Positions 1 through 64,000 of a stretch of 64,000 bases of DNA are shown here, one piece after another. This DNA comes from Candidatus Woesearchaeota archaeon (GTDB lineage Archaea; Nanobdellota; Nanobdellia; Woesearchaeales; 21-14-0-10-32-9), in contig JAIPET010000003.1 of the NCBI GenBank assembly GCA_021736975.1, positions 1,452 through 65,451 of the forward strand, in the 5' to 3' direction. The position numbers and the translations under genes were made by a program. Every line of letters begins with the position of its first letter. Positions within the stretch are counted from its first letter, which is position 1. The notes beneath the pieces were generated by a model. That model did no database searches and was not told where the DNA came from. It worked only from the letters and a program-made list of their open reading frames with translations.

Positions 1-44
1 AAGCACAAAAATATGAAGACCTTTTAAAAAAACCAATAAGAATA

Positions 45-3000
45 ATGTCTTCAGAAGGACAAACTAATAGAATAAAATATGAAATAATTAACACAAGACA
101 ATATAAAAATCTAAACACTAAAGATCAAACTATAAATTTAGCACAAACGCAAACACAAACAAAATATGATCTTCTAATGAATTTAAATCAAACAATAGAA
201 GAAAATACAACAATAATGTTAGAAGAAACACAAATTCCAGAAATAAATACAGAATTAAGAATAGAAAAATTACAAAAACAAGGTCAAAAAATAAATGGTG
301 AAGAAATATTAAAAAGTTATGCGATGGACTTATCAAATTTAGACTTTACAAAAGGAACATTTACGACAAAAGCAAAAGGAAAACAACTTTTCAAATGTAA
401 AGACTGGAATTATTCATCTCAACAATGCTTAGGAACTTGGAAAAAAATAAAAGACTTAATACCAGGCCAAGAATATGAAATAATAATAACTCCAGAAGAT
501 CCAGGATATATAGAAACAACCTTAACAATATTAAATGTAAAAAGTAATCCATTACTAAACAATTACTGGACAATAAATTTTACAACAATAGGAAAAGAAA
601 ATATAATAATAAAACCTATTTCACAAACAACCTGGAGAAAACCAAATGAAAACAATCCTGCAGACTTAGAATTTACAACCTTAACATGCGGTCAAAAAAC
701 AATAATACCTACATGGAATAAAAACACAATTGACATTGAAAATTATGAATGTAATGAAACATCACAACTAAAAATATTTGAATTAACAGAAGGAAAACAC
801 ACAATGTATTTCCAATTTGGAAATGATTCTGCCCTAGCATTTAATGACGCATCAGGATGGTACAACCAATTATGGGAAAAATGCAAAGATATAAACATAA
901 CAAACTTTGCAGGTCAAATATTATATAATTACACAACACTTCTAAAAATTCCTTATGATTCACAAATGCAATCAGATTATGAAGATTTAAGATTTACAGA
1001 TCAAGCATGCGGACAAGGAGGACAAGAAATAGGATACGATATAGAAACATACAATTCCACAGAAGCAATGACTTGGGTAAGAATACCAACACTAAATACA
1101 TCAGGAACAACAATAAGTATGTATTACTCAAACCCAACAGCACTAAACGGAGAAAATGAAGATGATGCATGGAGATCAGATTATGGAATAGTATATCATA
1201 TGGATTCTTTAGGATTGGATTCTTCAGGAAATGGAAATGATAGAACCGCAGATGATGGAACGCCAACATCAACAAATACAATTTTAGGATATGGTATAAC
1301 ATTTAACGGTTCAACAGCATGGGACATGACGAACATAGGCTACTGGGAATCTTCATTTAGTGAAAGAACACATGAAGTAATATTTGAAACTTCAAATAAT
1401 GTTTCAGGAAGACAAACAATCTTAGCCGAAGGAGGAGGAACAAACGGATTAATGCTATATATTTTAGATGGAATCATATATTCAAGATGGTGGTCTGAAG
1501 GAGGCGCAGTAAATATGGGTGGAGCATTACTAAACACAACAATTTCTCCAAACAGTTTATACTATTTAACCATGACATATAATAATGAGACAAATTATAC
1601 TTTATACATAAATAAAACAAGAATATCTTTCAATTACTCAACAGACATAATAGATGCTCATGGAGGAAATGGAGGAATAGGATATACAGGACCAGACTCA
1701 AAAGACTTTGAAGATACTGCAGGTCAAGGATATTATTTTAAAGGAACAATACACGAATTAAGAGCTCAAGATAAAGAACTTACCTGGGCAGAAATAAATC
1801 AAACATACGAAAATATATTTAATAACACAAATAGTTTTACAATAGGTTCCGCACAAGAAGTACCAACAAATAAAACAGATATTACAATAAACATATATGA
1901 TATGTTAAATAATTCAGATTACTCAGATGACATATTATTAAATTCAATAACATATTATAATGAATCAATAAACGGAGGAAAAATAGACTTTGGACGAATA
2001 ACACAAATTGATTCAGATAACACATATAGAATAGAAATAGTATTAAATATGAAAACAGACTTTGAAATAGATGCAGACTACTTCAAAGAAACATTCATAA
2101 AAACAAAAAATAATGTTAGTTTCTCAACACAAAATACAACAACACAACCAGAATTTATAATAGGAACAAGTTACGTACCAACAGATGGATATTGGACTCA
2201 AGACATATTTTATTCACAAACAGTAAACTCAAATTACACAAATTCTGCAGTAGGAGAATTCGGATATATTGATGGGGATCCAGACATAGTTGCAATATAT
2301 AATAATGATTTGAAAGTTTATCAAACACCACAAGATACATATTATGGAGGAGATTGGACAGAATATGTAGCTAACACAGATGTAGGCACAATAAGTTTTG
2401 ATAACAAAGTAGTTCTTGCAGATATAGATAGAGATGGATATTTAGATGCATTTGTAGCCAATGATAATGAAGATATCAGGGCATATCAAAATCCAAAAGA
2501 TCCATTTGGAACAACATGGACAGAAAGAATGATAGATTCAAGTTTAAATGCAAGAGACGTAACTGCATTAGCTGCAGGAGATTTAGATAATGACGGATGG
2601 ATAGATGTATGTGGTGGAATAGAAGCAAGAGATGACATATACTGTTTTCAAAATGATGGAACTCCGTGGGATGCAGATTGGGTACAAAGCACAATAGAAT
2701 TAGCTGCGGGAGGAGATCTTGAAGATATAGTTATAGCAGACATAAATAGAGATGGTTTACAAGATATTATTGCTTCAGTACAAGGAGTAAACGATATAAC
2801 TTGGTGGGAAAATGATGGAACTCCATGGGACGGTGTGAGCTGGACTCCAAGAGACATAGATACAAATACAGGACAACTCTCAAATGTAGTGAAAGTTGTT
2901 GATTTAGATTTAGATGGAGATTTAGACGTAGTACAAGGAGATGATGGAGGAGATATAGCAATATATGAAAACAACGGATCTAATCCACCAGGCTTCACAA

Positions 3001-6000
3001 AATATTTAGCATATGACGGACCAGGAGGAGAAGATATAGTTGGATTAGCAATCGCAGATATAAATGATGACGGAAAACCAGATATAATATATGGTGCAGA
3101 ATCCGCAAATGATGTAGAATATTTAGAAAACTCAGGAACACCATGGTCAACAGGATGGACATCAGTACCAATATCAACAAATACAGGATCAACACCTTGG
3201 ACAGTAGAAATAGCAGACATAGATAAAAATGGATATGTAGATGTAATCGTAGGAAATAACGGTGCAGAAATAATTGCATATTTTAATAACGGCACACCAT
3301 CAGCAGGAGAATGGAATTCAAACATTTTAGAATCAGCAGCTGCAGGATCTGTATATTCAATAGCAATAGGAGATTTAGATAAAGATAACTATAGTAACAT
3401 ATTAGAATTTTATTATAATGCAACAGAAAATTTTGAAAATGGAACAGGAACATTTTCAGGACAAACAACATTATCACAAGGAAATCACACATTTAATTTT
3501 ATAATAACTCCAGATAATGATTTCGGAATAAATAAACCAGTAAATACATCTTTTTTCATAGGATCAGAACAATATGATGGTTGGAAAATATACGAAGAAA
3601 AAGCTGCATTAGCAGATATTTATCCAATAAGAATAACTTGGGAAGTGCTAGTTAATTATGTAGATGTAATTCCTCCAAACATATCCTTTATAGAACCACC
3701 AACACCAATAAATGGTTTAATAACAGAAAACAAAAACCAAAATTTTCTAGCAACAATAAATGAAACAAATCTAAAAGAACTAAAATTTGAATTTAATAAT
3801 ATAAATACGACACAATACTCAGAAAATTTAGTTTTAATGATGAATTTAGATAATGAATCAAGTTTAACAGAAAATAATAATTTTGTAAAAGACTTATCAA
3901 AATATTCAAATGATGGAGATCCACAAGGACAAGCGTCACCAACAACAGGAGTATACGGGGGCGCATATACATTTGATGGCTCAGGAGATTACATACAAAT
4001 AGAATCAGATTCAACACTAGATATACAAAATTTTACATTCACAACATGGTTCAAAACAGGACCAAGCACATCTTGGACATCATATCCCTCAATCATAATG
4101 AGAGGAGATGGAGGAGCAGGAAATGAATTATACATAGGATTCTCAGCATCAACACAAGACACAATAGTTGTAATTCTTGATGGATCCATACAAAACTTTG
4201 ATGGAAATGTAGATTTAATAGATCAACAATGGCATCATTTAACAGTAACATATGATAGTACAACAATATCAGTGTATATAGATGGGGAACAATATGCAAA
4301 CAATGTCTCTTTAACAAGAACATTAAATTTTGGAGGAAGATTATATTTAGGACTAGATACAGATGCACTAGATGCGAGTTTTGGAAACTATTGGAACGGA
4401 CAACTAGACGAAATAAGACTATGGAATACAACATTTAATCCGACAACAATAAATGAATGGTACACTTCAAACCTTAAAAAATACAATGATGACGAATGGA
4501 ATTTAACAGTAAATAAAACTAATTTAAATTACGGAACATATGATTATAAAATTTACGCAACAGATCATATAGACCAAACAATAAATACAACATTAAGAAA
4601 TCTAACAATAAGCCCAGATACAACATATCCTCAAATAAATTTTATATATCCAACTCCAGAAAATGCAACAGGTACATATGAAACAAATCTAAATATAAGA
4701 ACAAACATAACTGAAGAAAATATACTTTCTTTAATATATAATTGGAATGGCACAAATATAACAATTTACAACAATAGTTTAGTTCTTCAATATAATTATG
4801 ATAAAATAACAGAACTAGGAGAAAATGATTCATTTATTGTAGATACTAGTATTTACAAAAATAATGGAACTCTAAAAAATGATGCAAGATACGAACTACA
4901 AGGAAAATATAATAGAGGTGTTTACTTTGATGGAACCGGAGACTACGTAGAAATATTATCAGATACAGCTCTTGATGTTCAAGATTTTACATATATGACT
5001 TGGTTTAAAACAGGACCAAACACATCTTGGACATCATATCCTTCATTTTTTATGAGAGGAGATAGCGGAACTTCAAACGAATTATTTATAGCAATAAATG
5101 ATACAGATAATGATTCAATAGCGGTAATGCTAGATAACACAATATACTCTACAGGATCAGGAACAAATTTAATAGATCAACAATGGCATCATTTAGCAGT
5201 AACATATGATAGTTCAACAATTAAAGTCTATCTAGATGGAGAACAATATGGAAATAATATATCAGCAGTAAAAACATTAAATTTTGGAACGAGCAACGCA
5301 TGGATAGGGACAGATACAGATACATATAATGGGAACTTTGGAAATTACTGGAATGGAACATTTGACGAATCAAGACTTTGGAATGTATCTTTAGATGCTC
5401 AAAGTATTAACAAAGCATATAATTCAAATTTAGAAAAAACAGGAAATCAAACTTGGATATTAAACACATATGAAAATAATTTAGGAATAGGAACATACAC
5501 ATTTCAAACATTTATAGAAGATACAGGAACAAACACAAACACAACAGGAGAATATAGTGTAAACTTATTTGAAACAGGAGTATTAGATTATGATGAAGCA
5601 GCAGATATATCGATAGCAGCACTTGATGATTTTACAGTAGCAATAGCATGGATAGATCAAAATTCATACAACGCATCATTTGAAATATGGCAAGCAAATA
5701 AAACAAGACTAGTAGACAAAACAACATTTGAATTTGATGGAAATGCAAATAGCAGAATATCAATAACGCCAATAAGTTCAACACAATTTGCAATAGGAAT
5801 AATAGATGGACCTGAAAGTGACTTAGACATATGGATATATGATGTAGATGGAAACGAAATATTATCTAGAACAGAATTAGACAACAATTTAGCAAGTTTT
5901 ACAGATGTATCCTTAACACCATTAACAGACAGATTTATAGTATGTAATGCAAATGATGCAGATAACGACGCAGATTATAGAATAATATCTTTAGCAGGAA

Positions 6001-9000
6001 CTGATTTGTATGGAGAACAATTTGTAGATGGAAATATGAATCCTGAAGCATTATCGCAAAATTTAATATCTTGTTCATCAATAGGAGATGGCGACTGGGT
6101 ATACTCTTGGTATGATGACGGATCAAACGATATATCTTTTGCAATAGTTAATGAAACAAACACTATAGAAATAACAGAAACAGATTTAGATCTTGATGTT
6201 GGAGAAACAGCACAAGTAGCAATGACCGGACTTACAGATAAAAAATTTGCGATAGCATATTACGATTCAAATGATGACAACATATATTTATCAATAAGAC
6301 AACACTCGCCATATGGATTAGTGACTGTTCTTGATAAAACACTAGATACAAATTTAGGAGGAGATACAAAATTAGCATTATCAGAAATAAACAAACAAGG
6401 AATAAGCGAATTCGTAGTTGCATGGCAAAAAAATGGAGCAATAACAACAGAAATATATGACGACATAGGTAATATAGTAACGCCAAAATATAATATAACC
6501 TTAAACTCGAATATAAATTATCAATTAATAGGACTTGAAAGCTATCATTCACCAACAACAACAGGATTATGCTCAGGAACTTTTGTAATAGGATATACAA
6601 ATGATGAAAATAAAACAGTATTTTCATTTGAAAAAACTGATGGGACAGAATGGGATGGAGGAAGTTGTGATAATACGCCTCCAAATATTACTTTTGTAGA
6701 TCCAACATTACCAAATGGAACTGTAAGTAATTTAACCACAGTATATACAAATATTTCCATAAACGAATCAGAACTAGGACTTTTTAAATTTCAATGGGAA
6801 GGACAAAATACAACAATATACAACGAATCACTAATAATAGGATTTAATTTTGATAAAGAAACATCAATAGGGGAAACTAACACTAATTTACACGACATAA
6901 GCATATATCAAAATAATGGAACTTTAAATGGCGGAGAAGGAGATGAATACACAGCAAATGGAAAACATAATGGAGCATACGACTTAGACGGATTTGATGA
7001 TTTAATAGAAACAAACGACATATCAGAAATAGATAGTGCAGAAGAATTAACAATAAGTGCATGGATAAAAGTAGATGATTTAAATGACGATGGAACAATA
7101 ATAGCAAAAGATGACTTTGTATCAAACCCACTTCTTTTATTATATAGAGATGAAACAGGAAAAGGAGGAAGAACAGACGCATTTACTGCAATAATAAGTG
7201 ATGGAACAACTAATGCAACTTTAACAACTACAACAAGTTCTTCTAATGATAATAATTGGCATCATATAGCTATGACATTTAAAGCAGGATCAACACAAGG
7301 ATTGAGAATTTATATAGATGGACAAGAAGATCCAAATAGTAATGTTTCAACAATAGGAATATCAAATTTAAATTCAAACTCATACACATTAAGAATTGGA
7401 GCACCACACGTAACACTAAATAAAAATTTAGACGGATCAATAGATGAATTAATGATATATAATAGAGAATTAACATCTCAAGAAATTACAGAATTATATA
7501 AAGGATATTTAAAAAAATATGATACGGACAAATACTATTATTTTTCAAATCATTCAAATTTAATATATGATACTTACTCATTTAAAGGATATTCAGAAGA
7601 CATAATAGGAAATCCATCAGAAACAGATTTAAGATCAACAATACTAGCACCAGATCCATTTGCACCAGAAATAACCTTTGTACCTCCAACATATTCTGAC
7701 GGCGCATTAACAACAGACAGATTCGTACCAATAAACGTATCGATAAAAGAAACAAACCTGGCGAATGTATTAATAGAATGGAATAATACCAATCAAACAC
7801 TAATGGACAATTCATTAGTTTTAATATATAATTTTGACAACATAAGTGACTTGGGAGAAAATAATTCATATGTAAAAGATAATTCACCAAATAATTTACA
7901 AGGAACAATATATGGCACTCCTTATTTTAACAATTCAGGAAAATACTATGGATCAATAAAAACAGGAACAGGAAATTTTGTAAGAAATGATTATGTATCA
8001 GAATATATATCGGAACAAAATTTTACAATATTAATGTGGACAAAAAAATCATCATCAACACCACAACAATTTATATTAGGAATAAATTCAAATAACGGAG
8101 TAACAAATAGATTATTATTAGGTCATCAAAATGCACAAACAAACATGTCATTATATGATGAAAATGAAGGATGGGTAACAACAAATGCAAACATAAATGA
8201 CGATGAATGGCATCAAATAGGTTTAAGATATGACGTGACAACCGGAAATATGTCATTAATATACGATGGACAATTTATTCAAAATTATACGAGTTCAGTA
8301 AATATCGCAACAGATGATAGATTTGTGCTAGGCGCAGAATACGACGGCGCAAGCGCAGGAGATTACTGGCAAGGGCACATAGATGAATTAAAAGTATTTT
8401 CAAGAAGTTTAACAAAAGAAGAAATACAATATAATTATAATTCAAATCTAAATAGATTAAATTCATCCTATTGGATCTTATATTCAAATCAAACAAATTT
8501 AACTTTAGGAACATATTCATATAAAATATCAGCATCAGACGTACCGACAAGTTCAACAATATCAGAAACAAGAACAATAACAATATTTGACAAATACATA
8601 ATAGATTATAATCAAGCAATAGATATAGAAATGACTCCTCTTGACAACACAACAATAGTATATGCTTGGATTGATGCATCAACAAACTATGCAAATTTTG
8701 AAATATTTGATACAAATGGAACAAGAATAATAGATGAAATAACAATAGATACAGATGGAGGACCATATAGTAGAATATCTGTAGCTGCAATAAATACAAA
8801 TAAATTTGTAATCGCATTAGGAGATGATCCGGACGATGATTTAGCGTATTGGATATATGATAGAGATGGAATCCTAGTAAGTGCAGAATCAATAATAGAT
8901 ACAAACATAGGCGTAAATTTTGATTTATCTATAGCTGAATTAGGAGATAGATTTGTAATTTGTAATGCGAATGATAACGATAATGATGCAGATTTTAGAA

Positions 9001-12000
9001 TATATGATAATTCAGGAACAGATATATCCGGAGAATTAAATGTAGATGGAAATATGAACCCAGATTCACAATCAACAAACTATGTTGATTGTGCAAGTTT
9101 AGGAGATGGAGATTGGGTATATTCTTGGTATGATGACAACTCAAATGCAATAAGAGTTTCAGCAAGAGATGAAAATGGAACAATATATCAAACAATAACA
9201 CCAGATTCAAATATTGGAGAACAAGGACAAATAGCAGTAACAGGATTAAGAAATAAAAGATTTGCAACATCATTTTTTGATGATTCAACAAATGAAATAC
9301 AAATGAATGTATATTTATTAAGTGGCGCTAGCATAGTTTCTATTTTAGCAAACACAGTAATAGATACAGGCATATCAGCATCAAACATAGAAATAGCAGA
9401 AGTAGAAGATTCAGGAGAAAGTTACTTTGTAATAGCATGGCAAGATGATGTTGATGGAACAATAAAAGCAGCAACATATGACGATTCAGGAATAGAAAGA
9501 ACAGCACCATTTAATATAACAACAAATCCTAATCAAAATTACCAATTAATAGATGTTGCAGGTTTTTATTCTTCACTAGGATTTGGACTTTGCGATGAAT
9601 CATTTGCAATAGGAATAACAAACTCAACAAATCACACAACTTTCAAAACATACAATTTAGATGGAATTGAATGGAACGGACAATGCATAATAGATACAAC
9701 ACCTCCAAACATAACATTAAATGAACCAACAAACGGACAAACTCTAAATAACTACACAGTAACATTCAACTGGACAGCCACAGATAATGATGCGATAAAC
9801 ATGACTTGTGACCTAATAATAGATGACATAACAAGAGAAACAGGAACAATTTTAACAAACAACACATCATATTCAACAACAGCAAACGTAGGAATAGGAT
9901 TACACGAATGGTACGTAGAATGTACAGATGAAGAAGCAAACACAGGAACAAGCGATACAAGAACATTCACAATAAACATACTAAGTAATACTAATAATGT
10001 TACGTTAGATAGATTAGGAACGCTTGGAACATTAATATATCAAGACACAGATAATGCAGGAACACCATTACAAAGAAACTGGACAGGAACACTAGGTGCA
10101 GAAGAAATATTAGCACCAGATTTAGGAGCAATAATAAGCTGGCAAAAATTCATATGCTCAAAAATAAATCCTGAATGCTACTTAGTAGCACAAGAAACAG
10201 ACAACTCAATAGACTTCTTAGTTTATAATTTAGAAACAAGAATATGGCATAATCAAACAACTCTAACAGCAAACAGAGGATTAGATGATCAAAGAAGCTT
10301 TGATATAGCCTGTGAAGATGATGGAGTAAGCGAAGAATGTTTAATAATATATGAAACATCAACAGCAGCAAATAATGAATTTGAATATAGAATATGGGAT
10401 GGACAAAATATTAGTTCTGCAAATACTGTTGTAGTAACAGAAGCACCAAATAATGATTTTAGATGGGTATCATTATATCCACAAAAAGGAACTAATACAA
10501 TAGGATTAGTTGTACAAAATGATGCTGGTGCCAGAAATAGATATTCTATGATTTGGAACGGAGATAACAATTCAATAATAAATCAACATAACTTATCATT
10601 AAATGCAGCAGGAAACGATAGAAAACAATATGATTGTGCATGGGAAGGAAGTTCAGGAAAATTAATATGTGCTTACGGAGAAAACACAGATGATTTATTT
10701 GCAAAAGAATACAATCCTTCAACACAAGAATGGAGCTACATAGGAAACATATATCCTGCATTAGGAGCACAAGCAAGAGAAGTAACACTATGTGGAGAAA
10801 CACCATATACATCAGATTTTACACATGATTATATAGGTATAATGACTTGTGATCAAGATGAAGATAGAGATGGAGGCATATGGGATGGAAACACATTTTC
10901 AAAAGCAGCAATAGGAGATACGCCTTCTCAAGATACTGCTAGTGAATGTGATGCAAACGAAAATAATCCAGAATTATACTCGCAAGCATGCGCATTTGAA
11001 AGATCAGGAGATCAAATAATATTTACTTGGGTTGATGCAAACGAGAATTTCCCAGAAGGAGGAACATACACAATAAGTTCAGACGAATGGTCATTTACAA
11101 CATGGGGAGATGGAATTCCAATAGGAATATCAGGAACAGATGATGTTGAAGAAATACAATTAATTCCAAACCCGGTAACTGATGAAATATTTTTAATTGA
11201 TCAAGATGCATCAGAAGAATTAAGTTGCGCAATATGGACTGGCAGAGCATTCACAGCAACAGATTGTGGAGATTATGAATTAACAGGACCTGCAACGGCA
11301 CAAGGAGCATATATAAGTTATGACTGGATAAGATTTGACTCACAACCAAGAATAATATTTAACGAACCACTAGATGAACGAACATACACATACTCAGGAA
11401 TAACAACAAATACATTCACACACGAAGCATATTATGGTGCAACACTAAATCTTCCAGGAACACCACCTTTAACAACTAATGAAACAAATAATTCAGGATA
11501 CACAGCTATGTCGATAGCAGATAATAATTATTTTACAACCACGATAACAACAACAGGAGGAGAAAGAGCATACCAAAATTTCAAATTTGAAATACAACAA
11601 ACACCAGATGAAATAGGGGAAATAAAAATATTCCACGAAGGATACGCAACAGCAACAACATTCCAAACGCAAGATACATATTATTTTTACATCTATAATC
11701 ATACTTCAGATAATTATGTTTTATTAAAAACAAATGATAATACTCATGCTTATGATATATTTACAGAAATAAAAATACAATCAGGATTCTCAGATTTTAT
11801 TCAAGATGGAAATTTATATATTTTAATAGAAGGAAATCATCAGACTGGAGGAGGAGGAAATGCAAGAGCAGATATATACACAGATTACATAGAACTTGAC
11901 GTGAATTCAACACCAAATATAAATGAAATACAAACAATAAATATAGATGCAATAGATCAAAACGGAATAGAAGGATGTTTTTATAACTATGAAAATCTAA

Positions 12001-15000
12001 CAGGAACACTTTACTTTAATTACTCACTAACACAAATAAATTTTACAAACTTTCAAACAACATCAAACACAACCCACAGAACGGACAACTATTACCATCT
12101 AAATATGTATTGCAATGATACTTTTGACAAACAAACAAAAGAAACAGAATTAGTAAGAATAGATAATACTGTACCGCTAGTGAATTTAATAATTCCAAAT
12201 GAATCAGATTACTTTTCATATTCAGAAGTAAATTTCTCTTTTAACGCAACAGATAATTCAGACGGATTACTAAGTTGTATAATAAACACAGATGGTTCAA
12301 CAAACATAACAAACATATTATTAGATTCAGGAAATACAGCAAATGAAACAATATCAGGATTTTCAGATGGAATACACACATGGTATGCTGCATGTATGGA
12401 TGTAGCAGGAAACTGGTACACTACAGGACAAAGATCCTTCACTACAGATGCAGGCGCACCAACAATAACACTAAAAGCACCTTCAAATAATACTATAACA
12501 AACAATAACAATATACAATTCAACTACACACCTGACGATGCAATAGGACTTTCAAAATGTGAATTAATAATAAACGGCCAACTAAATCAAACAAATTCAA
12601 CAACAATTCAAAATCATTTAACCAACTCATTTACAATAAATAGCATGCCTGATGGAGCGTATAATTGGTTTGTCAACTGTACAGACTTATCAAATTTTAC
12701 AGGTTCAAGTGAAACTTGGTATCTAACAGTTGACACCACACCTCCATCAACATATCTAAATACAACGAGTGGAATAGAATTTACAAATGGATCTGCACAA
12801 TTAAATTATACAACAATAGACTTATTAGATAATAGTTTAATATGTAATATAAGTGTAGATGATGAAATAAAAGATCAAGATATAACTTCATCAAATAACA
12901 CACTTATATCAAGAAATTTAACATTAGCAGATGGAATAAAATTCTGGTATGTAACTTGTGTTGATGAAGCAGGAAACATAAACATATCAGAAACAAGAAA
13001 TTTCACATTAGGAGGCCCTCCATATATAGAAATGTACGAACCCTACTTAAATGACATAGTATCTGGAACAGATACAGATTTTAACTTTTTTGTACAAGAT
13101 GGAGACGGGGTAGATAATTGTTCATTATATATAGATGATACATATAATCAAACAATAGACGGTGGAGATTTAGATAATCCAGGAAATAATTCATTCACAG
13201 TTTCCAATATAGCTGCAGGAACACATAATTGGAGTATATATTGTATAGATTCAACATTATTATATAGAATAACAGATGCAATAAATTTCACAGTAGATAA
13301 AACAGCTCCAACTATAACTTTAGAAGAACCAATAAACGGATCACAAATAACTACAAACCCTGTAGAATTTATATTCACTCCAAATGACAATGCAGCATCA
13401 ATATTAACATGTAGTTTAATAATAGATGGAAATATTTCGACAACAAATAATAACTTTAATTCAACTAACAATGAAGCAACATCTGTTTATGAAACAATAT
13501 CTAACGGCAATCATAATTGGAGCGTAACTTGTAAAGATAGCGTAGAAAATTCAAATACATCAATAACAAAATATTTCTCATTATTAGCACCATTAACAGT
13601 AATAATAGAAACAAATGAAACAGCATATAATGGCGGAGAAACCGCGGGAATAACAACAAACACAACAGATGAATCAAATAATTCAATAAACGCTACAACT
13701 ATAACAGATATAATATATACTAATACAACAATAACTCAAGCACCATGGTGGAACATAAATTGGAAAGAAAGAAAACCAATAATAATAACAGAAAATGACA
13801 ACAGGACAAGAACAAACGATTTAATAAAAATAAACATAACAAATATAGATATAACAAATTGTCAAAATGAAATACGATTAGTCAAATTCATCCAACATCA
13901 AAATACTGAAATAGCCAGAAACATATTGAGTGGAGACAATTCTACATATTGTGAGATAGAATTTTATACAAATATAACTCAAGGAGATATATTAAACGAT
14001 ACTTATTTTGTATATTATAATTATTCATCAGCTCCAGCAACCGCACCCACAATTTCTGATAATAAAGTATTAAATGTACAAAGAGATACAATAACTGCAA
14101 CAGGACAAATATTATTAGATGCAGTAAGTACAATAAATCCAGATAATTCATTCATATTATTTTCTGCAAATACAGGAAGCACAGCTCCTAATCAAAATCA
14201 ATTAACCCCCAATATAACAAGCTCAACAATAATACAATTTACAAGATACGTTGGAACAACATCAACAGATTTATCTTGGCAATTAATAGAACATAAAGAT
14301 ATAACAGCACAAAGAGGAGAAGAAACAATAACCGCGGGCTCAACAGGAACAAATGTAAATATTTCAGCTGTAAATTTAGACAATTCATTCATAATAGTAT
14401 ATGGTAGAGCAGATAGCGGAAGTGCAAATAATAATCACGACGGATACTTTACAGCAGAATTTGTTGATTCAGATACAATAAAACTAACAAGAACAAGTAC
14501 AACAAATGACGCGACAGTAAGTTGGCAAGTAGTAGAATGGCCAGATATAAATGTACAAACAGGAGTTACAAATTTTACAACCGCATCACAAACAGCACCG
14601 ATAAACACAATAAATATATCAAGATCATTTCTAATATTTGGAAAAGCAGTAAGTGGAGATACAGGACTTGATGCAAATCATATAAGAGGAAAAATAAATT
14701 CTCCATCAGAAATAGAATTTAATAGACAAGTAGGTCAAGGAAGCGCAAGTGTATCTTGGTTCGTTGTAGAATTACCAGAAGATTCAATAGTAGAATCAGG
14801 AACAAAAACAATAACTGCAGACACAACACAAACTTTAACAAACGAATTCACATTAGATCAATCATTTATGATAGATAGTTCAGATAGTTCAGGAGGCGGA
14901 ACAACATATACAAATGCAATGGTAAAAACAAATCTTAATGATTCAACAACATTATTTTTTGATAAAGAAACAACTTCAAACACAAACTACGACGATTGGT

Positions 15001-18000
15001 TCGTAATGAAACCAAGCATATACAGTTTAATAACCAAAAGTATAGGTGATAAACAAGTATTTATGCACCAAAATATAACAACAACAGGAATATTAGGAAC
15101 AACTTTTTGGAATTACAGTACAGCATATTTAAACGAAGGACTTGCATCAGCAATATCAACAGGAACAGCATCAGGATTTTCTCAAGGAACTGATGCTACA
15201 AGTTTTACAGTAACCTCAGATATATTAGGACCTACAATAACACTATTAAGTCCTGAAGATGATATAACGTATATTTCACAGGATTTAATATTTGTTTATA
15301 CTGCAGAAGACATATCTACAGGAGTGGCGGAATGTAAATTATTATTTAATGGAGTTGTAAACAAAACAGAAACAATAATTTCAGAAATAGATAATAACGA
15401 ATTTGAAGTATTAAACATATCAGAAGGATATTACAATTGGACTGTTACTTGTAAAGATACCTACGGTAACTGGGAAACAGCGTCCCCGAGAGATTTATAC
15501 ATAGATAATACGAATCCAAATGTAACTGCTCACAATCCAAATAATGAAACTATAAACGCATTAGATATAATATTTAACTTTACAGTATCAGATAATTTCG
15601 ATGACAATTTATACTGCGCAGTAAACGTTGACGATACATATAATGGAACAGGTTACGTACTAAATGGAACAACAGGAAATATAAGTATATCTGAAATTGG
15701 AGATGGAGACCATTCATGGAATGTTACTTGTTTTGATAATGCAAATAATAACTTCACATCAGAAACATTAAATTTCACATCAGATGCTCCACCAAGAATA
15801 ACATTAGACACACCAATAGATGAATATGGAACAACAATTGGAAATGTTTCATTTTATTACTTTGTAACAGATGGAACATTACAAAACTGTTCAATATTGT
15901 TTGATGGCTCAATAAACCAAACAAAAAACTCAGCACAAATACCATATCAAGACGGCTCAAATATTAATAATTTCACAATAAATAACATAGCTGAAGGAAC
16001 ACATAATTGGACAATACAATGTTATGATGGAAATGGGTTTTCATCAAATGCAACAGAAAGAACATTATACGTAGACACACAAAACCCGATAATAAATTTA
16101 ACAAGTCCAGAAGAAAACACAACATTTTACATAGATAATATAGATTTTGAATTTAATGTAACCGATAATATAGATCCAGAGTTATCTTGTTCATTATATA
16201 TAAATGATGTGATAAATGAAACAGGAATAAATGCGACAAATGGAAATATAACAACAGTAAATGTAAATGGTTTCCTTGCAGGAAATTATAATTGGTCTAT
16301 ATATTGTGAAGATAAAGCATTAAATAATATAACAAGTGAAACAAGAAATTTTACAATAAGTTCAGACGTAATAGTATCTTTAGAAAATCCATATGATAAT
16401 TCAACAGATGGAGATGGAACTGTGACATTCACATATACACCAAGCAGCGTAGCAGGATTTGAAACAGGAGGATTTTGCGAACTATATATAGATGGATCAA
16501 GTAGTCAAACAGACATAGGTGTAAATAATGGTTTATCAAATACATTTATATCTCTAACTCCAATGACTCAAGGACTACACACTTGGCAAGTAAAATGCAC
16601 AGATGATAATGTAAACTCAGGACAATCAAATATATGGAATATATACATAGACTTATCTGATCCAGTAGTATCAACTCACAATCCAAACGGAGAAACATAT
16701 AACGTAAGCACTGTAGAATTTAATTGGACAGCAACAGATAATTATGATAATAATATGAGTTGTAACATAATAGTAAACGGAACAACACAAACACCATCAA
16801 ATATTTCATCAATAAATAATACACCTACACAACAAACATACACAGGATTTACAGATGGATTACATACATATTACGGTATATGTCTTGATAATGGAGATAG
16901 AACCGGAATTTCTTCAACTAAAAATTTTAATGTACAAGAACCACCGACAATATTATTGGATTTGCCATTAAATGAATATAGAACAAATATAACAAACATA
17001 ACATTTTATTATACACCAACAGACAATTCAGGAAATATAAGTTCGTGTGAAATAGTACTAGACAGTACTTCAAATAATACAGAACCAAGTCCGCAAAATG
17101 CGATACAAAACAACTTAACAGTAAACAACTTTGTTCATGGAAAATACTTATGGACAATCAATTGTACTGATCCCTCAGGAAATGAAGGAACAAACATAAC
17201 GGGAAGAAACATAACAATAGATTTAGTAGGACCAAACATAACTCTGAACGAACCATACGAAGGACAAATATACAATTACGACGACATAATAATAAATTGG
17301 ACTCCAACAGATGATTATGGAACAGACATTACCTGTGATCTAACAGTAGATGACACAATAAACGCATCAGGAATAACGGGAAATTCAGGAAATGACTTTA
17401 CATACTTAATAGAAAATTTCTCAGAAGGACCTCACAACTGGTCAGTAATCTGTAGAGATGATTTATATAATTATAACACAAGCATAACAAATAGCTTCAT
17501 AGTTAACAGTCCCGACTTATATATTAATAACTCATTAATATCCTTTAACGAAACAAATCCAGACATAGGAGAAACAATTCAAATAAATGCAACAATATAC
17601 AACTATGGGGGAATAGATGCAGAAAATGCATTAATAGAATTTTGGGATGGTCTTCCAGGAACTGGAACGCTAATAGGAAATGACACTATAAATATAACAA
17701 TAAATGAAAGTACAGATGCAACAACAACATGGAATATAACAGCAGGATATCATAATGTCTGGGTAATAGCAGATCCATACGAAACAATGGTAGAATTAAA
17801 TGATTCTAATAACAACGCAACAACAAATATATCTATACTAATGGGAAATTTAACCAATCCATTAAACGAAACATGGACTTCGAATGCAAATACAACAATA
17901 ACTTTTAACCTAACCGATTTCACAGGAAGCATAATAAATTACACAATTTATGTGGATGGTTCTCCTTCAGTATATACAGGAACTGTAAATGATGCAGAAT

Positions 18001-20435
18001 CAAATCAAATCAATATAACATTATCTCAAGGAACAAGAACAATAATGATAAGAGCTACTGATTCAATTTCAAGAATAAAAGATAGCAATATTATAACAAG
18101 ATATGTTGATCTAACAAACCCATCAAGTGTTATCAACACTGCAAACGAAACATGGTATAATTATTCAACACCAGAAATAAACTTTACAATAAATGATAAC
18201 ATGGACACAATGTTAAATTATACTTTTTACGTAAATGGATCAGTTGATATAATAGGAAATCAAACAGCAGCAGTTCCAGGAAAAATAAATCTATCAACAT
18301 TAGTAAATGGATCATATCAAATAATATTAGAAGCAAAAGATGAAGTAAACAGAACAACAAATTCAACACCGATAATAATTTATGTTGACACAGTAGCGCC
18401 AACAATAAATCTAAACGCTCCAAATAACTCAGATATATTTATAGTAAATGATGTAAATTTGAATTTTACAATCACGGATAACTTAGCAGTAGGCCCAGAT
18501 CAATTAACATGCGACCTAACACTAGACGGATCAGTTTATTCAAATGACTTTACAGCAACAAGCGGAATACAAGAAAATATTTTAGCAACTGATTTAATTG
18601 AAGGAAATCATTACTGGAATGTAACGTGTACAGATTTAGCAGGAAATACACAAACATCAGAAACAAGAAACTTTACATCCGTAGCAGTACCAGTAATAAC
18701 ACCAATAACGCCACTAAATAATACATGGATAAATCAAGGAACATACACATTTTATTTTAATGCAACAGATGAAACCGGACTAGAAAATTGCTCATTAATA
18801 ATTGACGGATTTATAAATTCAACAAAAACAACTGCACAACTAACAAATAATGCAACTAATAATTTAACAGCAACAGGATTGAATGGAACACATACATGGG
18901 CAATAGAATGTTACGATAATAGTACATTTAACGCATATGATATAACAGAAACATACACAATATATGCAGATTTAGAAGCACCACAACCAATATTTATAAC
19001 ACAAAATAATACTTGGTTAAACTCAGGACCTACACTAGAATTTAACATAACTGACAACATGGACTCCGCAATATTTTATAACATATACATAAACGGAATA
19101 TACAACAAAAATGGAACTGCACCAAATGGTTTCCTGACAATGGATGTTCCTACAGGCTTAATAAATGGAACTTATAATGTAACTATAGAAGCAATAGATG
19201 AAGCAACAAATACAGCTAATAGTACAACAATAAAAATAAATTATGACACAGCAACACCTTTAGTAACTTTAGATTTTCCCCTTGAAACAAATTATACACA
19301 AACATCACTAGATCTAAATTTTACAACATCAGATAATATGGCTGAATATTTAATGTGTACTGTCATAATGGATACAAATACAATAGGTTCGAATTTAAAT
19401 GTAACAAATAATTCACAACAAAACGTGACAGTAAATAATCTTGCAGGAGGATATCATTACTGGAATGTAACTTGTATAGATTTAGCAAATAATTCATACA
19501 CAACAAACACACAATCGTTTTACATAGTAAGACCAGATTTGACAATCAACAATTCAGAAATATATTTTAACAATTCAGACGTAAGAGAAAATGAAACAAT
19601 AAATATAACTGCAACGATAAGAAATATAGGAACAAGTGACGCAAACAATTTTGTAACACAAATATGGGCAAATCACCCAGATAATTCTGGTACACAAATA
19701 GGAACAGATTTTCATATGAACCTAACAGCGGGAAATTATACAAATATTTCAGTAACTTACACAGTGCCTTTAGGAACTACACAAATATATGTGTTAGTAG
19801 ATACACCAACAGGATCAAATGGATTAGTAGCAGAAGAAAATGAAAGTAATAATGAAGAATATAAAGAAATAACAGTAGAATCTTGGCATTACGCATTCGG
19901 GCAAACGGGAGATAAATTAGTAGTAAATGATGCAAACAACGGAACATTATTTGATTGGATAAAAAGTAATAGTTCTGGTTCAAACTTATTTGCAGTAGAT
20001 TCAGATTCAGTAATTACATGGACACAGTTACAAGCACTAGGAAGAGATACGAGTAATAATTCTCAAACAGGAGATTTCACAGAACTAGATATAGCACTAG
20101 GATCAGAAAATTATACGGATAATATAACTACGACTTTTACGAATAGCGGAACACCAATAGAAACAACCAGTTATAATATATTTGGAAAAACAATAAATAA
20201 CATACCGATGCAAAACAGCACAAATAACACGAATTTCAAAACAGGAATACTTTGGGATTATTCAGACGGCGGTCCTCAGTATTCAGGGACACAGGACGTA
20301 CTCTTTATGAGCCAGATAAAAGACGACTTAATTGGATTCAATGCTACGTACGATTATGAAATCAGAATTCCTGCAAAACTAAGAGAATACACAGGAGCCA
20401 CAAACACAGTAGACTTCTACATTGAGATAAGGTAG
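45..20435 (+). CDS. Giant multidomain surface/adhesin-like protein (at least 6796 aa; probably 5'-truncated by the window edge)
   Basis: Uninterrupted 20.4-kb frame in stop-prone AT-rich DNA; the frame also stays open from nt 3 to the first ATG at 45, and there is no N-terminal signal peptide. Read from the translation (all nt approximate): DUF2341-like (GWYNQLWEKCKDINI) plus LamG-like, 850-1830. Seven to eight FG-GAP/VCBS repeats with DxDxDG loops, 2245-3410. Two units of [LamG-LamG-propeller-like], 3669-9695. W-x-G propeller-like region, 9990-11340. Ig-like ~95-aa modules with a Cys pair, 12165-13590 and 15230-19530. PWWNINWKERKPIII DUF2341-like plus 4-fold repeat, 13740-15015. CARDB-like domains, 17508-17840 and 19530-19880. 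Stop TAG at 20433-20435. Confidence 0.9.
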   Translation: MSSEGQTNRIKYEIINTRQYKNLNTKDQTINLAQTQTQTKYDLLMNLNQTIEENTTIMLEETQIPEINTELRIEKLQKQGQKINGEEILKSYAMDLSNLDFTKGTFTTKAKGKQLFKCKDWNYSSQQCLGTWKKIKDLIPGQEYEIIITPEDPGYIETTLTILNVKSNPLLNNYWTINFTTIGKENIIIKPISQTTWRKPNENNPADLEFTTLTCGQKTIIPTWNKNTIDIENYECNETSQLKIFELTEGKHTMYFQFGNDSALAFNDASGWYNQLWEKCKDINITNFAGQILYNYTTLLKIPYDSQMQSDYEDLRFTDQACGQGGQEIGYDIETYNSTEAMTWVRIPTLNTSGTTISMYYSNPTALNGENEDDAWRSDYGIVYHMDSLGLDSSGNGNDRTADDGTPTSTNTILGYGITFNGSTAWDMTNIGYWESSFSERTHEVIFETSNNVSGRQTILAEGGGTNGLMLYILDGIIYSRWWSEGGAVNMGGALLNTTISPNSLYYLTMTYNNETNYTLYINKTRISFNYSTDIIDAHGGNGGIGYTGPDSKDFEDTAGQGYYFKGTIHELRAQDKELTWAEINQTYENIFNNTNSFTIGSAQEVPTNKTDITINIYDMLNNSDYSDDILLNSITYYNESINGGKIDFGRITQIDSDNTYRIEIVLNMKTDFEIDADYFKETFIKTKNNVSFSTQNTTTQPEFIIGTSYVPTDGYWTQDIFYSQTVNSNYTNSAVGEFGYIDGDPDIVAIYNNDLKVYQTPQDTYYGGDWTEYVANTDVGTISFDNKVVLADIDRDGYLDAFVANDNEDIRAYQNPKDPFGTTWTERMIDSSLNARDVTALAAGDLDNDGWIDVCGGIEARDDIYCFQNDGTPWDADWVQSTIELAAGGDLEDIVIADINRDGLQDIIASVQGVNDITWWENDGTPWDGVSWTPRDIDTNTGQLSNVVKVVDLDLDGDLDVVQGDDGGDIAIYENNGSNPPGFTKYLAYDGPGGEDIVGLAIADINDDGKPDIIYGAESANDVEYLENSGTPWSTGWTSVPISTNTGSTPWTVEIADIDKNGYVDVIVGNNGAEIIAYFNNGTPSAGEWNSNILESAAAGSVYSIAIGDLDKDNYSNILEFYYNATENFENGTGTFSGQTTLSQGNHTFNFIITPDNDFGINKPVNTSFFIGSEQYDGWKIYEEKAALADIYPIRITWEVLVNYVDVIPPNISFIEPPTPINGLITENKNQNFLATINETNLKELKFEFNNINTTQYSENLVLMMNLDNESSLTENNNFVKDLSKYSNDGDPQGQASPTTGVYGGAYTFDGSGDYIQIESDSTLDIQNFTFTTWFKTGPSTSWTSYPSIIMRGDGGAGNELYIGFSASTQDTIVVILDGSIQNFDGNVDLIDQQWHHLTVTYDSTTISVYIDGEQYANNVSLTRTLNFGGRLYLGLDTDALDASFGNYWNGQLDEIRLWNTTFNPTTINEWYTSNLKKYNDDEWNLTVNKTNLNYGTYDYKIYATDHIDQTINTTLRNLTISPDTTYPQINFIYPTPENATGTYETNLNIRTNITEENILSLIYNWNGTNITIYNNSLVLQYNYDKITELGENDSFIVDTSIYKNNGTLKNDARYELQGKYNRGVYFDGTGDYVEILSDTALDVQDFTYMTWFKTGPNTSWTSYPSFFMRGDSGTSNELFIAINDTDNDSIAVMLDNTIYSTGSGTNLIDQQWHHLAVTYDSSTIKVYLDGEQYGNNISAVKTLNFGTSNAWIGTDTDTYNGNFGNYWNGTFDESRLWNVSLDAQSINKAYNSNLEKTGNQTWILNTYENNLGIGTYTFQTFIEDTGTNTNTTGEYSVNLFETGVLDYDEAADISIAALDDFTVAIAWIDQNSYNASFEIWQANKTRLVDKTTFEFDGNANSRISITPISSTQFAIGIIDGPESDLDIWIYDVDGNEILSRTELDNNLASFTDVSLTPLTDRFIVCNANDADNDADYRIISLAGTDLYGEQFVDGNMNPEALSQNLISCSSIGDGDWVYSWYDDGSNDISFAIVNETNTIEITETDLDLDVGETAQVAMTGLTDKKFAIAYYDSNDDNIYLSIRQHSPYGLVTVLDKTLDTNLGGDTKLALSEINKQGISEFVVAWQKNGAITTEIYDDIGNIVTPKYNITLNSNINYQLIGLESYHSPTTTGLCSGTFVIGYTNDENKTVFSFEKTDGTEWDGGSCDNTPPNITFVDPTLPNGTVSNLTTVYTNISINESELGLFKFQWEGQNTTIYNESLIIGFNFDKETSIGETNTNLHDISIYQNNGTLNGGEGDEYTANGKHNGAYDLDGFDDLIETNDISEIDSAEELTISAWIKVDDLNDDGTIIAKDDFVSNPLLLLYRDETGKGGRTDAFTAIISDGTTNATLTTTTSSSNDNNWHHIAMTFKAGSTQGLRIYIDGQEDPNSNVSTIGISNLNSNSYTLRIGAPHVTLNKNLDGSIDELMIYNRELTSQEITELYKGYLKKYDTDKYYYFSNHSNLIYDTYSFKGYSEDIIGNPSETDLRSTILAPDPFAPEITFVPPTYSDGALTTDRFVPINVSIKETNLANVLIEWNNTNQTLMDNSLVLIYNFDNISDLGENNSYVKDNSPNNLQGTIYGTPYFNNSGKYYGSIKTGTGNFVRNDYVSEYISEQNFTILMWTKKSSSTPQQFILGINSNNGVTNRLLLGHQNAQTNMSLYDENEGWVTTNANINDDEWHQIGLRYDVTTGNMSLIYDGQFIQNYTSSVNIATDDRFVLGAEYDGASAGDYWQGHIDELKVFSRSLTKEEIQYNYNSNLNRLNSSYWILYSNQTNLTLGTYSYKISASDVPTSSTISETRTITIFDKYIIDYNQAIDIEMTPLDNTTIVYAWIDASTNYANFEIFDTNGTRIIDEITIDTDGGPYSRISVAAINTNKFVIALGDDPDDDLAYWIYDRDGILVSAESIIDTNIGVNFDLSIAELGDRFVICNANDNDNDADFRIYDNSGTDISGELNVDGNMNPDSQSTNYVDCASLGDGDWVYSWYDDNSNAIRVSARDENGTIYQTITPDSNIGEQGQIAVTGLRNKRFATSFFDDSTNEIQMNVYLLSGASIVSILANTVIDTGISASNIEIAEVEDSGESYFVIAWQDDVDGTIKAATYDDSGIERTAPFNITTNPNQNYQLIDVAGFYSSLGFGLCDESFAIGITNSTNHTTFKTYNLDGIEWNGQCIIDTTPPNITLNEPTNGQTLNNYTVTFNWTATDNDAINMTCDLIIDDITRETGTILTNNTSYSTTANVGIGLHEWYVECTDEEANTGTSDTRTFTINILSNTNNVTLDRLGTLGTLIYQDTDNAGTPLQRNWTGTLGAEEILAPDLGAIISWQKFICSKINPECYLVAQETDNSIDFLVYNLETRIWHNQTTLTANRGLDDQRSFDIACEDDGVSEECLIIYETSTAANNEFEYRIWDGQNISSANTVVVTEAPNNDFRWVSLYPQKGTNTIGLVVQNDAGARNRYSMIWNGDNNSIINQHNLSLNAAGNDRKQYDCAWEGSSGKLICAYGENTDDLFAKEYNPSTQEWSYIGNIYPALGAQAREVTLCGETPYTSDFTHDYIGIMTCDQDEDRDGGIWDGNTFSKAAIGDTPSQDTASECDANENNPELYSQACAFERSGDQIIFTWVDANENFPEGGTYTISSDEWSFTTWGDGIPIGISGTDDVEEIQLIPNPVTDEIFLIDQDASEELSCAIWTGRAFTATDCGDYELTGPATAQGAYISYDWIRFDSQPRIIFNEPLDERTYTYSGITTNTFTHEAYYGATLNLPGTPPLTTNETNNSGYTAMSIADNNYFTTTITTTGGERAYQNFKFEIQQTPDEIGEIKIFHEGYATATTFQTQDTYYFYIYNHTSDNYVLLKTNDNTHAYDIFTEIKIQSGFSDFIQDGNLYILIEGNHQTGGGGNARADIYTDYIELDVNSTPNINEIQTINIDAIDQNGIEGCFYNYENLTGTLYFNYSLTQINFTNFQTTSNTTHRTDNYYHLNMYCNDTFDKQTKETELVRIDNTVPLVNLIIPNESDYFSYSEVNFSFNATDNSDGLLSCIINTDGSTNITNILLDSGNTANETISGFSDGIHTWYAACMDVAGNWYTTGQRSFTTDAGAPTITLKAPSNNTITNNNNIQFNYTPDDAIGLSKCELIINGQLNQTNSTTIQNHLTNSFTINSMPDGAYNWFVNCTDLSNFTGSSETWYLTVDTTPPSTYLNTTSGIEFTNGSAQLNYTTIDLLDNSLICNISVDDEIKDQDITSSNNTLISRNLTLADGIKFWYVTCVDEAGNINISETRNFTLGGPPYIEMYEPYLNDIVSGTDTDFNFFVQDGDGVDNCSLYIDDTYNQTIDGGDLDNPGNNSFTVSNIAAGTHNWSIYCIDSTLLYRITDAINFTVDKTAPTITLEEPINGSQITTNPVEFIFTPNDNAASILTCSLIIDGNISTTNNNFNSTNNEATSVYETISNGNHNWSVTCKDSVENSNTSITKYFSLLAPLTVIIETNETAYNGGETAGITTNTTDESNNSINATTITDIIYTNTTITQAPWWNINWKERKPIIITENDNRTRTNDLIKINITNIDITNCQNEIRLVKFIQHQNTEIARNILSGDNSTYCEIEFYTNITQGDILNDTYFVYYNYSSAPATAPTISDNKVLNVQRDTITATGQILLDAVSTINPDNSFILFSANTGSTAPNQNQLTPNITSSTIIQFTRYVGTTSTDLSWQLIEHKDITAQRGEETITAGSTGTNVNISAVNLDNSFIIVYGRADSGSANNNHDGYFTAEFVDSDTIKLTRTSTTNDATVSWQVVEWPDINVQTGVTNFTTASQTAPINTINISRSFLIFGKAVSGDTGLDANHIRGKINSPSEIEFNRQVGQGSASVSWFVVELPEDSIVESGTKTITADTTQTLTNEFTLDQSFMIDSSDSSGGGTTYTNAMVKTNLNDSTTLFFDKETTSNTNYDDWFVMKPSIYSLITKSIGDKQVFMHQNITTTGILGTTFWNYSTAYLNEGLASAISTGTASGFSQGTDATSFTVTSDILGPTITLLSPEDDITYISQDLIFVYTAEDISTGVAECKLLFNGVVNKTETIISEIDNNEFEVLNISEGYYNWTVTCKDTYGNWETASPRDLYIDNTNPNVTAHNPNNETINALDIIFNFTVSDNFDDNLYCAVNVDDTYNGTGYVLNGTTGNISISEIGDGDHSWNVTCFDNANNNFTSETLNFTSDAPPRITLDTPIDEYGTTIGNVSFYYFVTDGTLQNCSILFDGSINQTKNSAQIPYQDGSNINNFTINNIAEGTHNWTIQCYDGNGFSSNATERTLYVDTQNPIINLTSPEENTTFYIDNIDFEFNVTDNIDPELSCSLYINDVINETGINATNGNITTVNVNGFLAGNYNWSIYCEDKALNNITSETRNFTISSDVIVSLENPYDNSTDGDGTVTFTYTPSSVAGFETGGFCELYIDGSSSQTDIGVNNGLSNTFISLTPMTQGLHTWQVKCTDDNVNSGQSNIWNIYIDLSDPVVSTHNPNGETYNVSTVEFNWTATDNYDNNMSCNIIVNGTTQTPSNISSINNTPTQQTYTGFTDGLHTYYGICLDNGDRTGISSTKNFNVQEPPTILLDLPLNEYRTNITNITFYYTPTDNSGNISSCEIVLDSTSNNTEPSPQNAIQNNLTVNNFVHGKYLWTINCTDPSGNEGTNITGRNITIDLVGPNITLNEPYEGQIYNYDDIIINWTPTDDYGTDITCDLTVDDTINASGITGNSGNDFTYLIENFSEGPHNWSVICRDDLYNYNTSITNSFIVNSPDLYINNSLISFNETNPDIGETIQINATIYNYGGIDAENALIEFWDGLPGTGTLIGNDTINITINESTDATTTWNITAGYHNVWVIADPYETMVELNDSNNNATTNISILMGNLTNPLNETWTSNANTTITFNLTDFTGSIINYTIYVDGSPSVYTGTVNDAESNQINITLSQGTRTIMIRATDSISRIKDSNIITRYVDLTNPSSVINTANETWYNYSTPEINFTINDNMDTMLNYTFYVNGSVDIIGNQTAAVPGKINLSTLVNGSYQIILEAKDEVNRTTNSTPIIIYVDTVAPTINLNAPNNSDIFIVNDVNLNFTITDNLAVGPDQLTCDLTLDGSVYSNDFTATSGIQENILATDLIEGNHYWNVTCTDLAGNTQTSETRNFTSVAVPVITPITPLNNTWINQGTYTFYFNATDETGLENCSLIIDGFINSTKTTAQLTNNATNNLTATGLNGTHTWAIECYDNSTFNAYDITETYTIYADLEAPQPIFITQNNTWLNSGPTLEFNITDNMDSAIFYNIYINGIYNKNGTAPNGFLTMDVPTGLINGTYNVTIEAIDEATNTANSTTIKINYDTATPLVTLDFPLETNYTQTSLDLNFTTSDNMAEYLMCTVIMDTNTIGSNLNVTNNSQQNVTVNNLAGGYHYWNVTCIDLANNSYTTNTQSFYIVRPDLTINNSEIYFNNSDVRENETINITATIRNIGTSDANNFVTQIWANHPDNSGTQIGTDFHMNLTAGNYTNISVTYTVPLGTTQIYVLVDTPTGSNGLVAEENESNNEEYKEITVESWHYAFGQTGDKLVVNDANNGTLFDWIKSNSSGSNLFAVDSDSVITWTQLQALGRDTSNNSQTGDFTELDIALGSENYTDNITTTFTNSGTPIETTSYNIFGKTINNIPMQNSTNNTNFKTGILWDYSDGGPQYSGTQDVLFMSQIKDDLIGFNATYDYEIRIPAKLREYTGATNTVDFYIEIR
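3669..6671 (+). repeat. Intragenic tandem duplication unit A (LamG - LamG - 7-blade propeller-like), about 1000 aa
   Basis: Begins VIPPNISFIEPPTP. Contains two LamG-like blocks (..YTFDGSGDYIQI..GQLDEIRLWN.. and ..VYFDGTGDYVEI..GTFDESRLWN..). These are followed by LDYDEAADISIAALDD...CNANDADNDADYRI...GDGDWVYSWYDDGSNDI.... Colinear with unit B; boundaries approximate. Confidence 0.7.
6672..9695 (+). repeat. Intragenic tandem duplication unit B (LamG - LamG - 7-blade propeller-like), about 1000 aa
   Basis: Begins NTPPNITFVDPTLP. Contains two LamG-like blocks (..GSIDELMIYN.. and ..GHIDELKVFS..). These are followed by IIDYNQAIDIEMTPLDN...CNANDNDNDADFRI...GDGDWVYSWYDDNSNAI.... Same order and similar length as unit A, diverged at protein level. 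Confidence 0.7.
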
Positions 20436-20438
20436 GGA

Positions 20439-21236
20439 TTAATTTAGGTTTTTTAACATCGTTATTGCTTCTTTGTCAAATTTTGAAAAGGCGAACCATT
20501 TTTTTCCTAAATCTTTTATTGATGCGCCAATATGATATATTTCGTTTTCATCAATTATTAAAAATCTGTCATGTGCTTTTTTGAATTCTTTTATTTGTAT
20601 TTTTTCATTTTGTTGTTCGTATTTTTTTATATCTAGTTTTAACTGTTCACTTATTTTATCAGTACATATTATTATTTTTACTTCTTTTTTCTTTTTTGAT
20701 AATAATATGAGCACGGAATCATCAATATAATTGTCAATCAATATTATTTCTTTTTCTGCTGTTCGAATAATATCTGAAACAAATTTATGCGCATCAAATA
20801 CTTGTCCATCGTAGAATATTCCTTTTTCCGGTTTGATATTTTTTTCCTGTATTAAATTGAATACTTTCTCAAATTTGTTGTTTGTTGTAATTTCAAAGCC
20901 TATTTGATTTCTTTCTAAATTATTTATTTTTTCAAATAATTGATAATTTGAGTTAATGATTTTTCTCATTGATACAAATGCTCTTATGATTTTTATATTG
21001 ACTTCTACAGCTTTTTTACTTCTTAAAACGCTTGAAAGGTTTGCCACTCCATGTTCTGTGAAAGCTTTAGGTTTATGACCTCCTAAATGTTTTACTGATG
21101 GTATCGCATTTTGCGATACCAAGATTTCTATTTCATTATTACTAATCTGAAACATGAAATCTTCTGGAAATCTTTGCTTATTTCTTTTTACTTGTTCATT
21201 TAACCTGCTTGTTGTAACTTCATATAACTCTGCCAA
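20439..21236 (-). CDS. ORF6N-domain (KilA-N-related) DNA-binding protein with family-typical C-terminal HDRFLIID...GASIKDLG region
   Basis: Signature block LAELYEVTTSRLNEQVKRNKQRFPEDFMFQ. C-terminal block LIDNYIDDSVL...AHDRFLIIDENEIYHIGASIKDLGKKWFAF. The track start is a TTG. Conserved N-terminal residues (KILEIRGQKVILDRD) continue in frame upstream, and an ATG at 21303 is one frame off across an A7 run. Convergent with giant ORF1, only 3 nt apart. Confidence 0.8.
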   Translation of the reverse strand: MAELYEVTTSRLNEQVKRNKQRFPEDFMFQISNNEIEILVSQNAIPSVKHLGGHKPKAFTEHGVANLSSVLRSKKAVEVNIKIIRAFVSMRKIINSNYQLFEKINNLERNQIGFEITTNNKFEKVFNLIQEKNIKPEKGIFYDGQVFDAHKFVSDIIRTAEKEIILIDNYIDDSVLILLSKKKKEVKIIICTDKISEQLKLDIKKYEQQNEKIQIKEFKKAHDRFLIIDENEIYHIGASIKDLGKKWFAFSKFDKEAITMLKNLN

Positions 21237-21411
21237 GTCTCTATCAAGAATTACTTTTTGTCCTCTTATTTCTAGGATTTTAGTTTTTTTGTTCTTGTTC
21301 CATAATTTTAGTAAAAACTATTATTTATTTAAAATTACCTCTATTTATCTTCCATAGTGAAGTTAATTTTCTGCTATTCATTCAAAACAAACATTTATAT
21401 ACTAGATATTC

Positions 21412-21465
21412 AAAAACCATATTAATACATAAAAATATGGTTTTTTTCCTGAAAGGCCTTTCAGG
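21412..21465. promoter_or_regulatory. Two adjacent perfect palindromes in the divergent intergenic region (candidate operator sites or bidirectional hairpins)
   Basis: First: AAAAACCATATT (21412-21423), 10-nt spacer, AATATGGTTTTT (21434-21445). Second: the 18-nt palindrome CCTGAAAGG|CCTTTCAGG (21448-21465). Both lie about 45-95 nt upstream of the RHH gene start and downstream of the ORF6N gene 5' end. Confidence 0.3.
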
Positions 21466-21507
21466 ATTGATTTTTTATTTTTGGAAAAACTTAAAAAACA
21501 GTGAAAA

Positions 21508-21657
21508 ATGGGTAAAAAGAAAATTACAATGACAGTGGATGACGACGTCTTCTTAGAGTTCAAAAGATATTGTAGAATGAACGCCATGAAAGTCTCTAGC
21601 AAAGTAGAACTCATGATGAAAAACTTCAATAAAGATCTTCAAGAAAATCAAAAATAA
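21508..21657 (+). CDS. Ribbon-helix-helix (CopG/Arc/MetJ-like) small DNA-binding protein, 49 aa; not in the supplied ORF track
   Basis: Translation: MGKKKITMTVDDDVFLEFKRYCRMNAMKVSSKVELMMKNFNKDLQENQK. It shows a beta-strand (ITMTVD), helix (DVFLEFKRYCRMN) and helix (KVSSKVELMMKNF) pattern. TAA at 21655-21657 sits 1 nt before the ATG of giant ORF2 at 21659. Confidence 0.6.
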   Translation: MGKKKITMTVDDDVFLEFKRYCRMNAMKVSSKVELMMKNFNKDLQENQK

Positions 21658-21658
21658 A

Positions 21659-24600
21659 ATGATAAAAAGAACAAGTAAGCGGACGTTGAAAATAATTATG
21701 ATTATGTTCTTAACGGTAGCAATAGCTATATCTACAAATGCATTAACAACAGATAAAACAATTTATGAATTAGGAGAAACTGTAATAATAAATACTAATA
21801 CAACAAATTACACATTAGAAATACAATCATCAAATCAAAAATACAAATTAATAAACAATGAAGACTCAATAATATATTTTACTCCGACAATAATTGGAAC
21901 ACATACTATAACTTTGAATAATAATGAACTATTAAATTTTGAAGTAATACAATCAACACAAAAACAACCAACATCACAAATAAAACCAATTAAAGAAAAA
22001 TCAATTTCCCTAACATCTTTAATAAAAAAAGAAGATTTACCAATATCTATTTTATCAATAGAAGATAGTTGGTGGAATTCAAATTACAATTCAAGAAAAC
22101 AAATAAACATAACTAACAATGATGTAACAAATACAATAACAAACAAATACACAGCAAACATAACAATAAATACACAAACACTAATAACAAATAATAAATT
22201 ACAAGCAAATTGTGATGACTTAAGAATAATCTGGATAAATTCAACAACGCCAACTGAAATAGATAGAACAATAACTAATTGTAACCAAACAAACTCCGTA
22301 GTAGAATTTAAAATACAAAAAAACATATCTGCATCATCAAACTCAGACAAATATTATATTTATTATGAAAATCCCTCTGCAATAAATCCTCCAAATAACA
22401 AATCAAACATATATTATTTGTGGGAAGACTTTGAAGATCAAACACATCCTTTCTCAAATGGAGCATTAAGCCCTACAGTAACAACTGGTTCAGCTAAAAA
22501 TGGAGTTTATGGCTTAGAAGGAAACGGAGGAGGAGGATATAGAAGAGCAGTAGTTCCAGAAAATCTACCAAGAGGATTTACAATAGAATCATGGGTATAC
22601 AGTCACGGAGATGGAAGTAACGCAGATTTACCAGGAATAAGTTATGGAATGCAAACAAGTGAATTAAATGGATACCAAACAATACTGGACTGGAGATCGG
22701 CAACTGCAGGAAGTGCAGATATGCAAATAAGAGAAAACTACGCAAGTGGATCGCCGCTAGCAACAAGCACAGCAAACACAGTAAGCAAATATCAATGGTA
22801 CTATGTAACAACGACATGGAAAGAAAATGGAGATATACAAGCGACAATATATAATTCATCAATGTCATTATGGGGAACGATGAATGTAAATGACCCAACA
22901 TATACAACAGGATACTACGGAATAAATGCATATAAATCAGGACAATGGGATGACGTAAAAGTAAAATTATTTATGTCAACACAACCAACATATGATTTAT
23001 TAACAGAAGAACAAAGAAACCCTTTAACAGTATCCCTAAATTCTCCAGAAAATAATTCAGTAAAAGATATATTAACATTTAACATAAGTTGCACAGCTAC
23101 AACAGAATATGAATTAATAAATATAACGTTATACATAAATAGTACAGGTACCTGGCAAGCAAACCAAACAAAATCAGCAACAGGAAACAACTCACAAAAA
23201 AACTTTGAAATAACCCTTGAAAATTTAAACTCATACAAATATAATTGTTTAGCAATAGATAACGAATCAAATCAAGCATTCGCAAATGAAAATAACACAT
23301 TTACAGTAAATACATTTTTTGATTTTACTCCAGAAATAAATTTATCTTACCCACAAGAAAATTATACAAACAACACACAAAACATAATAAATTTAACATT
23401 AAATGCTAGTGTATCAGACGATGTAAATTTAGTTAATTGTTCATTATACCATAATTATTCAGGAACATGGAATCTAAATCAAACAAATACAGTTACAGGA
23501 AATTTAAACACAACAAGTTTTCAACTAAACAATATTGGAAACAAAAGTTTTATTTGGAATATTGGATGTTATGATGATGCAAACCAATTAAATTTTGCAG
23601 AAAATAATAGAACCATAATACTAGATAATGAAAATCCACAAATATCAATAAATGAACCAACAAATCAAATATACTACATAAATAACATAACAATAAACAT
23701 AACAACAAACGAACCACTAAATTATTGTAATTATACATTAGATAATTGGTTAACAAATAATTTAACAAATCAAATATCTTCAACAGAATATCAAGCAACA
23801 GAAAATAATCTTGCAGAAGGAACATACACAATAAAAACAAGTTGCGAAGATATACATGGAAATATAAATAATACGGAGCAAACGATATTTACAATAAATC
23901 ACAAAAAACCAAATGTAACTCTTACAAATCCAACGAACAATTATCTAAACAACACAAACCAATATGTGAATTTAACATTTTCTGCAACAGCTACAGATGG
24001 AAATGAATTAATGAATTGTAGTTTATATCATAATTATTCAGGAACATGGATATTAAATCAAACAAATCTAGTAACGGGAATAAGTAACACAACAAATTTT
24101 CAATTAAATAATTTAACAAACAAAATATTTATTTGGAACATAGAATGTTCAGATAAAAACAACGAAAAAGCATTTGCAACAAGTAATAGATCAATAATAC
24201 TGGATATAAATCCACCAGGATTAACAATAAATTCTCCAAATGAAACCTATCAAGATCCATCACCATTAATAATAATAAACATAACAGATCAAGCAGAAAC
24301 AGCATGGTACAACATAAACAATCAAAATAACATCACAATTTGCAATAATTGCACAGGAATACAAACAACATACAAAAATTTACCTGAAGGAAATTATCAA
24401 ATAAATATATATGTGAATGATACAAATGCAAATTTAAACTCAAAATCTGAATTTTTTACAATAAATCAAAATTTAAATTACTACGAAACATATGATGATC
24501 AAAGTTCACAATATGTTTTGAATGATTCTTTAATACAAAACGGACAATTACAATTTACAGGAACAGGAGGCGAAACACTTCTAAACGAATCATTTGACGA

Positions 24601-27600
24601 TAACAATTATTTAGATGGAAATCCAGTTACCTGGAATTTTGTAAATCAAGGAGTAGGAGATAGTACTCCGGAATGGCTAATAGCAGGAGGAATATTATCG
24701 GAAAGTGGAAATTGTCATGATGACTCAACAGATTTAGGAAGAGATACAACAGCAAAAGGATGCTATGCATACCCTGGAAATTATGAATGGACAGATATGA
24801 ATATCACAGCAAGAATAAGAGCGAGTGATGACGATGGGATGGGATTGATGTTTAGATATGTTGATCAAAATAATTACTACAGATATAGATTTTCAGGAAC
24901 AAGAGATTTTAGAAAATTAGATAAATTTGTCGGAGGTGTATGGTCAGAATTAGATGTGGACTATTTAGTGGATGGCGGATTCACACAAAATAATTGGCAT
25001 ATTATGACAATAACAATAATAGGCGATCAAATAGAAGGATATTTGAATGGTGTAAAAGTATTAAATGCAACAGATTCAAGCATAACAAATGGAAGTGTTG
25101 CATTATATTCCTGGGGTATGGACACTGGAAGTGTTGGAGGAGACTTTGATTACATAAATGTAACAGATTTAACACAAGGATATTCTTCAACAACATTTTA
25201 TTCAGAATTCATAAACACAACCAACACAAAAACATTAATATCAAATATAACTTGGAATGAAAATAATACTGATCAAAATAATAACATAACCATACAATTA
25301 ACAACAGATCAACAAAATTGGTGTCAAGCAACAAATAACCAAGGAATAAATACGGGAACTTGTTCAAATTTCACATTAAATAATAGTTTACAATACAAAG
25401 TATTATTTCAAAAAAATAATTCAGGAATAATAGGCTTAAATGATATAAATATAAGTTGGCAAGAAGATACAGAAAACCCTACAGTAGAAATAATAAACCC
25501 AATACAAAATCAAATATTAACAAACAATTACACAATAAATATTTCAATAAATGACAGTCAAAGTGGAATAAATACTGCAGAATATATAATAAAATATCAA
25601 AATCAAACAATAGCACAAAACTGGTCGCCTTTAATTTTAAATCAAGGAACAATAAATCAAGGATACTGGAGTTCAAATATAACAACAATAAACTTCCAAG
25701 AAGATACATATATTTTAATAATAAATGCAACAGATTTTGTTGGAAGATATAATGATTCAAAAAATATAAGTTTTTTTGTAGATAATATAGGACCCTCATT
25801 GACATTATTACAACCAACAGATAATCAAACTATAGAATTAGAGTCAATTTTAACAATAGCAGTAAACATAACAGATAATTTACAAATAAGTACAAACGCA
25901 ACAATAGAATATCCAAATACAACAACAACTCAAATTAATCTAATAAATACAATTGGAAATACATATGAAGCAAATTTTACGATGCCTATAATTCAAGGAA
26001 GATACAATATAACAATAAATACAAACAATTCAAACGGAAGAACAAATCAAACAACAACGTATATTCAAGGTAAAGATCTGCAAAATCCACAAGTAACTAT
26101 AATAAATCCTGCACCTTTAACAACAATAGAACAATTAACAAATATAGATATAAACGTAACAATAAATGATCAAACAAATACAACGGTGCAAGCAAATATA
26201 ACTCAACCAAACTTGCACGATGATCAAATAAGTTTAACTCAAATAAATAGTACACATTATTCAATAGAATATACTAATACTTCACAAATTGGGATATATA
26301 ATATAACAATAATTGCAACAGATGAAAATAATAATCAGAATGTAACTGAAACAATTTCTTTTCAAATTCAAGATTTAACAAAACCAACAGCATTTAATTT
26401 ATTAAGTCCGACAAATGCAACAATAAATACAACTATACAACCAATGCTTCAATGGGAACAAACTACTGAAGCTAACTTTAAAAATTATACAATAAATATA
26501 TATGAAGATCAAGCAAGAACAATTCTTAATGCAACATATTATACAACAACTATAACGAATACCTCGATAACAATTGATGCTCTTAATTCTGATGCTACAT
26601 ATTATTGGGATGTAACAGCACACGATTTGTATGGGAATAATAGAACTTCAAATCAAATATATAGCTATACAACAGATAATACTAATCCACAAATAAACTT
26701 ACAATCCCCAAATAACACAATAATAAGAATAAACACAACAACAATAAATTATACACCAATAGATACAAATCTAAAAAATTGTACATTATACTTAAATGAT
26801 ACAGGTGTTTTTGCACCAAATCAAACAACATTAAATCCAATAAATAATCAAATTAATCAATTCAATATAACCTTACAAGACAATTCATATGATTGGAATA
26901 TAAACTGTTATGATCAAGCAAATCAAAATAATTTTGCAATACAAAACAATACATTCACAATAAATACAAAACCAACAAAAATAAATTTGATGTCTCCACA
27001 AAATAACTCAATAGATTCGGATGGTATTATAACAATACAATACAATTTGTCCCACATAGAAAATGTAACAAATTGCACATTAAATTTTCAAGAAACACAA
27101 TACCAAATAACATCAATAAATCAAAATTTAACAAATAATTATCAATTAAATAATGTTGAAGCAGGACAATATAATTATAACTTAACTTGCGAAGACTTAT
27201 CAGGATATATTAACACTTCACAATCAAAAATAATAAATGTAATAAGAACAGAATCATTTTCAGGAAATACATCAAATATGAGTCAAGAATCACCAGAAAA
27301 CTTAATTAATTTAATATTAGAAAAACCAAATAAAGGAAAAATAAATTTTACAGAAACAATTAATTTATCTGGAGGCGCAAATCTAAATCAATTAGTAGCA
27401 ATAAATCAAAATTTCATATCAGTAGATACAATAACAGAACCAAGATTAAACAAATCTGCATCATTAACATTTTATAATTTATCATATCAATTCACACCAA
27501 GAATCCTAATAAATAATCAAATTTGCTCAGAATGTCAAATAATAAATTATGCTAGTAACACATTAATAATGAATGTAACTCATTTTACAAATTATTCAAC

Positions 27601-30600
27601 AGAAGCAAATACGCAATTAATAATCTGGGATCAAGATGATGATGTAGCAGGAAATAATCATGTATCCATAGGCGATCAAGTACAATTTTATGCAAACTAC
27701 ACAAATAAAACATCAGGATCATCAATTTTTGGGGCAGGAGCATATTGTGAAATAATATTTGATGATACAAATTTAATAAATATGACTTATAATGCAACAA
27801 CAAAAATATATGAATATAATAGAACATTTGATGCACAAAGTATAGAAACCTGGAATGTGAGTTGTATTGCAAGCGCACAAAATTATGAATCTTTAAATTC
27901 AACAGATAATGTAGAAATAAGAGGACCTGCACCAATAATAGAAAATGCATTTTTTAATGAAACAACTGCAAGAGCAGATGATTATATATTAGTAAATGCA
28001 ACAATAACAGATTCATCTGGAAATGATACAGTCACAAGTGTAATTTATTCTATGCAATATCCAAACGGAACTAAACAAAATTACTCAATGACTCAATCAA
28101 TAGACTATGATAAAACACATAGTTCAACAAATATATTATCAGAAGAAAGTTCATCAACGCCTCAATCAGATAGAAGAACAATAGGAGAAACAGGAGAAAT
28201 AAATTTAACAAGTATGACCTGGCAATTAGTAGAATTAACTAATACATATAATAATACACCAGTAATTGTTGCAATACCAACAACCCAAAATGCACCGGCT
28301 AGTTTTGATGATTCTTATATGATACCAACAATAAGCATGGTTAATGAAACTCATTTTAATATAACTACTTGTTTAGATAATGGGACATCAACATGCACTC
28401 CTAGCGATGTAGAAGAAACAATACATTATTTTGCATTTGATCCACAAGCATCAAACCAATTTTCATGGATAGATGTAGGAACTGTAAGTACAACAACAGG
28501 AGGAGCAGATACAACAGTGACTTTTGGAAAAACATTTTCAAATACTCCTGATATTTTCACAACAGCCCAAACATATAATCAAAATGGAAATATTGCAGCA
28601 ATAGCATGGGCAGAAGATACAGCAACAAAAACAACAAGTAGCGCACTAATAATTGGATGTGTACATCAAGGAACAAGCGATGCATGTGCAACAGGACAAC
28701 CAGATGAAACCATGGGTTATATAGCAATAGATTCTGCAAATATTAATATCACTTCTTGGCAAACAGGGTCTGCATCAATAAGTGCAAGTACTTGGACCGC
28801 GGCTGCATTTTCACCAACATATGCTGCGCCAAGAGTAATGGTAACACAAAATGATGATAATGGTGCTCAAGATCCAGAATATGCGTGGGCAAGAAGTTTA
28901 ACAGGAAGCGGAATGCAATATAGATATTGTGAAGCAGACGGAGCAGATTACTGTGATTCCCACACAGGAGAAGTAGTAAACTGGTTTGCATTAGAACAAG
29001 GAAATATAACTGCAAGAGGAGCATCAACAGATACAGAAGCAAACAAATCATATGAATATTATTACGATGTAGACAATAAAAACGTAGTAAACATAACAAA
29101 TATGAATATAACAATAGAAATAAGTGCATATAGTAATTTAGGCTCAATCAGCAAATCAAACAATGATCCAGATTTAATCATAGAAATTGCTTCAACAGAT
29201 AATTCAAGCTGGTCAGAAATAGGAACTTTAGGAGTATCAGGAATTGGAAATTACACATTAAATATAACAAATCAAAGCATATTAACAGCATGGATAACTC
29301 AAACAAATAGAGATATACGAATAAAACCAATAAATTTAGATTTTTACGATGATACAAATCAAGACTACATAAATTGGTCAGGAATATATTTACAAATGAC
29401 ATATGATGCAGAATCTTCAAATTGGTACCATATATTTACAGATACATATCAATTAAATGAATATAATCTAACAGACATATATGTATCTGATGAAGACTTA
29501 TTCACCAATCATAAATTATTTAATGATATAAGCTTCTCAATTTATACAACTGTTTTAGATTCATTTAATTTAACAAATCCAACAAATAATACTTTAAGTG
29601 CAGACAGACAACCAGTACTAAATTGGGAACAAACTTCAGCATATAAATTTAAAAATTACACAATTCAAATAGACAACAATTCAGATTTTTCAAGTCCTGA
29701 ACAAATAATAATAAAAACCGTACTAACAGAAAATACATCAACAACATCAAATTTACCAGCAGATCAAACAAGTTACTGGAGAGTTATTGCATACAATGAA
29801 TATAATAATGCAACATATTCAAATCAAATATTTAGATATGAAACAGATAATACGAATCCAATAATAAATTTAACAACACCTTCACAAAATCAAATATTTT
29901 ACACAAATACAATAATATTTAATTATACGCCTAATGATTTACATCTTAAAAATTGTACTTTATACACTGATGTGAATGGAACTTGGTTTGCAAATGAAAC
30001 AAATACAACTCCAATAAATAACCAACCAAATTATTTTAATAAAACAATAAATGATGGATATTATACTTGGAATGTGGAATGTTATGATGAAGTAAATCAA
30101 AAATCATTTTCAGAAAATAATAATTCATTCATTATAGATACTATTCCACCAACAATAAACTTAGAAACTCCGCAGAACAACACATTAAATGAAACAACAA
30201 ACAACATATTATTTGAATATAATGTCACAGATATATTAACATCAATACAAAATTGTGAAATGATATTAGATGAAGATATAAAAGACACAGATATATCAAT
30301 AACAGAAAATACAACTCAAAATTTTACAATTTTTGTAGCAAATGGAAATCACAATTGGAGCATAAATTGTACTGATGATAATGGACAAGTAGGTTCATCA
30401 GATATTTACAATATATCTGTAAATGTAGCATCAGAATCAGATCCTCCAATAATAGTATTGAATGAACCCTTAGAAAACACTTATTCACAATTAAATAATA
30501 TAACATTTAATTATACACCAAGTGATGCAACAGGAATAGAAAATTGTTCATTAATAATAGATGGAGAAATAAATCAAACAAACACATCTTTAACTAGTGA

Positions 30601-33600
30601 AGAAACATCAACTTTTCAAATAAATGAAATGCCTGATGCACAATATTCTTGGAAAATAGAATGTTATGATAATAATACTCAAGCAAAAGGAAATAGTGTA
30701 ACAAGAATATTAACAATAGATACAATAAATCCAATAATACAATTAAATTTACCAGATAATGATTCATTTTATACAAATTTAAATTTATTTTTTAATTACA
30801 CACCAACAGATACAAATTTAGATTATTGTGAATTATTTCATGATGATACTGGAATATTTGAACTTAAACAAACAAATAATTCTCCTATAAGTGGAATAGA
30901 AAATTTATTTAATCAAACTTTACAAGAAAATACTTATCTTTGGAATATAAGATGTGTTGATTTATCAGGAAGAGCATCTTTCGCAATACAAAATAAAACT
31001 GTTAAATTAGATGCAAATTCACCAAAATACTCAAATATTTCTATTAACCCAGAATCTTCAACAAATTATACAGAAGAACAAATATATGAATTTAACATAA
31101 CTATAAATGAAACATTTTTAGATACATTATACATACAACATAATTTTACAGGAACATTAACCAATTATTCAGTTACAACAAACCAAGGAAATACATATTT
31201 ATACAATTATACAGATATATTTCCAGGTAAGTACATATACAAATGGTTTATGAATGATTCATTAAATAGACAAAATGAAACATCTATCTTTAATTATCAA
31301 ATAAATATTTCAGAACCAAATATGACATTAACATTAAACGGACAACAAAATGACATAACTATAAATGAAACACAAAGTGTGACAATAATTTCAACATTAA
31401 ATGAACCAACAAATAAATATTATGAACTATATCAAAATGGAATATTAATAAATTATGGAACATCTCCACTTTTAAATATAACAACATACAATAATGCAGG
31501 AATTTATCAAATAATAACAAATATAACCGGATCTGAAAATTACACACAAAAATCAATAAACTATACAATAACAGTTAATGATGTAGATTCTCCGATCATT
31601 ACTTTAATTTATCCAGAACATAATTCTACGGTTGGAACCTCAAATATAACATTTCAATACAATGTAACTGATAGTACAAACATAACCAGTTGCGAATTAT
31701 ATGTAGATTCATCATTAAAAGATACAGATACAAACATAACAAAAAACACATTACAAACATTTAACTGGAATGTAGCTGACGGAGATCATGATTATTATAT
31801 AAGATGTTATGATGAATACAGCAATACAGGAACATCATCAACATATGATTTTTCAGTTCAAGACTCAACACAAATAAATATAATAATAAACACCACAAAA
31901 CAAACATATCAAGAAGGAGAAATAATAGAAATAAACAGTTTTACAGGAGACTTATTTGGAAGTCCACTTAATACCAGTTTAGAATTAGACTTAATATATA
32001 CAAATACAACAACCAGTTCAGCATCATGGTGGAATACGACCTGGCAAAAAAGAAAAGCAATAAAATTAAACAATCCTGATAGTTCAGCATCATTAAAAAC
32101 AGTGCATGTTAACATAACTAATTTAACAGGATATTTAACAGATTGTTATAAAGAATTAAGAATAATAAAAAACACTTCAACAGGACCAGAATTAATAGAA
32201 CATGAAATTATATCAGGAGATAATACAACCTTTTGTCAATTAAAATTTAATGCAGATTTATCAGCAAATGCAATAGATGAAATAAATTATCACGTTTATT
32301 ATGATAATAATACGCCTGTAACAGATCCTGGATTTACTGTTACAGATATAACATTTAATATACAAAGAGGAGAAATAACAGGATCAACAACATCTATAAC
32401 AGATACAATGAATCAAGTTAATCAAGCAAACTCATTCATAATATTAAGTTCTAAAGCATCATCAACTGCACCCAATGGAAATCAATTTACACCTAAATTT
32501 GATTCTGATACTCAAATAAGTTTTGACAGATATTCTGCAGTTGCAGGAACAGCAAGTTGGCAAGTAATAGAATCATCAGATTATTTTGTGCAAGCAAATA
32601 CAACAACATTAAGTACATCACAAGTAGCTACAACTGTTAACATATCTTCAATAAATACAGACAAAACAATAATAATACCTTATGCAAGAGCAAATGATGC
32701 AAGCGCATCAAATAATAACAGAGGATATGTATATGCTACAATATTAAATGAAACACAAATTCAATTAAATAGAAGTTCAACAGGTGCTGCTGCAAGCGTA
32801 TATTACCAAGTAATAGAATTCCCAGAAACTTACACAGTTAGATCAGGAACTTTAAGTTTTACAACAACATCAGCAACTGATACAGTTCCACAAGTAAATA
32901 CTAGTAGGAGCATGCTCTTCTTCTCATACGGTATTAATGGAGATACAGGACTAGATGCAAACCACATAAGAGGCAAATTTAATAGCGGAACACAAATAGA
33001 ATTTAACAGAGTAGTAAATCAAGGAACAGCATATGTATCTTGGTATGTTGTAGAATTTCCAGAAAGTTTTGTTACTCAATCAGCATCATCTACGATTACT
33101 GCGGATACAGGAGTTTTATTGACAAATCCAATTGTATTAAACAAAACATTTCATGTTCAATCAAGAGCAAGTTCAGGAGGCGGAACAACATATACGAATG
33201 CAATGGTTAAAACAAATCTGACAAATACAACACACATATACTTAGATAAAGAAACAACGTCAAACATTAACGATATAGATTGGATGTTAATAGAAAAAAC
33301 AACATCCACAACATCAACAAATACATCCATAGGAAATACTGAAGAATTAATACAAAAAAATGTTTCAATAACAGGACTTGACGGATTTGCAGATTTAATT
33401 TATTGGCAAACAATAAATGAATACTTTGGAAATTATTCTGTTGTAGGGCTAGCATCCAGATTTGCATTTACAAATTCAACAAATTATGCAACTTTTGAAT
33501 TAACAAATGATACAACGCCTCCAATAATAACTATAAATTATCCTGGATCAATCGAAAATATAAGTAACAGTTCAACTTTATTTAATTTCACAACATATGA

Positions 33601-36600
33601 TTATCAATTAAATAGTACTTGTAATATTACGATAGATGGAAGTATAAATCAATCAAATATTTTTACTGAAAATAATTTAAATGAATTAGTAACAACAAAT
33701 AATTTTACAGAAGGAATTCATTACTGGAATATAACTTGTTGGGATAAATATAATAATTCAAACACAACTAACACAAGAAATTTTACAACAAAATTAGAAT
33801 CTCCAGATGTACAATTAATAATTCCAACAAATAATCAAATATTAACTCAATCATTAGTATATTTTAATTATACTCCGACAGATACAACATTAAATAATTG
33901 TTCATTATATGGTAATTTTACAGGAGACTTTGAAATAAACCAAACAAATAATATACCTATAAATGGTCTTCAAAATTCATTTAACTTAACATTACAAGAT
34001 AATATATATTTATGGAATATTAAATGTGTAGACAATGTAAGTCAAGAAAGTTATGCAACAACAAATTACACATTTAAATTAGATACAACCGCGCCACAAA
34101 TAAATTTATTAAATCCAACTAATAATACATTAAATACAACAACGAACAATATTTTATTTGAATACTCTACAACAGACACATTATCAGAAATAAGTTATTG
34201 TTCAGTAATTTTAGATGGAGAAATAAAAGATACAGATATAACAATATCAGAAAGTGCAACTCAAAACTTTACAATTTTTGTAGCAAATGGAGAACATAAT
34301 TGGAGTATAAATTGTACCGATTCAAATGGACTAGAAAGTTCATCAAATAAATATAATTTATCAATGAATGTATTATTTGAATCAGATCCTCCAGTAATAG
34401 TATTAAATTATCCTTTAGAATATTATTATACAAACATAACAAACATAACATTCAATTATACTCCAAGTGACGCATCAGATGTAGAAAATTGTTCATTATT
34501 AATAAATGGAGAAATAAACCAAACAAATACATCTCCAATAAATTTAATACCAAATTACTTTGAATTAACAAACATACCAGAAAATAATTATACTTGGCAA
34601 ATACAATGTTACGATAATGAAACATTTGCATTAGGTTACTCTATTCAAAGCGATTTTACAATAGATTTAACAAATCCATATATTAATTTAACATCTCCAA
34701 ATGATTATTCATTTTACACATCTTCAAATGTAGAATTTAATTATACTCCATTAGATACAAATATAGAAAACTGTTCATTATATGGAAATTTTTTAGGCTC
34801 TTTTGAATTACAAAATACAAATACAACACCAATATCAAATCAAACAAATACCTTTACAGAAATAATTAATGACGGTACATATTTATGGAACGTAAAATGT
34901 TATGATAAAGCAAATAGAAATTCATTCTCAGAAAACAACTACACAGTATATGTTGATGCGAATGCACCAAATTTATTAAATTCACAAAACAATCCAACAA
35001 GTCCAGCAGAATATGAATTATTACGAACTTATTATTTTAATATAACTATAGATGAACAATTCAAAGATACTGTGTGGATAGAACATAATTTTTCAGGAAC
35101 AATGCAAAACTATACAGTAACAAATAATATTAGCAACACATTTATGTACAATTATACAGATATAGCAGTAGGAAATTATTATTATAAATGGTATGCAAAT
35201 GATTCATTAGGACGAATAGGAAATACTTCAACAACTAATTATGAAATAACTAAAAAACAAGGAAGTGTAGGTTTATTATTAAATGGATTAGCATCAAACG
35301 TAACTATAAATGAAAGTAATCCTTTAAATGTAACAGGATATACAATAGAACCGAGCCAAGGATATATTATATTATATCAAGATGGAGATATGATAAATAA
35401 TGGGACGGACTATCTTGAAAATATAACTTCATATTCTCAACCAGGATCTTATAATTTAACTGTGTTTTATAATGAAACACAAAATTATACTGCTTCATCA
35501 CAAACATATTTTGTTAATGTTGTAGATGTATCAAATCCAACTGTAACTTTAATATATCCAGCAAATGAATCTTACGTAGGAAGTTTAGATATAAATTTTA
35601 GATATGATGTAACTGATAATGTTGGAATAGACAATTGCAAATTATATGTTGATGATATATTAGAAGATACAGATACAAGTATAGAAAATAATGCAGAAAA
35701 TCAATTTCCTTACACATTTTCAGGAGATGGAAATTATTCGTGGTATGTAACTTGCACAGACACATCATCAAATAGTATGACAACACAAACAAATAATTTT
35801 ACAGTAATAGAAACAACAGAAATGATTGTAAATACATCAATAACTAAACAAATATATCAAAAAGGAGAAATAATAAATGCATTAACAAAAGTAACAGATC
35901 AATTTGAATTGGAATTAGAAAATGCAAATTTAACATTAAATTTAATAATAGGAAATACTACAATTCCTTGGTGGAATGAATCTTGGGGAAGAAGACAAAA
36001 AATACTATTAGAAGAAACAACAGGACAAAATCAAACAAAGGAAACGATAAATATAACTATTGACACACAAACAATCATTTTACAAAATCTATCAGAATCA
36101 AACTGTATAGATTACAGATTTATAGATTCAAATTTAAACGAATTAGAATACAAATTAATCTCAGGTTGTAATACAACTCAAACAACATTTTTTATAAAAA
36201 CAAATTTGACTGCAGGAACAAATAACACAATATATGTGTATTATAATAATTCGCAAGCAACAAATACAAGTAATGAAAATTTGAAAAGTACTATAGGAGA
36301 AACAGGAGCAATAAATATAAATAGTTTTACAGGATCAATAAAAAATTTCAACAATCAATACGCTTATCAACCAATAATACTTGCAACACCAGTAACACAA
36401 AATGGACCCACAAGTACTGATGATTCATATAATATACCAACATTATTTGATACAGGAAATAATTATATGAATATAAGTTTATGTCAAGATAATGGTTTAG
36501 TTACTTGTAGCAATCCTGGAGCAACAGAAACAGTTCATTATTTTGTCTTTGATGTAAATAGAACAAATAAATATTCTTGGATAGAAGTAGGGACTGTTAA

Positions 36601-38761
36601 TGTTACAACTGATGGTATTGATACTGTATTAAACTTTGGAAAAACATTTAGTAACGTTCCAACAGTTTGGACAACAGCACAAACATATAATCAAGGAGGA
36701 AATATTTCATCAATAACATGGGTAGAAGATACAGCAACAAAAACAATAAGTAGTGCCCCTTTAATTGGATGTGTTCATCAAGGAATAGCTAATGTTTGTG
36801 AACCCGGACAACCTGATGAAACAATAGGATATATTGCAATAGACCCTTTAAATGTTAATATATCAAGTTATCAAGAAGGAAATTCAGACATTAGTAATAG
36901 TGAGTGGACTACAGCAGTATTCTCGCCAGTATATACAAATCCTAGAGTTATGGTTACAGAAAATGATGATGACGGCGGAGAAGATCCAGAATATCCTTGG
37001 GCAAAAAACGTAGTAAGTACTGGGATGGATTTTAGATTCTGTGAACAAGATGCTTCAGATGTATGTAATTCTCATACAAGTGAAGTAGTAAATTGGTTTG
37101 CATTAGAAGATGGAGATATACTAGCACCATTATTAGCAACAAATGATGTAACGATATATCAAGAAAACGAAGAAATATTAGTTTTAACAATACAAAATCA
37201 AACAAACCAAACAGGACAATGGAATTGGGATATAGATACATTGCAATTTGAATATTATAATTATTCAATTGTCTCAAAAGCTAGTTATTCAGGATACAAT
37301 GATAATTATGATTATGCTCATTTTGAATTAATACCAGATACAACTGCACCGAACGTAACTTTAATAATTCCAACAATAAATTATATAATATCAAATAATT
37401 CGTTAATATTTAATTGGAGTGCAAATGATTACCAAAGAAACCAAACATGCAATTTAACTATAGATGGAACAAATAATCAAACAAATATATTTCAAAATAA
37501 TGATGAAATAATATCAAGAAATATAAATAATATAATAGAAGGAAAACATAATTGGTCTGTAAACTGCGTAGATGTTTTAGGAAACTACGGTCCTTCAGAA
37601 ACAAGAAATTTCACAATAGATTTAACACCACCAACAATACAAATAATAAATCCAATAATAGAATATAATACTACAAACACTACAATAAATTTTACATTTA
37701 ACGTTACAGATCAATTCGCAGAGCAAACAAATTGTTCAATATATTTTTATGGAATAAATATAACGCAAAATGCAACAATACAAAATGCAACAAATTCAGG
37801 AATAAATGCTAATATTTCATATGGACGTTATGAATGGCTAGTAAAATGTTTTGAACCATCAGGAAATCAAGCAACATCAAATCCAAGAAACATCACTATA
37901 CTAAGCCCTCCAACAGACATATACATAAAAATAAATCAAAATAAAAGTACTACAATAAACTGGACAAATATACCGGAAGCAGAATCATATAATGTGTATA
38001 TAACAAACAATTTCACAGCAGGATTTCCTTTAACACCCAATGTAAGCGGAATAATAACTAATGAATTCACAGATCAAACAGCAAATACAACAATACAAAG
38101 ATACTATAAAATAAGTACTCAAAGAAATACAATAGAAGCTTCATCAAATGAATATGTAGGAAAATATGAATCAGAACTTCAAACAGGATATAATATGATA
38201 AGTTCACCATTAACATACTCGGATTTAGAATTAGAAAATGGAACAAATAATGCATATACTTTTAATCCAAACAATCAATGTATACAATCTTTATGGAAAT
38301 ATGAATCAGGAACTTTCAAAAGATCAGACTGGCTCACAGATAAATTTGTACCTGCATCAGGAAGTGAAGATTTCATATCAATAAATAGTACAGAAGGATA
38401 CTGGATAGAAACAAACCAAACATGTAATATAACATACATAGGAAAAATAAAAGAAATAAATTCAACAATATCTTTAAACACAGGACCAAACTTAGTATCT
38501 TGGTATACAATAAATGAAAAAACACTTCCAACAAATTATCAAACACCAATAATAAATACAAATCCAACTAATTCAGTTCAAGCAATTAATAGATTTAATG
38601 CAATAACACAAGAATTTGAATTGACAATACATTATGTAATAACTGGAACTGCATGGGGTTGGTGGCCATCATTTAATAATCAAGAGTTCCTATCTTTAAA
38701 ACCAACAGAAGGATATTATTTTGATGCAAATCAAACAAATATTTGGGAGCATGAACCATGA
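21659..38761 (+). CDS. Giant multidomain surface/adhesin-like protein, 5700 aa, with N-terminal signal/anchor
   Basis: 17.1-kb open frame. N-terminus MIKRTSKRTLKIIMIMFLTVAIAISTNA is signal-peptide-like. Three DUF2341-like starts: SWWNSNYNSRKQINI near 22069, SWWNTTWQKRKAIKL near 32026, PWWNESWGRRQKILL near 35966. LamG-like region after the first. ConA/DUF1080-like jelly roll about 24570-25170. Two FN3-like units about 26380-26680 and 29565-29850. Many ~95-aa Ig-like Cys-pair modules. Two copies of a ~282-aa Cys-loop beta-sandwich module at 28171-29020 and 36283-37125. Stop TGA at 38759-38761; no C-terminal TM segment. Confidence 0.9.
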   Translation: MIKRTSKRTLKIIMIMFLTVAIAISTNALTTDKTIYELGETVIINTNTTNYTLEIQSSNQKYKLINNEDSIIYFTPTIIGTHTITLNNNELLNFEVIQSTQKQPTSQIKPIKEKSISLTSLIKKEDLPISILSIEDSWWNSNYNSRKQINITNNDVTNTITNKYTANITINTQTLITNNKLQANCDDLRIIWINSTTPTEIDRTITNCNQTNSVVEFKIQKNISASSNSDKYYIYYENPSAINPPNNKSNIYYLWEDFEDQTHPFSNGALSPTVTTGSAKNGVYGLEGNGGGGYRRAVVPENLPRGFTIESWVYSHGDGSNADLPGISYGMQTSELNGYQTILDWRSATAGSADMQIRENYASGSPLATSTANTVSKYQWYYVTTTWKENGDIQATIYNSSMSLWGTMNVNDPTYTTGYYGINAYKSGQWDDVKVKLFMSTQPTYDLLTEEQRNPLTVSLNSPENNSVKDILTFNISCTATTEYELINITLYINSTGTWQANQTKSATGNNSQKNFEITLENLNSYKYNCLAIDNESNQAFANENNTFTVNTFFDFTPEINLSYPQENYTNNTQNIINLTLNASVSDDVNLVNCSLYHNYSGTWNLNQTNTVTGNLNTTSFQLNNIGNKSFIWNIGCYDDANQLNFAENNRTIILDNENPQISINEPTNQIYYINNITINITTNEPLNYCNYTLDNWLTNNLTNQISSTEYQATENNLAEGTYTIKTSCEDIHGNINNTEQTIFTINHKKPNVTLTNPTNNYLNNTNQYVNLTFSATATDGNELMNCSLYHNYSGTWILNQTNLVTGISNTTNFQLNNLTNKIFIWNIECSDKNNEKAFATSNRSIILDINPPGLTINSPNETYQDPSPLIIINITDQAETAWYNINNQNNITICNNCTGIQTTYKNLPEGNYQINIYVNDTNANLNSKSEFFTINQNLNYYETYDDQSSQYVLNDSLIQNGQLQFTGTGGETLLNESFDDNNYLDGNPVTWNFVNQGVGDSTPEWLIAGGILSESGNCHDDSTDLGRDTTAKGCYAYPGNYEWTDMNITARIRASDDDGMGLMFRYVDQNNYYRYRFSGTRDFRKLDKFVGGVWSELDVDYLVDGGFTQNNWHIMTITIIGDQIEGYLNGVKVLNATDSSITNGSVALYSWGMDTGSVGGDFDYINVTDLTQGYSSTTFYSEFINTTNTKTLISNITWNENNTDQNNNITIQLTTDQQNWCQATNNQGINTGTCSNFTLNNSLQYKVLFQKNNSGIIGLNDINISWQEDTENPTVEIINPIQNQILTNNYTINISINDSQSGINTAEYIIKYQNQTIAQNWSPLILNQGTINQGYWSSNITTINFQEDTYILIINATDFVGRYNDSKNISFFVDNIGPSLTLLQPTDNQTIELESILTIAVNITDNLQISTNATIEYPNTTTTQINLINTIGNTYEANFTMPIIQGRYNITINTNNSNGRTNQTTTYIQGKDLQNPQVTIINPAPLTTIEQLTNIDINVTINDQTNTTVQANITQPNLHDDQISLTQINSTHYSIEYTNTSQIGIYNITIIATDENNNQNVTETISFQIQDLTKPTAFNLLSPTNATINTTIQPMLQWEQTTEANFKNYTINIYEDQARTILNATYYTTTITNTSITIDALNSDATYYWDVTAHDLYGNNRTSNQIYSYTTDNTNPQINLQSPNNTIIRINTTTINYTPIDTNLKNCTLYLNDTGVFAPNQTTLNPINNQINQFNITLQDNSYDWNINCYDQANQNNFAIQNNTFTINTKPTKINLMSPQNNSIDSDGIITIQYNLSHIENVTNCTLNFQETQYQITSINQNLTNNYQLNNVEAGQYNYNLTCEDLSGYINTSQSKIINVIRTESFSGNTSNMSQESPENLINLILEKPNKGKINFTETINLSGGANLNQLVAINQNFISVDTITEPRLNKSASLTFYNLSYQFTPRILINNQICSECQIINYASNTLIMNVTHFTNYSTEANTQLIIWDQDDDVAGNNHVSIGDQVQFYANYTNKTSGSSIFGAGAYCEIIFDDTNLINMTYNATTKIYEYNRTFDAQSIETWNVSCIASAQNYESLNSTDNVEIRGPAPIIENAFFNETTARADDYILVNATITDSSGNDTVTSVIYSMQYPNGTKQNYSMTQSIDYDKTHSSTNILSEESSSTPQSDRRTIGETGEINLTSMTWQLVELTNTYNNTPVIVAIPTTQNAPASFDDSYMIPTISMVNETHFNITTCLDNGTSTCTPSDVEETIHYFAFDPQASNQFSWIDVGTVSTTTGGADTTVTFGKTFSNTPDIFTTAQTYNQNGNIAAIAWAEDTATKTTSSALIIGCVHQGTSDACATGQPDETMGYIAIDSANINITSWQTGSASISASTWTAAAFSPTYAAPRVMVTQNDDNGAQDPEYAWARSLTGSGMQYRYCEADGADYCDSHTGEVVNWFALEQGNITARGASTDTEANKSYEYYYDVDNKNVVNITNMNITIEISAYSNLGSISKSNNDPDLIIEIASTDNSSWSEIGTLGVSGIGNYTLNITNQSILTAWITQTNRDIRIKPINLDFYDDTNQDYINWSGIYLQMTYDAESSNWYHIFTDTYQLNEYNLTDIYVSDEDLFTNHKLFNDISFSIYTTVLDSFNLTNPTNNTLSADRQPVLNWEQTSAYKFKNYTIQIDNNSDFSSPEQIIIKTVLTENTSTTSNLPADQTSYWRVIAYNEYNNATYSNQIFRYETDNTNPIINLTTPSQNQIFYTNTIIFNYTPNDLHLKNCTLYTDVNGTWFANETNTTPINNQPNYFNKTINDGYYTWNVECYDEVNQKSFSENNNSFIIDTIPPTINLETPQNNTLNETTNNILFEYNVTDILTSIQNCEMILDEDIKDTDISITENTTQNFTIFVANGNHNWSINCTDDNGQVGSSDIYNISVNVASESDPPIIVLNEPLENTYSQLNNITFNYTPSDATGIENCSLIIDGEINQTNTSLTSEETSTFQINEMPDAQYSWKIECYDNNTQAKGNSVTRILTIDTINPIIQLNLPDNDSFYTNLNLFFNYTPTDTNLDYCELFHDDTGIFELKQTNNSPISGIENLFNQTLQENTYLWNIRCVDLSGRASFAIQNKTVKLDANSPKYSNISINPESSTNYTEEQIYEFNITINETFLDTLYIQHNFTGTLTNYSVTTNQGNTYLYNYTDIFPGKYIYKWFMNDSLNRQNETSIFNYQINISEPNMTLTLNGQQNDITINETQSVTIISTLNEPTNKYYELYQNGILINYGTSPLLNITTYNNAGIYQIITNITGSENYTQKSINYTITVNDVDSPIITLIYPEHNSTVGTSNITFQYNVTDSTNITSCELYVDSSLKDTDTNITKNTLQTFNWNVADGDHDYYIRCYDEYSNTGTSSTYDFSVQDSTQINIIINTTKQTYQEGEIIEINSFTGDLFGSPLNTSLELDLIYTNTTTSSASWWNTTWQKRKAIKLNNPDSSASLKTVHVNITNLTGYLTDCYKELRIIKNTSTGPELIEHEIISGDNTTFCQLKFNADLSANAIDEINYHVYYDNNTPVTDPGFTVTDITFNIQRGEITGSTTSITDTMNQVNQANSFIILSSKASSTAPNGNQFTPKFDSDTQISFDRYSAVAGTASWQVIESSDYFVQANTTTLSTSQVATTVNISSINTDKTIIIPYARANDASASNNNRGYVYATILNETQIQLNRSSTGAAASVYYQVIEFPETYTVRSGTLSFTTTSATDTVPQVNTSRSMLFFSYGINGDTGLDANHIRGKFNSGTQIEFNRVVNQGTAYVSWYVVEFPESFVTQSASSTITADTGVLLTNPIVLNKTFHVQSRASSGGGTTYTNAMVKTNLTNTTHIYLDKETTSNINDIDWMLIEKTTSTTSTNTSIGNTEELIQKNVSITGLDGFADLIYWQTINEYFGNYSVVGLASRFAFTNSTNYATFELTNDTTPPIITINYPGSIENISNSSTLFNFTTYDYQLNSTCNITIDGSINQSNIFTENNLNELVTTNNFTEGIHYWNITCWDKYNNSNTTNTRNFTTKLESPDVQLIIPTNNQILTQSLVYFNYTPTDTTLNNCSLYGNFTGDFEINQTNNIPINGLQNSFNLTLQDNIYLWNIKCVDNVSQESYATTNYTFKLDTTAPQINLLNPTNNTLNTTTNNILFEYSTTDTLSEISYCSVILDGEIKDTDITISESATQNFTIFVANGEHNWSINCTDSNGLESSSNKYNLSMNVLFESDPPVIVLNYPLEYYYTNITNITFNYTPSDASDVENCSLLINGEINQTNTSPINLIPNYFELTNIPENNYTWQIQCYDNETFALGYSIQSDFTIDLTNPYINLTSPNDYSFYTSSNVEFNYTPLDTNIENCSLYGNFLGSFELQNTNTTPISNQTNTFTEIINDGTYLWNVKCYDKANRNSFSENNYTVYVDANAPNLLNSQNNPTSPAEYELLRTYYFNITIDEQFKDTVWIEHNFSGTMQNYTVTNNISNTFMYNYTDIAVGNYYYKWYANDSLGRIGNTSTTNYEITKKQGSVGLLLNGLASNVTINESNPLNVTGYTIEPSQGYIILYQDGDMINNGTDYLENITSYSQPGSYNLTVFYNETQNYTASSQTYFVNVVDVSNPTVTLIYPANESYVGSLDINFRYDVTDNVGIDNCKLYVDDILEDTDTSIENNAENQFPYTFSGDGNYSWYVTCTDTSSNSMTTQTNNFTVIETTEMIVNTSITKQIYQKGEIINALTKVTDQFELELENANLTLNLIIGNTTIPWWNESWGRRQKILLEETTGQNQTKETINITIDTQTIILQNLSESNCIDYRFIDSNLNELEYKLISGCNTTQTTFFIKTNLTAGTNNTIYVYYNNSQATNTSNENLKSTIGETGAININSFTGSIKNFNNQYAYQPIILATPVTQNGPTSTDDSYNIPTLFDTGNNYMNISLCQDNGLVTCSNPGATETVHYFVFDVNRTNKYSWIEVGTVNVTTDGIDTVLNFGKTFSNVPTVWTTAQTYNQGGNISSITWVEDTATKTISSAPLIGCVHQGIANVCEPGQPDETIGYIAIDPLNVNISSYQEGNSDISNSEWTTAVFSPVYTNPRVMVTENDDDGGEDPEYPWAKNVVSTGMDFRFCEQDASDVCNSHTSEVVNWFALEDGDILAPLLATNDVTIYQENEEILVLTIQNQTNQTGQWNWDIDTLQFEYYNYSIVSKASYSGYNDNYDYAHFELIPDTTAPNVTLIIPTINYIISNNSLIFNWSANDYQRNQTCNLTIDGTNNQTNIFQNNDEIISRNINNIIEGKHNWSVNCVDVLGNYGPSETRNFTIDLTPPTIQIINPIIEYNTTNTTINFTFNVTDQFAEQTNCSIYFYGINITQNATIQNATNSGINANISYGRYEWLVKCFEPSGNQATSNPRNITILSPPTDIYIKINQNKSTTINWTNIPEAESYNVYITNNFTAGFPLTPNVSGIITNEFTDQTANTTIQRYYKISTQRNTIEASSNEYVGKYESELQTGYNMISSPLTYSDLELENGTNNAYTFNPNNQCIQSLWKYESGTFKRSDWLTDKFVPASGSEDFISINSTEGYWIETNQTCNITYIGKIKEINSTISLNTGPNLVSWYTINEKTLPTNYQTPIINTNPTNSVQAINRFNAITQEFELTIHYVITGTAWGWWPSFNNQEFLSLKPTEGYYFDANQTNIWEHEP
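29855..32020 (+). repeat. Intragenic segmental duplication copy A (about 2.2 kb, Ig-like module array) in giant ORF2
   Basis: Runs NPIINLTTPSQNQ ... PPTINLETPQNNTLNETTNNILFEYNVTD ... ESDPPIIVLNEPLE ... DANSPKYSNISINPESS ... VDSPIITLIYPEHNS ... up to SWWNTTW. Colinear module by module with copy B. Confidence 0.7.
33800..35965 (+). repeat. Intragenic segmental duplication copy B (about 2.2 kb) in giant ORF2
   Basis: Runs SPDVQLIIPTNNQ ... APQINLLNPTNNTLNTTTNNILFEYSTTD ... ESDPPVIVLNYPLE ... DANAPNLLNSQNNPTSP ... VSNPTVTLIYPANES ... up to PWWNESW. Long identical peptides are shared with copy A, e.g. TQNFTIFVANG(N/E)HNWSINCTD. Confidence 0.7.
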
Positions 38762-40350
38762 AAACACATAAACTAAAAATAAAAAATGTAACTTTTGCGA
38801 TTATCCAAATATTGTTATTAATACTATTATCTTTTTCAGTATTTGCAATTCCAGTTCCTAAAGGAATAGATGGGACAATATACAGATTAGATGGTTTAAC
38901 ACAAGTAATAAAAGGAATACCTATAACAATAACAAATTTAGAAACAGGAGAAATAAAAAATATTGTTACGGGAAAAGGAACTTTTGGAAGATATTCAACA
39001 ACATTAGAATGGGTAGAAGGAACAAAAATACAAATAAAAGCAAGCAATCCAATAAATGAAATAAAAAGAAATACAACTATTACAGGAATAATACACAAAT
39101 TTGATTTAATATTGAATATGAGTATACCTAATTTACCTCCAGAAATTATAACTGAGAATTTAGGACAAATTAATGAAGAATATTTATTTGAAAAACAAAT
39201 TGAAATATTTGACTGGAATGATGATAAAATAATTTTTTCATTACAAACAAAACCAGAAGGAATGAAAATAACTTCTCAAGGAAAAATAAGTTGGACTCCA
39301 ACAAAATATCAATCAGGAATACACGAAATAACCATTGTTGCAAATGATGGCGAATTAATTACAACTAAAACATTTCAATTAATAGTGATGAATACAATAA
39401 ATGAAACAAATAACATTAATCAAACTGAGATTAATCCAACAAAAATTAATAACTTTGGAAATAGAGCTGGAAATACAAATTTAGCTTTAGAAACTCAATC
39501 TTTAACATTTTTAGGAAGTTTACCCAAATCAAACTTAACAACAAATAAAACAAATATTTCAAAAGAAAATAAACATTTGCAAATAATAAAAAATCCAAAA
39601 ATCACAAATCAAAAAACAGTATATGAATATATACAAACAAATCAACACAAAGGAAAAACTGAAATAAAAATACTTAAAAATTGGTTAAAAGAAAAAGGAA
39701 TAACAGTTAAAGATATAATTATCGAAGAATTAAATGGAAACAAATGGAAAGAACAAAAAATCAATCCTATTTATGATGATGGAAAAAACATAGTTTTTGA
39801 AACAAATTTAAAACAAAATAAATTATATGCAATAACAATAAAAGAAGGAGTGGAGATATTAGAAAATAAAGAACAAATAACAAATATAAATCCAACAAGA
39901 AAAATTCATGGAAAAATAATAATTCAAGGAGTGGATATTTCAAAAAATCCTAAAATAACAATAAATACAACAAATCAAATTGTAGATGCACTAGTAGAAA
40001 AAACTGACAAAAAAACAATATTTTATCAAGCAACTTTAAAAGGAAATCCAGAACATGCAACAATAAAAATTAACTATGCAAATAAAGAAATAGTGCAGCA
40101 AATAAATTTATATCAAGAAATAACTACGCACGATATGACTATAAAAAATAATGCTTTTAATTTAATTACAGGATTTGTATCAGGTCAAGGAGAAGTAGAA
40201 ACCAACCAAATAATTCACATATTAGCACTTTTCGCATTTACTATGCTACTGGGAACAGCAATTTACTTTAATAAAAAAATTAACAAAAAAAATAAAGAAA
40301 TTAAAGATGATGAAAAAAATAAATTTAATGAACAAAGTAAAAAAAATTAA
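38758..40350 (+). CDS. Bitopic surface protein (N-terminal signal/TM, Ig-like 'putative Ig/He_PIG-type' domain, C-terminal TM plus Lys-rich tail), 530 aa
   Basis: ATGA overlap with the giant ORF2 stop. N-terminal hydrophobic segment VTFAIIQILLLILLSFSVFAIP. Motif KITSQGKISWTPTKYQSGIHEITIVANDG. C-terminal IIHILALFAFTMLLGTAIYF followed by NKKINKKNK. Confidence 0.85.
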   Translation: MKTHKLKIKNVTFAIIQILLLILLSFSVFAIPVPKGIDGTIYRLDGLTQVIKGIPITITNLETGEIKNIVTGKGTFGRYSTTLEWVEGTKIQIKASNPINEIKRNTTITGIIHKFDLILNMSIPNLPPEIITENLGQINEEYLFEKQIEIFDWNDDKIIFSLQTKPEGMKITSQGKISWTPTKYQSGIHEITIVANDGELITTKTFQLIVMNTINETNNINQTEINPTKINNFGNRAGNTNLALETQSLTFLGSLPKSNLTTNKTNISKENKHLQIIKNPKITNQKTVYEYIQTNQHKGKTEIKILKNWLKEKGITVKDIIIEELNGNKWKEQKINPIYDDGKNIVFETNLKQNKLYAITIKEGVEILENKEQITNINPTRKIHGKIIIQGVDISKNPKITINTTNQIVDALVEKTDKKTIFYQATLKGNPEHATIKINYANKEIVQQINLYQEITTHDMTIKNNAFNLITGFVSGQGEVETNQIIHILALFAFTMLLGTAIYFNKKINKKNKEIKDDEKNKFNEQSKKN

Positions 40351-40376
40351 TATTGAAAAGATTAAGAATATTTAAA

Positions 40377-42860
40377 ATGATAAATAAAAAAGATAAATTA
40401 AACATAGTAAAAAAATCAAAGAAAAAAATATCTTACAGTATTTTTATATTTGTATTGCTAATAATTATTTCTATATCAATAAATGCACAAGTACCTCAAA
40501 CGATAAATATTGCTGGAAAAATATTAAAACAAGATTTATCTGGAGCAGAAAATGGACAAATAGTATATATTTATAATTTTAATGAGTTTATAACAGAAAT
40601 AACACAAGTATATGCTCCGCCAGTTCCTTCATTAAAAGGATCATATTCTGCAACAATTACAGGATCAATTGGAGATATAATAAGGGCAAGAGCATATAAT
40701 TATACACATTACGGGGAACTGAACAAAACAATTACAGATACAACAACAATTATGGGTGTGACTATGAATCAAACAAGAACTCCGGAAGCAAATATAAATA
40801 TAACATATCCTTTAAACAATTCTTTACAAAATACTTCGAGCTCATTTAATTTAACTGCTAATATAACTATGCTAGGAAATTCAGGAACAAATTGTCAAGC
40901 AACAATAATGATTCAAGACACAAATATACTAAATTTAAAATCAGGAGAATTACAAACAAATAATTTAGGTGCTTTTACATTAGGCCAAACAAAAAATACT
41001 ACATTTCAACTTGAAGTACTTACAGTTGGATTAACAACAATATCCGTAAATTCAACATGCTCAGAAAGTTTAACAAATTTTGAAAATTTAAATAATTACA
41101 CTATCTTCATATCAACACAAGATTTTTCAGAACCAATAATAACAATAATATCTCCGGATAATCAAACAGAAAATAGTTCTACGAATACAATAAATATAAA
41201 ATATAATGTTACAGATGATTCATTAATAACACAATGTAGATTATACATAAATGAAACGTTAAACAAAACAGAAAATTCAATAACAAAAGATATAGAACAA
41301 ATAATAACTACAACATTACCAAATGGAATTTATAATTATACAATAAGTTGTACGGATCAATATTCTAATATAGGTCAAAGCGAAACAAGAACAATAAACA
41401 TATCAGTACATTCTCCAGAAATAATAATTATGAGTCCAGATACAAATATAATGTTAAATGCTGGAAGTACAACAATAATAGAATGTAATGCGACCGCACA
41501 AGATCTAAATGGGAATACACAAATTCAAGGAATGAATATGACTTTATATAGTGAAACAACAAATCATTTAGCAGCAGATAATGAAAGAAATAAATATACA
41601 AACAATTCTTGTTTAGAAATATCTGCTTTTGGAAATCAAAAAAATTATAGTTGTACATTTGAATTAGAATATTATGCAATAAATGGTACTTGGACTTGCA
41701 ATGCAACAACAATAGATCAATATGGATATACAGGAGCAAATAATTCAAACTTAACAATTTATCCTTTATATGCAATAAACACATCGAAAACATTAATTGA
41801 TTATGGAGATGTTCAAGCAGGAAAAGAAACTTCAGAAGAAAATATAACTTTATACAATATTGGAAATCAACAAATATCAATAAATGCAAAAGGATATGGT
41901 GGAACTAATCCAATTACAGGAAATAATATGGCTATGATGTGTGATTTAGGACAAAACATATCTATTGAAAAACACAAATATGCAACAATACAAGGACAAT
42001 CATATTCTTCTAAAACATCTCTTTCATCAATAAATCAAGCAACAGGAATAACAATAAATAATCAAATAGCTCCAGGATTATTACCTGAACAAGATATGTA
42101 TTGGCAAATAAAAACAGATACTGGATCAGGAGTTCAATGTAATGGAACAATAGTATTGACTGCAACAATACAAAATACAGGCAATGTAAGAATAGAACCG
42201 ACAATAAACCTAAAAATATTTGATCAAGAAAAAAAAGAAATTGTTAAAGAAATAAAATACGCGTATACTTCTGAAATATTACCAACTTTAAGAGAAAGGA
42301 TAGAAGCACAATTAGATAATGAACTGCCAATAGGACAATACTGGGTAGAGATGTCTGCAGAAGAATGTAGTGGAACTGCAACAAAAACGTTTTCAGTACT
42401 TGATAAAGGAGGAATAAGTGATAAAGGAGAATTCTTAAGAATAGAAAACAAACCTTGGGCAGAAACACAAGAAACAATACCTATAATTGCATATTTTAAA
42501 AATTACGGCGATCGACAAGTTTCTGCACAATTTAAAGGAATAATAGAAAGTAATAACAAAATATTACAAACTGTAGAATCAGAAAAATTAATAGCATCAC
42601 CAGGACAAACAATAGAACTTCAAACTTTTTTCAAACCACAAATTCAAGGACAATATCAAGTAAAAGGAAAAATAATATATAATGACAAATTAACATTTGA
42701 AAAAGGAAGTATTATAAATGTAATCCAGACAACAGTAGGAACAAAAGAAAATGAAGATTTCTTATGGAGCATAATATTGAGTGTTATAATAATAATTATA
42801 GGTATTATGTTTTTTATGATATTAAATAAGAAAAAAAAACATAAAAAATTTAAGTACTAA
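40377..42860 (+). CDS. Bitopic surface protein sharing the giant-protein Ig-like Cys-pair module; C-terminal TM anchor (827 aa from the ATG; an upstream TTG at 40353 is possible)
   Basis: N-terminal TM ISYSIFIFVLLIIISISINA. Module EPIITIISPDNQTENSSTNTINIKYNVTDDSLITQCRLYINE...YNYTISCTDQYSNIGQSETRTINI matches the giant-protein module pattern. C-terminal FLWSIILSVIIIIIGIMFFMIL plus NKKKKHKKFKY. The TTG start lies 2 nt after the previous stop. Confidence 0.85.
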   Translation: MINKKDKLNIVKKSKKKISYSIFIFVLLIIISISINAQVPQTINIAGKILKQDLSGAENGQIVYIYNFNEFITEITQVYAPPVPSLKGSYSATITGSIGDIIRARAYNYTHYGELNKTITDTTTIMGVTMNQTRTPEANINITYPLNNSLQNTSSSFNLTANITMLGNSGTNCQATIMIQDTNILNLKSGELQTNNLGAFTLGQTKNTTFQLEVLTVGLTTISVNSTCSESLTNFENLNNYTIFISTQDFSEPIITIISPDNQTENSSTNTINIKYNVTDDSLITQCRLYINETLNKTENSITKDIEQIITTTLPNGIYNYTISCTDQYSNIGQSETRTINISVHSPEIIIMSPDTNIMLNAGSTTIIECNATAQDLNGNTQIQGMNMTLYSETTNHLAADNERNKYTNNSCLEISAFGNQKNYSCTFELEYYAINGTWTCNATTIDQYGYTGANNSNLTIYPLYAINTSKTLIDYGDVQAGKETSEENITLYNIGNQQISINAKGYGGTNPITGNNMAMMCDLGQNISIEKHKYATIQGQSYSSKTSLSSINQATGITINNQIAPGLLPEQDMYWQIKTDTGSGVQCNGTIVLTATIQNTGNVRIEPTINLKIFDQEKKEIVKEIKYAYTSEILPTLRERIEAQLDNELPIGQYWVEMSAEECSGTATKTFSVLDKGGISDKGEFLRIENKPWAETQETIPIIAYFKNYGDRQVSAQFKGIIESNNKILQTVESEKLIASPGQTIELQTFFKPQIQGQYQVKGKIIYNDKLTFEKGSIINVIQTTVGTKENEDFLWSIILSVIIIIIGIMFFMILNKKKKHKKFKY

Positions 42861-42881
42861 AAATAAAAAAAGAGAATAAGG

Positions 42882-43283
42882 ATGAAAAAAACAATAATTT
42901 TAATAATGATTTTAATATTGATATTTTTAGCAGGCTGCACATCAACAAAATACATTTGTTATAATGGTCTTGAAACAAAAAATATCAAAGAATGTACTGT
43001 ATATCCAACCATAACACTAAATGAAATAAAAGCATCAAGAGCCGTAGACAATTACGGAAGAGGATATGTCGTAGGAAAAGATATAACTTTTACACGAGTA
43101 AATACGTATGTTCAAGGAGGAGATTGGTATTCAGATGTATTATTCTCAGAAAGAAATACAGGATCTGTTGCGGAAGTAAAACTTAAAATAGATGGAAGAA
43201 CATCATCTATAACTTGCATAGATGGATGCGAAGCAATAGGAATACAAACACCAACAGATAATGAAACTATAAAAAAAGATTGA
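42882..43283 (+). CDS. Small secreted lipoprotein-like protein (133 aa)
   Basis: N-terminus MKKTIILIMILILIFLAGC has a lipobox-like LAGC. The mature part has 3 further Cys. GAGAATAAGG lies upstream of the ATG. Confidence 0.7.
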   Translation: MKKTIILIMILILIFLAGCTSTKYICYNGLETKNIKECTVYPTITLNEIKASRAVDNYGRGYVVGKDITFTRVNTYVQGGDWYSDVLFSERNTGSVAEVKLKIDGRTSSITCIDGCEAIGIQTPTDNETIKKD

Positions 43284-43356
43284 ATTAAGATTATGTGTTT
43301 TTTTATATTATATTTATAAATTACATTTAACAAATTCTGAATAAGATAAATATTAA

Positions 43357-43508
43357 GCCTAATATGAAACCCTCTGATTGTCTTGAAGTAAATTTGAAAT
43401 ATTTACATTTTACGTTAGTAAAATAGATATAAATATTAGTTATTTCTTTTTGGCAGAGTCAAAAATATGTCTTCACAATACAAAAAATTAAATGGTTTCA
43501 TATTAGCC
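43357..43508. mobile_element. MITE-like non-autonomous element, copy 1 (152 bp)
   Basis: Terminal inverted repeats GCCTAATATGAAACC (left) and GGTTTCATATTAGCC (right), 14/15 complementary. Flanked by 9-bp direct repeats AAATATTAA (43348-43356) and AAATATTAC (43509-43517), 8/9 identical. No coding capacity. Roughly 90% identical to 60448-60599. Confidence 0.7.
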
Positions 43509-43523
43509 AAATATTACGTAAAC

Positions 43524-43531
43524 TATATAAA
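43524..43531 (+). promoter_or_regulatory. Candidate archaeal TATA box for a leaderless sec61-beta transcript
   Basis: TATATAAA is centred about 27 nt upstream of the ATG at 43554, with no SD-like motif in between. Inference from the usual TATA-to-start spacing in archaea. Confidence 0.3.
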
Positions 43532-43553
43532 TTAATCATCATTTTCTAATAAT

Positions 43554-43715
43554 ATGTCAAAAGATAACCGAATAAATATGCCGAGCTCTGGAGCAGGACT
43601 AACAAAATACTTTTCTGATTACCAATCAAAAGTATTGATAACTCCACAAACAACATTATTTGCAATAATGTTCGTAGTATTATTAGTATTAATAGTCTCA
43701 GGCAAAATATTCTAA
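43554..43715 (+). CDS. Preprotein translocase Sec61-beta-type subunit (53 aa); not in the supplied ORF track
   Basis: Translation: MSKDNRINMPSSGAGLTKYFSDYQSKVLITPQTTLFAIMFVVLLVLIVSGKIF. It carries the family-typical P-SSGAGL-x-(K/R)-Y(F/Y) motif followed by a single C-terminal TM helix. Confidence 0.7.
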   Translation: MSKDNRINMPSSGAGLTKYFSDYQSKVLITPQTTLFAIMFVVLLVLIVSGKIF

Positions 43716-43732
43716 TTAAAGGTGAATAAAAA

Positions 43733-44071
43733 ATGATTCCTGGAATGAACCCAAGACAAATGCAACAAGCAATGAAAAGAATGGGAATTAAACAAATAGA
43801 TTTTGAAGCAATAGAAGTAATAATAAGAACTCCAGAAAAAGAAATAGTAATATCAGATCCATCAATACAAAAAGTAAACATGATGGGAAATTGGTCCTAT
43901 CAAATATCAGGCGAAGAAACAGAAAGATCATTAAATACAACTCCAGAAATCAATGAAGAAGACATAAAAACAGTTATGCAACAAGCAAATTGCACAGAAG
44001 AACAAGCAAAACAAGCAATAGAAGAATCAAAAGGCGATTTAGCAGAAGCAATAATGAAACTTTCTGAATAA
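43733..44071 (+). CDS. nac: Nascent polypeptide-associated complex protein (archaeal NAC, NAC plus UBA-like domains)
   Basis: MIPGMNPRQMQQAMKRMGIKQIDFEAIEVIIRT...IQKVNMMGNWSYQISG... with a C-terminal EEDIKTVMQQANCTEEQAKQAIEESKGDLAEAIMKL (UBA-like). AGGTGA lies 9 nt upstream of the ATG. Confidence 0.9.
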   Translation: MIPGMNPRQMQQAMKRMGIKQIDFEAIEVIIRTPEKEIVISDPSIQKVNMMGNWSYQISGEETERSLNTTPEINEEDIKTVMQQANCTEEQAKQAIEESKGDLAEAIMKLSE

Positions 44072-44130
44072 AATAAGCTATTCTTAATAATAAATTTTAA
44101 ATACTTAACCACTACATAATTGATATTAAG

Positions 44131-44796
44131 ATGAAAAAAGAACACATATATTTTTTAGGCGGATTTTTAATTGCAATAGTTATAATAGGAATAATATATG
44201 GTATTGCAAGTCCTTCAATAACAGGAGGCGTAACTGCAACAATAAATGATAAAAATTTAGATAATAATATTCAAAATTCAGAAAATATAGGTCAAAATAT
44301 TAAAAAAGATTCTCAAAACGCAATTATAACTGAACAAAATAATGAAAATACAATACCTTTAACAAAAGAACAAAATCTTATAAACTTAATTTTAAAATTA
44401 AGAGAATCATCTAACAAAAAAGATATAATACAAATTGCAGAATATTATAATGAAATAAATTTACAACTAAAAGGCACAGAAGTATCAAACAAATGGAATG
44501 AAATAACAGCATGCGTATATGAAACATGCGAAGACGAAAAATATACGGCTTTAATAGATAGTGTCGCATCAAAAGAATTAACAAATGAAAAAAATCAAAA
44601 AATACACAATTTAATACAAACATACTATTTATGGAATGGAAAAAATGAAGAATTATTCTCAGAAAGCCTAACACAAACAAATAAACAACTAAATACTGGA
44701 AATACAAAAGAATTATGGGAAAAAATAATATCTTGCAATGGTTGTGAAAAACTTCCAGAACTTATTTTACAAACAACACAAAAAATAGTAAACTAG
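44131..44796 (+). CDS. Hypothetical membrane-anchored protein (N-terminal TM, extracytoplasmic helical domain with two Cys pairs)
   Basis: TM segment IYFLGGFLIAIVIIGIIYGIA; Cys pairs ACVYETC and CNGC. No family recognised. Confidence 0.6.
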   Translation: MKKEHIYFLGGFLIAIVIIGIIYGIASPSITGGVTATINDKNLDNNIQNSENIGQNIKKDSQNAIITEQNNENTIPLTKEQNLINLILKLRESSNKKDIIQIAEYYNEINLQLKGTEVSNKWNEITACVYETCEDEKYTALIDSVASKELTNEKNQKIHNLIQTYYLWNGKNEELFSESLTQTNKQLNTGNTKELWEKIISCNGCEKLPELILQTTQKIVN

Positions 44797-44834
44797 ACAA
44801 GATTTATATAAATAATATACATTACTAATTAGAA

Positions 44835-45320
44835 ATGGAACGCTTTCAAGAATTAAGAGAAAAAGCAAAACAAGATATACGAAAAGCAGATCACTTGTTA
44901 ACAACAACATATTCTCTCATACAAGAACCAAAAATATTACTCTCAGTAGCTAACAACTTATTTATAGCATTAGAAAATACTATGACTGCGCTTTTAGAAT
45001 ATGAAAGAACATTCAAAAGAATTCCTGCATTTAGTGAAAGTTTTGATTTAAAATTCACACTTTACAAAAATAAATTAGAACCAAAATATAATTTAAACAA
45101 AGATTTTTCAAGAATGTTACAAGATTTAAATGAAATAGTGAAAGCACACGGAAAAAGTCCGATAGAATTTTCAAGAAAAGATAAATACGTAATATGTTCA
45201 GATTCATACGAAGTAAGAACATTATCACAACAAGACCTAAAAAGAATGCTAAGCAAAGCAAAAGTTTTTATAGAACTTATAAATAATATAACAAAAGAAA
45301 ATGATAGAATCTTTAAATGA
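44835..45320 (+). CDS. Hypothetical protein (161 aa), paralogue of the next gene
   Basis: Shares AK(Q/E)(D/E)(I/M)(R/K)(K/R)xDHL... and a C-terminal EF(S/R)R... pattern with 45301-45768. No family recognised. Confidence 0.6.
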   Translation: MERFQELREKAKQDIRKADHLLTTTYSLIQEPKILLSVANNLFIALENTMTALLEYERTFKRIPAFSESFDLKFTLYKNKLEPKYNLNKDFSRMLQDLNEIVKAHGKSPIEFSRKDKYVICSDSYEVRTLSQQDLKRMLSKAKVFIELINNITKENDRIFK

Positions 45321-45768
45321 TGCAAAAGAAGAAATGAAAAGAGTAGATCATTTGATTTATGTCTCCTTAAAATATACGAGAACAGTAGATGTATTGAAAA
45401 ATGCACTAAACAGAATGATAGATGCATATGACTTTATTTTTGAAGCCCTATTAAGAAAAGCAATGGAAGAAGAAAAAATAGAAGAAATACCAACAACACC
45501 TATAGAGCGAGGAAACAAAATAAAAGATTTATACGAAGAAGATCAACAAATAATAGACAACGTAGAACTATTTTTTCTAATAAGAAAAATTTGGAGAGCA
45601 CCAAATCCAGAAAAAGAACAAGAATTCCGAAGACACGTAACCATGAGAGTAATGGTTGATGGAAGAGAAGAATTAGTAAACATAGATATAATAACACAAT
45701 ACTATCACTTCCAACTAGAATTTATAAGAAGAATAGAATCATTGCTAAATGCAGAACAAGAAGACTAA
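45301..45768 (+). CDS. Hypothetical protein (155 aa), paralogue of the previous gene
   Basis: Overlaps the previous ORF by 20 nt. Shares the same N-terminal motif (AKEEMKRVDHLIYVSLKY). Confidence 0.6.
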   Translation: MIESLNDAKEEMKRVDHLIYVSLKYTRTVDVLKNALNRMIDAYDFIFEALLRKAMEEEKIEEIPTTPIERGNKIKDLYEEDQQIIDNVELFFLIRKIWRAPNPEKEQEFRRHVTMRVMVDGREELVNIDIITQYYHFQLEFIRRIESLLNAEQED

Positions 45769-45789
45769 ATAAATTTATCATCAAAGTCC

Positions 45790-46521
45790 TTATGGATTAA
45801 ATAAACTCTTAACATGAACATTTTCTTTTCTAAAAACATGATAAAACAAATCAACAGCATCTATAAATTTCATATTAACAGAAATCATACCATGACCACC
45901 TGAAAAATTAACATAATCATGATTTTTAGCATGAAAATTATAAGAATCTTGATCAACAATTATTTGATCATTTATTTCTTTATTTTCTCTTAAGAAAAAA
46001 GGACCCATAGATCCAGTATTTATAGTATTAGAAAGACTTTCTTCTGCTCTTTTACTAGCACTTAAAATATCTTTTGTCCCTGTGATTTTTTTCAAAACAG
46101 ATCTAGGAACTTTTTGTCTTTGAGAATCTCTTGTAAAAACTAAAAAATTATTGTCATTAGTTTTATTCTGATAAGCTAAAGTAATAACAATATTTTCTTC
46201 AGCATAACCAATATTTGTTTTTTCATAAGAAGGCTTATGAATTCTAATTTCAAAAGGGTGTTTATACGTACTTAAAATATTATGATCCAAATAATCAGCT
46301 ATTTTAGGATTTAACAAATGTTTAGACATACCATTATAAGGAACTACTATTCCTTTATTATTTAATTTAGAATCTAAATCTTTAGAATTTAAACTAGAAG
46401 ATGCAGCACTAACCAAAGAAGAAAAAATAGATACTAAATATTGTGAATGATTTAAATTCTCCAATTCTAACTGATTTACAAAATCAACAGCAACTTCATT
46501 AATAACTCTATCTATATTCAT
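45790..46521 (-). CDS. Hypothetical protein (243 aa)
   Basis: Long ORF with non-shadow composition and no TM segments. No motif recognised. Confidence 0.55.
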   Translation of the reverse strand: MNIDRVINEVAVDFVNQLELENLNHSQYLVSIFSSLVSAASSSLNSKDLDSKLNNKGIVVPYNGMSKHLLNPKIADYLDHNILSTYKHPFEIRIHKPSYEKTNIGYAEENIVITLAYQNKTNDNNFLVFTRDSQRQKVPRSVLKKITGTKDILSASKRAEESLSNTINTGSMGPFFLRENKEINDQIIVDQDSYNFHAKNHDYVNFSGGHGMISVNMKFIDAVDLFYHVFRKENVHVKSLFNP

Positions 46522-46631
46522 TAAAAAATAAGAATTTCAATTCATTTTTAAAATTTACCACTTTAAGATGGTTTTCAATTTTTAAAAAATAAAGCAAAAA
46601 ATTAAAAAGCAACAACAGTATTAACAAAGAT

Positions 46632-47348
46632 ATGGCTAAATTCATATGTGTAATGAGTGGAAAAGGAGGAGTTGGAAAAACAACAACTGCAACAAATTTA
46701 GGCCTTGCAATACAAAAAATCGGAGAAGACGTAATAGTTCTAGATGGAAATCTAAGTTCACCAAACCTATCTTTACACCTAGGAAATACATATTTTCCAG
46801 TAACAATACACGATGTTATGCAAAACATACACCACATAAGCAAAGCAATTTATAATCATCATACAAATCTAAAAATAATACCCGCAGAACTAGGAATAGA
46901 TGCAATGAAACTAGTAGACTTTAATAAACTAGAAAAAAATTTGCAAGACTTACACTTAATGACAAAATATCTAATAATAGACGGTTCACCAGGACTAGGC
47001 AGAGAAAGCACACAACTAATAAATATTTCAGATGAAATATTAGTAGTAACAAACCAAGACACACCAAGTTTAGTAGACGCAAAAAGACTAATAAACATGG
47101 TAAAAAGACAAGGAAAAACAATAACAGGAGTAATAATAACAAAATACAAAAAAAGAAAATATAGATTATCAAAAGACGAAATATCAGAATTTCTAGAAGT
47201 GCCTATACTAGCAACAATAAAAGAAGACAAAAGATTTGAAAAAACAATAAACAAAAAAACACCATATATACACTTATATCCAAAAGCAAAAGCAAGCCAA
47301 GGATACTACAAAATCGCAGAAGCAATAACAGGCAGGACTCATTACTAA
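46632..47348 (+). CDS. MinD/ParA-family P-loop ATPase (archaeal MinD-like)
   Basis: Deviant Walker A VMSGKGGVGKTTTATNLG; DGSPGLG (Walker B region); length and layout typical of the family. Confidence 0.85.
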   Translation: MAKFICVMSGKGGVGKTTTATNLGLAIQKIGEDVIVLDGNLSSPNLSLHLGNTYFPVTIHDVMQNIHHISKAIYNHHTNLKIIPAELGIDAMKLVDFNKLEKNLQDLHLMTKYLIIDGSPGLGRESTQLINISDEILVVTNQDTPSLVDAKRLINMVKRQGKTITGVIITKYKKRKYRLSKDEISEFLEVPILATIKEDKRFEKTINKKTPYIHLYPKAKASQGYYKIAEAITGRTHY

Positions 47349-47349
47349 T

Positions 47350-48522
47350 TCAAACAAATTCTTTTAAAACAACCACTTTAGAAATAGTAAATATACCCGC
47401 AATAAGAATGATGCTTCCTAATAGTATATATATAGCTGGAATTCCTATTTTTTCGACAATAATTGATAAACAAAAAGCAAAAAAAATTTGAACAAGTCTA
47501 GCAGAAAAACTTTCTATTGAAGAAATAGTTGCTCTAAATTTAGAAGAAATATTTTTATGAAATAAAGGACTAGTAATTGGTCTTGAATACCCTGCTGCAA
47601 TAGATTCAAATAAAATTAAAAAACCAAAAATATAAACAGGAAAAATTCCCACAAAAATATAAGAAAGACCTATAATTATCGGAGAACAAAATAATAAATA
47701 TTTTTTTCCAAACCTATTAACCAATGCAGGAGACAAATGAGCAAATAAACCTGCAAAAAACAACATCACAGCAAACATAATTCCCGCAAATTGAGTAGAA
47801 AAACCAATTTCTTTTAAAAATAAAGGATGATATCTAAAAATAGCAGAAACAAGACTTAAAATAGATGTAAAAAAGAACAAATACTTAGTAATTTTTTTTG
47901 AAAAAATTTCTTTAAAAGCTAATTTAATTTGAACATAATTTGTTTCAATAATTTTATGTTTTTTAGGTTCAACTAAAAATAAAGCTAAAATGATCATAAT
48001 AATACAAATAACTCCACTAATTAAAAAAAGAGCTCTTAAATTAATTTCCGCAATAAAACTTGCTATAATTGTTGAAATAGTTGCGCCATACAACGCATAA
48101 GCATAAGATTTAGAAGCAAATTCACTAAATTTATGTTCCAAATTCAAATCTTTATAAGTGTCAAAAACTAAAGCAACATCAGACCCAGATCTAAACGCAA
48201 TTTTAATGCCAAAGAAAAAAGCGGCGACTAACATCATAAAAAAAGAAGAAAACCAAAACATAATTAAAACACTAATTAATAAGCAAAAATATGAAAATAA
48301 AAGAGAATATTTCTTGCCTACTCTATCTGCAAAAACACCAGAAGGCACTTCAAATAAAATAGTAATAAAAGCAACTAAACCCCAAATTAATCCCTGCTCA
48401 AAAGCAGAAAATGACAAAGCAGAAAAAAATATGAAATAAAAACCCTGCCAAAGTAAAGAAACATGATCAAGAACATACAAAATGTATATAATAGAAATGT
48501 TTCTGCTTATAAAATTCTTCAT
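47350..48522 (-). CDS. MFS-type transporter
   Basis: About 12 hydrophobic segments. MFS loop 2-3 motif GVFADRVGKKYS. Confidence 0.75.
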   Translation of the reverse strand: MKNFISRNISIIYILYVLDHVSLLWQGFYFIFFSALSFSAFEQGLIWGLVAFITILFEVPSGVFADRVGKKYSLLFSYFCLLISVLIMFWFSSFFMMLVAAFFFGIKIAFRSGSDVALVFDTYKDLNLEHKFSEFASKSYAYALYGATISTIIASFIAEINLRALFLISGVICIIMIILALFLVEPKKHKIIETNYVQIKLAFKEIFSKKITKYLFFFTSILSLVSAIFRYHPLFLKEIGFSTQFAGIMFAVMLFFAGLFAHLSPALVNRFGKKYLLFCSPIIIGLSYIFVGIFPVYIFGFLILFESIAAGYSRPITSPLFHKNISSKFRATISSIESFSARLVQIFFAFCLSIIVEKIGIPAIYILLGSIILIAGIFTISKVVVLKEFV

Positions 48523-48617
48523 ATATAGATATAAATTAATAGAATTATAAATATTTCTTTAATTAAAGAAGTAAAATAATACAAAACAATTAAAATAACA
48601 ACTAATTTCTTATACAT

Positions 48618-49751
48618 ATGAATATAACAATAATAACAGAACAAAATACAACAGATTTAGTGGTATCAGACTTAAAAGAAACATTTATTTTAGATAAAAT
48701 AAAAAAAACAGGAAATTTCTATGTAAATTTAGAAGCAGAAATAGAAAAAATAATAGAACTAATATATAAAAGTCAATTTTCAAAAAGAATTTTACTAACA
48801 ATATCAACAGGAACATTTACCAACGCAGAAAATTTAATAGAAAAAATAAAAAAAGATCTAAACGAAAAAACTCTGAACTTAATGACAGGAAAAACACTAA
48901 GAACAGAATGCGAACGAACCGGAGAACACGACTTTAATTCAGTACACATAGAACAAGAAATAACAAATATAATAACAGATAAAACAAAACAAAAAACAGA
49001 TCTAAAAAACCCAGATAATTTAATATATATAGAAATAATAAATGATGAATACGCGGTAGGAATAGAACTAGTAAAAAAAGACTTAAGCAAAAGACAACAT
49101 AAAATATTCAACGTATTTAACGAATTAAAAGGAACAACAGCATACAATATGCTATTATTCTCAGAAATAAAATCAAAATCAATAATAGCAGATCCCTTCT
49201 CAATGGGAGGAACAATAACAATAGAAGCTGCAATAAGAAAAAACAATTTTCCAGTACAATTTTATGAAAAACCAATAATAAAAAACATACAAGGATTTGA
49301 AGAAGAAACACAAATAAAAATACAAAAACAACAAGATAAAAAAATACTAAACAAACAAAAAGAAATATACTCAACAGATCCAGCATTCAAAAACATATCA
49401 GCACAAAAAAAGAATGCTAAAATCGCAGGCGTAGAAAAAAACATAGAATTCTCAAAAATAAACGCAGAAGACCTAGATTTAAAAATAGGAGAAAATGAAC
49501 TAGATTTAATAGTCACAAGAATAATAGAACCAAGCAAACACATAAAAGAAAACAAATGTACAAAAATATATGAAGATTTCTTAAAAAATGTGAAAAAACC
49601 ACTAAAAAAAACAGGAACAATAACAATAATCGCAAGAAATCCACAACTCTTTGAAAAAATAGCAAAAGAACAAAAATATGAAAAAATCAAAGAAAAAACA
49701 ATAATGCAAGGAAAACAAGAACTAAATATGGCAATATTTAAAAATCAATAA
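48618..49751 (+). CDS. THUMP-domain class I SAM-dependent RNA methyltransferase-like protein (Trm14/RlmL-like, divergent)
   Basis: IADPFSMGGTITIEAA resembles the DP(F/M)CGSGT(I/L)xIEAA SAM-binding motif. The N-terminal about 150 aa has THUMP-like placement. The catalytic (D/N)PPY motif is not evident. Confidence 0.55.
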   Translation: MNITIITEQNTTDLVVSDLKETFILDKIKKTGNFYVNLEAEIEKIIELIYKSQFSKRILLTISTGTFTNAENLIEKIKKDLNEKTLNLMTGKTLRTECERTGEHDFNSVHIEQEITNIITDKTKQKTDLKNPDNLIYIEIINDEYAVGIELVKKDLSKRQHKIFNVFNELKGTTAYNMLLFSEIKSKSIIADPFSMGGTITIEAAIRKNNFPVQFYEKPIIKNIQGFEEETQIKIQKQQDKKILNKQKEIYSTDPAFKNISAQKKNAKIAGVEKNIEFSKINAEDLDLKIGENELDLIVTRIIEPSKHIKENKCTKIYEDFLKNVKKPLKKTGTITIIARNPQLFEKIAKEQKYEKIKEKTIMQGKQELNMAIFKNQ

Positions 49752-49788
49752 ACCGTTTTAAAATTATTACTTAAAAAGGTGCAAAATA

Positions 49789-50277
49789 ATGCAATGCGAA
49801 ATATGCGGGAAAGAACAAGCAGAATTTTTAGTTGAACTTGAAGGAACTCAAATGAATTTAGGAAGAAACTGTTCAAAAATGGGAAAAACAATAAGGAAAA
49901 TTAGAAACGAACAAGCAAAAAACAAAACAAAAATTCAACAAAATCCTGCATTTAAACCTCAAAATTTATCAAAAGAAGAACCTGTAGAAATAATAGTAAA
50001 AAATTATTCTGAATTAATAAAACATGCAAGAGAACAAAAAGGCTTAAAACAAGAAGATTTTGCAAAACAATTACATGAAAAAGAATCAGTATTACATTCA
50101 ATAGAATCAGGGCATAGAGAACCAAGAATAGAACTAGCAAGAAAACTTGAAAGAATGTTAGGAATAAAATTAGTAGAACAATACGAAGAAAAAACAATGA
50201 AATATGCAGCAAATAAAGATCAACCATTGACAGCAGGACATTTAATACAAATAAAAACAAGAAAAAAACAGAAATAG
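49789..50277 (+). CDS. mbf1: Archaeal multiprotein-bridging factor 1 (Zn-ribbon plus Cro/C1-type HTH)
   Basis: N-terminal MQCEICGKEQ...NCSKMG Zn-ribbon-like segment. HTH region IKHAREQKGLKQEDFAKQLHEKESVLHSIESG. GGTG lies upstream of the ATG. Confidence 0.85.
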   Translation: MQCEICGKEQAEFLVELEGTQMNLGRNCSKMGKTIRKIRNEQAKNKTKIQQNPAFKPQNLSKEEPVEIIVKNYSELIKHAREQKGLKQEDFAKQLHEKESVLHSIESGHREPRIELARKLERMLGIKLVEQYEEKTMKYAANKDQPLTAGHLIQIKTRKKQK

Positions 50278-50336
50278 TTTTTTTTTAAAAATGTTAAAAT
50301 AAATTTAATATACAAAAAATACAAATAAAAAGAAAA

Positions 50337-51026
50337 ATGAAGAAAAATATGTTAATTATTATTTTTATTGCATTATTTATCTTAGTTATAGGATATGTAT
50401 ATTTTGCAATTCAAACAGAAAAATCAAGAAATCCTTTAATAAATGAATCAAATTTAGAAGAAACATATCAATTATACGTAACTTCAAATCCTTTAACAGA
50501 AAATAGATTAATAGAAGGACAAAATTCTGCTCAAATAACTATAATATCTGTGCTAGATCTAAATTCAAATGAATCAAATAAATTCTATCAAGAAACAATA
50601 AAACAAATAAGAGAAGAATATATTAAAACAGGACAAGTAAAAATCCAATACAAATACTACATAACAAATCAAGATAAATCAGAACAAACAGATAGATATT
50701 TAAAAGCAAAAGCAATATATTGTTATACACAATCAAATGGAAAAAACATAACAGAAATACACAATAAAATTATGTATAAAGATAATATAAACACAATAGA
50801 AGTAAACGAATTAAATATGAATTATGAAAAATATTTTGATTGTATTAGAAATCAAGAACCAAAACAACTAATTCAAGATATTATAGAAACAGAACAATTC
50901 AGAATAGAAGCACCAAGTTTAATAATAGGAATAAACGGAAAAGATAACACAAGATTATACGGACAACCATCAGAAGATATATTAAGAAGAACAATAAGAA
51001 ATCAACAAATAAAATTAGGAATATAA
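50337..51026 (+). CDS. Membrane-anchored DsbA/thioredoxin-fold protein with SxxS in place of CxxC
   Basis: The N-terminal TM segment is followed by AQITIISVLDLNSNESNKFYQETIKQIREEYIKTGQVKIQYKYY. This aligns by eye to the DsbA-like pattern xVxxFxDxxCPxCxxF...G-V-(K/R), with both Cys positions read as Ser. Confidence 0.55.
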   Translation: MKKNMLIIIFIALFILVIGYVYFAIQTEKSRNPLINESNLEETYQLYVTSNPLTENRLIEGQNSAQITIISVLDLNSNESNKFYQETIKQIREEYIKTGQVKIQYKYYITNQDKSEQTDRYLKAKAIYCYTQSNGKNITEIHNKIMYKDNINTIEVNELNMNYEKYFDCIRNQEPKQLIQDIIETEQFRIEAPSLIIGINGKDNTRLYGQPSEDILRRTIRNQQIKLGI

Positions 51027-51032
51027 ATTAAA

Positions 51033-52301
51033 ATGACACCGCAAGAAATAACATTATTCATATACAATTTAGCATTAATACCAGTAGTATTCTTTTCTTT
51101 ACTATTTTTAATATTATCAGCATTAAACTTATTTGTAGATAATACAAAACAAAAAGATAAGAAAACAAAAAATTATTATCCATTTGTAACAGTACAAATC
51201 CCAAGTTTCAATGATCCTGTAGCTGTAAGATGCATAAAAGCATGTATGAAATTAAATTATCCAAAAGACAAATATGAAATCATGATCGTTGATGATTCAA
51301 CAAATAAAGAAACACAAAGAATACTTAAAAAATTCGAAACAGAAAATAAAGGATTCATAAAATATGTTCATAGAGAAAACAGAGAAGGATATAAACCAGG
51401 AGCATTAAAAGACGCAATGCACTTAGTTAAAGGAGAAATAATAGCAATATTTGATGCAGATTTTATACCAAAAAAAGATTTTTTAAAAATAATAGTAGAA
51501 CCATTTCAAAATCCAAAAGTAGCAATAGTACAAGGAAGACAAGGATTCATAAATACAGAAAAAAACCTAATAACAAAATTTGCAGCATACTTATTAATGA
51601 TTCACCACACAATACTTATGCCAATAAATCATAAATTTAACTCAGTATTCTTCTGTGGAACAGGAGGCGCAATAAGAAAAAAAGCAATAGATGACGTTGG
51701 TGGATGGAATGCAGATAGTATAACTGAAGACTCAGATTTAAGTGTTAAAATACTAAGTAAAGGATACAAAAATGTATATGTCAAATTTGAAACTCCATCC
51801 GAAGTGCCAGAAACAATAGAAGCATTTTTAAAACAACAACAAAGATGGACTTTTGGAAATATAAGAGTATTTATAGATAACGCAAAACAAATAATATTTA
51901 GTAAAAAATTCAAATTTGGACAAAAATTCATGATGACTTTTGTCACATTAGGACCAGGAATTGCTCCAATAATATTACTAATGACCTTAGCAGGATTTGC
52001 AGGATGGTTCTTTGGAGAACCACAATTATTCGGAGTTCAACAACTAATGGAATTTACAGCAAAATTCTTCATAACCGCAGGATTTCTACTAATGGCATAC
52101 ATTACATTATATAAACAAAGAAGTCTAAAACATTTTCCAAGTTTAGTACTAGCAACTTTTTCAATATCAATAGTACTTGCAATGGCAAATTCAGTAGCTG
52201 TATATAAAGCATTATTTCAAAAAAATAAACACTTATACAAAGATAAAAAGAACTCATGGATAAGCACACCTAAAACCGGAAATGCGAAGTTCTTAAAATG
52301 A
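51033..52301 (+). CDS. Family 2 glycosyltransferase, processive type (D, D, D, QxxRW)
   Basis: VQIPSFND, IVDDSTN, IFDADF, ITEDSDLS and FLKQQQRWTFG, plus N- and C-terminal TM segments. Confidence 0.85.
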   Translation: MTPQEITLFIYNLALIPVVFFSLLFLILSALNLFVDNTKQKDKKTKNYYPFVTVQIPSFNDPVAVRCIKACMKLNYPKDKYEIMIVDDSTNKETQRILKKFETENKGFIKYVHRENREGYKPGALKDAMHLVKGEIIAIFDADFIPKKDFLKIIVEPFQNPKVAIVQGRQGFINTEKNLITKFAAYLLMIHHTILMPINHKFNSVFFCGTGGAIRKKAIDDVGGWNADSITEDSDLSVKILSKGYKNVYVKFETPSEVPETIEAFLKQQQRWTFGNIRVFIDNAKQIIFSKKFKFGQKFMMTFVTLGPGIAPIILLMTLAGFAGWFFGEPQLFGVQQLMEFTAKFFITAGFLLMAYITLYKQRSLKHFPSLVLATFSISIVLAMANSVAVYKALFQKNKHLYKDKKNSWISTPKTGNAKFLK

Positions 52302-53563
52302 ATCTTGAATTAATAATTTCAACAATAATAACAACAATATTTCTAATAGTTATAATTTCTTATTACATATTATTATTCAAAAAGAAAAAACAAAAAGAAA
52401 AAACAAACAAAATATACGATAGCATATCAATAATAATACCTGCTCATAACGAACAAAGATATATAGAAAAATCAATTAATGCAGCAATCAAAGCAAAATT
52501 TAAAGGAAAAAAACAAATCATAATAATAAATGATGGTTCAACAGATAATACAAAACAAATACTGCAAAATCTTGAAAAAAAACACAATCTAAAAATAATA
52601 CACCAAAAACACAGTGGTAAAGCAAAAAGCATAAACAAAGCGCTAAAAATCTCCACAGGAAAACTAATAGCAATAATAGATGCAGATTCAATAATACAAG
52701 AAGATGCACTGATAAAAGCAATACCATATATAAAACAAAAAAAAGTAGGAATAGTGTGTAGCACAGTAAAAGTAGCAAACAGAAAACATCCAATTGGAAT
52801 GTATTTACATTTAGAACAACTATATAATTCGCTTCTAAGATCATTATTTACAAAAATGAACGTAAACATAGTAGCGCCTGGACCACTATCTATTTATGAT
52901 AAACAAATATTACAAGAAATGCAAGGATTTTCAACAAAAGGATATTCAGAAGACGTAGATATAGCAATAAGATACATAAAAAAAGGATATACAATAGAAC
53001 ACGCAGAAGAAAGCATATCCGAAACATATATGCCACTAGATGCAAAAGGATTCTTCAGACAAAGAAGCAGATTTGCAAAAGGATGGCTGAACATATTCTC
53101 AAAACACCTGAAAATGAATAAATTTCTCATAGAAATTTATACTCTACCCTTGATGTTGTTTTCATACTTTCAAGCAGTAATAATGGGCATTATAACTTTT
53201 TACAACATAATATCAGGATATATAACATACTTTGCTTCAAAAGGAATCTATATGAGTACAGGAGTGCTAGAATTCCTACTAGATTGGATAAGCATATCAG
53301 GAATAATAAAATGGACTATAAGAATAATACAAGGCCAAGAACCAATTACAGCAATTATAATAATAACACTATTAGCATCACTCCTAGTTTATCCGCTATA
53401 CATAATAGCGATACTCAGATATGATAAAAAAATCAAAATATGGCACATAATACCAATACTATTCTTCGCACCATTTTGGTGGATAATAATGCTAATATAC
53501 ATAATAAATTTACCAGAATACTTCAATAAAAATCAAAAAAATATTTGGCATAAAGACACATAG
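52298..53563 (+). CDS. Family 2 glycosyltransferase (PgaC/NodC-like layout)
   Basis: ATGA overlap with the previous gene. IIIPAHNE, INDGSTDNT, IIDADS, YSEDVDIA and FRQRSRFAKGW (a variant of QxxRW). C-terminal TM bundle. Confidence 0.8.
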   Translation: MNLELIISTIITTIFLIVIISYYILLFKKKKQKEKTNKIYDSISIIIPAHNEQRYIEKSINAAIKAKFKGKKQIIIINDGSTDNTKQILQNLEKKHNLKIIHQKHSGKAKSINKALKISTGKLIAIIDADSIIQEDALIKAIPYIKQKKVGIVCSTVKVANRKHPIGMYLHLEQLYNSLLRSLFTKMNVNIVAPGPLSIYDKQILQEMQGFSTKGYSEDVDIAIRYIKKGYTIEHAEESISETYMPLDAKGFFRQRSRFAKGWLNIFSKHLKMNKFLIEIYTLPLMLFSYFQAVIMGIITFYNIISGYITYFASKGIYMSTGVLEFLLDWISISGIIKWTIRIIQGQEPITAIIIITLLASLLVYPLYIIAILRYDKKIKIWHIIPILFFAPFWWIIMLIYIINLPEYFNKNQKNIWHKDT

Positions 53564-53599
53564 GAAAACTATAAAAACTAGAGAGGCGTACTTTAAAAA

Positions 53600-54136
53600 A
53601 TGATACTAAAAAAATCAATAACAAACTCAATTGCCTTTTTGAAAAGACCAGAAGAAACCTTCAAAAATTTAAAAAGCGAAACACTAGAAAAAGTGCTAGA
53701 AGATTATATGAAATTACTTCTCGGATCAGGAATAATAGCAGGAATCATATCAATAATATTTTCTATGTTAAGAGCAGTATATCTACAAACATTTCAAGGA
53801 ATAACAATAGAATACTTAAGATTACTAAATTACTCAATAGGACTAGGAACCGGAATATTCTTTTTTTATTTATTTATAGGAACATTTGGGATGATAATCA
53901 TATCAACAATTATTTGGCTTTTTGTAAGAAAAATAAAATACTACGAATTTATAAAAATAATATGTATGTCATTATACCCTTTTTTCTTATTTTCATGGAT
54001 ATATGTAAAAGCAGCTCCGATGCTATTAATATGGTCTTTATTCTTATTAATACTAGGTATAAAAAATTATAATGAAAAAAAACAAGAAAAAAATGTCCCG
54101 AAAAAAACAAGAAAAAAATCAAAAACGAAGAAATAA
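53600..54136 (+). CDS. Multi-pass membrane protein (Yip1-domain-like)
   Basis: About 5 hydrophobic segments after a short soluble N-terminus (FLKRPEETFKNL). Lys-rich tail encoded by an A-rich tract. Confidence 0.45.
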   Translation: MILKKSITNSIAFLKRPEETFKNLKSETLEKVLEDYMKLLLGSGIIAGIISIIFSMLRAVYLQTFQGITIEYLRLLNYSIGLGTGIFFFYLFIGTFGMIIISTIIWLFVRKIKYYEFIKIICMSLYPFFLFSWIYVKAAPMLLIWSLFLLILGIKNYNEKKQEKNVPKKTRKKSKTKK

Positions 54137-54806
54137 AATAATTATATTGGCAATTTTATTTTCTATAGTGTTCTACGTAGCAGGAACTATTACAGGATTA
54201 TATGCAAATAAAATATTTTCAGAACAAATATCTCAAGATCTTGATAAAATAAAATCAGATTTAGATAATTCTGCATTAGATATAAAAAACATTCAATTAA
54301 AACAATATTATATCGAAAATTTTAATGAAGATGAATGCAAATTTATGAAAATATATAATGAGAATCAACTAAAATTAATAGAAAACTTTTGGTCAACTCT
54401 CCCTAAACGAATGGAAGAATATGAAAAAAATAATGAATTAACAGAAGATTATATTGCAATAAAAAGAGAATACGCAAGATTTTCATTAAGATATTGGTTA
54501 ACATTAAAAAATTACAATGAAAATTGTCAAAAAGAAGAAATAACACCAGTATTATATTTTTATACTAAAGATTGTCAAAATTGCTTAGAACAAGCAAAAG
54601 AATTTGATAAATTCAGAGAATCATTAAGTACTCAAAATAAAACACTTTTAGTCTTTCCCATAGATGGCGAATTTAATGAAGATATGATAACTATTTTAAA
54701 ACAGTATTATGAAATACAAAGCTATCCAACAACCATAATAAAAAAACAAGTCATACAAGGTAAAGTAATTGATAAACAAGAAATGAGACTTGCAATAAAT
54801 AACTAA
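54072..54806 (+). CDS. Membrane-anchored thioredoxin-fold protein with CxxC (DCQNC)
   Basis: TM segment IIILAILFSIVFYVAGTITGLYA. C-terminal PVLYFYTKDCQNCLEQAKEF...YPTTII is thioredoxin-like with a cis-Pro region. The start is uncertain (ATG 54072 or 54093); it overlaps the previous ORF. Confidence 0.65.
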   Translation: MKKNKKKMSRKKQEKNQKRRNKIIILAILFSIVFYVAGTITGLYANKIFSEQISQDLDKIKSDLDNSALDIKNIQLKQYYIENFNEDECKFMKIYNENQLKLIENFWSTLPKRMEEYEKNNELTEDYIAIKREYARFSLRYWLTLKNYNENCQKEEITPVLYFYTKDCQNCLEQAKEFDKFRESLSTQNKTLLVFPIDGEFNEDMITILKQYYEIQSYPTTIIKKQVIQGKVIDKQEMRLAINN

Positions 54807-55882
54807 ACACAAAATATATTCTTCACAAAGTTTAAAATCTTTTTAAAAATATACATATATATTATAGAAAAATAATAAGAAGACAATAACAACAAAAATG
54901 TCATTAAAATAAGAAACAACCAACCAGCTAAATTCAAATTAAAGTTAGTATATATTGGCATAAATAAATTAAATAAAAGGATTGAATGTAGCAAATAGAT
55001 GATCAAAGTATGCTTTCCAATTTTGCAAAAATAACGATAAAATACAGATTTTTCAATAACAAAAAACTTGTTTTTTAATAACAACATCGCGAAAAAAATA
55101 AATATTGAATAAATGAACATTGAATAAAAATGATTAACATAAGAACTAAAAAATAATACAGATAACAAATAAATAGCTAAAGGAATCATAAATTTTCTAA
55201 AAGAAATACTCTTTAAATCAAATTTTGAAAAATAAATACCAAATACAAAAAAGAAAAAAAATCTGCCACAAAATGCTAAAGAATAAGGGTTGGAATTCCA
55301 ATTAGGAGTCTGCAAATAATATTCTAATATAAACATAAAAAAACTAAAAACAAAAGAAACTGCCAAACCCAAATAACTTACTATGAATTTCTTATACTTT
55401 AAAATTAAAGGAAATAACAAATATAATTGAATAATTAAAGGAATAAAATAAAAATTCCCATTAGCAGTACCTAAAAACAAATATTCCAAAAAACCCTGAA
55501 AAGATAAATTAGGCTTGTAAAAAATAATTAGAAGCATAACAAATAAAGCATAAGGCAAAAAAACCCTTTCAAACATAGAATAATAAAATTTTTTGATAGT
55601 TATTTTAGACTCGTATTTTTTCCCTAACAATATTCCTGAAACAAGAATAAATAAAGGGATAGCAAACCAAAAAAACTCGTGTAGAACAACATAATTAGAA
55701 TCAAGAAACCATATTAAATGAATCATGATTATAAAAACAATTGCTACGCCTTTGATAAAATCAAAAAAAAGAATTCTTTGATTAATAGTGTGGTTGATTT
55801 TCAAATTTTTGAAATTAAATAATATGGCGCCCAAAAATAAGAGGCTAAGGAAAATTTCTAGCAAATAAAACCAATTAAACAT
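54803..55882 (-). CDS. Acyltransferase_3-family membrane O-acyltransferase
   Basis: About 10 TM segments. N-terminal FDFIKGVAIVFIIMIHL matches the family pattern D-x-(I/L)-(K/R)-G-x-A-x(n)-H. Confidence 0.7.
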   Translation of the reverse strand: MFNWFYLLEIFLSLLFLGAILFNFKNLKINHTINQRILFFDFIKGVAIVFIIMIHLIWFLDSNYVVLHEFFWFAIPLFILVSGILLGKKYESKITIKKFYYSMFERVFLPYALFVMLLIIFYKPNLSFQGFLEYLFLGTANGNFYFIPLIIQLYLLFPLILKYKKFIVSYLGLAVSFVFSFFMFILEYYLQTPNWNSNPYSLAFCGRFFFFFVFGIYFSKFDLKSISFRKFMIPLAIYLLSVLFFSSYVNHFYSMFIYSIFIFFAMLLLKNKFFVIEKSVFYRYFCKIGKHTLIIYLLHSILLFNLFMPIYTNFNLNLAGWLFLILMTFLLLLSSYYFSIIYMYIFKKILNFVKNIFCV

Positions 55883-55927
55883 TAGATACCTACAAAAATA
55901 ATGATATAAAAATATTTCGTTGACAAT

Positions 55928-57337
55928 TCAGTTTCCAACAAAACGATAAATAGTAATTGCATCATTATCAAAAACTTTAACAAAAGAATTACTATTACTC
56001 AAAAGAAAAAGAACTCCGTCTTCAGGTCCATTCCAAACTAAACCATTAAGCATTCTTTCATCAATTAAAATATGTGAAATTTTATTTCTTTTAAGAATTT
56101 CTTTTAACTCTTTGAGATCCCTAGTATAAAACAATTCATTTTCAATATTTTTTTTATCAAAATAAGTAACATATGCTGATGAATATGAATCTAAAAACGT
56201 TTTTTTGCCAGCAATTTTTTGAATCATAAAACCATTAGCAAAATAAGAAAATACAACTTCATCATCATTCATAGTTTTTAAAAATCTAAAACTATCAACA
56301 TAATCGCTGCTCATAAAGTTTGTTTCATATTTCATAAAAACTAAAGAAGCAAAAATAATACTACAGATGATTATTAATAAAATAACTTCTTTTAACCAAG
56401 CAACATTCCATTTTTTTGAAATAAAATATTTCACACATATTCCTGAAAATACAGAAATTTCAAGAATAACAAAAATTCTTAAAGACTCAATAAAAAAAGA
56501 ACTTATCAAAATAAGTATAGAAATTAAAGAGATTAATAAAAATTTAAAATCTCTTTTCCACAAAATGAAAATACCTATAAAAAATAAAGCTAATGTGATG
56601 CTGGAAAATGCTTTGGTTCCACCAAGACTAATAAGAATTGATGAAACTGAAAAATTATTTAGAAAAAAACCAAAAAAAGGATTATGTTTAAATAAAAATA
56701 AATTTACAAATAAAACTATTAAACTCGTTATTAAACTCCCCCAAATTATTTTTTTATTAAACTTATTATTAAAATAAGAAAAACTTAAAATTACAATGAA
56801 AAAAACAATAAAATACGCGATATTTAAAAAAGCAATAAATCCAGAAAAAGGAATAACCCAATAACTTTTTTTTAAAAATAATACAAATGAAAAAAGCAAA
56901 CATATTAAATAAAAAGATTCTACATTAACACTTGTAAAAGTGTATATGAAAATAGGTGCAGAAATAAGAAATATTAAAGAAAAAATACTTGCATCTTCAT
57001 GAACGCCAAATTCTTTAATCAAATAATAAAAAAGAGATAAACAAATCAAACCCATAATTACAGGAAGCATATTAATAATAATTATATTTGGAATATTTAA
57101 AAAATATAAAAGAAAATAAAAAAAATTAAACTCAATAGGTCTATTCAAAAGTAAATCAGTATCATAAACACCAGTTTCTTTATATTGATCAATAATTCTT
57201 ATATGATAATAAGATTCTTCACTTAATAAAAAATCAGAACCTCTGAATAAAGATAATAAAACAGGAGTTAACAATAATAACAAACCAGCTATAAAAATGA
57301 AAGGTAACACATTTTTTTTAATTTTCGTATTAAACAT
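55928..57337 (-). CDS. GT-C-fold-like polytopic membrane protein with C-terminal soluble domain (divergent STT3/AglB- or PMT/ArnT-like)
   Basis: About 11-13 TM segments plus a ~120-aa C-terminal domain. ATG at 57337 is preceded by GGAGA with a 6-nt spacer; the alternative ATG at 57352 would overlap the upstream gene. Paralogous in layout to 57339-58844. Confidence 0.5.
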   Translation of the reverse strand: MFNTKIKKNVLPFIFIAGLLLLLTPVLLSLFRGSDFLLSEESYYHIRIIDQYKETGVYDTDLLLNRPIEFNFFYFLLYFLNIPNIIIINMLPVIMGLICLSLFYYLIKEFGVHEDASIFSLIFLISAPIFIYTFTSVNVESFYLICLLFSFVLFLKKSYWVIPFSGFIAFLNIAYFIVFFIVILSFSYFNNKFNKKIIWGSLITSLIVLFVNLFLFKHNPFFGFFLNNFSVSSILISLGGTKAFSSITLALFFIGIFILWKRDFKFLLISLISILILISSFFIESLRIFVILEISVFSGICVKYFISKKWNVAWLKEVILLIIICSIIFASLVFMKYETNFMSSDYVDSFRFLKTMNDDEVVFSYFANGFMIQKIAGKKTFLDSYSSAYVTYFDKKNIENELFYTRDLKELKEILKRNKISHILIDERMLNGLVWNGPEDGVLFLLSNSNSFVKVFDNDAITIYRFVGN

Positions 57338-57338
57338 T

Positions 57339-58844
57339 TTAGTTCTCCACATTGAATAAACAATTTACCTTAAAAATTTTTGGAGAATTATTTCCTTCAA
57401 ATTCTTTAATTAAAGGTAAACAAACATTATCTTTTGCTCTGAAAAAACGTCTATCAAATTTTTTTTGATTATTTTCTGTTAAAACAACATAATTTACAGA
57501 ATAAAAAGTTAAAGTTCTAAGAGCACTTGTTAAAAAAGCTTCATCATAAACACTATTAAGATCAGAATAACGTCTATTTATATTTTTAATTAACAAATAA
57601 TTTTCATCAATCACATTTTTTCTATTAGAATAATAACTCATAACACTACCTTCTTCTGCTAAAACTAAAACACTAGAATTTTCTGGCGTATTATTTTTAA
57701 TCCATAAAAATGCATTTATGTCATTATTTGAAGGAATGTCTTTTTTATGAGTATCTAATAAAAAAAAATTCGGAACAAATGATGCAAATAATAATATGAT
57801 CAAAATTAATATTAAAATAAATTTTGAATACTTAAATTTAAATTTTTTTAAATTTGAAATATGATCCTTTAAAGCATAAGCAGAAAGAATAGAAAGAATC
57901 ACACCTAAAAACATTAAACCAACTACAACTTGAACAAGGCCAAGAAACATTAAAATGAAAAAAGTAATTGCCAAACTCATCATTAAAGTTGCAGCTTTAC
58001 TTTTCTTTGAAAATAAATTTTTATAAAGACCAGAAAGACCAAAAATTAAGGGAAGAACACCAATAGCATATAAAGATCCTGCTAAAGTAATTTTACCAAA
58101 AGTTTGTTCAACTAAAGTTAAAGGTAAATTTTGCCAAATAATTTCAAAACCATGCGCAGAAAGCGCAACTTTGTAAACCAAAATTGTAGCCCATAATACA
58201 AACATCAAATAAAATAAAACAATTTCTGGCTCTTTAGAACTTTCTCTAAATCCCATAGATTTAACAAATAAAAGATATACTAATAATCCTAAAGCAAAAA
58301 CAATAGACATAGGATGAGAAGCAACTAAAATAATCATAGAAACAACAAGCCAATTCAAATAATTAATATCTTGATTAGATTTAAGAAATAAATAAACAAC
58401 TAAAAAGAATAAAGGTAAAACAAAACTAAATATGCTCGCATTATTTATAGTATTATTAAAAAGAACAGGTATAAAACCTACAAATAAAGCAGAAAGTAAA
58501 GAAGCTTCTTCATCTTTACTAAAATGTAAAGAAATAAAGAAAACTATGACTGATAATAATGAAATAAATATATTTGGAATTATTTTAACTAATAAAAAAT
58601 CACTTAATACAAAACCAAATATTGCTAACATATAATGATAAATAGGACTAAAAAATTTTTCTCTTCCACCAAAACTAAGAGCATCATTAAATAAAGGTAA
58701 ACCAGAGTCTTTAATAGAATCCACATTTCTTAAAATCGAATAAGATTCATAACTTACACCATCAATACTAAACGTAAAAAAAAGTCTTACTCCTAAAATT
58801 AATACAAAAATTAGTATTAACCAAATTAAGGTATTTCTTTTCAT
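57339..58844 (-). CDS. GT-C-fold-like polytopic membrane protein with C-terminal soluble domain (paralogue of the downstream gene)
   Basis: The first loop carries acidic residues (FSIDGVSYESY). About 13 TM segments. The C-terminal soluble domain ends ...SPKIFKVN.... Confidence 0.5.
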   Translation of the reverse strand: MKRNTLIWLILIFVLILGVRLFFTFSIDGVSYESYSILRNVDSIKDSGLPLFNDALSFGGREKFFSPIYHYMLAIFGFVLSDFLLVKIIPNIFISLLSVIVFFISLHFSKDEEASLLSALFVGFIPVLFNNTINNASIFSFVLPLFFLVVYLFLKSNQDINYLNWLVVSMIILVASHPMSIVFALGLLVYLLFVKSMGFRESSKEPEIVLFYLMFVLWATILVYKVALSAHGFEIIWQNLPLTLVEQTFGKITLAGSLYAIGVLPLIFGLSGLYKNLFSKKSKAATLMMSLAITFFILMFLGLVQVVVGLMFLGVILSILSAYALKDHISNLKKFKFKYSKFILILILIILLFASFVPNFFLLDTHKKDIPSNNDINAFLWIKNNTPENSSVLVLAEEGSVMSYYSNRKNVIDENYLLIKNINRRYSDLNSVYDEAFLTSALRTLTFYSVNYVVLTENNQKKFDRRFFRAKDNVCLPLIKEFEGNNSPKIFKVNCLFNVEN

Positions 58845-58966
58845 TTATATACTAGAAAGGAACATTATTTAAAAATATGTTGAAATTCTTTAAAAATACT
58901 TAAAAATCGTAAGAATTACGGATTTATATTAACAAAATATAAAATGAAGTTCATATTTCATATATT

Positions 58967-59998
58967 ATGCCTCATATATTAAGTCAAAGAAAAATATTAT
59001 TACCTAGTACTCTTGAAAGTTTAACAGAAGAAAATTTTATACAATATCAAAATTGGCAAACTGAATCATTACAAATTACAAAATTCATAATAAATACGTT
59101 CAAAGATGCTTTAAAAAAAGAATCTAAACATTCAGATGAAAATAGACCTAATTTTGAACAAAAAGAAATAATAAAAATATCTAATAACTATTCTTTTCAA
59201 ATAACAACAAAACCAACTATGAAAAAACCAGCATATGCAAACGTTTTAGATGAATTTCAAAATTATGTCAATTTTTTATTAGAACAATATGAAAATAATA
59301 TATTAAGAAAAGATATAATGACTATAGATAACGAACCATATGTTTCTATTGAAGATGTAAAAAATAAATTAGAAGAAGAAATAGAAAATTCTATGAATGG
59401 AAAAGAAGGAATATCTCAAAGTATAAAACTAATAAATCCAATAGAATATAACGAAAATATAAAAGAAACTATTACCGTTTCATTTACAAGAGATTATTCA
59501 AAATTATCCGAATCAAACAATCTTGCTTTTTTAGACTCAGAATTATTCTTAAACGAGGGTAAAAAAAGAACAAATGATTTTAAAGAATTATTATTTGAAG
59601 ATGCAATGAAAATATTGGGAGATGCACCTACTGAAGCTATACAAGTAGAATATCCTTTCTCAAAAACAACATTCATATATCAACTAGAACCTAGAACTAC
59701 AGTTAAATACAAACAAGTTTTAGATGCTTTAAGTGCCGAAAATGAACTTCCAAAAAATATAACTGTAAAAACAAAAATTTCAGATTTTAAAAAAATTGAA
59801 TTATATTTTTCAGATTTGAAAAGTAAACTTATAGAAAAAGGAATAATTGATGATGATTTTAAAAATACATATTCTCCCTCAAAAAGAGGAGATAGAATAT
59901 TTATTAGACTTAATGGATTAAAAGATTCTTTAGTTACTTATAAAAATAAAAATGAATCAAATAGTTTAGAAAAAAATTTAACATTATATTTAAATTAA
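58967..59998 (+). CDS. Hypothetical cytoplasmic protein (343 aa)
   Basis: Long ORF with balanced composition and no TM segments. No motif recognised. Confidence 0.6.
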   Translation: MPHILSQRKILLPSTLESLTEENFIQYQNWQTESLQITKFIINTFKDALKKESKHSDENRPNFEQKEIIKISNNYSFQITTKPTMKKPAYANVLDEFQNYVNFLLEQYENNILRKDIMTIDNEPYVSIEDVKNKLEEEIENSMNGKEGISQSIKLINPIEYNENIKETITVSFTRDYSKLSESNNLAFLDSELFLNEGKKRTNDFKELLFEDAMKILGDAPTEAIQVEYPFSKTTFIYQLEPRTTVKYKQVLDALSAENELPKNITVKTKISDFKKIELYFSDLKSKLIEKGIIDDDFKNTYSPSKRGDRIFIRLNGLKDSLVTYKNKNESNSLEKNLTLYLN

Positions 59999-60025
59999 AA
60001 TTAGAAAAAATAGAAATTAAAAAAT

Positions 60026-60292
60026 TTATTCGTCGTCTGTATTATAACTTGGAACTGCAGATTTACTAATAATCATGATGTCGCCAACACTTTTTACAAG
60101 TTGATGAGGAACTATTACTCCTTTTGCACTTCCTAAAATTTTATTTAAAAAACTATTTTTTGTAGCTCTCACTTTCCATCCGAAAATCTTTGTGTTTGTA
60201 ACGATTGCTTCTTCGATATCTCCAAAGTAATCTCCTTGATCAGTAAAGACTCTCATTTCATATGTTTCTGTAATTTTTTTCATCTTTAACAT
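60026..60292 (-). CDS. PRC-barrel domain protein
   Basis: MRVFTDQGDYFGDIEEAIVTNTKIFGWKV...GVIVPHQLVKSVGDIMIISKS fits the small archaeal PRC-barrel pattern. Confidence 0.7.
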   Translation of the reverse strand: MLKMKKITETYEMRVFTDQGDYFGDIEEAIVTNTKIFGWKVRATKNSFLNKILGSAKGVIVPHQLVKSVGDIMIISKSAVPSYNTDDE

Positions 60293-60447
60293 TTATAACC
60301 ACCTTCCAATTATTAATGAATATTAACATTAAAAATAATATTTCTTCTATATATAAACTTTTTGTTTACAAAGTCATTTATTAACAATATGGAAAATAAT
60401 TATTTTTTTACATACTAATCGAATTTTTTTATTTGCTATATAAATAC

Positions 60448-60599
60448 GGCAAATATAAACCAGCTGTATTGTCTTAAAGTAAATTTGAAATATTTACATT
60501 TTACTTTAGTAAAATAGATGTAAATATTGGTTATTTCTTTTTGATAGAGTCAAAAATATATATTCACAATACAAAAAATTAAAGGGTTTCATATTAGCC
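60448..60599. mobile_element. MITE-like non-autonomous element, copy 2 (152 bp)
   Basis: Same length and orientation as copy 1, roughly 90% identical. The right terminus GGTTTCATATTAGCC is intact; the left terminus is degenerate (GGCAAATATAAACC). Flanked by a perfect 9-bp direct repeat TATAAATAC at 60439-60447 and 60600-60608. Confidence 0.75.
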
Positions 60600-60670
60600 T
60601 ATAAATACAAAAACTTTATATAATACATTAAAGCAATAAAAAATAACACAAAAAGAGGTGTACAAAGAAA

Positions 60671-60943
60671 ATGGGATCAATGGATACAATCATACTGGCA
60701 GTCATTTTGGCAACATTAGCAGCAATAGTCTACAGTTTAAGAATTCTAGTTCTAATGGAAAGAAGAATAGCAAGAATAGATATTCATATAGAAGCACTAG
60801 TAACAAGAATATTCCAAGAAGAACAAAAAATTGAAGAAGAAGAATTCAAAATTGAAGAAAAACTAGGAATAAAAAGACTTTCAAAAAAAGCTGTTCCAAA
60901 AAGAAAAACAGCAAAAAAGAAAGTTACTAAAAAAAGAAAGTAA
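60671..60943 (+). CDS. Small membrane protein with coiled-coil and Lys-rich tail (90 aa)
   Basis: TM segment IILAVILATLAAIVYSLRILVL; tail KKAVPKRKTAKKKVTKKRK. GAGGTG lies 10 nt upstream of the ATG. Confidence 0.6.
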   Translation: MGSMDTIILAVILATLAAIVYSLRILVLMERRIARIDIHIEALVTRIFQEEQKIEEEEFKIEEKLGIKRLSKKAVPKRKTAKKKVTKKRK

Positions 60944-60982
60944 ACACAAAACTTTTTATACAACTTTTTTTTCTATATTTAT

Positions 60983-61600
60983 ATGATTCTAAAGACGTCC
61001 TTAAAGCATAATTCTCACGGATATTATCATTACAGAATACATTCAAGAAAAATAGACAAACTTTGTAAAGAAAAATATCTTTTTTTAAAAGAATATTTAC
61101 ATGATATGCTACAACATTGTCCACATGAAAAATTCTTAGATGGTCCAAGATCCTCGGTTTTAAAATTTAAAATAGGATCAAACTTAAAAAAAGAACAAAA
61201 CCAAGTAGAAATACTAGCAAGAATAGGACTAGATTCAAACTATTACCAAGAAGCACACATGAATGTACAAATGTTCATGCTAGCATATGATGAGAAAACA
61301 ATAGCAATAGAAACGCCGATATGGCTACAACCTGAAGAATTAGAAAATTACGAAAACTTTTTTGAAACAAATTTACCTTTAAGTGGACACATAGATCTAG
61401 TAAGAATTGAAGAAGATAACAAAATATGGATTTGGGACTACAAACCAAACGCCCATAGAGAAAAATACGCAGATACACAAACCTACTTTTATGCACTCAT
61501 GCTAAGTAAACGAACAAAAATACCACTTGAAAACTTCATGTGCGGATACTTTGATGATAAAAATACATACATATTTGATCCGAATGAAATAAAATTATGA
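60983..61600 (+). CDS. PD-(D/E)XK-superfamily nuclease (RecB/Cas4-like core)
   Basis: LSGHIDLVRIEEDNKIWIWDYKPNAH...QTYFYALML matches the D ... (D/E)xK ... QxxxY arrangement. The start codon is uncertain. Confidence 0.55.
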   Translation: MILKTSLKHNSHGYYHYRIHSRKIDKLCKEKYLFLKEYLHDMLQHCPHEKFLDGPRSSVLKFKIGSNLKKEQNQVEILARIGLDSNYYQEAHMNVQMFMLAYDEKTIAIETPIWLQPEELENYENFFETNLPLSGHIDLVRIEEDNKIWIWDYKPNAHREKYADTQTYFYALMLSKRTKIPLENFMCGYFDDKNTYIFDPNEIKL

Positions 61601-61823
61601 CAAAACTTAGGACATTTTTAACTTTATTTCATTTATTATTTTGTCAGAATCACATTTGATCAAAATTTCTTCACATTTAAATATAAAATTTTTAAAATTT
61701 TGTTCTGATAGTATTGCTAGTTAAATTTTTTTCAAAGGATAATAGTGTTTGTATTAGAAAATCAAGATATATTTAAAACTCATAAAGATCGCTTTGATTA
61801 TTTATGGAAAAAATCAAAGCAAG

Positions 61824-62213
61824 TTAACAATTAATCAAATCCTCAAAAGATAAACCTCGCCTTTGCGCAATTTCTGTTGTAACAACAAAATGTTTACCAC
61901 TACTCTCCAAATCTTCTAAAGTAAGAAAAACCCAATCCTTCCTAAAAAACTTAATTCCAACATAAGGCTCGCCGCCAAACAAATTAGCAAATTCTTGCAA
62001 TTCTTCAATTTCTTTATCCATAAAATACTTTTTATCCTCTGTAGTTAATTTAACTTCTAAAACTAATTTTCGCAAATTATTACTAGCAACAATATCAGGA
62101 CAAGGATAATGATTACTACCAGAACCAGCACTTCTCATAGCAGCCCAATTCTTTTCCCAAAACTTATGAATTAAATTACGTTCTGCATTACTTCCTCTTG
62201 ATTTAGTAGACAT
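61824..62213 (-). CDS. hjc: Holliday junction resolvase Hjc
   Basis: MSTKSRGSNAERNLIHKFWEKNWAAMRSAGSG...PDIVASNNLRKLVLEVKLT carries the Hjc-type motifs G-x-x-x-E-R ... D(I/V)(V/I)A ... E-x-K. The ATG at 62213 is preferred over the upstream TTG at 62234. Confidence 0.85.
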   Translation of the reverse strand: MSTKSRGSNAERNLIHKFWEKNWAAMRSAGSGSNHYPCPDIVASNNLRKLVLEVKLTTEDKKYFMDKEIEELQEFANLFGGEPYVGIKFFRKDWVFLTLEDLESSGKHFVVTTEIAQRRGLSFEDLINC

Positions 62214-62265
62214 AATAATAAAAATAAATAGCAAAGTTTAAAATGCTTTTCATAAAAACTAAGTG

Positions 62266-62949
62266 ATGGTATCTTATAGTGAAATATTACAACAAAAAGC
62301 AATAGATTATCAAATTGAATTAGAAACGGAATTTAATTTGGAATGTGCAGTAATTCCTGAAATAAAATATGTTCATAAACGAACCGATTTTAACGAATTA
62401 GGATTGTCTAATAGTTATTATGATGAATATCTATATGTGGTTGAAAATAAAAGTGCAATAACTTTAACAGATAAAAATTTAATATTAATAGCTTTAAAAG
62501 AAGATTATGTTTTAGCAGAAGAGATAGGTCACTTTTTGCATTTTAAATTAGCAAATATACGAAAAAGTCCTGCTCAAACCGAAAATTTAACATATTTTAA
62601 TATTTATGTTGAAATGCTTGGTTATTTTAGCTCAAAAATAATTGATCCAACAAGAGAAAATAAGGTTTATGGAGAATATAAAGATTTTACAAAATTATCA
62701 AAACCTGAATTAATTAAAGAATATTCTTTGATTAAAAATAATTTTGGAGATAGAGTTACATTTAATAATTTTTTTTTATATCAACAAGGATATTGTTTAG
62801 GAGATGAATTATTTTATCACTATATTTCTAAACAAATACCAAAAAAACAAATTAAAAATTTATATGAACTAAACGTTGAAAATATGAATTTTAAAAATTT
62901 ATTTAATCTTATGAAATACAATCTTCCACAAATATTAAATAAATTATAA
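62266..62949 (+). CDS. Hypothetical protein (227 aa)
   Basis: Long ORF; ATG lies 3 nt after a GTG. Contains AEEIGHFLHF but no clean HExxH. No family recognised. Confidence 0.55.
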   Translation: MVSYSEILQQKAIDYQIELETEFNLECAVIPEIKYVHKRTDFNELGLSNSYYDEYLYVVENKSAITLTDKNLILIALKEDYVLAEEIGHFLHFKLANIRKSPAQTENLTYFNIYVEMLGYFSSKIIDPTRENKVYGEYKDFTKLSKPELIKEYSLIKNNFGDRVTFNNFFLYQQGYCLGDELFYHYISKQIPKKQIKNLYELNVENMNFKNLFNLMKYNLPQILNKL

Positions 62950-63037
62950 CTTACTTATTTTCTAAGAATATTGGTTTTTTTGATAAAATTACCACAAAGT
63001 ATATAAAAAAAGGTCATTTTAGCCTTTATGGGTGGTA

Positions 63038-63253
63038 ATGATGCCAAATAAGAAAGGAATTCCTTTAGCGGCGATGGAGAGGCTTTTAAAAAATGTAGGA
63101 GCTCAAAGAGTATCTGAAGAAGCCAAAGCAGCGTTAAAACAAGCTTTAGAAGATTACGCAACAAAGATTGGGGAAGGCGCAACAAAATATGCTGCTCACG
63201 CAGGAAGAAAAACTGTAAAAGCAGATGATATAAAATTAGCAACAAAAATTTAA
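63038..63253 (+). CDS. Archaeal histone (HMf-type histone fold)
   Basis: IPLAAMERLLKNVGAQRVSEEAKAALKQALEDYATKIGEGATKYAAHAGRKTVKADDIKLA is colinear with the HMfB-type pattern (..RVS..A...L...LE.....I...A...A.HAGRKT(V/I)KA.DI.LA). GGTGG lies just upstream. Confidence 0.9.
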   Translation: MMPNKKGIPLAAMERLLKNVGAQRVSEEAKAALKQALEDYATKIGEGATKYAAHAGRKTVKADDIKLATKI

Positions 63254-63267
63254 TGAGGTGAAATAAA

Positions 63268-63816
63268 ATGTGGGAATGGATAATATTAGCAATAGTTGTT
63301 TTAATTGTACTAATCGTATGGGGATTATACAATGCATTAGTAAGATTAAAAAATCAAGTTAAAAATAGTTGGTCGCAAATAGATGTTCAATTAAAAAGAA
63401 GAAATGACTTAATACCAAATTTAATAGAAACAGTGAAAGGATATGCAAAACATGAAAAAGGAACGTTTGAAAAAGTAACTGAAGCAAGATCAGTGATGAT
63501 GAAAGCAGGATCAGTAGAAAGTAAAGCAGAAGCATCAAATATGCTATCAGATACTCTTAAAAGCTTGTTTGCAGTAGCAGAAAACTATCCTGATCTAAAA
63601 GCAAATCAAAACTTCTTACAACTACAAGAAGAATTAGCAGGAACAGAAAATAAAATAGCATATTCAAGACAACACTACAATGATATGGTTATGGTTTTTA
63701 ACACAAAAATAGAACTATTTCCAAATAATGTCTTTGCAAATATGTTAAATTTTAAACAAGAAGAATACTTCAAAACACCAGAAGCAGAAAAGAAAGTACC
63801 AAAAGTATCTTTCTAA
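63268..63816 (+). CDS. lemA: LemA family membrane protein
   Basis: N-terminal TM segment, then [44 protein letters not shown]...[25 protein letters not shown], typical of LemA. GAGGTG lies upstream. Confidence 0.9.
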
Positions 63817-63849
63817 TTTTTTATTTTTTAATTTTTTTGAGGTATTTAA

Positions 63850-64000
63850 ATGAATGAAAAAAGAATAAATTTTAACGAAATAAGAAATAATAATTTCAAA
63901 TCAATATTATTATTTTTTATGTTTGCAATATTAATAGCGATTTTAGGATCTATTTTAGGTATTGTTTTGATAGGAAATATCTATTTTGGATTAATTTTAG
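63850..64000 (+). CDS. Membrane protein, 3'-truncated at the window edge
   Basis: The ATG is preceded by GAGGT. MNEKRINFNEIRNNNFKSILLFFMFAILIAILGSILGIVLIGNIYFG has two hydrophobic segments. The position after lemA is where a membrane peptidase gene is often found, but this fragment is too short to call. Confidence 0.45.
   Translation, partial: MNEKRINFNEIRNNNFKSILLFFMFAILIAILGSILGIVLIGNIYFGLIL

Follow-up and report, generated by a model that had tools for sequence, protein, structure and literature searches.

What are two giant genes doing in a DPANN-like archaeon, and how do their products relate to the smaller secreted proteins encoded behind them? In the stretch of 64,000 nucleotides that was analysed (the window), the locus is probably a DPANN cell-envelope cluster encoding two giant secreted mosaic binding proteins, G1 and G2, together with smaller membrane-anchored proteins. 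The cluster and the two ORFs lying between the giants are laid out as follows.

3..20435, plus strand: G1, giant surface protein gene; ATG at 45 gives 6796 aa, frame open to base 3
20439..21236, minus strand: ORF6N-domain gene between G1 and G2 (Pfam ORF6N, 79.8 bits)
21508..21657, plus strand: 49-aa ribbon-helix-helix-like (RHH-like) ORF (RHH by eye; Pfam gives only a weak DUF6364 match)
21659..38761, plus strand: G2, giant surface protein gene, 5700 aa; N-terminal Sec-type leader at 21659-21745
38758..40350, plus strand: A1, 530 aa; start overlaps the G2 stop (ATGA)
40353/40377..42860, plus strand: A2, 835/827 aa, bitopic
42882..43283, plus strand: lipoprotein-like gene, 133 aa, lipobox LAGC

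Judged by its sequence, the genome is that of a low-GC archaeon with Woesearchaeota-like DPANN as closest relatives. Archaeal neighbour genes identified by reading include histone, NAC, MBF1 and Hjc, and homologues carry the names Woesearchaeota, Aenigmarchaeota, Micrarchaeota and Nanoarchaeota. The homologues of the giants are nearly all DPANN surface proteins. Host dependence of the organism is assumed from such relatives. The giants had been described as tandem genes; they are not adjacent, and the minus-strand ORF6N gene, which lies outside the surface system, and the 49-aa plus-strand ORF intervene. Because this opposite-strand gene and terminator-like hairpins separate them, G1 and G2 belong to separate transcription units. 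The RHH-like ORF stops 1 nt upstream of the G2 start codon and is a possible regulator, the first gene of an operon that continues with G2, A1, A2 and the lipoprotein gene (successive gaps 1, -4, 26 and 21 nt).

G1 matches the Pfam domains Laminin_G_3 (five), Pentaxin, FG-GAP_3 (seven), CARDB (two) and Big_13, confirming the LamG, FG-GAP and CARDB types that had been recognized by eye. Its features, all on the plus strand, are listed from the N-terminus.

204..638, plus strand: conserved N-terminal domain ('LFKCKDWNY..Q.C.G.W'), common to giant ORFs of Woesearchaeota and Micrarchaeota MAGs
897..1904, plus strand: DUF2341-like segment and first LamG (44% identity to P0002, which has PF10102; Laminin_G_3)
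2112..3374, plus strand: FG-GAP beta-propeller of 7 repeats (Pfam FG-GAP_3, 7 stretches, E 1.5e-30)
3462..9584, plus strand: four LamG/pentraxin-like units of ~320 aa each (Laminin_G_3 E 6e-89; Pentaxin E 8e-19)
9972..11924, plus strand: unique beta-rich region without Pfam match, conserved in the L011 orthologue
12150..19520, plus strand: arrays with 19 Ig-like Cys-pair modules
13578-15014, plus strand: DUF2341-like segment and 4x repeat block inside the Ig arrays
17508-17822, plus strand: CARDB domain inside the Ig arrays
19530..19859, plus strand: second CARDB domain (Pfam CARDB, 47 bits)
19836..20432, plus strand: terminal domain (CTD), without family name, in at least 1582 clusters

The Ca-loop motif D-x-D/N-x-D/N-G is present in 6 of the 7 FG-GAP repeats, and self-BLAST revealed a ~370-aa propeller-like unit that occurs twice, interleaved with the four LamG/pentraxin-like units (3462..9584). 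In sum, G1 is built of an integrin-like propeller with Ca-loops, five jelly rolls of LamG/pentraxin type, CARDB domains and 20 Ig-like spacers. A colinear orthologue occurs in another metagenome (locus L011), with 35-44% identity across 3300 aa. In relatives of G1, a signal peptide and ~150 aa precede the shared N-terminal domain; since the G1 frame is also open to base 3, the gene is probably truncated by the window edge. The earlier note saw a signal or anchor in the second giant only. G2 does have its leader, but the absence in G1 is probably an artefact of that edge.

G2 has DUF2341, 3keto-disac_hyd and Big_7 at Pfam level, and the N-terminal leader is its sole membrane feature. By eye, this leader appears cleavable between TNA and L.

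24659..25123, plus strand: 3-keto-disaccharide-hydrolase/DUF1080-type jelly roll (Pfam score 35 bits, cutoff 26.8)
27251..27604, plus strand: Nup98/S59-type autopeptidase homologue (aa 1865-1982); predicted scissile His-Phe-Thr at 27581-27589, cut before Thr
27644..27913, plus strand: Cys-Ig domain ('FYANYTNKTSG'), following the Nup98-like module in all homologues
28181..29014, plus strand: triple H-type-lectin-like module, copy 1 (its homologue P0008 passes the H_lectin cutoff)
31853..33238, plus strand: DUF2341-like segment and 4x repeat block, homologous to G1 13578-15014
36101-36277, plus strand: Pfam-level DUF2341 domain, preceding H-type-lectin-like copy 2
36296..37114, plus strand: triple H-type-lectin-like module, copy 2

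Both H-lectin-like copies of G2 itself score below the H_lectin threshold. Additionally, DUF2341 exceeds the Pfam cutoff solely at G2 residues 4815-4873; for the other segments described earlier as DUF2341-like or propeller-like, the basis is homologues or inspection by eye. In sum, G2 contains DUF2341/LamG, the jelly roll of DUF1080 type, the triple H-lectin-like module in two copies and 28 spacers.

The dozens of Cys-pair modules of ~95 aa noted previously amount to 49 Ig-like modules of ~96 aa (20 in G1, 28 in G2 and one in A2), 38 of which have exactly two Cys. N-glycosylation sequons are enriched ~1.9-fold in the giants: G1 has 276 where 151 are expected, and G2 has 323 where 168 are expected. 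Leaders, lectin and Ig domains, this enrichment and the DPANN homologues all bear out the view of the giants as extracellular binding-type proteins. Heavily N-glycosylated by prediction, they may serve as long multivalent fibres, in which lectin-type domains would bind glycans or glycoproteins of another cell or substrate and the Ig arrays would supply reach. The smaller membrane-anchored proteins appear to be drawn from the giants' own module pool; A1, A2 and the lipoprotein would be co-transcribed with G2.

Less probably, the giants have a structural role in the envelope or capture substrates, as a sheath or matrix associated with an S-layer or by binding polysaccharide from the environment. 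They would then not attach to a host, and the cell would not have to be a symbiont; we regard this as unlikely. Polysaccharide binding would suit the DUF1080 and lectin domains, and envelope-biogenesis genes are nearby (two GT2, an acyltransferase, a thioredoxin-like protein and polytopic membrane proteins). A LamG unit matches PDB 4qvs, an 'S-layer domain-containing protein', by sequence, and the best Foldseek matches are S-layer/Ig-array proteins (SbsB, SbsC, HPI), but these are generic, with a TM-score of ~0.15. Moreover, S-layer proteins tend to be far smaller and less complex than these giants. The relatives are also nearly all DPANN, and the DPANN members in culture are episymbionts (PMC10266531, PMC8204110), which argues against this reading.

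As binding proteins, the giants are of a broadly known kind, the DPANN giant adhesin theme. Among bacteria, LapA/Bap/MpIBP-type RTX adhesins have long arrays of ~100-aa Ig-like spacers, terminal or interspersed ligand-binding domains and Ca-dependent modules. The present locus shares spacer arrays with binding domains and Ca-dependent modules with such giant repeat adhesins; however, it lacks RTX repeats, a T1SS signal and a retention module, it has an archaeal setting for secretion and anchoring, and its modules are not related to theirs in sequence. In Nanohaloarchaeota, SPEARE and its giant relatives (Hamm et al. 2019, PMC6642349; re-analysed in PMC10266531) are likewise DPANN surface proteins of >5000 aa with LamG and Ig-like adhesion arrays and a proposed contact with another cell. 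In contrast, this locus is without a VirB4/TraG-like ATPase, subtilase or coiled-coil tip domain and without an adjoining AAA+ ATPase gene, comes from a low-GC, Woesearchaeota-like lineage, and carries a Nup98-type module, triple H-lectin-like modules, an FG-GAP propeller and a nameless terminal domain. The difference from SPEARE proposed earlier is thus upheld, Pfam showing neither ATPase nor subtilase domain in the giants. LamG/Ig/PKD 'cell-adhesion' and large extracellular proteins across DPANN (arCOG07813; PMC7414124, PMC8204110, PMC10266531) have the same domain vocabulary, predicted extracellular location and strain-specific mosaicism, whereas G1 and G2 are several-fold larger and the G1 architecture is colinear in a second genome. 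The murein-transglycosylase domain of large Woese- and Pacearchaeota proteins (PMC8204110) is absent in G1 and G2.

The earlier note went further, taking G1 and G2 as distal parts of one apparatus with A1 and A2 as its dedicated membrane anchors, which now looks doubtful. The predicted topology stood: A1 and A2 both start with a hydrophobic leader and carry a TM and a Lys-rich tail at the C-terminus, A2 bears one giant-protein Ig-like module (aa 253-348, 835-aa numbering), and the downstream lipoprotein gene is present. The ATGA overlap of G2 with the 530-aa gene is also as described, A2 starting 2 or 26 nt after A1. This tight coupling of G2, A1, A2 and the lipoprotein gene (gaps 26 and 21 nt) speaks for the anchor role, as does the cleavable-looking G2 leader, whose removal would deprive G2 of an anchor of its own. 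In addition, a smaller secreted protein, partly homologous to A2, overlaps the L011 orthologue of G1 by 4 nt, and an adjacent gene overlaps P0004 in locus L013 too. However, A1, with a beta-rich ectodomain and a structure model too poor for use (pLDDT 42), is an orphan: comparison with 5.8 billion proteins and with 181 related proteins gave no homologue. A2 had no relatives in the metagenome scan; it is 40% identical to part of P0005, and both are mosaics of the giants' own modules, P0005 having no C-terminal TM. Furthermore, the opposite-strand gene parts G1 from the operon, and G1 has a candidate retention domain of its own. A role of A1 and A2 as dedicated anchors is thus unsupported. Some functional coupling is nonetheless favoured by the tight operon and by the 4-nt overlap in L011.

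That the giant ORFs are assembly chimeras from collapsed or mis-joined repeats is extremely improbable: they are strongly repetitive at the protein level and three of three Logan contigs end at one position (43406), but the whole window has no exact DNA repeat of at least 31 nt, repeat modules share only 65-75% DNA identity, 28758-43406 (14.6 kb) is identical in three independent Logan assemblies, a single 46-kb Logan contig should by coordinate arithmetic cover both giants, the contig break sits in a MITE-like repeat outside genes, and module order is kept in the colinear L011 orthologue. At ~30% GC in the window, ~8% of random codons would be stops, and stop-free frames of 5700-6800 codons could not arise by chance. 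The five ORFs of the cluster (two giants and three downstream genes) are genuine, coding and properly assembled, and the lengths of 6796 and 5700 aa (45..20435; 21659..38761) are confirmed.

The statement that the giants hold no catalytic motif and no protease part has to be revised, as G2 aa 1865-1982 is a homologue of the Nup98/S59 autopeptidase with an intact site, H1975-F-T1977. PF04096 is matched by 19 of 21 module members (best E 4e-8), and against PDB the module profile matches only the autoproteolytic domains of Nup98/Nup116/Nup145 (best E 3e-6), its site aligning with Nup98 'FKVSHF(S/A)KY'. On its own, G2 scores 23.2 bits for Pfam S59, short of the 28.4 gathering score; the assignment is based on family-level evidence. 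The AF2 pLDDT of the module is 86-97; Foldseek with a multi-domain model did not retrieve Nup98, all its matches being of generic Ig, S-layer or PKD type. Profile homology to Nup98/Nup145N/Nup116 (S59, PF04096) includes the motifs 'G.I.F...NL...LD..V.I' and 'LN+.A.(V/L)TL' as well as 'F.V.HF(S/T).Y' in the terminal strand. Unlike those domains, the module here is archaeal, extracellular and within adhesin-like proteins with predicted cleavage, and it has a conserved Cys pair and has lost the His in many members.

The G1 terminal domain, which has no match in PDB, Pfam or NCBIfam, connects the two giants to a conserved C-terminal cassette of Nup98-like module, Cys-Ig domain and terminal domain. 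Across the larger CTD-family representatives, 45 of 52 have the Nup98-like module, with its site 308-335 aa from the C-terminus and the terminal domain at a constant ~320 aa past the site; in one protein the terminal domain sits near the N-terminus. The cassette is divided here, with the Nup98-like module and Cys-Ig domain in G2 and the terminal domain in G1, where it may act in cell-surface retention or assembly. The G2 module is thus internal, with no terminal domain behind it. Site variants among the 45 are HFS (20), GFS (13), SFS (6), HFT (5) and VFN (1), the HF(S/T) tripeptide being shared by G2 and 25 relatives. As the His is replaced in ~45% of the family, the module may be merely structural in many proteins, by analogy with non-cleaving Nup116.

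SEAL (PMC10556640) and MAIN/GAIN-like domains (bioRxiv 10.64898/2026.05.12.724683) are microbial autoproteolytic tether domains with a comparable plan, a variable adhesion or enzyme ectodomain and an autoproteolytic beta-domain ahead of a cell-surface tether, whose cleavage products are proposed to part under force. The fold here, as predicted from sequence, is instead of Nup98/S59 type, unrelated to SEA or GAIN, and the G2 module is internal and not tether-proximal. By analogy with SEA, SEAL, GAIN and MAIN domains, G2 could cleave itself between F1976 and T1977 into fragments of ~1976 and ~3724 aa that would stay joined non-covalently as a force-sensitive junction. The Nup98-related domain of self-cleaving type thus suggests a built-in break point in G2.

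The locus encodes two giant proteins, G1 and G2, on the plus strand, as the earlier note had stated, with smaller genes between and behind them:

45..20435, plus strand: first giant ORF (G1), 6796 aa
20439..21236, minus strand: ORF6N-domain gene (Pfam, 79.8 bits), between G1 and G2, convergent against the G1 stop codon
21508-21657, plus strand: 49-aa ribbon-helix-helix-like ORF, ending 1 nt before the G2 start
21659..38761, plus strand: second giant ORF (G2), 5700 aa
38758..40350, plus strand: A1, a 530-aa ORF whose start overlaps the G2 stop as ATGA
40353/40377..42860, plus strand: A2, 835/827 aa, with a TTG or ATG start
42882..43283, plus strand: lipoprotein-like gene, 133 aa, 21 nt after A2

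The GC content across the window is ~25-33%, at which about one in twelve random codons would be a stop, so the stop-free frames of the giants cannot be explained by chance. The ATGA coupling of G2 with the 530-aa gene, the ~830-aa gene that follows and the lipoprotein gene behind it are present as claimed; the gap between A1 and A2 is 2 nt with the TTG start or 26 nt with the ATG start, which independent gene calls choose. The description of the giants as tandem did not hold, however, as the minus-strand ORF6N gene, the 49-aa ORF and two terminator-like hairpins intervene. The ORF6N gene and the hairpins suggest that the operon consists of the small ORF, G2, A1, A2 and the lipoprotein gene, and that G1 is a separate unit. 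The 49-aa ORF may encode a small protein that regulates the G2 operon. The C-terminal half of the ORF6N-domain protein has no assignment.

Both giants have the composition of secreted, glycosylation-prone proteins rich in lectin-type, propeller and Ig-like modules. The order in G1 is:

1. conserved N-terminal domain, then a DUF2341-like segment and LamG
2. FG-GAP propeller of seven repeats
3. four LamG/pentraxin units (~320 aa) interleaved with two ~370-aa propeller-like units
4. ~650-aa region with no domain assignment, kept in the G1 orthologue of contig L011
5. 20 Ig-like modules in arrays, broken by a DUF2341-like segment with a block of four ~85-aa repeats and by two CARDB domains
6. ~190-aa terminal domain

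The following modules were assigned in G2:

Sec-type leader, then DUF2341-like segment and LamG
28 Ig-like modules
3-keto-disaccharide-hydrolase/DUF1080-type jelly roll (Pfam, 35 bits; cutoff 26.8)
Nup98-like module, then a Cys-Ig domain
triple-repeat module, two copies
the fourfold block also found in G1, and one DUF2341 above the Pfam cutoff
C-terminal 290 aa with no domain assignment

The earlier note had seen an N-terminal signal in the second giant alone. The leader of G2 stands; its absence from G1 is probably an artefact of the window edge. The G1 frame is open 5' of the ATG at 45 up to window base 3, and its "LFKCKDWNY" N-terminal domain, which stands ~180 aa behind a signal peptide in three relatives, starts from about residue 54-100, so G1 is probably cut by the window. 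An exact 63-nt search of metagenome contigs for the G1 5' end returned no match.

Pfam matches in G1 include Laminin_G_3 (E 6e-89) and the FG-GAP_3 propeller (seven stretches, E 1.5e-30), which has the seven repeats of integrin-alpha-like propellers and six canonical D-x-D/N-x-D/N-G-x-x-D calcium-binding loop motifs at aa 793-1066. DUF2341 (PF10102) exceeds the gathering score at G2 aa 4815-4873 (33.6 against 23.4 bits); the other DUF2341-like segments (G1 N-terminus, G1 4512-, G2 140- and G2 3399-) were recognized through PF10102-bearing homologues or by eye. One such homologue, P0002, is 44% identical to the N-terminal DUF2341-like and LamG segment of G1, and no Pfam family matched the G1 4490-5000 tile. 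Tile scans of the giants also returned a weak Pfam match to a "PHL domain", and a search of whole G1 and G2 against PDB sequences returned a single match, of one LamG unit to 4qvs. An iterated HMM bore out the dozens of ~95-aa Ig-like Cys-pair modules seen earlier, with 49 modules of ~96 aa (20 in G1, 28 in G2 and 1 in A2), 38 of which have exactly two cysteines. N-X-S/T sequons exceed the level of shuffled sequences ~1.9-fold (276 against 151 expected in G1, 323 against 168 in G2 and 30 against 15.5 in A2), which fits heavily N-glycosylated extracellular proteins. Each copy of the triple module in G2 comprises three tandem ~95-aa repeats with a Cys pair per repeat. Against H_lectin (PF09458; cutoff 24 bits), the two G2 copies stay below threshold at 16.1 and 13.7 bits, and their 55%-identical homologue P0008 passes with 26.4 bits. 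A reasonable but unproven reading is a pseudo-trimer of H-type-lectin-like domains within one chain.

G2 contains a homologue of the Nup98 autoproteolytic domain with an intact His-Phe-Thr site, which overturns the earlier impression that the giants have no catalytic motifs. The starting clue was a weak Pfam Nucleoporin2/S59 match at G2 aa ~1870-1945, and a homologue search with this region returned 26 DPANN surface proteins, 3 of them with precomputed PF04096 matches. In a module-only alignment built from 21 sequences, 19 matched PF04096 individually (best E 4e-8); the G2 copy itself reached 23.2 bits (E 8e-5), under the 28.4 cutoff. When the module profile was searched against all PDB sequences, the top 18 matches were all Nup98/Nup116/Nup145 autoproteolytic domains (best E 3.1e-6). 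The strand "F.V.(H)F(S/T).Y", which in G2 carries H1975-F1976-T1977, aligns with the catalytic "FKVSHF(S/A)KY" of Nup98. By homology and catalytic tripeptide, the G2 module is predicted to belong to S59/Nup98 at the family level. A single-sequence PDB search with G2 1800-2110 gave noise only. An AF2 model built with the module alignment has pLDDT 86-97 over the Nup98-like module; Foldseek with the whole 621-aa multi-domain model (G2 1850-2470) returned generic Ig-like, S-layer, PKD and CARDB matches as its top 50. A literature search found no paper on archaeal homologues of this domain, an absence that is not proof of novelty, and the PF04096 matches are visible in public annotation. In other relatives (P0026-P0031), the Nup98-like module precedes a Ser/Gly/Thr linker, mostly followed by a TM segment and a Lys-rich tail, and thus occupies a tether-proximal position.

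The domain that ends G1 belongs to a widespread family without a name. It spans ~185 aa with the motifs "SWQGYYG...", "GFD...(Y/H)DF(E/Q)" and a terminal "YYF(Y/F).E(I/L)", and the family was defined by an alignment of G1 aa 6598-6796 with P0014-P0179 (A3). An HMM from seven DPANN proteins, G1 excluded, aligns end to end with the last 190 aa of G1 (22 bits, E 9e-9 in a two-sequence search). The alignment has 13 invariant columns, and G1 lacks the two cysteines of the family. Searched exhaustively with HMMER, the joint alignment recovered 1582 representative clusters (50% identity) at E <= 1e-3, of which 1029 have E <= 1e-10; the terminal-domain profile had no match in PDB, Pfam or NCBIfam. Among the best 150 of the 1582, the domain is always at the extreme C-terminus, and about two-thirds of these are ~240-aa proteins consisting of a signal peptide and the terminal domain only. 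Where it does not stand alone, the domain closes proteins of 600-2400 aa at their extreme C-terminus.

Larger members of the family share a conserved C-terminal cassette, in which a Nup98-like module, a Cys-Ig domain and the terminal domain follow each other behind variable ectodomains. Exactly one Nup98-like module occurs in 36 of the 43 members of 300-999 aa and in all 9 of at least 1000 aa; the distance from its site to the C-terminus is 308-335 aa (median 321), and the site tripeptide in the larger members is HFS (20), HFT (5), GFS (13), SFS (6) or VFN (1). In the window the cassette is split: G2 holds the module and the Cys-Ig domain internally, and the terminal domain is found in G1 only. 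This division may hint that G1 and G2 work together.

Related genes were also seen on other contigs. Two unrelated contigs, L007 (6784-11890) and L009 (6089-11881), have a gene triad in common, with a 160-182-aa ORF, an 894-1092-aa protein with no Pfam match and a ~628-aa protein carrying Ig, Nup98-like, Cys-Ig and terminal domains; in L007, the small ORF has faint HTH matches, and 7 kb upstream there is a gene for a T2SSE-type ATPase. A Micrarchaeota MAG (L006; 2705-9421, minus strand, and 9587-20296, plus strand) encodes a giant ORF of >3570 aa that shares the G1 N-terminal domain, and a divergent 2238-aa neighbour ORF with the terminal domain near its N-terminus (aa 46-233, E 1e-7). At L014 10001-19579, P0006 (861 aa, DUF2341, related to the G1 N-terminus) adjoins a phage-type integrase and ~25 small unannotated ORFs, and this contig may come from a DPANN archaeal virus or integrated element that carries an adhesin-like gene.

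A1 and A2 are unlikely to be dedicated membrane anchors of the giants. Each has a leader, a C-terminal TM segment and a Lys-rich tail, and A2 carries one Ig-like module of the giants, as first described; the ectodomains of both are beta-rich. A1 found only itself among 5.8 billion proteins and has no homologue among 181 fetched relatives; its single-sequence AF2 model (pLDDT 42) is unusable. Residues 257-603 of A2 share 40% identity with the C-terminal part of P0005, a 1024-aa secreted protein of L011 whose gene overlaps the stop codon of the G1 orthologue by 4 nt; P0005 has copies of the G1 N-terminal domain and of a propeller-like unit, and no C-terminal TM segment. A metagenome pattern scan for A2 relatives, which required exact 8-mer peptides, found none and is weak negative evidence. 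What recurs is the order of a giant gene, a translationally coupled gene for a smaller secreted mosaic protein and a gene for another secreted protein. The shuffled partners and the orphan A1 are more in keeping with a fast-evolving island of surface-protein genes than with a dedicated anchor pair; the proteins may all the same be physical partners. The third gene of L011 resembles G2 over the first 85 aa only (29% identity), so G2 orthology is not supported. PGF-CTERM/archaeosortase-A sorting of A1 and A2 was rejected: they have TM segments and Lys-rich tails but no PGF motif, and the NCBIfam PGF_pre_PGF match in A1, at 21.9 bits, falls short of the cutoff (28).

Giant surface proteins with LamG and Ig-like domains are well known from DPANN archaea (PMC6642349, PMC10266531, PMC7414124, PMC8204110). 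The proteins described here are of this kind, with the Nup98-type module and the terminal domain as added architecture. Leaders on G2, A1 and A2 (and presumably on G1), LamG and Ig-like domains, and DPANN homologues all point to this type; the named relatives of the giant modules are all DPANN (Woesearchaeota, Aenigmarchaeota, Micrarchaeota and Nanoarchaeota) except for one unclassified "bacterium" bin. The SPEARE proteins of Nanohaloarchaeota are giant surface proteins that include a serine-protease domain and a VirB4/TraG-like ATPase, the latter at first taken for a restriction endonuclease, and a second VirB4/TraG-family ATPase gene lies directly downstream in their loci (PMC10266531). Pfam scans of G1 and G2, whole and in tiles with E values up to 0.5, listed neither an ATPase nor a subtilase family. 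The genes downstream are A1, A2, the lipoprotein gene and NAC, and the sole nearby P-loop gene, by reading, is a MinD/ParA-like ORF at 46632. The absent ATPase and protease domains and the lack of an adjoining ATPase gene rule out SPEARE membership, in agreement with the difference first suspected, and the architecture of G1 and G2 is distinct from SPEARE, including the Nup98-type module and the terminal domain.

An assembly chimera or collapsed repeats, the objection raised by the earlier note, is very unlikely: the window has no exact repeats of at least 31 nt, its protein modules are 65-75% identical as DNA, three independent Logan assemblies from different runs are identical to it over 28758-43406, one 46-kb Logan contig should span both giants by coordinate arithmetic, and L011, an unrelated JGI metagenome contig, encodes a colinear G1 orthologue with the same module order (35% identity over G1 3328-4658 and 44% over 4974-6796). 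All three Logan contigs end at window position 43406, inside a ~135-bp MITE-like repeat and outside genes. This intergenic element has two copies (43377-43510 and 60468-60600; 88% identical) with 11-bp terminal inverted repeats (ATATGAAACC...GGTTTCATAT), no Rfam match and an RNA fold z-score of -2.1; Rfam and tRNA scans of the whole window gave no match. A 2.1-kb internal duplication of G2 (29870-31927 and 33815-35875, 66% DNA identity), which covers an Ig array, is evidence of growth by segmental duplication and subsequent divergence.

The surrounding genes, by reading, include the archaeal-type histone, NAC, MBF1-like protein and Hjc resolvase. The region 3' of the giants is an envelope-biogenesis neighbourhood, with two GT2 glycosyltransferases, an acyltransferase, a DsbA-like thioredoxin-fold protein and two polytopic membrane proteins. 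Membrane-anchored thioredoxin-fold proteins lie on either side of the GT2 pair (50337-51026, with a Thioredoxin_4 (DsbA-like) match and no CxxC by eye; 54072-54806, with CQNC by eye) and may matter for disulfide formation in the Ig-like modules, which have ~40 such pairs. The polytopic proteins of 474 and 501 aa, encoded by overlapping minus-strand genes (55928-57352 and 57339-58844) beside the GT2/acyltransferase genes, have no Pfam match and are possible GT-C-type glycosyltransferases of an envelope glycosylation pathway.

We propose that the giants would form long multivalent fibres, with lectin-type modules binding glycans or glycoproteins of another cell or substrate, and that the G1 terminal domain would serve retention on, or assembly into, the envelope. 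G2 would self-cleave between F1976 and T1977, and its two parts would remain joined until pulled apart. Such behaviour is experimentally established for bacterial SEAL domains, whose cleaved parts stay associated until pulled apart (PMC10556640), and the same cleave-and-hold logic is established for microbial GAIN-like MAIN domains (bioRxiv 10.64898/2026.05.12.724683). We regard the overall reading of the locus as probable, and give actual self-cleavage of G2 a chance slightly short of even. More speculatively, the module trio could be an undescribed archaeal surface-tether cassette, in which the terminal domain, mostly stand-alone, would assemble into or onto the envelope, and HF|S/T self-cleavage would provide a force-sensitive joint for shedding or swapping adhesive ectodomains. 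This would make a third tether class after SEAL and MAIN, built on an archaeal relative of the Nup98 domain outside any nuclear pore, a proposal that we hold only tentatively.

The leading candidates for the means by which ultra-small DPANN archaea recognize and hold other cells are giant adhesin-like proteins, hardly any of which have been dissected outside Nanohaloarchaeota. At this locus a well-assembled giant pair is available with a full module map, and the second genome shows that the G1 architecture is conserved and not randomly shuffled. The locus also offers two testable handles, the Nup98-type self-cleavage site and the terminal-domain family (at least 1582 clusters), which may explain how such proteins are held at the surface. 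If cleavage is true, force-releasable microbial surface proteins would extend to archaea via an independent fold, and relatives of the nuclear-pore autoproteolytic domain would sit on archaeal cell surfaces.

What the first reader, a model, noticed from the sequence alone, without database searches (positions are those of the whole stretch)
13740..15015. Shared core module: DUF2341-like domain followed by a four-fold ~85-aa repeat, present once in each giant
ORF1 13740-15015 and ORF2 32020-33300 have the same layout. It begins (P/S)WWNxxWxxRKxIxI...Y(V/H)YY(N/D)... and is followed by four repeats. Each repeat follows the pattern ...NSF(I/L)(L/I)(F/L)S...(T/S)xIx(F/L)xR...(S/V)SW(Q/F/Y)(L/V)(I/V)E. 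Examples are NSFILFSAN...IIQFTRYVGTTSTDLSWQLIEH and NSFIILSSK...QISFDRYSAVAGTASWQVIES. In both proteins the module follows an Ig-module run and a small linker domain (...IIYTNTTITQAPWWN and ...LIYTNTTTSSASWWN). It is the best-conserved part shared by the two giants, so it is a candidate functional core rather than a spacer. The repeat logic (a strand ending in (S/V)SW-x-(V/L)-(V/I)-E) is reminiscent of H-type-lectin-like beta-sandwiches, but that is only a guess.
Basis: partly seen in the sequence, partly recalled or inferred. Interest (0 to 1): 0.65.

Follow-up and report, generated by a model that had tools for sequence, protein, structure and literature searches.

The report
Uncatalogued four-repeat binding domain in archaeal giants
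Both giant secreted proteins of this probable DPANN archaeon carry one copy of a two-part cassette: a divergent DUF2341 domain followed by a compact domain of four beta-sandwich repeats, which belongs to a very large family absent from the domain libraries searched and also found at phage tail-fibre tips and in secreted bacterial proteins, so it most likely recognises a target surface.

Summary
g1 (nt 13740-15017) and g2 (nt 32021-33301) share one cassette: a ~109-aa N-domain plus four repeats of 77-83 aa. It is the best-conserved stretch between the giants (30-59% identity per 80-aa window, against 20-36% in the flanks).

The two halves are separate things. The N-domain gets no Pfam DUF2341 hit itself. 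Its profile matches a domain of g2 that passes Pfam's DUF2341 cut-off (hhalign 98.6%).

The four repeats form one indivisible ~320-aa unit. A profile of it finds 5,889 clusters at 50% identity. Among the top hits and their close relatives, 153 of 190 repeat arrays have exactly four repeats. No Pfam, NCBIfam, PHROGs or PDB-sequence entry covers it.

AlphaFold gives one compact globule (pLDDT 91, pTM 0.91) with six strands per repeat. The closest solved folds are the PCSK9 C-terminal domain and the apicomplexan APC-beta domain. No H-type lectin is among the matches, so that guess is not supported.

The unit occurs in secreted bacterial proteins (T9SS cargo, a LamG+DUF6701 protein), beside NPCBM, LamG and Calx-beta domains, and in phage tail-fibre genes. 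The DUF2341-like-plus-unit combination was seen only in proteins whose named copies are DPANN, mostly Woesearchaeota.

The most likely role is a non-enzymatic recognition head. This is inferred, not shown.

The parts
3..20435 (+). Giant ORF g1. It is open at the window's 5' edge, and the first in-window ATG is at nt 45. The full protein is 7158 aa with an N-terminal signal peptide.
13347..13739 (+). g1 upstream Ig-like domain (NCSL...W.V.C.D motif) plus a short linker ending IIYTNTTITQ. Both are conserved in related Woesearchaeota-type proteins.
13740..14066 (+). g1 N-domain, a divergent DUF2341-like beta-sandwich. It carries WWNINWKERK, two invariant Cys and YFVYYNY.
14067..14300 (+). g1 repeat 1 (78 aa)
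14301..14546 (+). g1 repeat 2 (82 aa)
14547..14783 (+). g1 repeat 3 (79 aa). It contains the GDTGLDANHIRGK loop, which is identical in g2.
14784..15017 (+). g1 repeat 4 (78 aa), the most divergent repeat. Its SSGGGTTYTNAMVKTNL loop is identical in g2 and partly conserved across the family.
21659..38761 (+). Giant ORF g2 (5700 aa) with an N-terminal signal peptide.
32021..32350 (+). g2 N-domain of the module (DUF2341-like)
32351..33301 (+). g2 four-repeat unit. R1 is nt 32351-32581, R2 32582-32830, R3 32831-33067 and R4 33068-33301.
22067..22393 (+). A further DUF2341-like domain in g2, followed by a weak LamG-like region and not by the unit.
35960..36277 (+). A further DUF2341 domain in g2 that passes Pfam's gathering score. 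It is followed by a three-part region with a weak H_lectin hint.

Best explanation
The module is a cassette of two independent extracellular domains.

(1) A ~109-aa, seven-strand beta-sandwich with two invariant cysteines. It is a divergent DUF2341 domain.

(2) A ~320-aa compact globule made of four homologous ~80-aa repeats, each with six strands. The repeat core motifs are VQxG, SF(L/I)(L/I)xS, (L/I)xFxR and WxV(V/I)E.

Domain (2) belongs to a very large family that is inherited as a fixed four-repeat unit. It has no entry in the Pfam, NCBIfam or PHROGs copies searched and no sequence match in the PDB.

I propose that domain (2) is a non-enzymatic recognition head that binds a ligand, glycan or protein, on another cell's surface. 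The DUF2341-like domain would act as a pedestal or adaptor that presents it. In the two secreted, sequon-rich giants of this probable Woesearchaeota-like DPANN archaeon, the cassette would then contribute to attachment to a host or substrate.

Shown here: the anatomy, the homology of the repeats, the size and spread of the family, the predicted fold, and the domain and gene contexts.

Inferred only: ligand binding, the nature of the ligand, the adaptor role, and the role in DPANN attachment.
For: Repeat and unit:
- All repeat pairs are homologous.
- Among the top profile hits and their close relatives, 153 of 190 arrays have exactly 4 repeats and 12 have 8.
- Nearly all top hits match the whole 324-position profile.

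Family size: 5,889 clusters at 50% identity at E<=1e-3, and 895 at E<=1e-30.

No annotation:
- Pfam, NCBIfam, PHROGs and PDB sequences give nothing.
- Newer precomputed Pfam hits leave unit-only proteins blank.

Fold:
- The unit alone gives pLDDT 91.3 and pTM 0.91, with 6 strands per repeat.
- With the N-domain the model gives pLDDT 90.9 and pTM 0.78.
- The best PDB matches are the PCSK9 C-terminal domain (E 1e-8, about 250 columns) and the PLP1 APC-beta domain. To my own knowledge both are interaction domains rather than enzymes.

Extracellular context:
- Signal peptides sit directly before the unit.
- It co-occurs with T9SS sorting domains, NPCBM, LamG, Calx-beta, PKD, PATR and DUF6701.

Phage receptor-binding position:
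- In IMG/VR contig L008 the gene with two repeats at its C-terminal tip follows the tape measure, baseplate hub and baseplate wedge genes. It precedes the endolysin.
- In L003 a unit+NPCBM protein and a neighbour with two tandem units flank a gene with a virion-structural hit, next to a collagen-like tail-fibre gene.

Conservation:
- Family-wide conserved residues are the motifs repeated in every repeat. No unique catalytic-looking set stands out.
- Between g1 and g2 the peak of conservation lies in two loops of R3 and R4.

Adaptor pattern: g2 has three DUF2341-like domains, each followed by a different beta-rich module.

DPANN setting:
- The named homologues of the window's THUMP methyltransferase are from Woesearchaeota and Nanoarchaeota.
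- The named carriers of the same cassette are Woesearchaeota and Nanoarchaeota, plus one member labelled Micrarchaeia.
- Both giants have signal peptides and about twice the expected number of N-x-S/T sequons.

Literature:
- DUF2341 large proteins have been proposed as pilus-tip adhesins in archaea (PMC4858521).
- They have been linked to adhesion in Patescibacteria giants (PMC11809585).
- DPANN giant surface proteins have been proposed to mediate host attachment (PMC10266531).
Against: - No ligand or binding site is known, and the binding role rests on context and fold analogy.
- Fold matches are weak globally (TM 0.36-0.48, rmsd about 7 A, 6-10% identity). They involve three-module domains, not four.
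- In many phage-like and T9SS proteins the unit is at the N-terminus. In a phage fibre that is usually the virion-proximal end, so some copies may be structural.
- No match was found in 50,697 isolated phage genomes. The phage link therefore rests on metagenomic contigs.
- Part of the tail-fibre PHROG signal in L003 comes from collagen-like repeats.
- pTM falls from 0.91 to 0.78 when the N-domain is added, so rigid coupling of the two halves is not established.
- The DPANN assignment rests on 35-37% identical homologues of one gene and on names of related proteins.
Confidence: 0.6

Rival explanations
1. Each repeat is an H-type-lectin-like beta-sandwich, and the unit is a four-fold H-type lectin that binds GalNAc-type sugars.
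For: From my own knowledge, not tested here: H-type lectins are also six-stranded beta-sandwiches. The WxV(V/I)E strand superficially recalls their C-terminal strand. Sub-threshold H_lectin hits exist elsewhere in g2 (E 0.017 and 0.12).
Against: There is no PF09458 hit on either module at E<=1. No H-type lectin appears among the top 50 PDB fold matches for either model. The weak H_lectin hints lie in other regions of g2.
Confidence: 0.04
2. The unit is a purely architectural element with no ligand of its own: a rigid hub or strut that spaces or orients neighbouring domains in long surface proteins and fibres.
For: Conserved residues are core and structural and are repeated in each repeat. The unit is internal in the giants and embedded in a larger conserved cassette of Ig-like domains. 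It is N-terminal in some phage-like proteins.
Against: Between g1 and g2 it is clearly better conserved than the flanking Ig-like domains, with the peak in loops. Stand-alone proteins of 339-360 aa consist of the unit alone. It forms the extreme C-terminal tip of a protein in the tail-fibre position. It is the first domain after the signal peptide in T9SS cargo, with the sorting domain at the far C-terminal end.
Confidence: 0.2
3. The unit is a membrane-targeting domain like the APC-beta domain of apicomplexan perforin-like proteins. It would dock the giant protein on the host's lipid membrane.
For: APC-beta domains are the second group of fold matches (6d7a, 7pln, 5ouo; E 1e-4, probability 0.4-0.87). 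DPANN cells are thought to contact host membranes (PMC10266531).
Against: These matches are much weaker than those to PCSK9 (TM 0.25-0.34, rmsd 10-20 A). I did not see an obvious conserved hydrophobic loop in the consensus. Most carriers are ordinary secreted bacterial proteins and phage fibres that face cell walls, capsules or outer membranes.
Confidence: 0.08
4. The unit is an uncharacterised enzyme, for example a glycan-degrading domain of the kind found in some phage tail fibres and spikes.
For: To my own knowledge, phage receptor-binding proteins are often depolymerases. The unit co-occurs with carbohydrate-related modules (NPCBM, LamG).
Against: It is an all-beta repeat of small sandwiches with no family-wide conserved acidic or nucleophile set beyond the repeated core motifs. 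There is no match to any enzyme family or fold.
Confidence: 0.05

Closest known systems
PCSK9 C-terminal (Cys/His-rich, V) domain, described as resistin-like (PDB 2p4e, 7anq, 2qtw)
   Same: It is the best solved-structure match (Foldseek E 1e-8, probability 1.0, about 250 aligned columns). It is built of consecutive small six-stranded beta-sandwich modules packed into one globule. To my own knowledge it is a non-catalytic interaction domain.
   Different: It has three modules, not four. TM is only 0.36-0.48 and sequence identity 6-10%. From my own knowledge, PCSK9 modules are disulfide- and histidine-rich; the g1 and g2 units contain no cysteine (sequences). No sequence-level homology was detected. 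Common ancestry is not shown.
APC-beta domain of apicomplexan perforin-like proteins (PDB 6d7a, 5ouo, 7pln)
   Same: It is the second group of fold matches. From my own knowledge it is a beta-rich, internally repeated, pseudo-symmetric targeting domain.
   Different: The match is much weaker (rmsd 10-20 A). From my own knowledge it is three-fold and binds membranes. No sequence similarity was found.
DUF2341 (Pfam PF10102)
   Same: The module's N-domain shares the WWxxxWxxR start and the YYGN-like end (family motifs from my own knowledge). Its profile matches a Pfam-validated DUF2341 domain of g2 at 98.6% probability. As in DUF2341 proteins generally (own knowledge), it is followed by a beta-rich putative binding domain. 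It also occurs in giant proteins of ultrasmall organisms (PMC11809585, PMC4858521).
   Different: It does not reach Pfam's threshold itself. It has two invariant cysteines. Here it is followed by the four-repeat unit instead of LamG.
H-type lectin domain (Pfam PF09458)
   Same: From my own knowledge only: a small six-stranded beta-sandwich used for sugar recognition.
   Different: No sequence or fold match to the repeats was found.
Distal receptor-binding domains of phage tail fibres, and CBM-type modules (NPCBM, LamG)
   Same: The genomic position and domain company are the same. Repeats sit at the C-terminal tip of a protein in the tail-fibre position, and the unit is fused to NPCBM, LamG or Calx-beta.
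   Different: It is a different and so far undescribed fold family. No characterised phage carries it.

Membership tests
DUF2341 (PF10102), for the N-domain | Match to the Pfam HMM at or above the gathering score (23.4 bits) | tested here: not met
   There are no Pfam hits at E<=1 on either module. Only 2 of 17 related N-domains hit PF10102, with best E 0.0034.
DUF2341 (PF10102), for the N-domain | Homology to a domain that does pass the Pfam threshold | tested here: met
   The N-domain profile A2 against g2 aa 4765-4885 gives hhalign probability 98.6% and E 8.6e-16 over 96 columns. That region scores 33.6 bits on PF10102.
H-type lectin (PF09458), for the repeats | Match to the Pfam HMM | tested here: not met
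   No hit at E<=1.
H-type lectin (PF09458), for the repeats | Fold match to solved H-type lectins | tested here: not met
   None appear among the top 50 PDB matches of either model. A search with a single repeat was not run.
PCSK9 C-terminal-domain-like fold | Modules are six-stranded beta-sandwiches | tested here: met
   DSSP shows six strands per repeat. Foldseek gives E 1e-8 and probability 1.0.
PCSK9 C-terminal-domain-like fold | Three modules in pseudo-three-fold packing | tested here: not met
   There are four repeats. TM is only 0.36-0.48 over about 250 columns. The packing geometry could not be inspected because no coordinates were available.
PCSK9 C-terminal-domain-like fold | Disulfide-rich, Cys/His-rich modules (a feature recalled from my own knowledge) | tested here: not met
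   The g1 and g2 units contain no cysteine (sequences).
PCSK9 C-terminal-domain-like fold | Detectable sequence homology | tested here: not met
   A profile search of PDB sequences gave no hit at E<=10.
The unnamed four-repeat unit family defined here | Full-length match to the 324-position unit profile | tested here: met
   g1 scores 340.6 bits and g2 307.6 bits, over model positions 4-324 and 4-326. Both sequences contributed to the profile. Independent members match equally well.
The unnamed four-repeat unit family defined here | Exactly four contiguous homologous repeats | tested here: met
   g1 and g2 each have one array of 4. Across the set there are 153 arrays of 4 out of 190.
Pfam DUF8202 (PF26628), a newer family absent from the local Pfam copy | Whether it covers the unit | not testable with these tools
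   It is recorded on seven closely related T9SS proteins that carry the unit. It is not recorded on unit-only proteins such as P0129, P0155 and P0156. Its boundaries are unknown to me.

The most novel reading that the evidence does not exclude
The four-repeat unit is a previously uncatalogued, very widespread receptor-recognition head. It would be shared by phage tail-fibre tips, bacterial surface proteins (T9SS cargo and a LamG+DUF6701 protein) and the giant surface proteins of DPANN archaea. In Woesearchaeota the DUF2341-like-plus-unit cassette would be a host-specificity determinant of episymbiosis, possibly exchanged with viruses.
Probability: 0.3. Interest if true: 0.75.

Novelty: new variant of a known kind. 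Interest (0 to 1): 0.55.

Why it matters
Giant surface proteins of ultrasmall episymbionts (DPANN, Patescibacteria) are thought to mediate host attachment, but most of their sequence is unannotated.

This work isolates one defined, well-folded and strongly conserved cassette inside two such giants. Its larger half belongs to a family of at least about 5,900 sequence clusters for which I found no domain-library entry, no solved structure and no paper in the held library.

The same unit sits in the receptor-binding position of phage tail fibres and at the start of secreted bacterial proteins. This gives a concrete, testable handle: a 320-aa domain that can be expressed and used to ask what these giants bind.

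It would also justify a new domain-family entry, which would annotate thousands of 'hypothetical' proteins.

Tried and rejected
- Pfam and NCBIfam on the module with flanks found nothing.
- PHROGs on the unit and on stand-alone members found nothing meaningful.
- PDB sequence searches with the unit profile and the N-domain profile found nothing at E<=10.
- A BLASTP self-comparison of the modules found no off-diagonal hit, so the repeat is not visible at that level.
- I tested whether the N-domain is a fifth, degenerate repeat. It is not: hhalign probability is <=1.1% against all four repeat profiles.
- The viral structure library gave only weak matches (TMq <=0.34).
With the g1+g2 alignment it found only two loci, both matching the N-domain alone, in a Betaproteobacteria MAG and a Thermoplasmatales MAG. 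The source lineage is therefore not in that species set.
- An exact look-up of a window protein in the contig index failed.
- tblastn of two phage-type members against 50,697 isolated phage genomes found no match.
- Literature searches for DUF8202, for MshQ/DUF6701 and for PCSK9-like phage receptor-binding proteins found nothing relevant.
- The newer Pfam entries on P0161 (PF28243, PF28247, PF28238) turned out to be sub-domains of DUF6701, not the unit.
- No tRNA gene is present in the window.
- Sequencing runs that hold the region are lake-water metagenome DNA only, so there is no expression evidence.


Full report
**Setting**

The window (GC about 28%) is dominated by two giant ORFs on the + strand. 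g1 runs from nt 45 to 20435 and g2 from nt 21659 to 38761 (5700 aa).

- The g1 frame is open to nt 3. The matching database protein, P0008, is 7158 aa and starts 362 aa upstream of the window with a classical signal peptide.
- g2 also starts with a signal peptide.
- Both are rich in Thr, Asn and Ile. Both carry about twice as many N-x-S/T sequons as their composition predicts.
- Pfam finds LamG, FG-GAP, pentaxin, Big_13 and CARDB domains in g1. It finds Big_7, Big_13 and one DUF2341 in g2.
- The named homologues of the window's THUMP methyltransferase are from Woesearchaeota and Nanoarchaeota, at 29-37% identity.
- The region is present in lake-water metagenome runs.

I therefore treat the source as a probable DPANN (Woesearchaeota-like) archaeon. 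This is an inference.

**Checking the observation**

The described layout is present at the stated coordinates: g1 aa 4566-4991 (nt 13740-15017) and g2 aa 3455-3881 (nt 32021-33301).

- Each module has an N-domain of 109 or 110 aa beginning (P/S)WWNxxWxxRK.
- Each is followed by four repeats of 77-83 aa that share VQxG, NSF(I/L)(I/L), IxFxR and SWxV(V/I)E.
- The two modules are 43-44% identical.
- Along the collinear homologous region (g1 4412-5831 against g2 3299-4728, 33% identity overall), a sliding 80-aa window gives 30-59% inside the module. The peak lies over repeats 3 and 4. The flanks give 20-36%.

The repeat signal depends on the method.

- BLASTP self-comparison shows nothing.
- Smith-Waterman scores against shuffles give z = 5-17 among R1-R3. 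R4 is weak or null, with z from -0.3 to 6.3.
- With profiles built from 151 family members, every pair of repeats aligns over 76-81 columns at 99.4-99.8% probability.
- With HMMER filters off, each giant has exactly one unit. The default bias filter silently dropped the g2 hit.

**The N-domain**

- Pfam and NCBIfam give nothing on the module.
- In 17 of 153 full-length units, beyond the window's own database copies P0008 and P0010, the same N-domain precedes the unit at a fixed distance. This count includes g1 and g2.
- Their alignment shows invariant W-W, two R and two C.
- Only 2 of the 17 touch PF10102, and weakly.
- The profile matches g2 aa 4765-4885 at 98.6% hhalign probability. That region passes Pfam's DUF2341 threshold.
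- It also matches a third copy near the g2 N-terminus at 97.9%.
- It is not a degenerate fifth repeat.
- The model of N-domain plus unit shows a seven-strand sandwich (pLDDT 74-92) joined by a lower-confidence linker. pTM is 0.78, against 0.91 for the unit alone.

'Divergent DUF2341' is the appropriate label. Rigid coupling to the unit is not established.

**The four-repeat unit**

A word-indexed search with the whole module found only five proteins. All are small (349-738 aa). All carry the four repeats without the N-domain.

An exhaustive profile search found many more:

- 5,889 clusters at 50% identity at E<=1e-3, 3,572 at E<=1e-10 and 895 at E<=1e-30.
- Carrier proteins range from 317 to 7158 aa.
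- Nearly all top hits match the whole profile.

A single-repeat model counts 153 arrays of exactly four repeats and 12 of eight. The other 25 arrays have 1, 2, 3, 6 or 7 repeats. One protein has three arrays of three. The four-repeat block is therefore the evolutionary unit.

Nothing in Pfam (a 2025 copy), NCBIfam (2026), PHROGs or PDB sequences covers it. Newer precomputed Pfam annotations leave unit-only proteins blank. One newer family, DUF8202, is recorded on a small T9SS subfamily, and I could not place it.

**Structure**

- AlphaFold2 on the g1 unit with a 27-sequence alignment gives pLDDT 91.3 and pTM 0.91. Each repeat has six strands and a short helix.
- Foldseek against the PDB returns the PCSK9 C-terminal domain first (E 1.2e-8, about 250 columns, TM 0.36-0.48).
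- The apicomplexan PLP1 APC-beta domain follows at E about 1e-4. The larger model gives the same result.
- No H-type lectin is listed.
- The viral structure library gives only weak matches.

The repeats are thus PCSK9-module-like small sandwiches, but four of them rather than three. Global superposition is poor, there are no cysteines and no sequence homology is detectable. This is a resemblance, not family membership.

**Context and likely function**

*Bacterial carriers.* These are secreted proteins.

- The unit often follows the signal peptide directly.
- It is combined with T9SS sorting domains, NPCBM, LamG, Calx-beta, PKD, PATR repeats, or LamG plus DUF6701. To my recollection the last combination is an MshQ-like architecture.

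*Met-start carriers.* A second class starts with the unit at the initiator Met (MAVLKSVQSGT...) and has no signal peptide.

- One of these, P0005 (unit plus NPCBM), lies beside a collagen-like tail-fibre gene (phrog_5073, E 3e-98).
- Its next-but-two downstream gene, after two small ORFs, contains two tandem units.

*Viral contigs.*

- In IMG/VR contig L008 the gene order is tape measure, baseplate hub, baseplate wedge, baseplate protein, a 426-aa protein whose last 160 residues are two repeats, then endolysin. That is the classical tail-fibre position, and the repeats form the distal tip.
- L007 carries portal, major head and adaptor genes upstream of a unit-bearing gene.

*Conservation.*

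- Family-wide conserved residues are the core motifs that recur in each repeat. No distinct catalytic-looking set stands out.
- Between g1 and g2, two loops in R3 and R4 are identical.

*Within g2.* Three DUF2341-like domains are each followed by a different beta-rich module. These are a weak LamG-like region, the unit, and a three-part region with a weak H_lectin hint.

Together this supports a recognition head presented by a DUF2341-type adaptor. It does not prove it. The ligand is unknown.

**The cassette in DPANN**

All named carriers of the N-domain-plus-unit combination are DPANN. They are Woesearchaeota and Nanoarchaeota, plus one member labelled Micrarchaeia. They are annotated only as CARDB, Ig-like or hypothetical proteins.

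In these 17 proteins the conserved block is larger than the finding. Its order is Ig-like domain, short linker, DUF2341-like domain, unit, a ~90-aa domain, then another Ig-like domain.

The literature places DUF2341 in large putative adhesins of archaeal type IV pilus loci (PMC4858521) and in giant proteins of Patescibacteria (PMC11809585). Giant LamG/PKD/Ig surface proteins of DPANN have been proposed to mediate host attachment (PMC10266531). I found no paper that describes the four-repeat unit.

**Verdict**

It is a functional core, DUF2341-like, with a four-fold repeat, and it is present outside giants. It is wrong on the H-type lectin guess and on treating the two halves as one module.
- The unit is best described as a new, very large, unannotated domain family with PCSK9-module-like repeats. 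It is a new variant of a known kind (an extracellular beta-sandwich recognition module), not a new principle.
- Main caveats: function is inferred from context, the fold matches are modest, the phage evidence is metagenomic only, and newer domain databases could not be checked.

Noticed in passing
window 1-45, and P0008: g1 is cut by the window's 5' edge. Its frame is open to nt 3. The database copy is 7158 aa, 362 aa longer, and starts with the signal peptide MKKKLLLILVILLFISLAQA.
   Followed up: yes
window 45-38761 (both giants): N-x-S/T sequons occur at about twice the frequency expected from composition (4.06 against 2.19 per 100 aa in g1, 5.67 against 2.92 in g2). This is consistent with heavily N-glycosylated extracellular proteins.
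   Followed up: partly
window about 28100-29200 and 36278-37363 (g2): Two paralogous regions of roughly 330 aa, each with three internal sub-repeats (motifs such as 'TFGKTFSN.P' and 'E.V.WFALE'). Both give only sub-threshold H_lectin hits (E 0.017 and 0.12). The second one directly follows a Pfam-validated DUF2341 domain.
   Followed up: partly
window 22067-23158 (g2): A third DUF2341-like domain near the g2 N-terminus is followed by a region with a weak Laminin_G_3 hit (E 1.3e-3, below Pfam's cut-off). In g2 each DUF2341-like domain precedes a different beta-rich module.
   Followed up: partly
window 38758-40350 and 40353-42860: Two ORFs lie immediately downstream of g2, and the first start overlaps the g2 stop. 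Each has an N-terminal hydrophobic signal-like segment, Ig-like domains (He_PIG, Big_7) and a C-terminal transmembrane segment with a basic tail. They could be membrane-anchored partners of the giants, for which a crude scan found no transmembrane segment.
   Followed up: partly
window 13347-13739 and 15018 to about 15500, and the same regions in 15 related proteins: The block conserved across Woesearchaeota-type proteins is larger than the finding. An Ig-like domain and a linker precede the module. A ~90-aa domain and another Ig-like domain follow it.
   Followed up: partly
P0057, and L008 7185-8465: Repeat number is not absolutely fixed. One protein has three arrays of three repeats. A phage protein in the tail-fibre position carries only two repeats, at its C-terminal tip.
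   Followed up: partly
window 32351-33301: HMMER's default bias filter silently dropped the strong g2 unit hit (307.6 bits with --max). Standard pipelines may miss domains in these Asn/Thr-rich giants for this technical reason.
   Followed up: yes
window 51033-55882: Two adjacent family-2 glycosyltransferases and an acyltransferase_3 gene lie downstream of the giants. A ParA/MinD-type ATPase (46632-47348) and an MFS transporter (47350-48522) lie further upstream. The glycosyltransferases may relate to surface glycan synthesis. This was not examined.
   Followed up: no
L003 6067-13481 (JGI metagenome contig): A likely phage tail-fibre locus encodes three copies of the unit in two nearby proteins, one of them fused to an NPCBM carbohydrate-binding module. 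The contig also carries HNH, DnaJ and NUDIX genes.
   Followed up: partly

Follow-up and report, generated by a model that had tools for sequence, protein, structure and literature searches.

The classical H-type lectins are homotrimers, and the pockets in which they bind GalNAc are found where the protomers meet (PMC6048534). In CofB, an H-type lectin trimer is found at the tip of a pilus, where the N-terminal peptide of CofJ sits in the expected GalNAc pocket and no GalNAc binding was seen by ITC (PMC6048534), which means that the H-type lectin fold can bind a peptide instead of a sugar. Lectin-fold domains of phage tail fibres, tailspikes and R-pyocin fibres (PF21882) likewise stand in receptor-binding contexts.

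The giant surface proteins of DPANN archaea and CPR bacteria are mostly unannotated, and to our knowledge, host recognition and attachment by these organisms are largely unknown. We have analyzed a stretch of 64,000 nucleotides from a Candidatus Woesearchaeota archaeon (hereafter the window), in which one giant protein, ORF2, carries two copies of a 279-aa module (Table 1). In our view, this module is rather likely to be a single-chain H-type lectin, probably of pseudo-trimeric build, whose copies are heads on a surface giant protein and likely serve as ligand-binding adhesin modules. While the H-type lectin fold as such is known, what is probably new is a single-chain, probably pseudo-trimeric version of it, and no published description of a triple H-type-lectin-fold module was found in the literature searched.

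Table 1. ORF2, its two module copies and adjoining features (positions are those of the window)
Feature	Position	Strand	Description
ORF2	21659-38761	+	5700-aa giant protein; carrier of both module copies
Module copy 1	28172-29008	+	ORF2 aa 2172-2450, 279 aa; three H-type-lectin-like repeats; HMM domain 1-279, 526 bits
Copy 1, sub-repeat a	28172-28444	+	Module residues 1-91; GETG opening (E6, G8), Cys67/Cys75, ETIHYFAFD end
Copy 1, sub-repeat b	28445-28732	+	Residues 92-187; Cys163/Cys172, ETMGYIAID end; weak Pfam H_lectin match at residues 114-142
Copy 1, sub-repeat c	28733-29008	+	Residues 188-279; NDDNGAQDPEY, R251, Cys253, E254, Cys261, H264, W271; most conserved repeat of the family
Partial DUF2341 match	36101-36277	+	Profile positions 1-61 of 84; abuts N-terminus of copy 2
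Module copy 2	36284-37120	+	ORF2 aa 4876-5154, 279 aa; three repeats; six Cys placed as in copy 1; HMM 530 bits
Copy 2, sub-repeat a	36284-36556	+	
Copy 2, sub-repeat b	36557-36844	+	Weak H_lectin match at residues 117-142
Copy 2, sub-repeat c	36845-37120	+	

The N-terminus of ORF2 (MIKRTSKRTLKIIMIMFLTVAIAISTNA...) runs from a basic stretch into a hydrophobic segment and has the appearance of a Sec-type signal peptide or membrane anchor; on inspection of the sequence, the prepilin motif G-x-x-x-x-E is absent from it. Outside the modules, Pfam returns only Big_7, DUF2341 and weak Ig-like matches, and it accounts for no more than a small fraction of the protein. Across ORF1 and ORF2, Pfam finds Big_7, Big_13 and CARDB.

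A local HMM search found exactly two modules in ORF2, spaced about 2700 residues apart, and none in ORF1. The preliminary description of this DNA had reported a colinear duplicate, and the two copies do align without gaps, with 55% identity by BLAST between aa 2161-2458 and aa 4865-5162 (E 1.6e-102). All four boundary strings that it gave are present in ORF2, namely RRTIGETGEINLTSMTWQ (aa 2172-2189) and VVNWFALEQGNI (aa 2439-2450) for copy 1, and KSTIGETGAININSFTGS (aa 4876-4893) and VVNWFALEDGDI (aa 5143-5154) for copy 2, but its coordinates began 1 base early and ended 12 and 5 nt late with respect to the codon phase. The strings said to be shared by the copies are mostly correct, though two were slightly overstated, as copy 1 reads IIGCVHQG instead of LIGCVHQG and APRVMVT instead of NPRVMVT. 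The likeness between the copies ends ~10 aa beyond the edges of the module (BLAST), and what was duplicated is hence a discrete unit rather than a piece of a larger block. A larger segmental duplication spanning both copies was considered and rejected, because the copies have unrelated flanks, and ORF2's other duplication lies at a different offset. For the DUF2341 match next to copy 2, Pfam shows no counterpart ahead of copy 1.

Each copy had been described as three sub-repeats, and this is borne out by profiles of the sub-repeats, built from 42 family members and compared with hhalign (a/b, E 1.1e-21; a/c, E 4.2e-25; b/c, E 9.3e-19), the pairwise identity among the three repeats being 17-21% and the linkers between them short. 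The repeats close with the motif E-(T/V)-x-x-(Y/W)-(F/I)-A-(F/I/L)-(D/E), as proposed, at module residues 82-90, 179-187 and 267-275 of both copies, except that A gives way to V in the first ending of copy 2 (ETVHYFVFD). The Cys-bracketed loops that had been noticed are also there, one conserved Cys-x7-8-Cys loop per repeat, with the pairs 67/75, 163/172 and 253/261 in both copies. Within the family, the six cysteines behave in an all-or-none fashion (101 of 111 modules carry all six, and 5 carry none), and the three pairs may well form disulfides. This pattern, the N-terminal signal or anchor and the thioredoxin-fold genes that are present in the window together support an extracellular, oxidised setting. 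ORF2 would then be a secreted or surface-anchored protein of a DPANN archaeon (Woesearchaeota/Nanoarchaeota-type) that presents two heads.

Modelling of the module with AF2 on a 42-sequence alignment gave one confident, compact three-repeat unit (pLDDT 95.8, pTM 0.93), each repeat having six strands; an earlier run with a 6-sequence alignment (pLDDT 49.5) was discarded. In Foldseek searches of the PDB, single repeats of the model match solved H-type lectins, all of them locally: SLL-2 (3wmp, prob 1.00, TMt 0.62), HPA (2ce6/2cgy, prob 0.91, TMt 0.54-0.56), HAA (4q56, prob 0.75) and discoidin II (2vme), with TM-scores that are moderate (0.5-0.6). Single repeats also match domains of phage tailspikes, tail fibres and pyocin fibres (4y9v, 4ru4, 4ru5 and 6cl6; prob 0.95-0.99, rmsd 2.3-3.9 A), and no PDB chain was matched by the whole module in Foldseek. 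The top PDB match, the APC-beta domain of Plasmodium (7pln; TM 0.24, rmsd 14 A), was set aside as an artefact of aligned repeated beta patterns. In BFVD, Foldseek matched one viral protein over the whole module (E 1.4e-10, TMq 0.71), and many phage proteins whose names read 'H-type lectin domain' or tail fibre over a single domain. The predicted fold is related to that of lectins, the three-fold internal repeat is present, and the searches returned no strong match to a family of known non-binding function.

In one homologue, P0019, the module is nested in a Laminin_G_3 domain and interrupts it, so that no more than profile positions 50-150 of that domain come after the module, which implies that the N- and C-termini of the module are adjacent. 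This nesting, the short linkers and the high pTM speak for a closed unit, which is compact in the predicted model. Each of its domains is predicted to be a six-stranded beta-sandwich with the Cys-bracketed loop ahead of the last strand, and three such tandem, divergent H-type-lectin-fold domains would pack within one chain as a single rigid globular head. Such a head would be the single-chain counterpart of the classical H-type lectin homotrimer, presumably in a pseudo-C3 arrangement.

The resemblance to H-type lectins had first been suggested from the openings and endings of the repeats. H_lectin (PF09458) is indeed the best Pfam match for both copies, and it falls on the F-x3-F-x3-P-x-I opening, but the scores, 16.2 bits (E 0.012) for copy 1 and 14.0 bits (E 0.059) for copy 2, concern the middle repeat only and lie below the gathering threshold of 24 bits. 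The opening motif, G...W..V.F...F...P.V, aligns to the N-terminal half of the Pfam model. Three homologues exceed the cut-off: P0002, which is full-length with 47% identity and 98% coverage of the module (29.4 bits, E 9e-7), P0019 (26.4 bits) and P0091 (28.9 bits). Among the 42 module sequences, 33 match H_lectin at E<=0.01 and 20 at E<=3e-5 (best 2.2e-12), and one homologue already bears the PF09458 tag in a database. Through these close full-length relatives, and through the homology of the repeats to each other (E<=1e-18), sequence comparison establishes each sub-repeat as a homolog of H_lectin, and each is predicted to fold like an H-type lectin domain.

Searches of PDB sequences with the single module, with 6-row and 41-row sub-repeat profiles and with a 42-row module profile found no solved H-type lectin. 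They did yield chance-level matches to the T4 gp18 sheath protein (E 0.013), a helicase and a semaphorin; the gp18 match (14.6 bits) was rejected as chance, given its different fold context and its failure to recur with the profiles. Gp53-like_C (PF21882) does not match the window copies at E<=10 and matches 4 of the 42 family members (E<=0.01), and neither window copy has a match in PHROGs.

A word-indexed homologue search returned only 4 matches and wrongly suggested that the module is rare, whereas an exhaustive HMM search for it elsewhere gave 436 protein clusters, mostly of very large, multi-domain proteins. Its matches in genomes, from a scan that ran on a 6-row alignment, are in DPANN archaea, CPR bacteria and Omnitrophota, and a scan of IMG/VR found no close relatives. 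The triple repeat is intact in 120 of the modules examined, and the module has been shuffled in one piece between widely differing carriers, among them pilin-like proteins and a LamG domain that encloses it. In P0081, P0120, P0047, P0133 and P0057, a pilin-like N-terminus is followed by one or two modules; P0081 and P0120 begin with GYS(I/V)IEVLLA and have weak minor-pilin matches, and P0057 has a weak match to ArlF. The very large carriers and the few pilin-like fusions, seen by analogy with the CofB trimer at the pilus tip, support an adhesin context. As had been stated, no described archaeal example was found in the literature searched, but the module itself is common in undescribed metagenomic proteins of DPANN archaea and CPR bacteria.

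The conservation of the family is asymmetric. Over 111 modules, G8 in repeat a and E254 and H264 in repeat c are invariant (100%), and E6 in repeat a (98%) and R251 in repeat c (94%) are nearly so, in a comparison that reaches down to about 25% identity. Because of this asymmetry, we would expect one dominant pocket, probably at the c/a junction, rather than three equal sites. A signature, R-x-C-E...C-D-x-H, is found in all three repeats of a more symmetric subfamily and has been lost from repeats a and b of the window copies, such that at most one site may be functional in them. The heads would most likely recognise a glycan, possibly a peptide, on the surface of a partner cell and thereby mediate cell-cell attachment.

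It could also be that the H-type lectin architecture has been kept while its pocket was repurposed for a protein or peptide, be it a secreted partner, another part of ORF2 or a host surface protein. CofB, whose trimer binds the CofJ N-terminal peptide and not GalNAc (PMC6048534), is a precedent for this, the window module is far diverged from the sugar-binding H-type lectins (sub-threshold in Pfam, without a sequence match to a solved lectin), and there are the pilin-like fusions among the homologues. We nonetheless consider it unlikely, since the invariant Glu, His and Arg would suit the coordination of a carbohydrate or a metal at least equally well, ORF2 is not a pilin, and no candidate partner was identified.

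The same residues bear on a purely structural reading, in which the module would be a stiff knob or spacer without a ligand of its own, conserved only for the stability of long extracellular fibres. Giant surface proteins are rich in structural beta-sandwich domains, such as the Big_7, Big_13 and CARDB domains of ORF1 and ORF2, and three probable disulfides would suggest selection for stability. However, invariance of E254 and H264, and of E6 in 98% of modules, down to such low identity would be unusual for a pure spacer, the intact triple has been retained and shuffled as a block into diverse carriers, and the related domains that have been characterised bind receptors or ligands, which makes the spacer reading improbable.

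An ORF6N gene (of the phage antirepressor type) lies between the two giant genes, and the window further encodes a ParA/Mrp-type ATPase, GT2 glycosyltransferases, an MFS transporter and a THUMP tRNA methyltransferase. All named relatives of this methyltransferase come from Woesearchaeota or Nanoarchaeota, and it was by its homologues that the window was placed taxonomically, as neither a tRNA nor an Rfam match was found. That the module is a virus-derived receptor-binding domain of a tail-fibre tip, with ORF2 or its surroundings belonging to a mobile or viral element instead of a cellular adhesin locus, would agree with the Foldseek matches to phage and pyocin fibres, the whole-module match in a viral protein, Gp53-like_C in 4 of 42 members and the ORF6N gene, but is highly improbable in view of these ordinary cellular genes, the lack of a PHROG match and of a close IMG/VR relative, and Pfam scans of the window that found no capsid, terminase or tail genes.

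If the module is a single-chain, ligand-binding H-type lectin, as we favour, a broader proposal can tentatively be made: it might be a host-attachment head shared by episymbiotic DPANN archaea, CPR bacteria and Omnitrophota, perhaps also by some of their viruses, which has been swapped across domains of life and uses a pocket of E6, G8, R251, E254 and H264 to recognise a glycan of the host envelope, its two degenerate interfaces being free to diversify. A module of 279 residues that is confidently modelled, conserved across lineages and of a ligand-binding fold provides an expressible and testable handle, which could serve in glycan arrays, in the staining of host cells and in the search for attachment genes in metagenomes, where it would be a marker. 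Should binding be absent, it would still be a well-defined new domain family for annotation.

With the H-type lectins (PF09458), i.e., Helix pomatia agglutinin, Helix aspersa agglutinin, coral SLL-2 and the C-terminal domain of Dictyostelium discoidin I/II, the sub-repeats of the module have the six-stranded beta-sandwich in common, and three domains make up the functional unit in both, but these form a homotrimer there and one polypeptide here. The module further differs in that its repeats have diverged (17-21% identity), carry Cys-x7-8-Cys loops and show a conservation concentrated in repeat c, and in that the proteins in which it is embedded, from DPANN archaea, CPR bacteria and Omnitrophota, are thousands of residues long, with sugar binding being putative. 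The type IVb minor pilins CofB (of ETEC CFA/III) and TcpB have an H-type lectin domain at the C-terminus, and the trimeric lectin-fold head of CofB, which caps an adhesive appendage at its distal end, can be likened to the pilin-like homologues of the module. However, CofB is a trimer of three chains, whereas the module has all three domains in one chain, and ORF2 has a Sec-type signal or anchor in place of a prepilin leader of the CofB type. Single repeats superpose on the lectin-fold domains of phage and pyocin fibres, but these fibres are homotrimers of single domains, while the module is single-chain and its genomic setting cellular.

H-type lectins are absent from a 2024 review of lectins with tandem repeats (PMC11186620), and with the module they would join those folds where tandem repeats in a single chain form a pseudo-oligomer in place of a homo-oligomer, an arrangement that allows the three sites to diverge. 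In folds unrelated to that of the module, this is known from the single-chain, pseudo-threefold lectins of the beta-trefoil and beta-prism I/II types, where a chain of three tandem repeats takes the place of the oligomer and multivalency is built in (PMC11186620).

The best reading of the repeated module in ORF2 is a single-chain, probably pseudo-trimeric predicted binding head with an H-type lectin fold, which is carried twice on a giant surface protein and whose likely role would be attachment to a partner cell. As the preliminary description had proposed, the two copies are colinear: the 279-residue stretches align with zero gaps, and BLAST gives 55% identity between ORF2 aa 2161-2458 and 4865-5162 (E 1.6e-102). 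All four boundary strings given there were found in the ORF2 frame, although the accompanying coordinates were one base off frame. The motif endings of the sub-repeats likewise occupy identical positions in both copies, as do the module's three pairs of Cys (67/75, 163/172 and 253/261, module numbering), and two of the strings quoted as shared proved to be overstated by one residue each.

Searched with an HMM of the module, ORF2 yields exactly two copies and ORF1 none. The similarity between the copies stops about 10 residues beyond the module edges (BLAST), and ORF2 has just one other long internal duplication, with an offset unlike that of the module pair. The module is therefore a discrete unit, duplicated or shuffled as one block. 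The larger duplication (48% identity, E 2e-134) comprises domains without Pfam annotation. A partial DUF2341 match stops three residues upstream of copy 2; the module may be fused there to a DUF2341 or LamG-like domain, or inserted within one. Unlike copy 2, copy 1 has no DUF2341-type neighbour.

Features of the window, with positions and strands
Feature	Position	Strand	Remarks
ORF1, giant gene	45-20435	+	6796 aa, opens the window; Laminin_G_3 (five copies), FG-GAP repeats, Pentaxin, Big_13, CARDB
ORF6N protein	20439-21236	-	265 aa, between ORF1 and ORF2; ORF6N E 1.9e-22
ORF2, giant gene	21659-38761	+	5700 aa, bears both module copies
Module copy 1	28172-29008	+	ORF2 aa 2172-2450, from boundary strings in ORF2 frame
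Larger ORF2 duplication, first part	29633-31258	+	ORF2 aa 2659-3200
Larger ORF2 duplication, second part	33572-35203	+	ORF2 aa 3972-4515
DUF2341 partial match	36101-36277	+	Profile positions 1-61 of 84
Module copy 2	36284-37120	+	ORF2 aa 4876-5154, from boundary strings in ORF2 frame
Two genes downstream of ORF2	38758-42860	+	530 aa (He_PIG) and 835 aa (Big_7); adjoin ORF2 or overlap with it
Thioredoxin_4/DsbA-like	50337-51026	+	Thioredoxin-fold protein
Thioredoxin	54072-54806	+	Thioredoxin-fold protein

With respect to the resemblance to H-type lectins, the top Pfam match for both copies is indeed H_lectin (PF09458). In the middle repeat it falls on the F-x3-F-x3-P-x-(I/V) motif, with scores (16.2 and 14.0 bits) that stay under the 24-bit cut-off. 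The homologous protein P0002 (423 aa; 98% module coverage, 47% identity) passes this threshold with 29.4 bits (E 9e-7). From the same module query, a word-indexed homologue search returned four relatives, one of them P0002, and an HMM search run exhaustively over 1.84 billion representatives returned 436 clusters at E<=1e-3 (115 at E<=1e-30); the 5-mer prefilter badly under-samples low-complexity, fast-evolving surface domains. The best 150 proteins contain 120 full-length modules across 95 proteins, with one module in 72 of these, two in 21 and three in 2. H_lectin matches 33 of 42 diverse module sequences at E<=0.01, and 20 of them also at the stricter E<=3e-5 (best E 2.2e-12). Together with P0002, this places the module in the H-type lectin superfamily as a divergent branch, with its two copies in the window at the edge of the Pfam model's detection range. 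The domain family itself is already known, and some homologues already carry the PF09458 tag in databases. Sequence profiles alone reached no solved lectin.

AlphaFold gave a pLDDT of 49.5 on a six-sequence alignment and of 95.8 (pTM 0.93) on the alignment of 42 module sequences; the latter model is all-beta, with six strands at equivalent positions in every repeat. Searching the PDB with Foldseek, we found no chain like the whole module and local matches of high probability for single repeats: SLL-2 (3wmp; probability 1.00, TMt 0.62), Helix pomatia agglutinin (2ce6, 2cgy; 0.91, 0.54-0.56) and Helix aspersa agglutinin (4q56; 0.75, 0.51), with Discoidin II (2vme) at 0.33 and TMt 0.25. The proposed lectin-type fold is largely borne out by the model and its matches. 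Sub-repeats a, b and c (module residues 1-91, 92-187 and 188-279) share just 17-21% pairwise identity; their profiles, from 42 family members, match mutually at E 1.1e-21, 4.2e-25 and 9.3e-19 (probability 99%), in agreement with the three sub-repeats first described; the internal repeat is real and ancient.

Across 111 modules, no variation occurs at G8, E254 and H264; E6, P30 and G231 are conserved to at least 98% and R251 to 94%. All six Cys are present in 101 of these modules and none in 5, a pattern that fits three predicted intradomain disulfides retained or lost as a set. All three repeats start with GE(A/S)G in a subfamily of greater symmetry, where R-x-C-E...C-D-x-H...E-x-x-x-W stands near each end; the window's branch retains the full signature in repeat c only. 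If the pockets lie at interfaces, the best-preserved putative one would be where repeat c (R251, E254, H264) meets repeat a (E6, G8). The ligand is the main caveat, as the same fold can take a peptide instead of a sugar: CofB of ETEC, a pilus-tip protein with the fold of the module repeats, binds no GalNAc, and a peptide occupies its expected sugar pocket (PMC6048534). That the module is purely structural is less likely than a binding head.

In the window (27.6% G+C), ORF2 starts with a basic and then hydrophobic N-terminus, i.e., a signal or anchor, and both genes 3' of it encode Ig-like domains and look like part of its surface-protein operon. Together with the domains of the two giant proteins, this makes the first 43 kb mostly surface-protein genes. 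ORF1 (aa 4412-5831) and ORF2 (aa 3299-4728) have a stretch of about 1490 aa in common (32% identity). The ORF6N gene, whose DNA-binding domain is typical of phage antirepressor-type proteins, sits at an odd position between the two. Further along, two GT2 glycosyltransferases lie between the two thioredoxin-fold genes, and this group may have a bearing on how the giant proteins, which are Cys-rich and Asn/Thr-rich, acquire disulfides and glycans.

Phage proteins resemble the module as well. Foldseek also matched tailspike and R-pyocin fibre domains (4y9v, 4ru4, 4ru5, 6cl6). In BFVD, one viral protein aligns with the whole module (305 columns, E 1.4e-10, TMq 0.71), and single repeats are matched by many phage proteins that bear the names 'H-type lectin domain' or 'tail fibre'. 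Gp53-like_C (PF21882), a phage tail-fibre domain, is a further match for 4 of the 42 diverse module sequences. A viral origin of the locus is nevertheless less likely: beyond 43 kb the gene content is ordinary and cellular, and the named relatives of the window's THUMP methyltransferase are all Woesearchaeota or Nanoarchaeota, which assigns the window to a DPANN archaeon.

In a scan of one genome per species, the module was found in DPANN archaea ('Archaeon BMS3Abin16' with 66% identity, Nanoarchaeota, Woesearchaeota), in CPR bacteria (Saccharibacteria, Gracilibacteria, Absconditabacterales), and in one Omnitrophota genome, MAGs labelled Gammaproteobacteria and unclassified bacteria, at loci of 0.29 to 0.63 G+C. 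At the Gracilibacteria and Absconditabacterales loci L008 and L011, UGA codons interrupt the module frames when read with code 11, leaving 33 and 5 aa open, and code 25, as expected for these groups, opens them to 1700 and 1364 aa. Some short carriers, P0002 among them, join one or two modules to a pilin-, pseudopilin- or ArlF-like hydrophobic N-terminal leader: P0081 and P0120 have an N-terminal GYS(I/V)IEVLLA and weak minor-pilin matches, P0057 a weak ArlF match, and P0047 and P0133 archaeal class-III-like leaders by motif scan alone, with no NCBIfam match. This suggests that the module may be displayed at pilus tips in CPR bacteria and DPANN archaea.

The module offers a practical starting point for work on how DPANN and CPR organisms attach to their hosts, and its interest is for this reason moderate to good. 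Full-text literature searches turned up no account of H-type lectins from archaea, as the preliminary description had stated, or of tandem single-chain ones, and the H-type family goes unmentioned in a 2024 review on lectins with tandem repeats (PMC11186620). The three domains are confidently predicted to form a single rigid body (pTM 0.93). In the homologue P0019 (666 aa), the whole triple module is inserted within a Laminin_G_3 domain (residues ~150-590), a LamG-like start preceding it and just profile positions 50-150 following; its N- and C-termini should thus be adjacent, as in a closed ring. We infer from the model that the module is a single-chain pseudo-trimer, of which this nesting would be an independent hint. 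Classical H-type lectins are homotrimers with sugar pockets at the protomer interfaces (PMC6048534), whereas the module holds three such domains in one chain, joined by short linkers.

What the first reader, a model, noticed from the sequence alone, without database searches (positions are those of the whole stretch)
43348..43517. 152-bp MITE-like element with terminal inverted repeats and 9-bp target-site-duplication-like flanks (copy 1)
43357-43508 starts GCCTAATATGAAACC and ends GGTTTCATATTAGCC, which are complementary at 14 of 15 positions. It is flanked directly by AAATATTAA and AAATATTAC. It has no ORF. It is roughly 90% identical, with the same length and orientation, to 60448-60599, which lies 17 kb away. 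Internal conserved hairpins are GTAAAT-N7-ATTTAC (43388-43406) and ATTTTAC-N4-GTAAAAT (43407-43424). The only difference between the two copies in the second hairpin lies in its loop (GTTA versus TTTA). TIRs plus 9-bp direct repeats are the hallmark of transposase-mobilised non-autonomous elements. MITEs are little documented in small-genome archaea, and this one would imply a cognate IS element somewhere in the genome or community.
Basis: seen in the sequence. Interest (0 to 1): 0.65.

Follow-up and report, generated by a model that had tools for sequence, protein, structure and literature searches.

The report
Multi-copy MITE in a Woesearchaeota genome
The 152-bp sequence is a real miniature transposable element (MITE) present in roughly 20-40 copies in the genome of an uncultured lake-water Woesearchaeota archaeon, which makes it an ordinary new family of a well-known kind of mobile DNA.

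Summary
43357-43508 has 15-bp terminal inverted repeats (14/15) and 9-bp direct flanks (8/9). A third full copy lies 13 kb beyond the window on the same contig, upstream of the S13 ribosomal-protein operon.

In three lake metagenome runs, summed contig depth over the element is 23-42 times that of its flanks. The extra contigs sit at the host genome's own depth and carry at least 11 different flanking sequences. Allowing for overlap between contigs, that means roughly 20-40 dispersed copies in one genome.

The closest relatives lack the element at all three orthologous sites, although the adjacent promoters are conserved.

Rfam gives no match. No base pair shows compensatory change, and the changes in the terminal repeats break pairing. 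A conserved structured RNA is therefore unlikely.

No transposase-encoding partner was found, but most of the host genome could not be searched. A 2024 census already reports dense MITEs in DPANN genomes, including a Woesearchaea genome. This is a new member of a known kind, of modest interest.

The parts
43348..43356 (.). Left target-site duplication of copy 1 (AAATATTAA)
   Evidence: Read directly. It matches 43509-43517 at 8 of 9 positions. Chance of 8/9 or better among AT-rich 9-mers is 5e-3.
43357..43508 (+). MITE copy 1 (152 bp, about 20% G+C, no ORF)
   Evidence: It is 91% identical to copy 2 and to copy 3 (L056:1686-1838). Logan contigs break inside it.
43357..43371 (+). Left terminal inverted repeat (GCCTAATATGAAACC; family consensus GGCTAATATGAAACC)
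   Evidence: Position 2 is C here and G in copies 2 and 3.
43388..43424 (+). Two adjacent internal hairpins (GTAAAT-N7-ATTTAC and ATTTTAC-N4-GTAAAAT)
   Evidence: The stems are invariant in the three full copies. A subfamily seen in metagenome contigs replaces the second hairpin.
43447..43465 (+). Third internal hairpin (TTTTTG-N7-CAAAAA)
   Evidence: Differences between copies lie only in its loop (43453-43454).
43494..43508 (+). Right terminal inverted repeat (GGTTTCATATTAGCC)
   Evidence: It is identical in copy 2. Similarity among metagenome copies ends at 43504-43508 (loose ends).
43509..43517 (.). Right target-site duplication of copy 1 (AAATATTAC)
43519..43532 (+). Adjacent context, not part of the element: BRE/TATA-like promoter motif (AAACTATATAAAT) of the sec61-beta gene (ATG at 43554)
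   Evidence: A 19-nt stretch beginning with this motif (AAACTATATAAATTAATCA, 43520-43538) is identical in relative L007, which lacks the element. The promoter function is inferred from the archaeal BRE/TATA consensus.
60439..60447 (.). Left target-site duplication of copy 2 (TATAAATAC)
   Evidence: It matches 60600-60608 at 9 of 9 positions. Chance is 5e-4.
60448..60599 (+). MITE copy 2 (152 bp), closer to the family consensus than copy 1
   Evidence: The majority letters in the metagenome at 43429, 43438, 43453 and 43469 are those of copy 2. It is identical in a second MAG, GCA_021735585.1 (L008:7181-7332).
60600..60608 (.). Right target-site duplication of copy 2 (TATAAATAC)

Best explanation
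This is a copy of a non-autonomous DNA transposon (MITE) family in an uncultured Woesearchaeota (DPANN) archaeon.

Proposed mechanism: a DDE-type transposase encoded elsewhere recognises the 15-bp terminal inverted repeats (consensus GGCTAATATGAAACC). It may also recognise the conserved subterminal hairpin and GTAAAT-type motifs. It inserts the 152-bp element into AT-rich intergenic DNA through a 9-bp staggered cut, and repair of that cut leaves 9-bp direct repeats.

The family amplified to roughly 20-40 copies in this lineage after it split from its nearest sampled relatives, and the copies have since diverged by about 8-9%. The copies that survive sit in the very short intergenic spacers, just upstream of the promoter of the next gene, where insertion does not destroy a gene.

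Shown: the inverted repeats, the flank duplications, the multiple copies with unrelated flanks, the absence from relatives, and the absence of coding capacity and of RNA covariation.

Inferred: the type of transposase, mobilisation in trans, and a role for the hairpins as cis-acting transposition signals.
For: 1. Inverted repeats and flank duplications. Copy 1 has 14/15 repeats and 8/9 flanks. Copy 2 has 9/9 flanks of a different sequence. Chance is 5e-3 and 5e-4 respectively.

2. A third full copy at L056:1686-1838, on the same contig and in the opposite orientation. It is 92% identical and its flanks are TAATCAAC and TAACCAAC.

3. Copy number. Summed contig depth over the element against its flank is 261-326 against 9 (X1), 272-330 against 9.6 (X2) and 1443-2580 against 62 (X3). 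The individual contigs are at host depth in all three runs. At least 11 different right-hand junction sequences begin at the end of the inverted repeat.

4. Assemblies break inside the element.

5. Relatives lack it at orthologous sites.
- The spacer upstream of sec61-beta is 25, 44 and 92 nt in the relatives against 270 nt here.
- The copy-2 spacer is 149 against 343 nt.
- Upstream of S13 in L059, homology runs through the 5' leader and TATA box and stops at the element boundary.
- There is no copy in 25.6 kb of relatives' DNA.

6. No ORF and no protein match in any frame.

7. Known analogues. MITEAba12 is 113 bp with 16-bp imperfect repeats, 9-bp duplications and 78% A+T (PMC6382973). The Sulfolobus SM1-SM4 families have 25-44 copies (PMC10969869).
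Against: - No autonomous element with the same termini was found. No contig in the metagenome shows the terminal 35-60 nt joined to unrelated internal sequence.
- No empty-site allele was seen within the same species. The empty sites come from relatives at only 76-86% protein identity, where the spacers have diverged.
- The duplication at copy 3 is imperfect: 7/8, and a 9-bp register needs a 1-nt indel.
- Depth sums can double-count, because neighbouring assembly contigs overlap by about 30 nt. The copy number is therefore uncertain by about a factor of two.
- None of the 15 variable interior columns falls in the 38 nt of hairpin stems (p about 0.004). This hints at a constraint that simple neutral decay does not predict.
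Confidence: 0.88

Rival explanations
1. The family is a MITE that the host has co-opted. In this reading it acts as a promoter-proximal cis-regulatory or insulating module, or as a small structured RNA, and its internal hairpins are kept by host-level selection.
For: All three full copies lie 9-17 nt upstream of a BRE/TATA-like motif and point the same way relative to the downstream gene. None of the 15 variable interior columns hits the three hairpin stems, and the common variants in the metagenome avoid the stems too. The strand folds better than shuffles (z -3.5 to -4.0).
Against: - Three of three in one orientation has p = 0.25.
- Several other right-hand junctions show no TATA-like motif at that distance.
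- The reverse strand folds equally well (z -4.5), as expected of any inverted-repeat DNA.
- There is no compensatory change in 53 predicted pairs.
- A subfamily lacks hairpin 2.
- No RNA run could be listed.
- Conservation of the stems is equally explained by selection for transposition competence in the source copies.
Confidence: 0.1
2. The sequence is a multi-copy structured non-coding RNA gene. The 'inverted repeats' would be its closing helix, and the element would not be mobile.
For: A terminal helix plus three hairpins is predicted with z about -4.
Against: - No Rfam family matches at the gathering score, and only weak chance-level hits appear at E up to 10.
- Changes in the terminal helix break pairs in each copy and are never compensated.
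- The flank duplications have a different sequence at each copy.
- The element is absent from orthologous sites in relatives.
- There is no conserved promoter at a fixed distance upstream of the element.
Confidence: 0.03
3. The copies arose by segmental duplication or gene conversion of an intergenic promoter region, without transposition.
For: Weak similarity continues a few bases past the right end into the BRE/TATA region (TAC..AAAC.TATA).
Against: Similarity ends sharply at the inverted repeat on both sides in every junction seen. There are dozens of copies with unrelated flanks. The 9-bp duplications differ between copies. One copy is inverted.
Confidence: 0.02

Closest known systems
MITEAba12 of Acinetobacter (mobilised by ISAba12)
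   Same: It is a short AT-rich non-coding element (113 bp, 78% A+T) with 16-bp imperfect terminal inverted repeats differing at 1 nt. It makes 9-bp target-site duplications (PMC6382973).
   Different: It is bacterial and has no detectable sequence similarity to the element here. Its parent IS is known and co-resident, whereas no parent was found here. Its copy number is lower (1-22 per genome, PMC10969869).
Sulfolobus solfataricus MITE families SM1-SM4
   Same: These are archaeal non-autonomous elements with inverted termini and flank duplications. They occur in 25-44 copies per genome (PMC10969869, citing Redder et al. 2001).
   Different: They are crenarchaeal and live in large IS-rich genomes with identified partner IS elements. 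The sequences are unrelated, and the duplication lengths follow their own IS partners.
MITEs catalogued in DPANN genomes by the 2024 census (PMC11602168)
   Same: The census reports that DPANN genomes, including 'a Woesearchaea genome' at 105 MITEs/Mb, are among the densest archaeal MITE carriers. The class and the host group are the same.
   Different: That catalogue is an automated MITE-Tracker output, and its sequence files are not held here. I could not test whether this particular family is in it.
IS families that make 9-bp duplications (IS903 group of IS5, IS4/IS10/IS50, IS1, IS256)
   Same: The duplication length is 9 bp. From my own recollection of ISfinder descriptions, IS903-group ends begin with GGC, as here. 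This is a lead, not a test.
   Different: No transposase gene and no full-length IS with these ends was found, so no family assignment can be made.

Membership tests
Prokaryotic MITE | Small size (tens to a few hundred bp) and no coding capacity | tested here: met
   The element is 152 bp with stops in all six frames. A concatenated six-frame protein search found nothing at E up to 10.
Prokaryotic MITE | Terminal inverted repeats | tested here: met
   The repeats are 15 bp and pair at 14/15 in copy 1. The consensus GGCTAATATGAAACC / GGTTTCATATTAGCC is a perfect inverted pair.
Prokaryotic MITE | Target-site duplications of fixed length and varying sequence directly abutting the repeats | tested here: met
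   Copy 1 has 8/9 (AAATATTAA and AAATATTAC). Copy 2 has 9/9 (TATAAATAC). Copy 3 is decayed (TAATCAAC and TAACCAAC, 7/8 with a 1-nt offset). See; chance levels are.
Prokaryotic MITE | Multiple dispersed copies with unrelated flanks in one genome | tested here: met
   There are three full copies on one contig. Depth over the element is 23-42 times the flank, from contigs at host depth in three runs. At least 11 distinct junctions were seen.
Prokaryotic MITE | Presence/absence polymorphism (empty sites) | tested here: inconclusive
   The element is absent at all three orthologous sites in related species. At the S13 site, homology stops at the element boundary. No empty allele was seen within the same species (no such joints).
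Prokaryotic MITE | A cognate autonomous IS with matching ends and duplication length | tested here: inconclusive
   None was found in the window, in L056, in GTDB representatives, in JGI metagenome contigs or in IMG/VR. The rest of the host genome could not be searched with these tools.
Structured non-coding RNA family (Rfam-type) | Match to a curated covariance model, or base pairs kept through compensatory changes | tested here: not met
   There is no match at the gathering score and only weak hits at E of 0.1 or higher. None of 53 pairs shows a compensatory change, and the covariation term is unfavourable.
REP/BIME-type extragenic palindromes (RAYT-mobilised) | Short G+C-rich palindromes without flank duplications, linked to an IS200/IS605-like RAYT gene | tested here: not met
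   The element is 152 bp at about 20% G+C, with inverted termini and 9-bp duplications. No RAYT-like gene appears in the annotated neighbourhood.

The most novel reading that the evidence does not exclude
The family is an 'orphan' MITE that a DPANN archaeon with a tiny genome has put to use. In this reading the copies sit just upstream of promoters in one orientation and their three hairpin stems are kept invariant, so that they act as a shared cis-regulatory or insulating module or as a small RNA. The transposase that moved them may come from outside the genome, for example from a virus, a plasmid or the host organism of this symbiont.
Probability: 0.1. Interest if true: 0.55.

Novelty: new member of a known kind. 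Interest (0 to 1): 0.3.

Why it matters
The finding adds a manually verified MITE family to a DPANN lineage known only from MAGs.

- It explains why short-read assemblies of this organism break every 15-20 kb.
- It shows that even a streamlined genome with 25-90-nt spacers tolerates dozens of 152-bp insertions just upstream of promoters.
- It gives a concrete handle, the 15-bp ends and the 9-bp duplication, for finding the responsible transposase.

It does not change what is known about how MITEs work.

Tried and rejected
- Rfam on the whole window and, permissively, on the element gave nothing usable.
- tRNA and tmRNA scan found none.
- Exact-pattern scans for the right end and for the core found no true copy in GTDB representative genomes, JGI metagenome contigs or IMG/VR. 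The three JGI hits (L001-L003) are a 21-nt chance match inside a coding gene.
- The 15-nt inverted repeat alone in IMG/VR gave 45 single chance hits. The one locus with a possible inverted partner (L035) encodes phage structural proteins.
- I searched the protein database with a concatenated six-frame translation of the element, hoping to catch spurious ORF calls in other copies. Nothing was found.
- No RNA-seq runs could be listed.
- Pfam on the unannotated neighbours of the three copies found no transposase.
- I tried to pair left and right junctions from the loose-end lists to recover more duplications. The lists are too short and partly merged consensus sequences, so no reliable pairs resulted.
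- The supplementary MITE catalogue of PMC11602168 is not held.
- A count of the GTAAAT motif in the window showed it is simply common.

Full report
**Observation**

- 43357-43371 (GCCTAATATGAAACC) and 43494-43508 (GGTTTCATATTAGCC) are complementary at 14 of 15 positions.
- They are abutted by AAATATTAA (43348-43356) and AAATATTAC (43509-43517).
- The two hairpins lie at 43388-43406 and 43407-43424. A third, TTTTTG-N7-CAAAAA, lies at 43447-43465.
- The second copy, 60448-60599, has the same orientation and is 91.3% identical over 149 nt. Its left repeat is more decayed.

Among AT-rich 9-mers 152 nt apart in this window, a 9/9 match occurs at 5e-4 and an 8/9-or-better match at 5e-3. Two such pairs exactly abutting the inverted repeats are not chance.

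**Host and source**

- The neighbouring genes are archaeal housekeeping genes: sec61-beta at 43554-43715, NAC at 43733-44071, and Hjc, a histone and LemA near copy 2.
- NAC and S9 homologues are annotated as Woesearchaeota/Nanoarchaeota.
- The window is positions 43048-107047 of the 121,911-bp contig JAIPHZ010000001.1 of MAG GCA_021734925.1.
- The organism occurs in three lake-water metagenome runs.

**Copy number**

- Logan contigs of these runs stop inside the element. One contig runs exactly from copy 1 to copy 2.
- Laying all contigs on the region at 80% likeness gives summed depth over the element of 261-326 against about 9 (X1), 272-330 against 9.6 (X2) and 1443-2580 against 62 (X3).
- The contributing long contigs each have the host's own depth: 55-64 in X3 and 6-12 in X1 and X2. 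The ratio is the same in samples where the host differs sevenfold in abundance, so the copies belong to the same genome.
- Neighbouring assembly contigs overlap by about 30 nt, so the sums can double-count. I put the number at roughly 20-40.
- At least 11 different right-hand junction sequences start at 43504-43508 (equivalent to 60595-60601). This is where similarity among copies ends.
- The majority letters at 43429, 43438, 43453 and 43469 are those of copy 2.
- A subfamily replaces the second hairpin with other sequence (loose ends).

**A third full copy**

Using ribosomal protein S9 as a handle, I reached the end of the source contig.
- L056:1686-1838 is a complete copy, 92% identical to copy 2.
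- It is inverted relative to the window and lies about 13 kb past the window's end, upstream of the S13-S4-S11-RpoD operon.
- Its flanks are TAATCAAC and TAACCAAC. That is 7/8, and a 9-bp register needs a 1-nt indel, so the duplication is decayed but recognisable.

**Absence from relatives**

- Copy-1 site: the spacer between the upstream lipoprotein-like gene and sec61-beta is 270 nt here. It is 25 nt in L007 (NAC 81% identical), 44 nt in L006 and 92 nt in L005, none of which contains the element. The 19-nt promoter stretch AAACTATATAAATTAATCA just right of copy 1 is identical in L007.
- Copy-2 site: a related organism in run X1 has 149 nt where the window has 343 nt.
- Copy-3 site: in L059 (S9 86% identical), homology with the host runs from the S13 gene through the 5' leader and the TATA box to ...ATAACAAAAC and then stops where the element begins in the host.
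- No copy occurs anywhere in 25.6 kb of these relatives.
- No empty allele within the species was seen.

**Not an RNA gene**

- Rfam gives nothing at gathering thresholds, and only hits at E of 0.1 or worse in a permissive search.
- The element folds better than shuffles on both strands (z -4.0, -3.5 and -4.5), as any inverted-repeat DNA does.
- In the three-copy alignment, none of 53 predicted pairs shows a compensatory change. Each copy carries a change that breaks the terminal helix. That is what decaying inverted repeats look like, not a maintained stem.

One thing is not explained by neutral decay. None of the 15 variable interior columns falls in the 38 nt of the three hairpin stems (p about 0.004). 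Many variants are shared between copies and so arose in source elements. The simplest reading is therefore that the hairpins are cis-acting signals needed for transposition. Host-level function is the alternative.

**Position**

All three full copies end 9-17 nt upstream of a BRE/TATA-like motif (AAACTATATAAAT, AAAACTTTATATAA, AAAAGATTTATAAAA). They point the same way relative to the downstream gene.

In a genome whose relatives have 25-90-nt spacers, the only place an insertion can survive is between the stop codon of one gene and the promoter of the next. That explains the position. Orientation at three of three is not significant (p = 0.25). Several other junctions lack a TATA-like motif at that distance.

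**Partner element**

- No transposase is annotated or detectable in the window, in the 15 kb beyond it, or among the unannotated neighbours.
- Pattern scans of GTDB representatives, JGI contigs and IMG/VR found only chance matches.
- No metagenome contig joins the terminal 35-60 nt to foreign internal sequence.
- The other 100-odd contigs of the MAG could not be searched with the tools at hand, so the question stays open.

**Mechanism and comparison**

The anatomy is that of a MITE moved in trans by a DDE transposase that makes 9-bp staggered cuts.
- The closest described analogue in form is MITEAba12: 113 bp, 16-bp imperfect repeats, 9-bp duplications, 78% A+T, moved by ISAba12 (PMC6382973).
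- The closest in host domain and copy number are the Sulfolobus SM1-SM4 families, at 25-44 copies (PMC10969869).
- A census of 8220 archaeal genomes already names DPANN genomes, including a Woesearchaea genome at 105 MITEs/Mb, as the densest archaeal carriers (PMC11602168).
- From my own knowledge of ISfinder, 9-bp duplications point to the IS903 group of IS5, or to IS4, IS1 or IS256. This is a lead only.

**Verdict**

It is a new family of a known kind in a group where such elements have already been counted. Interest is modest at 0.3. The one thread worth pulling is whether the invariant hairpins and the promoter-proximal placement reflect use by the host.

Noticed in passing
window 45-20435 and 21659-38761 (+), continuing to 42860: Two giant ORFs of 6796 and 5700 aa are followed by ORFs of 530 and 835 aa. 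They are built from many diverged repeats carrying conserved Trp/Cys motifs (families D1-D20). Together they fill two thirds of the window and look like giant surface or adhesin-type proteins of a DPANN cell.
   Followed up: no
L056:1433-1556 (same contig, about 13.3 kb past the window end, next to MITE copy 3): A G+C-rich island of about 125 nt sits in very AT-rich DNA. It folds into a long closed multi-branch structure (-53 kcal/mol, z -6.6). It has no Rfam match at E up to 1 and no tRNA call. It is a candidate unrecognised structured RNA gene.
   Followed up: partly
L056:1-190 (end of contig JAIPHZ010000001.1): At least three identical tandem units of 60 nt (…AACTTCATCATTGGCAAACAACGATTCAGAACTTTCAAAACAAGTTTGAAAAT…) run into the contig end. 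This is either a real tandem repeat or the reason the assembly stops there.
   Followed up: no
window 43519-43553; L007:879-916: The sec61-beta promoter region is almost unchanged in a relative at 81% NAC identity, and its TATA-like box is centred about 26 nt before the ATG, which suggests a leaderless mRNA. In the relative, the stop codon of the upstream gene lies inside this TATA box.
   Followed up: partly
window 43357-43508 and 60448-60599; L056:1686-1838: The three full copies on this contig are spaced 17,091 and about 16,600 bp apart. All lie just upstream of a BRE/TATA-like motif, in the same orientation relative to the downstream gene. The spacing is probably coincidence and was not tested on the remaining copies.
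   Followed up: partly
window 43284-43347: Relatives have no counterpart for the 64 nt of very AT-rich DNA between the stop codon of the upstream gene (43283) and the left flank repeat of copy 1 (43348-43356). The gene end (GAAACTATAAAAA, 43260-43272) resembles the promoter motif at 43519-43531. This could be the trace of an earlier insertion or duplication at this site.
   Followed up: no
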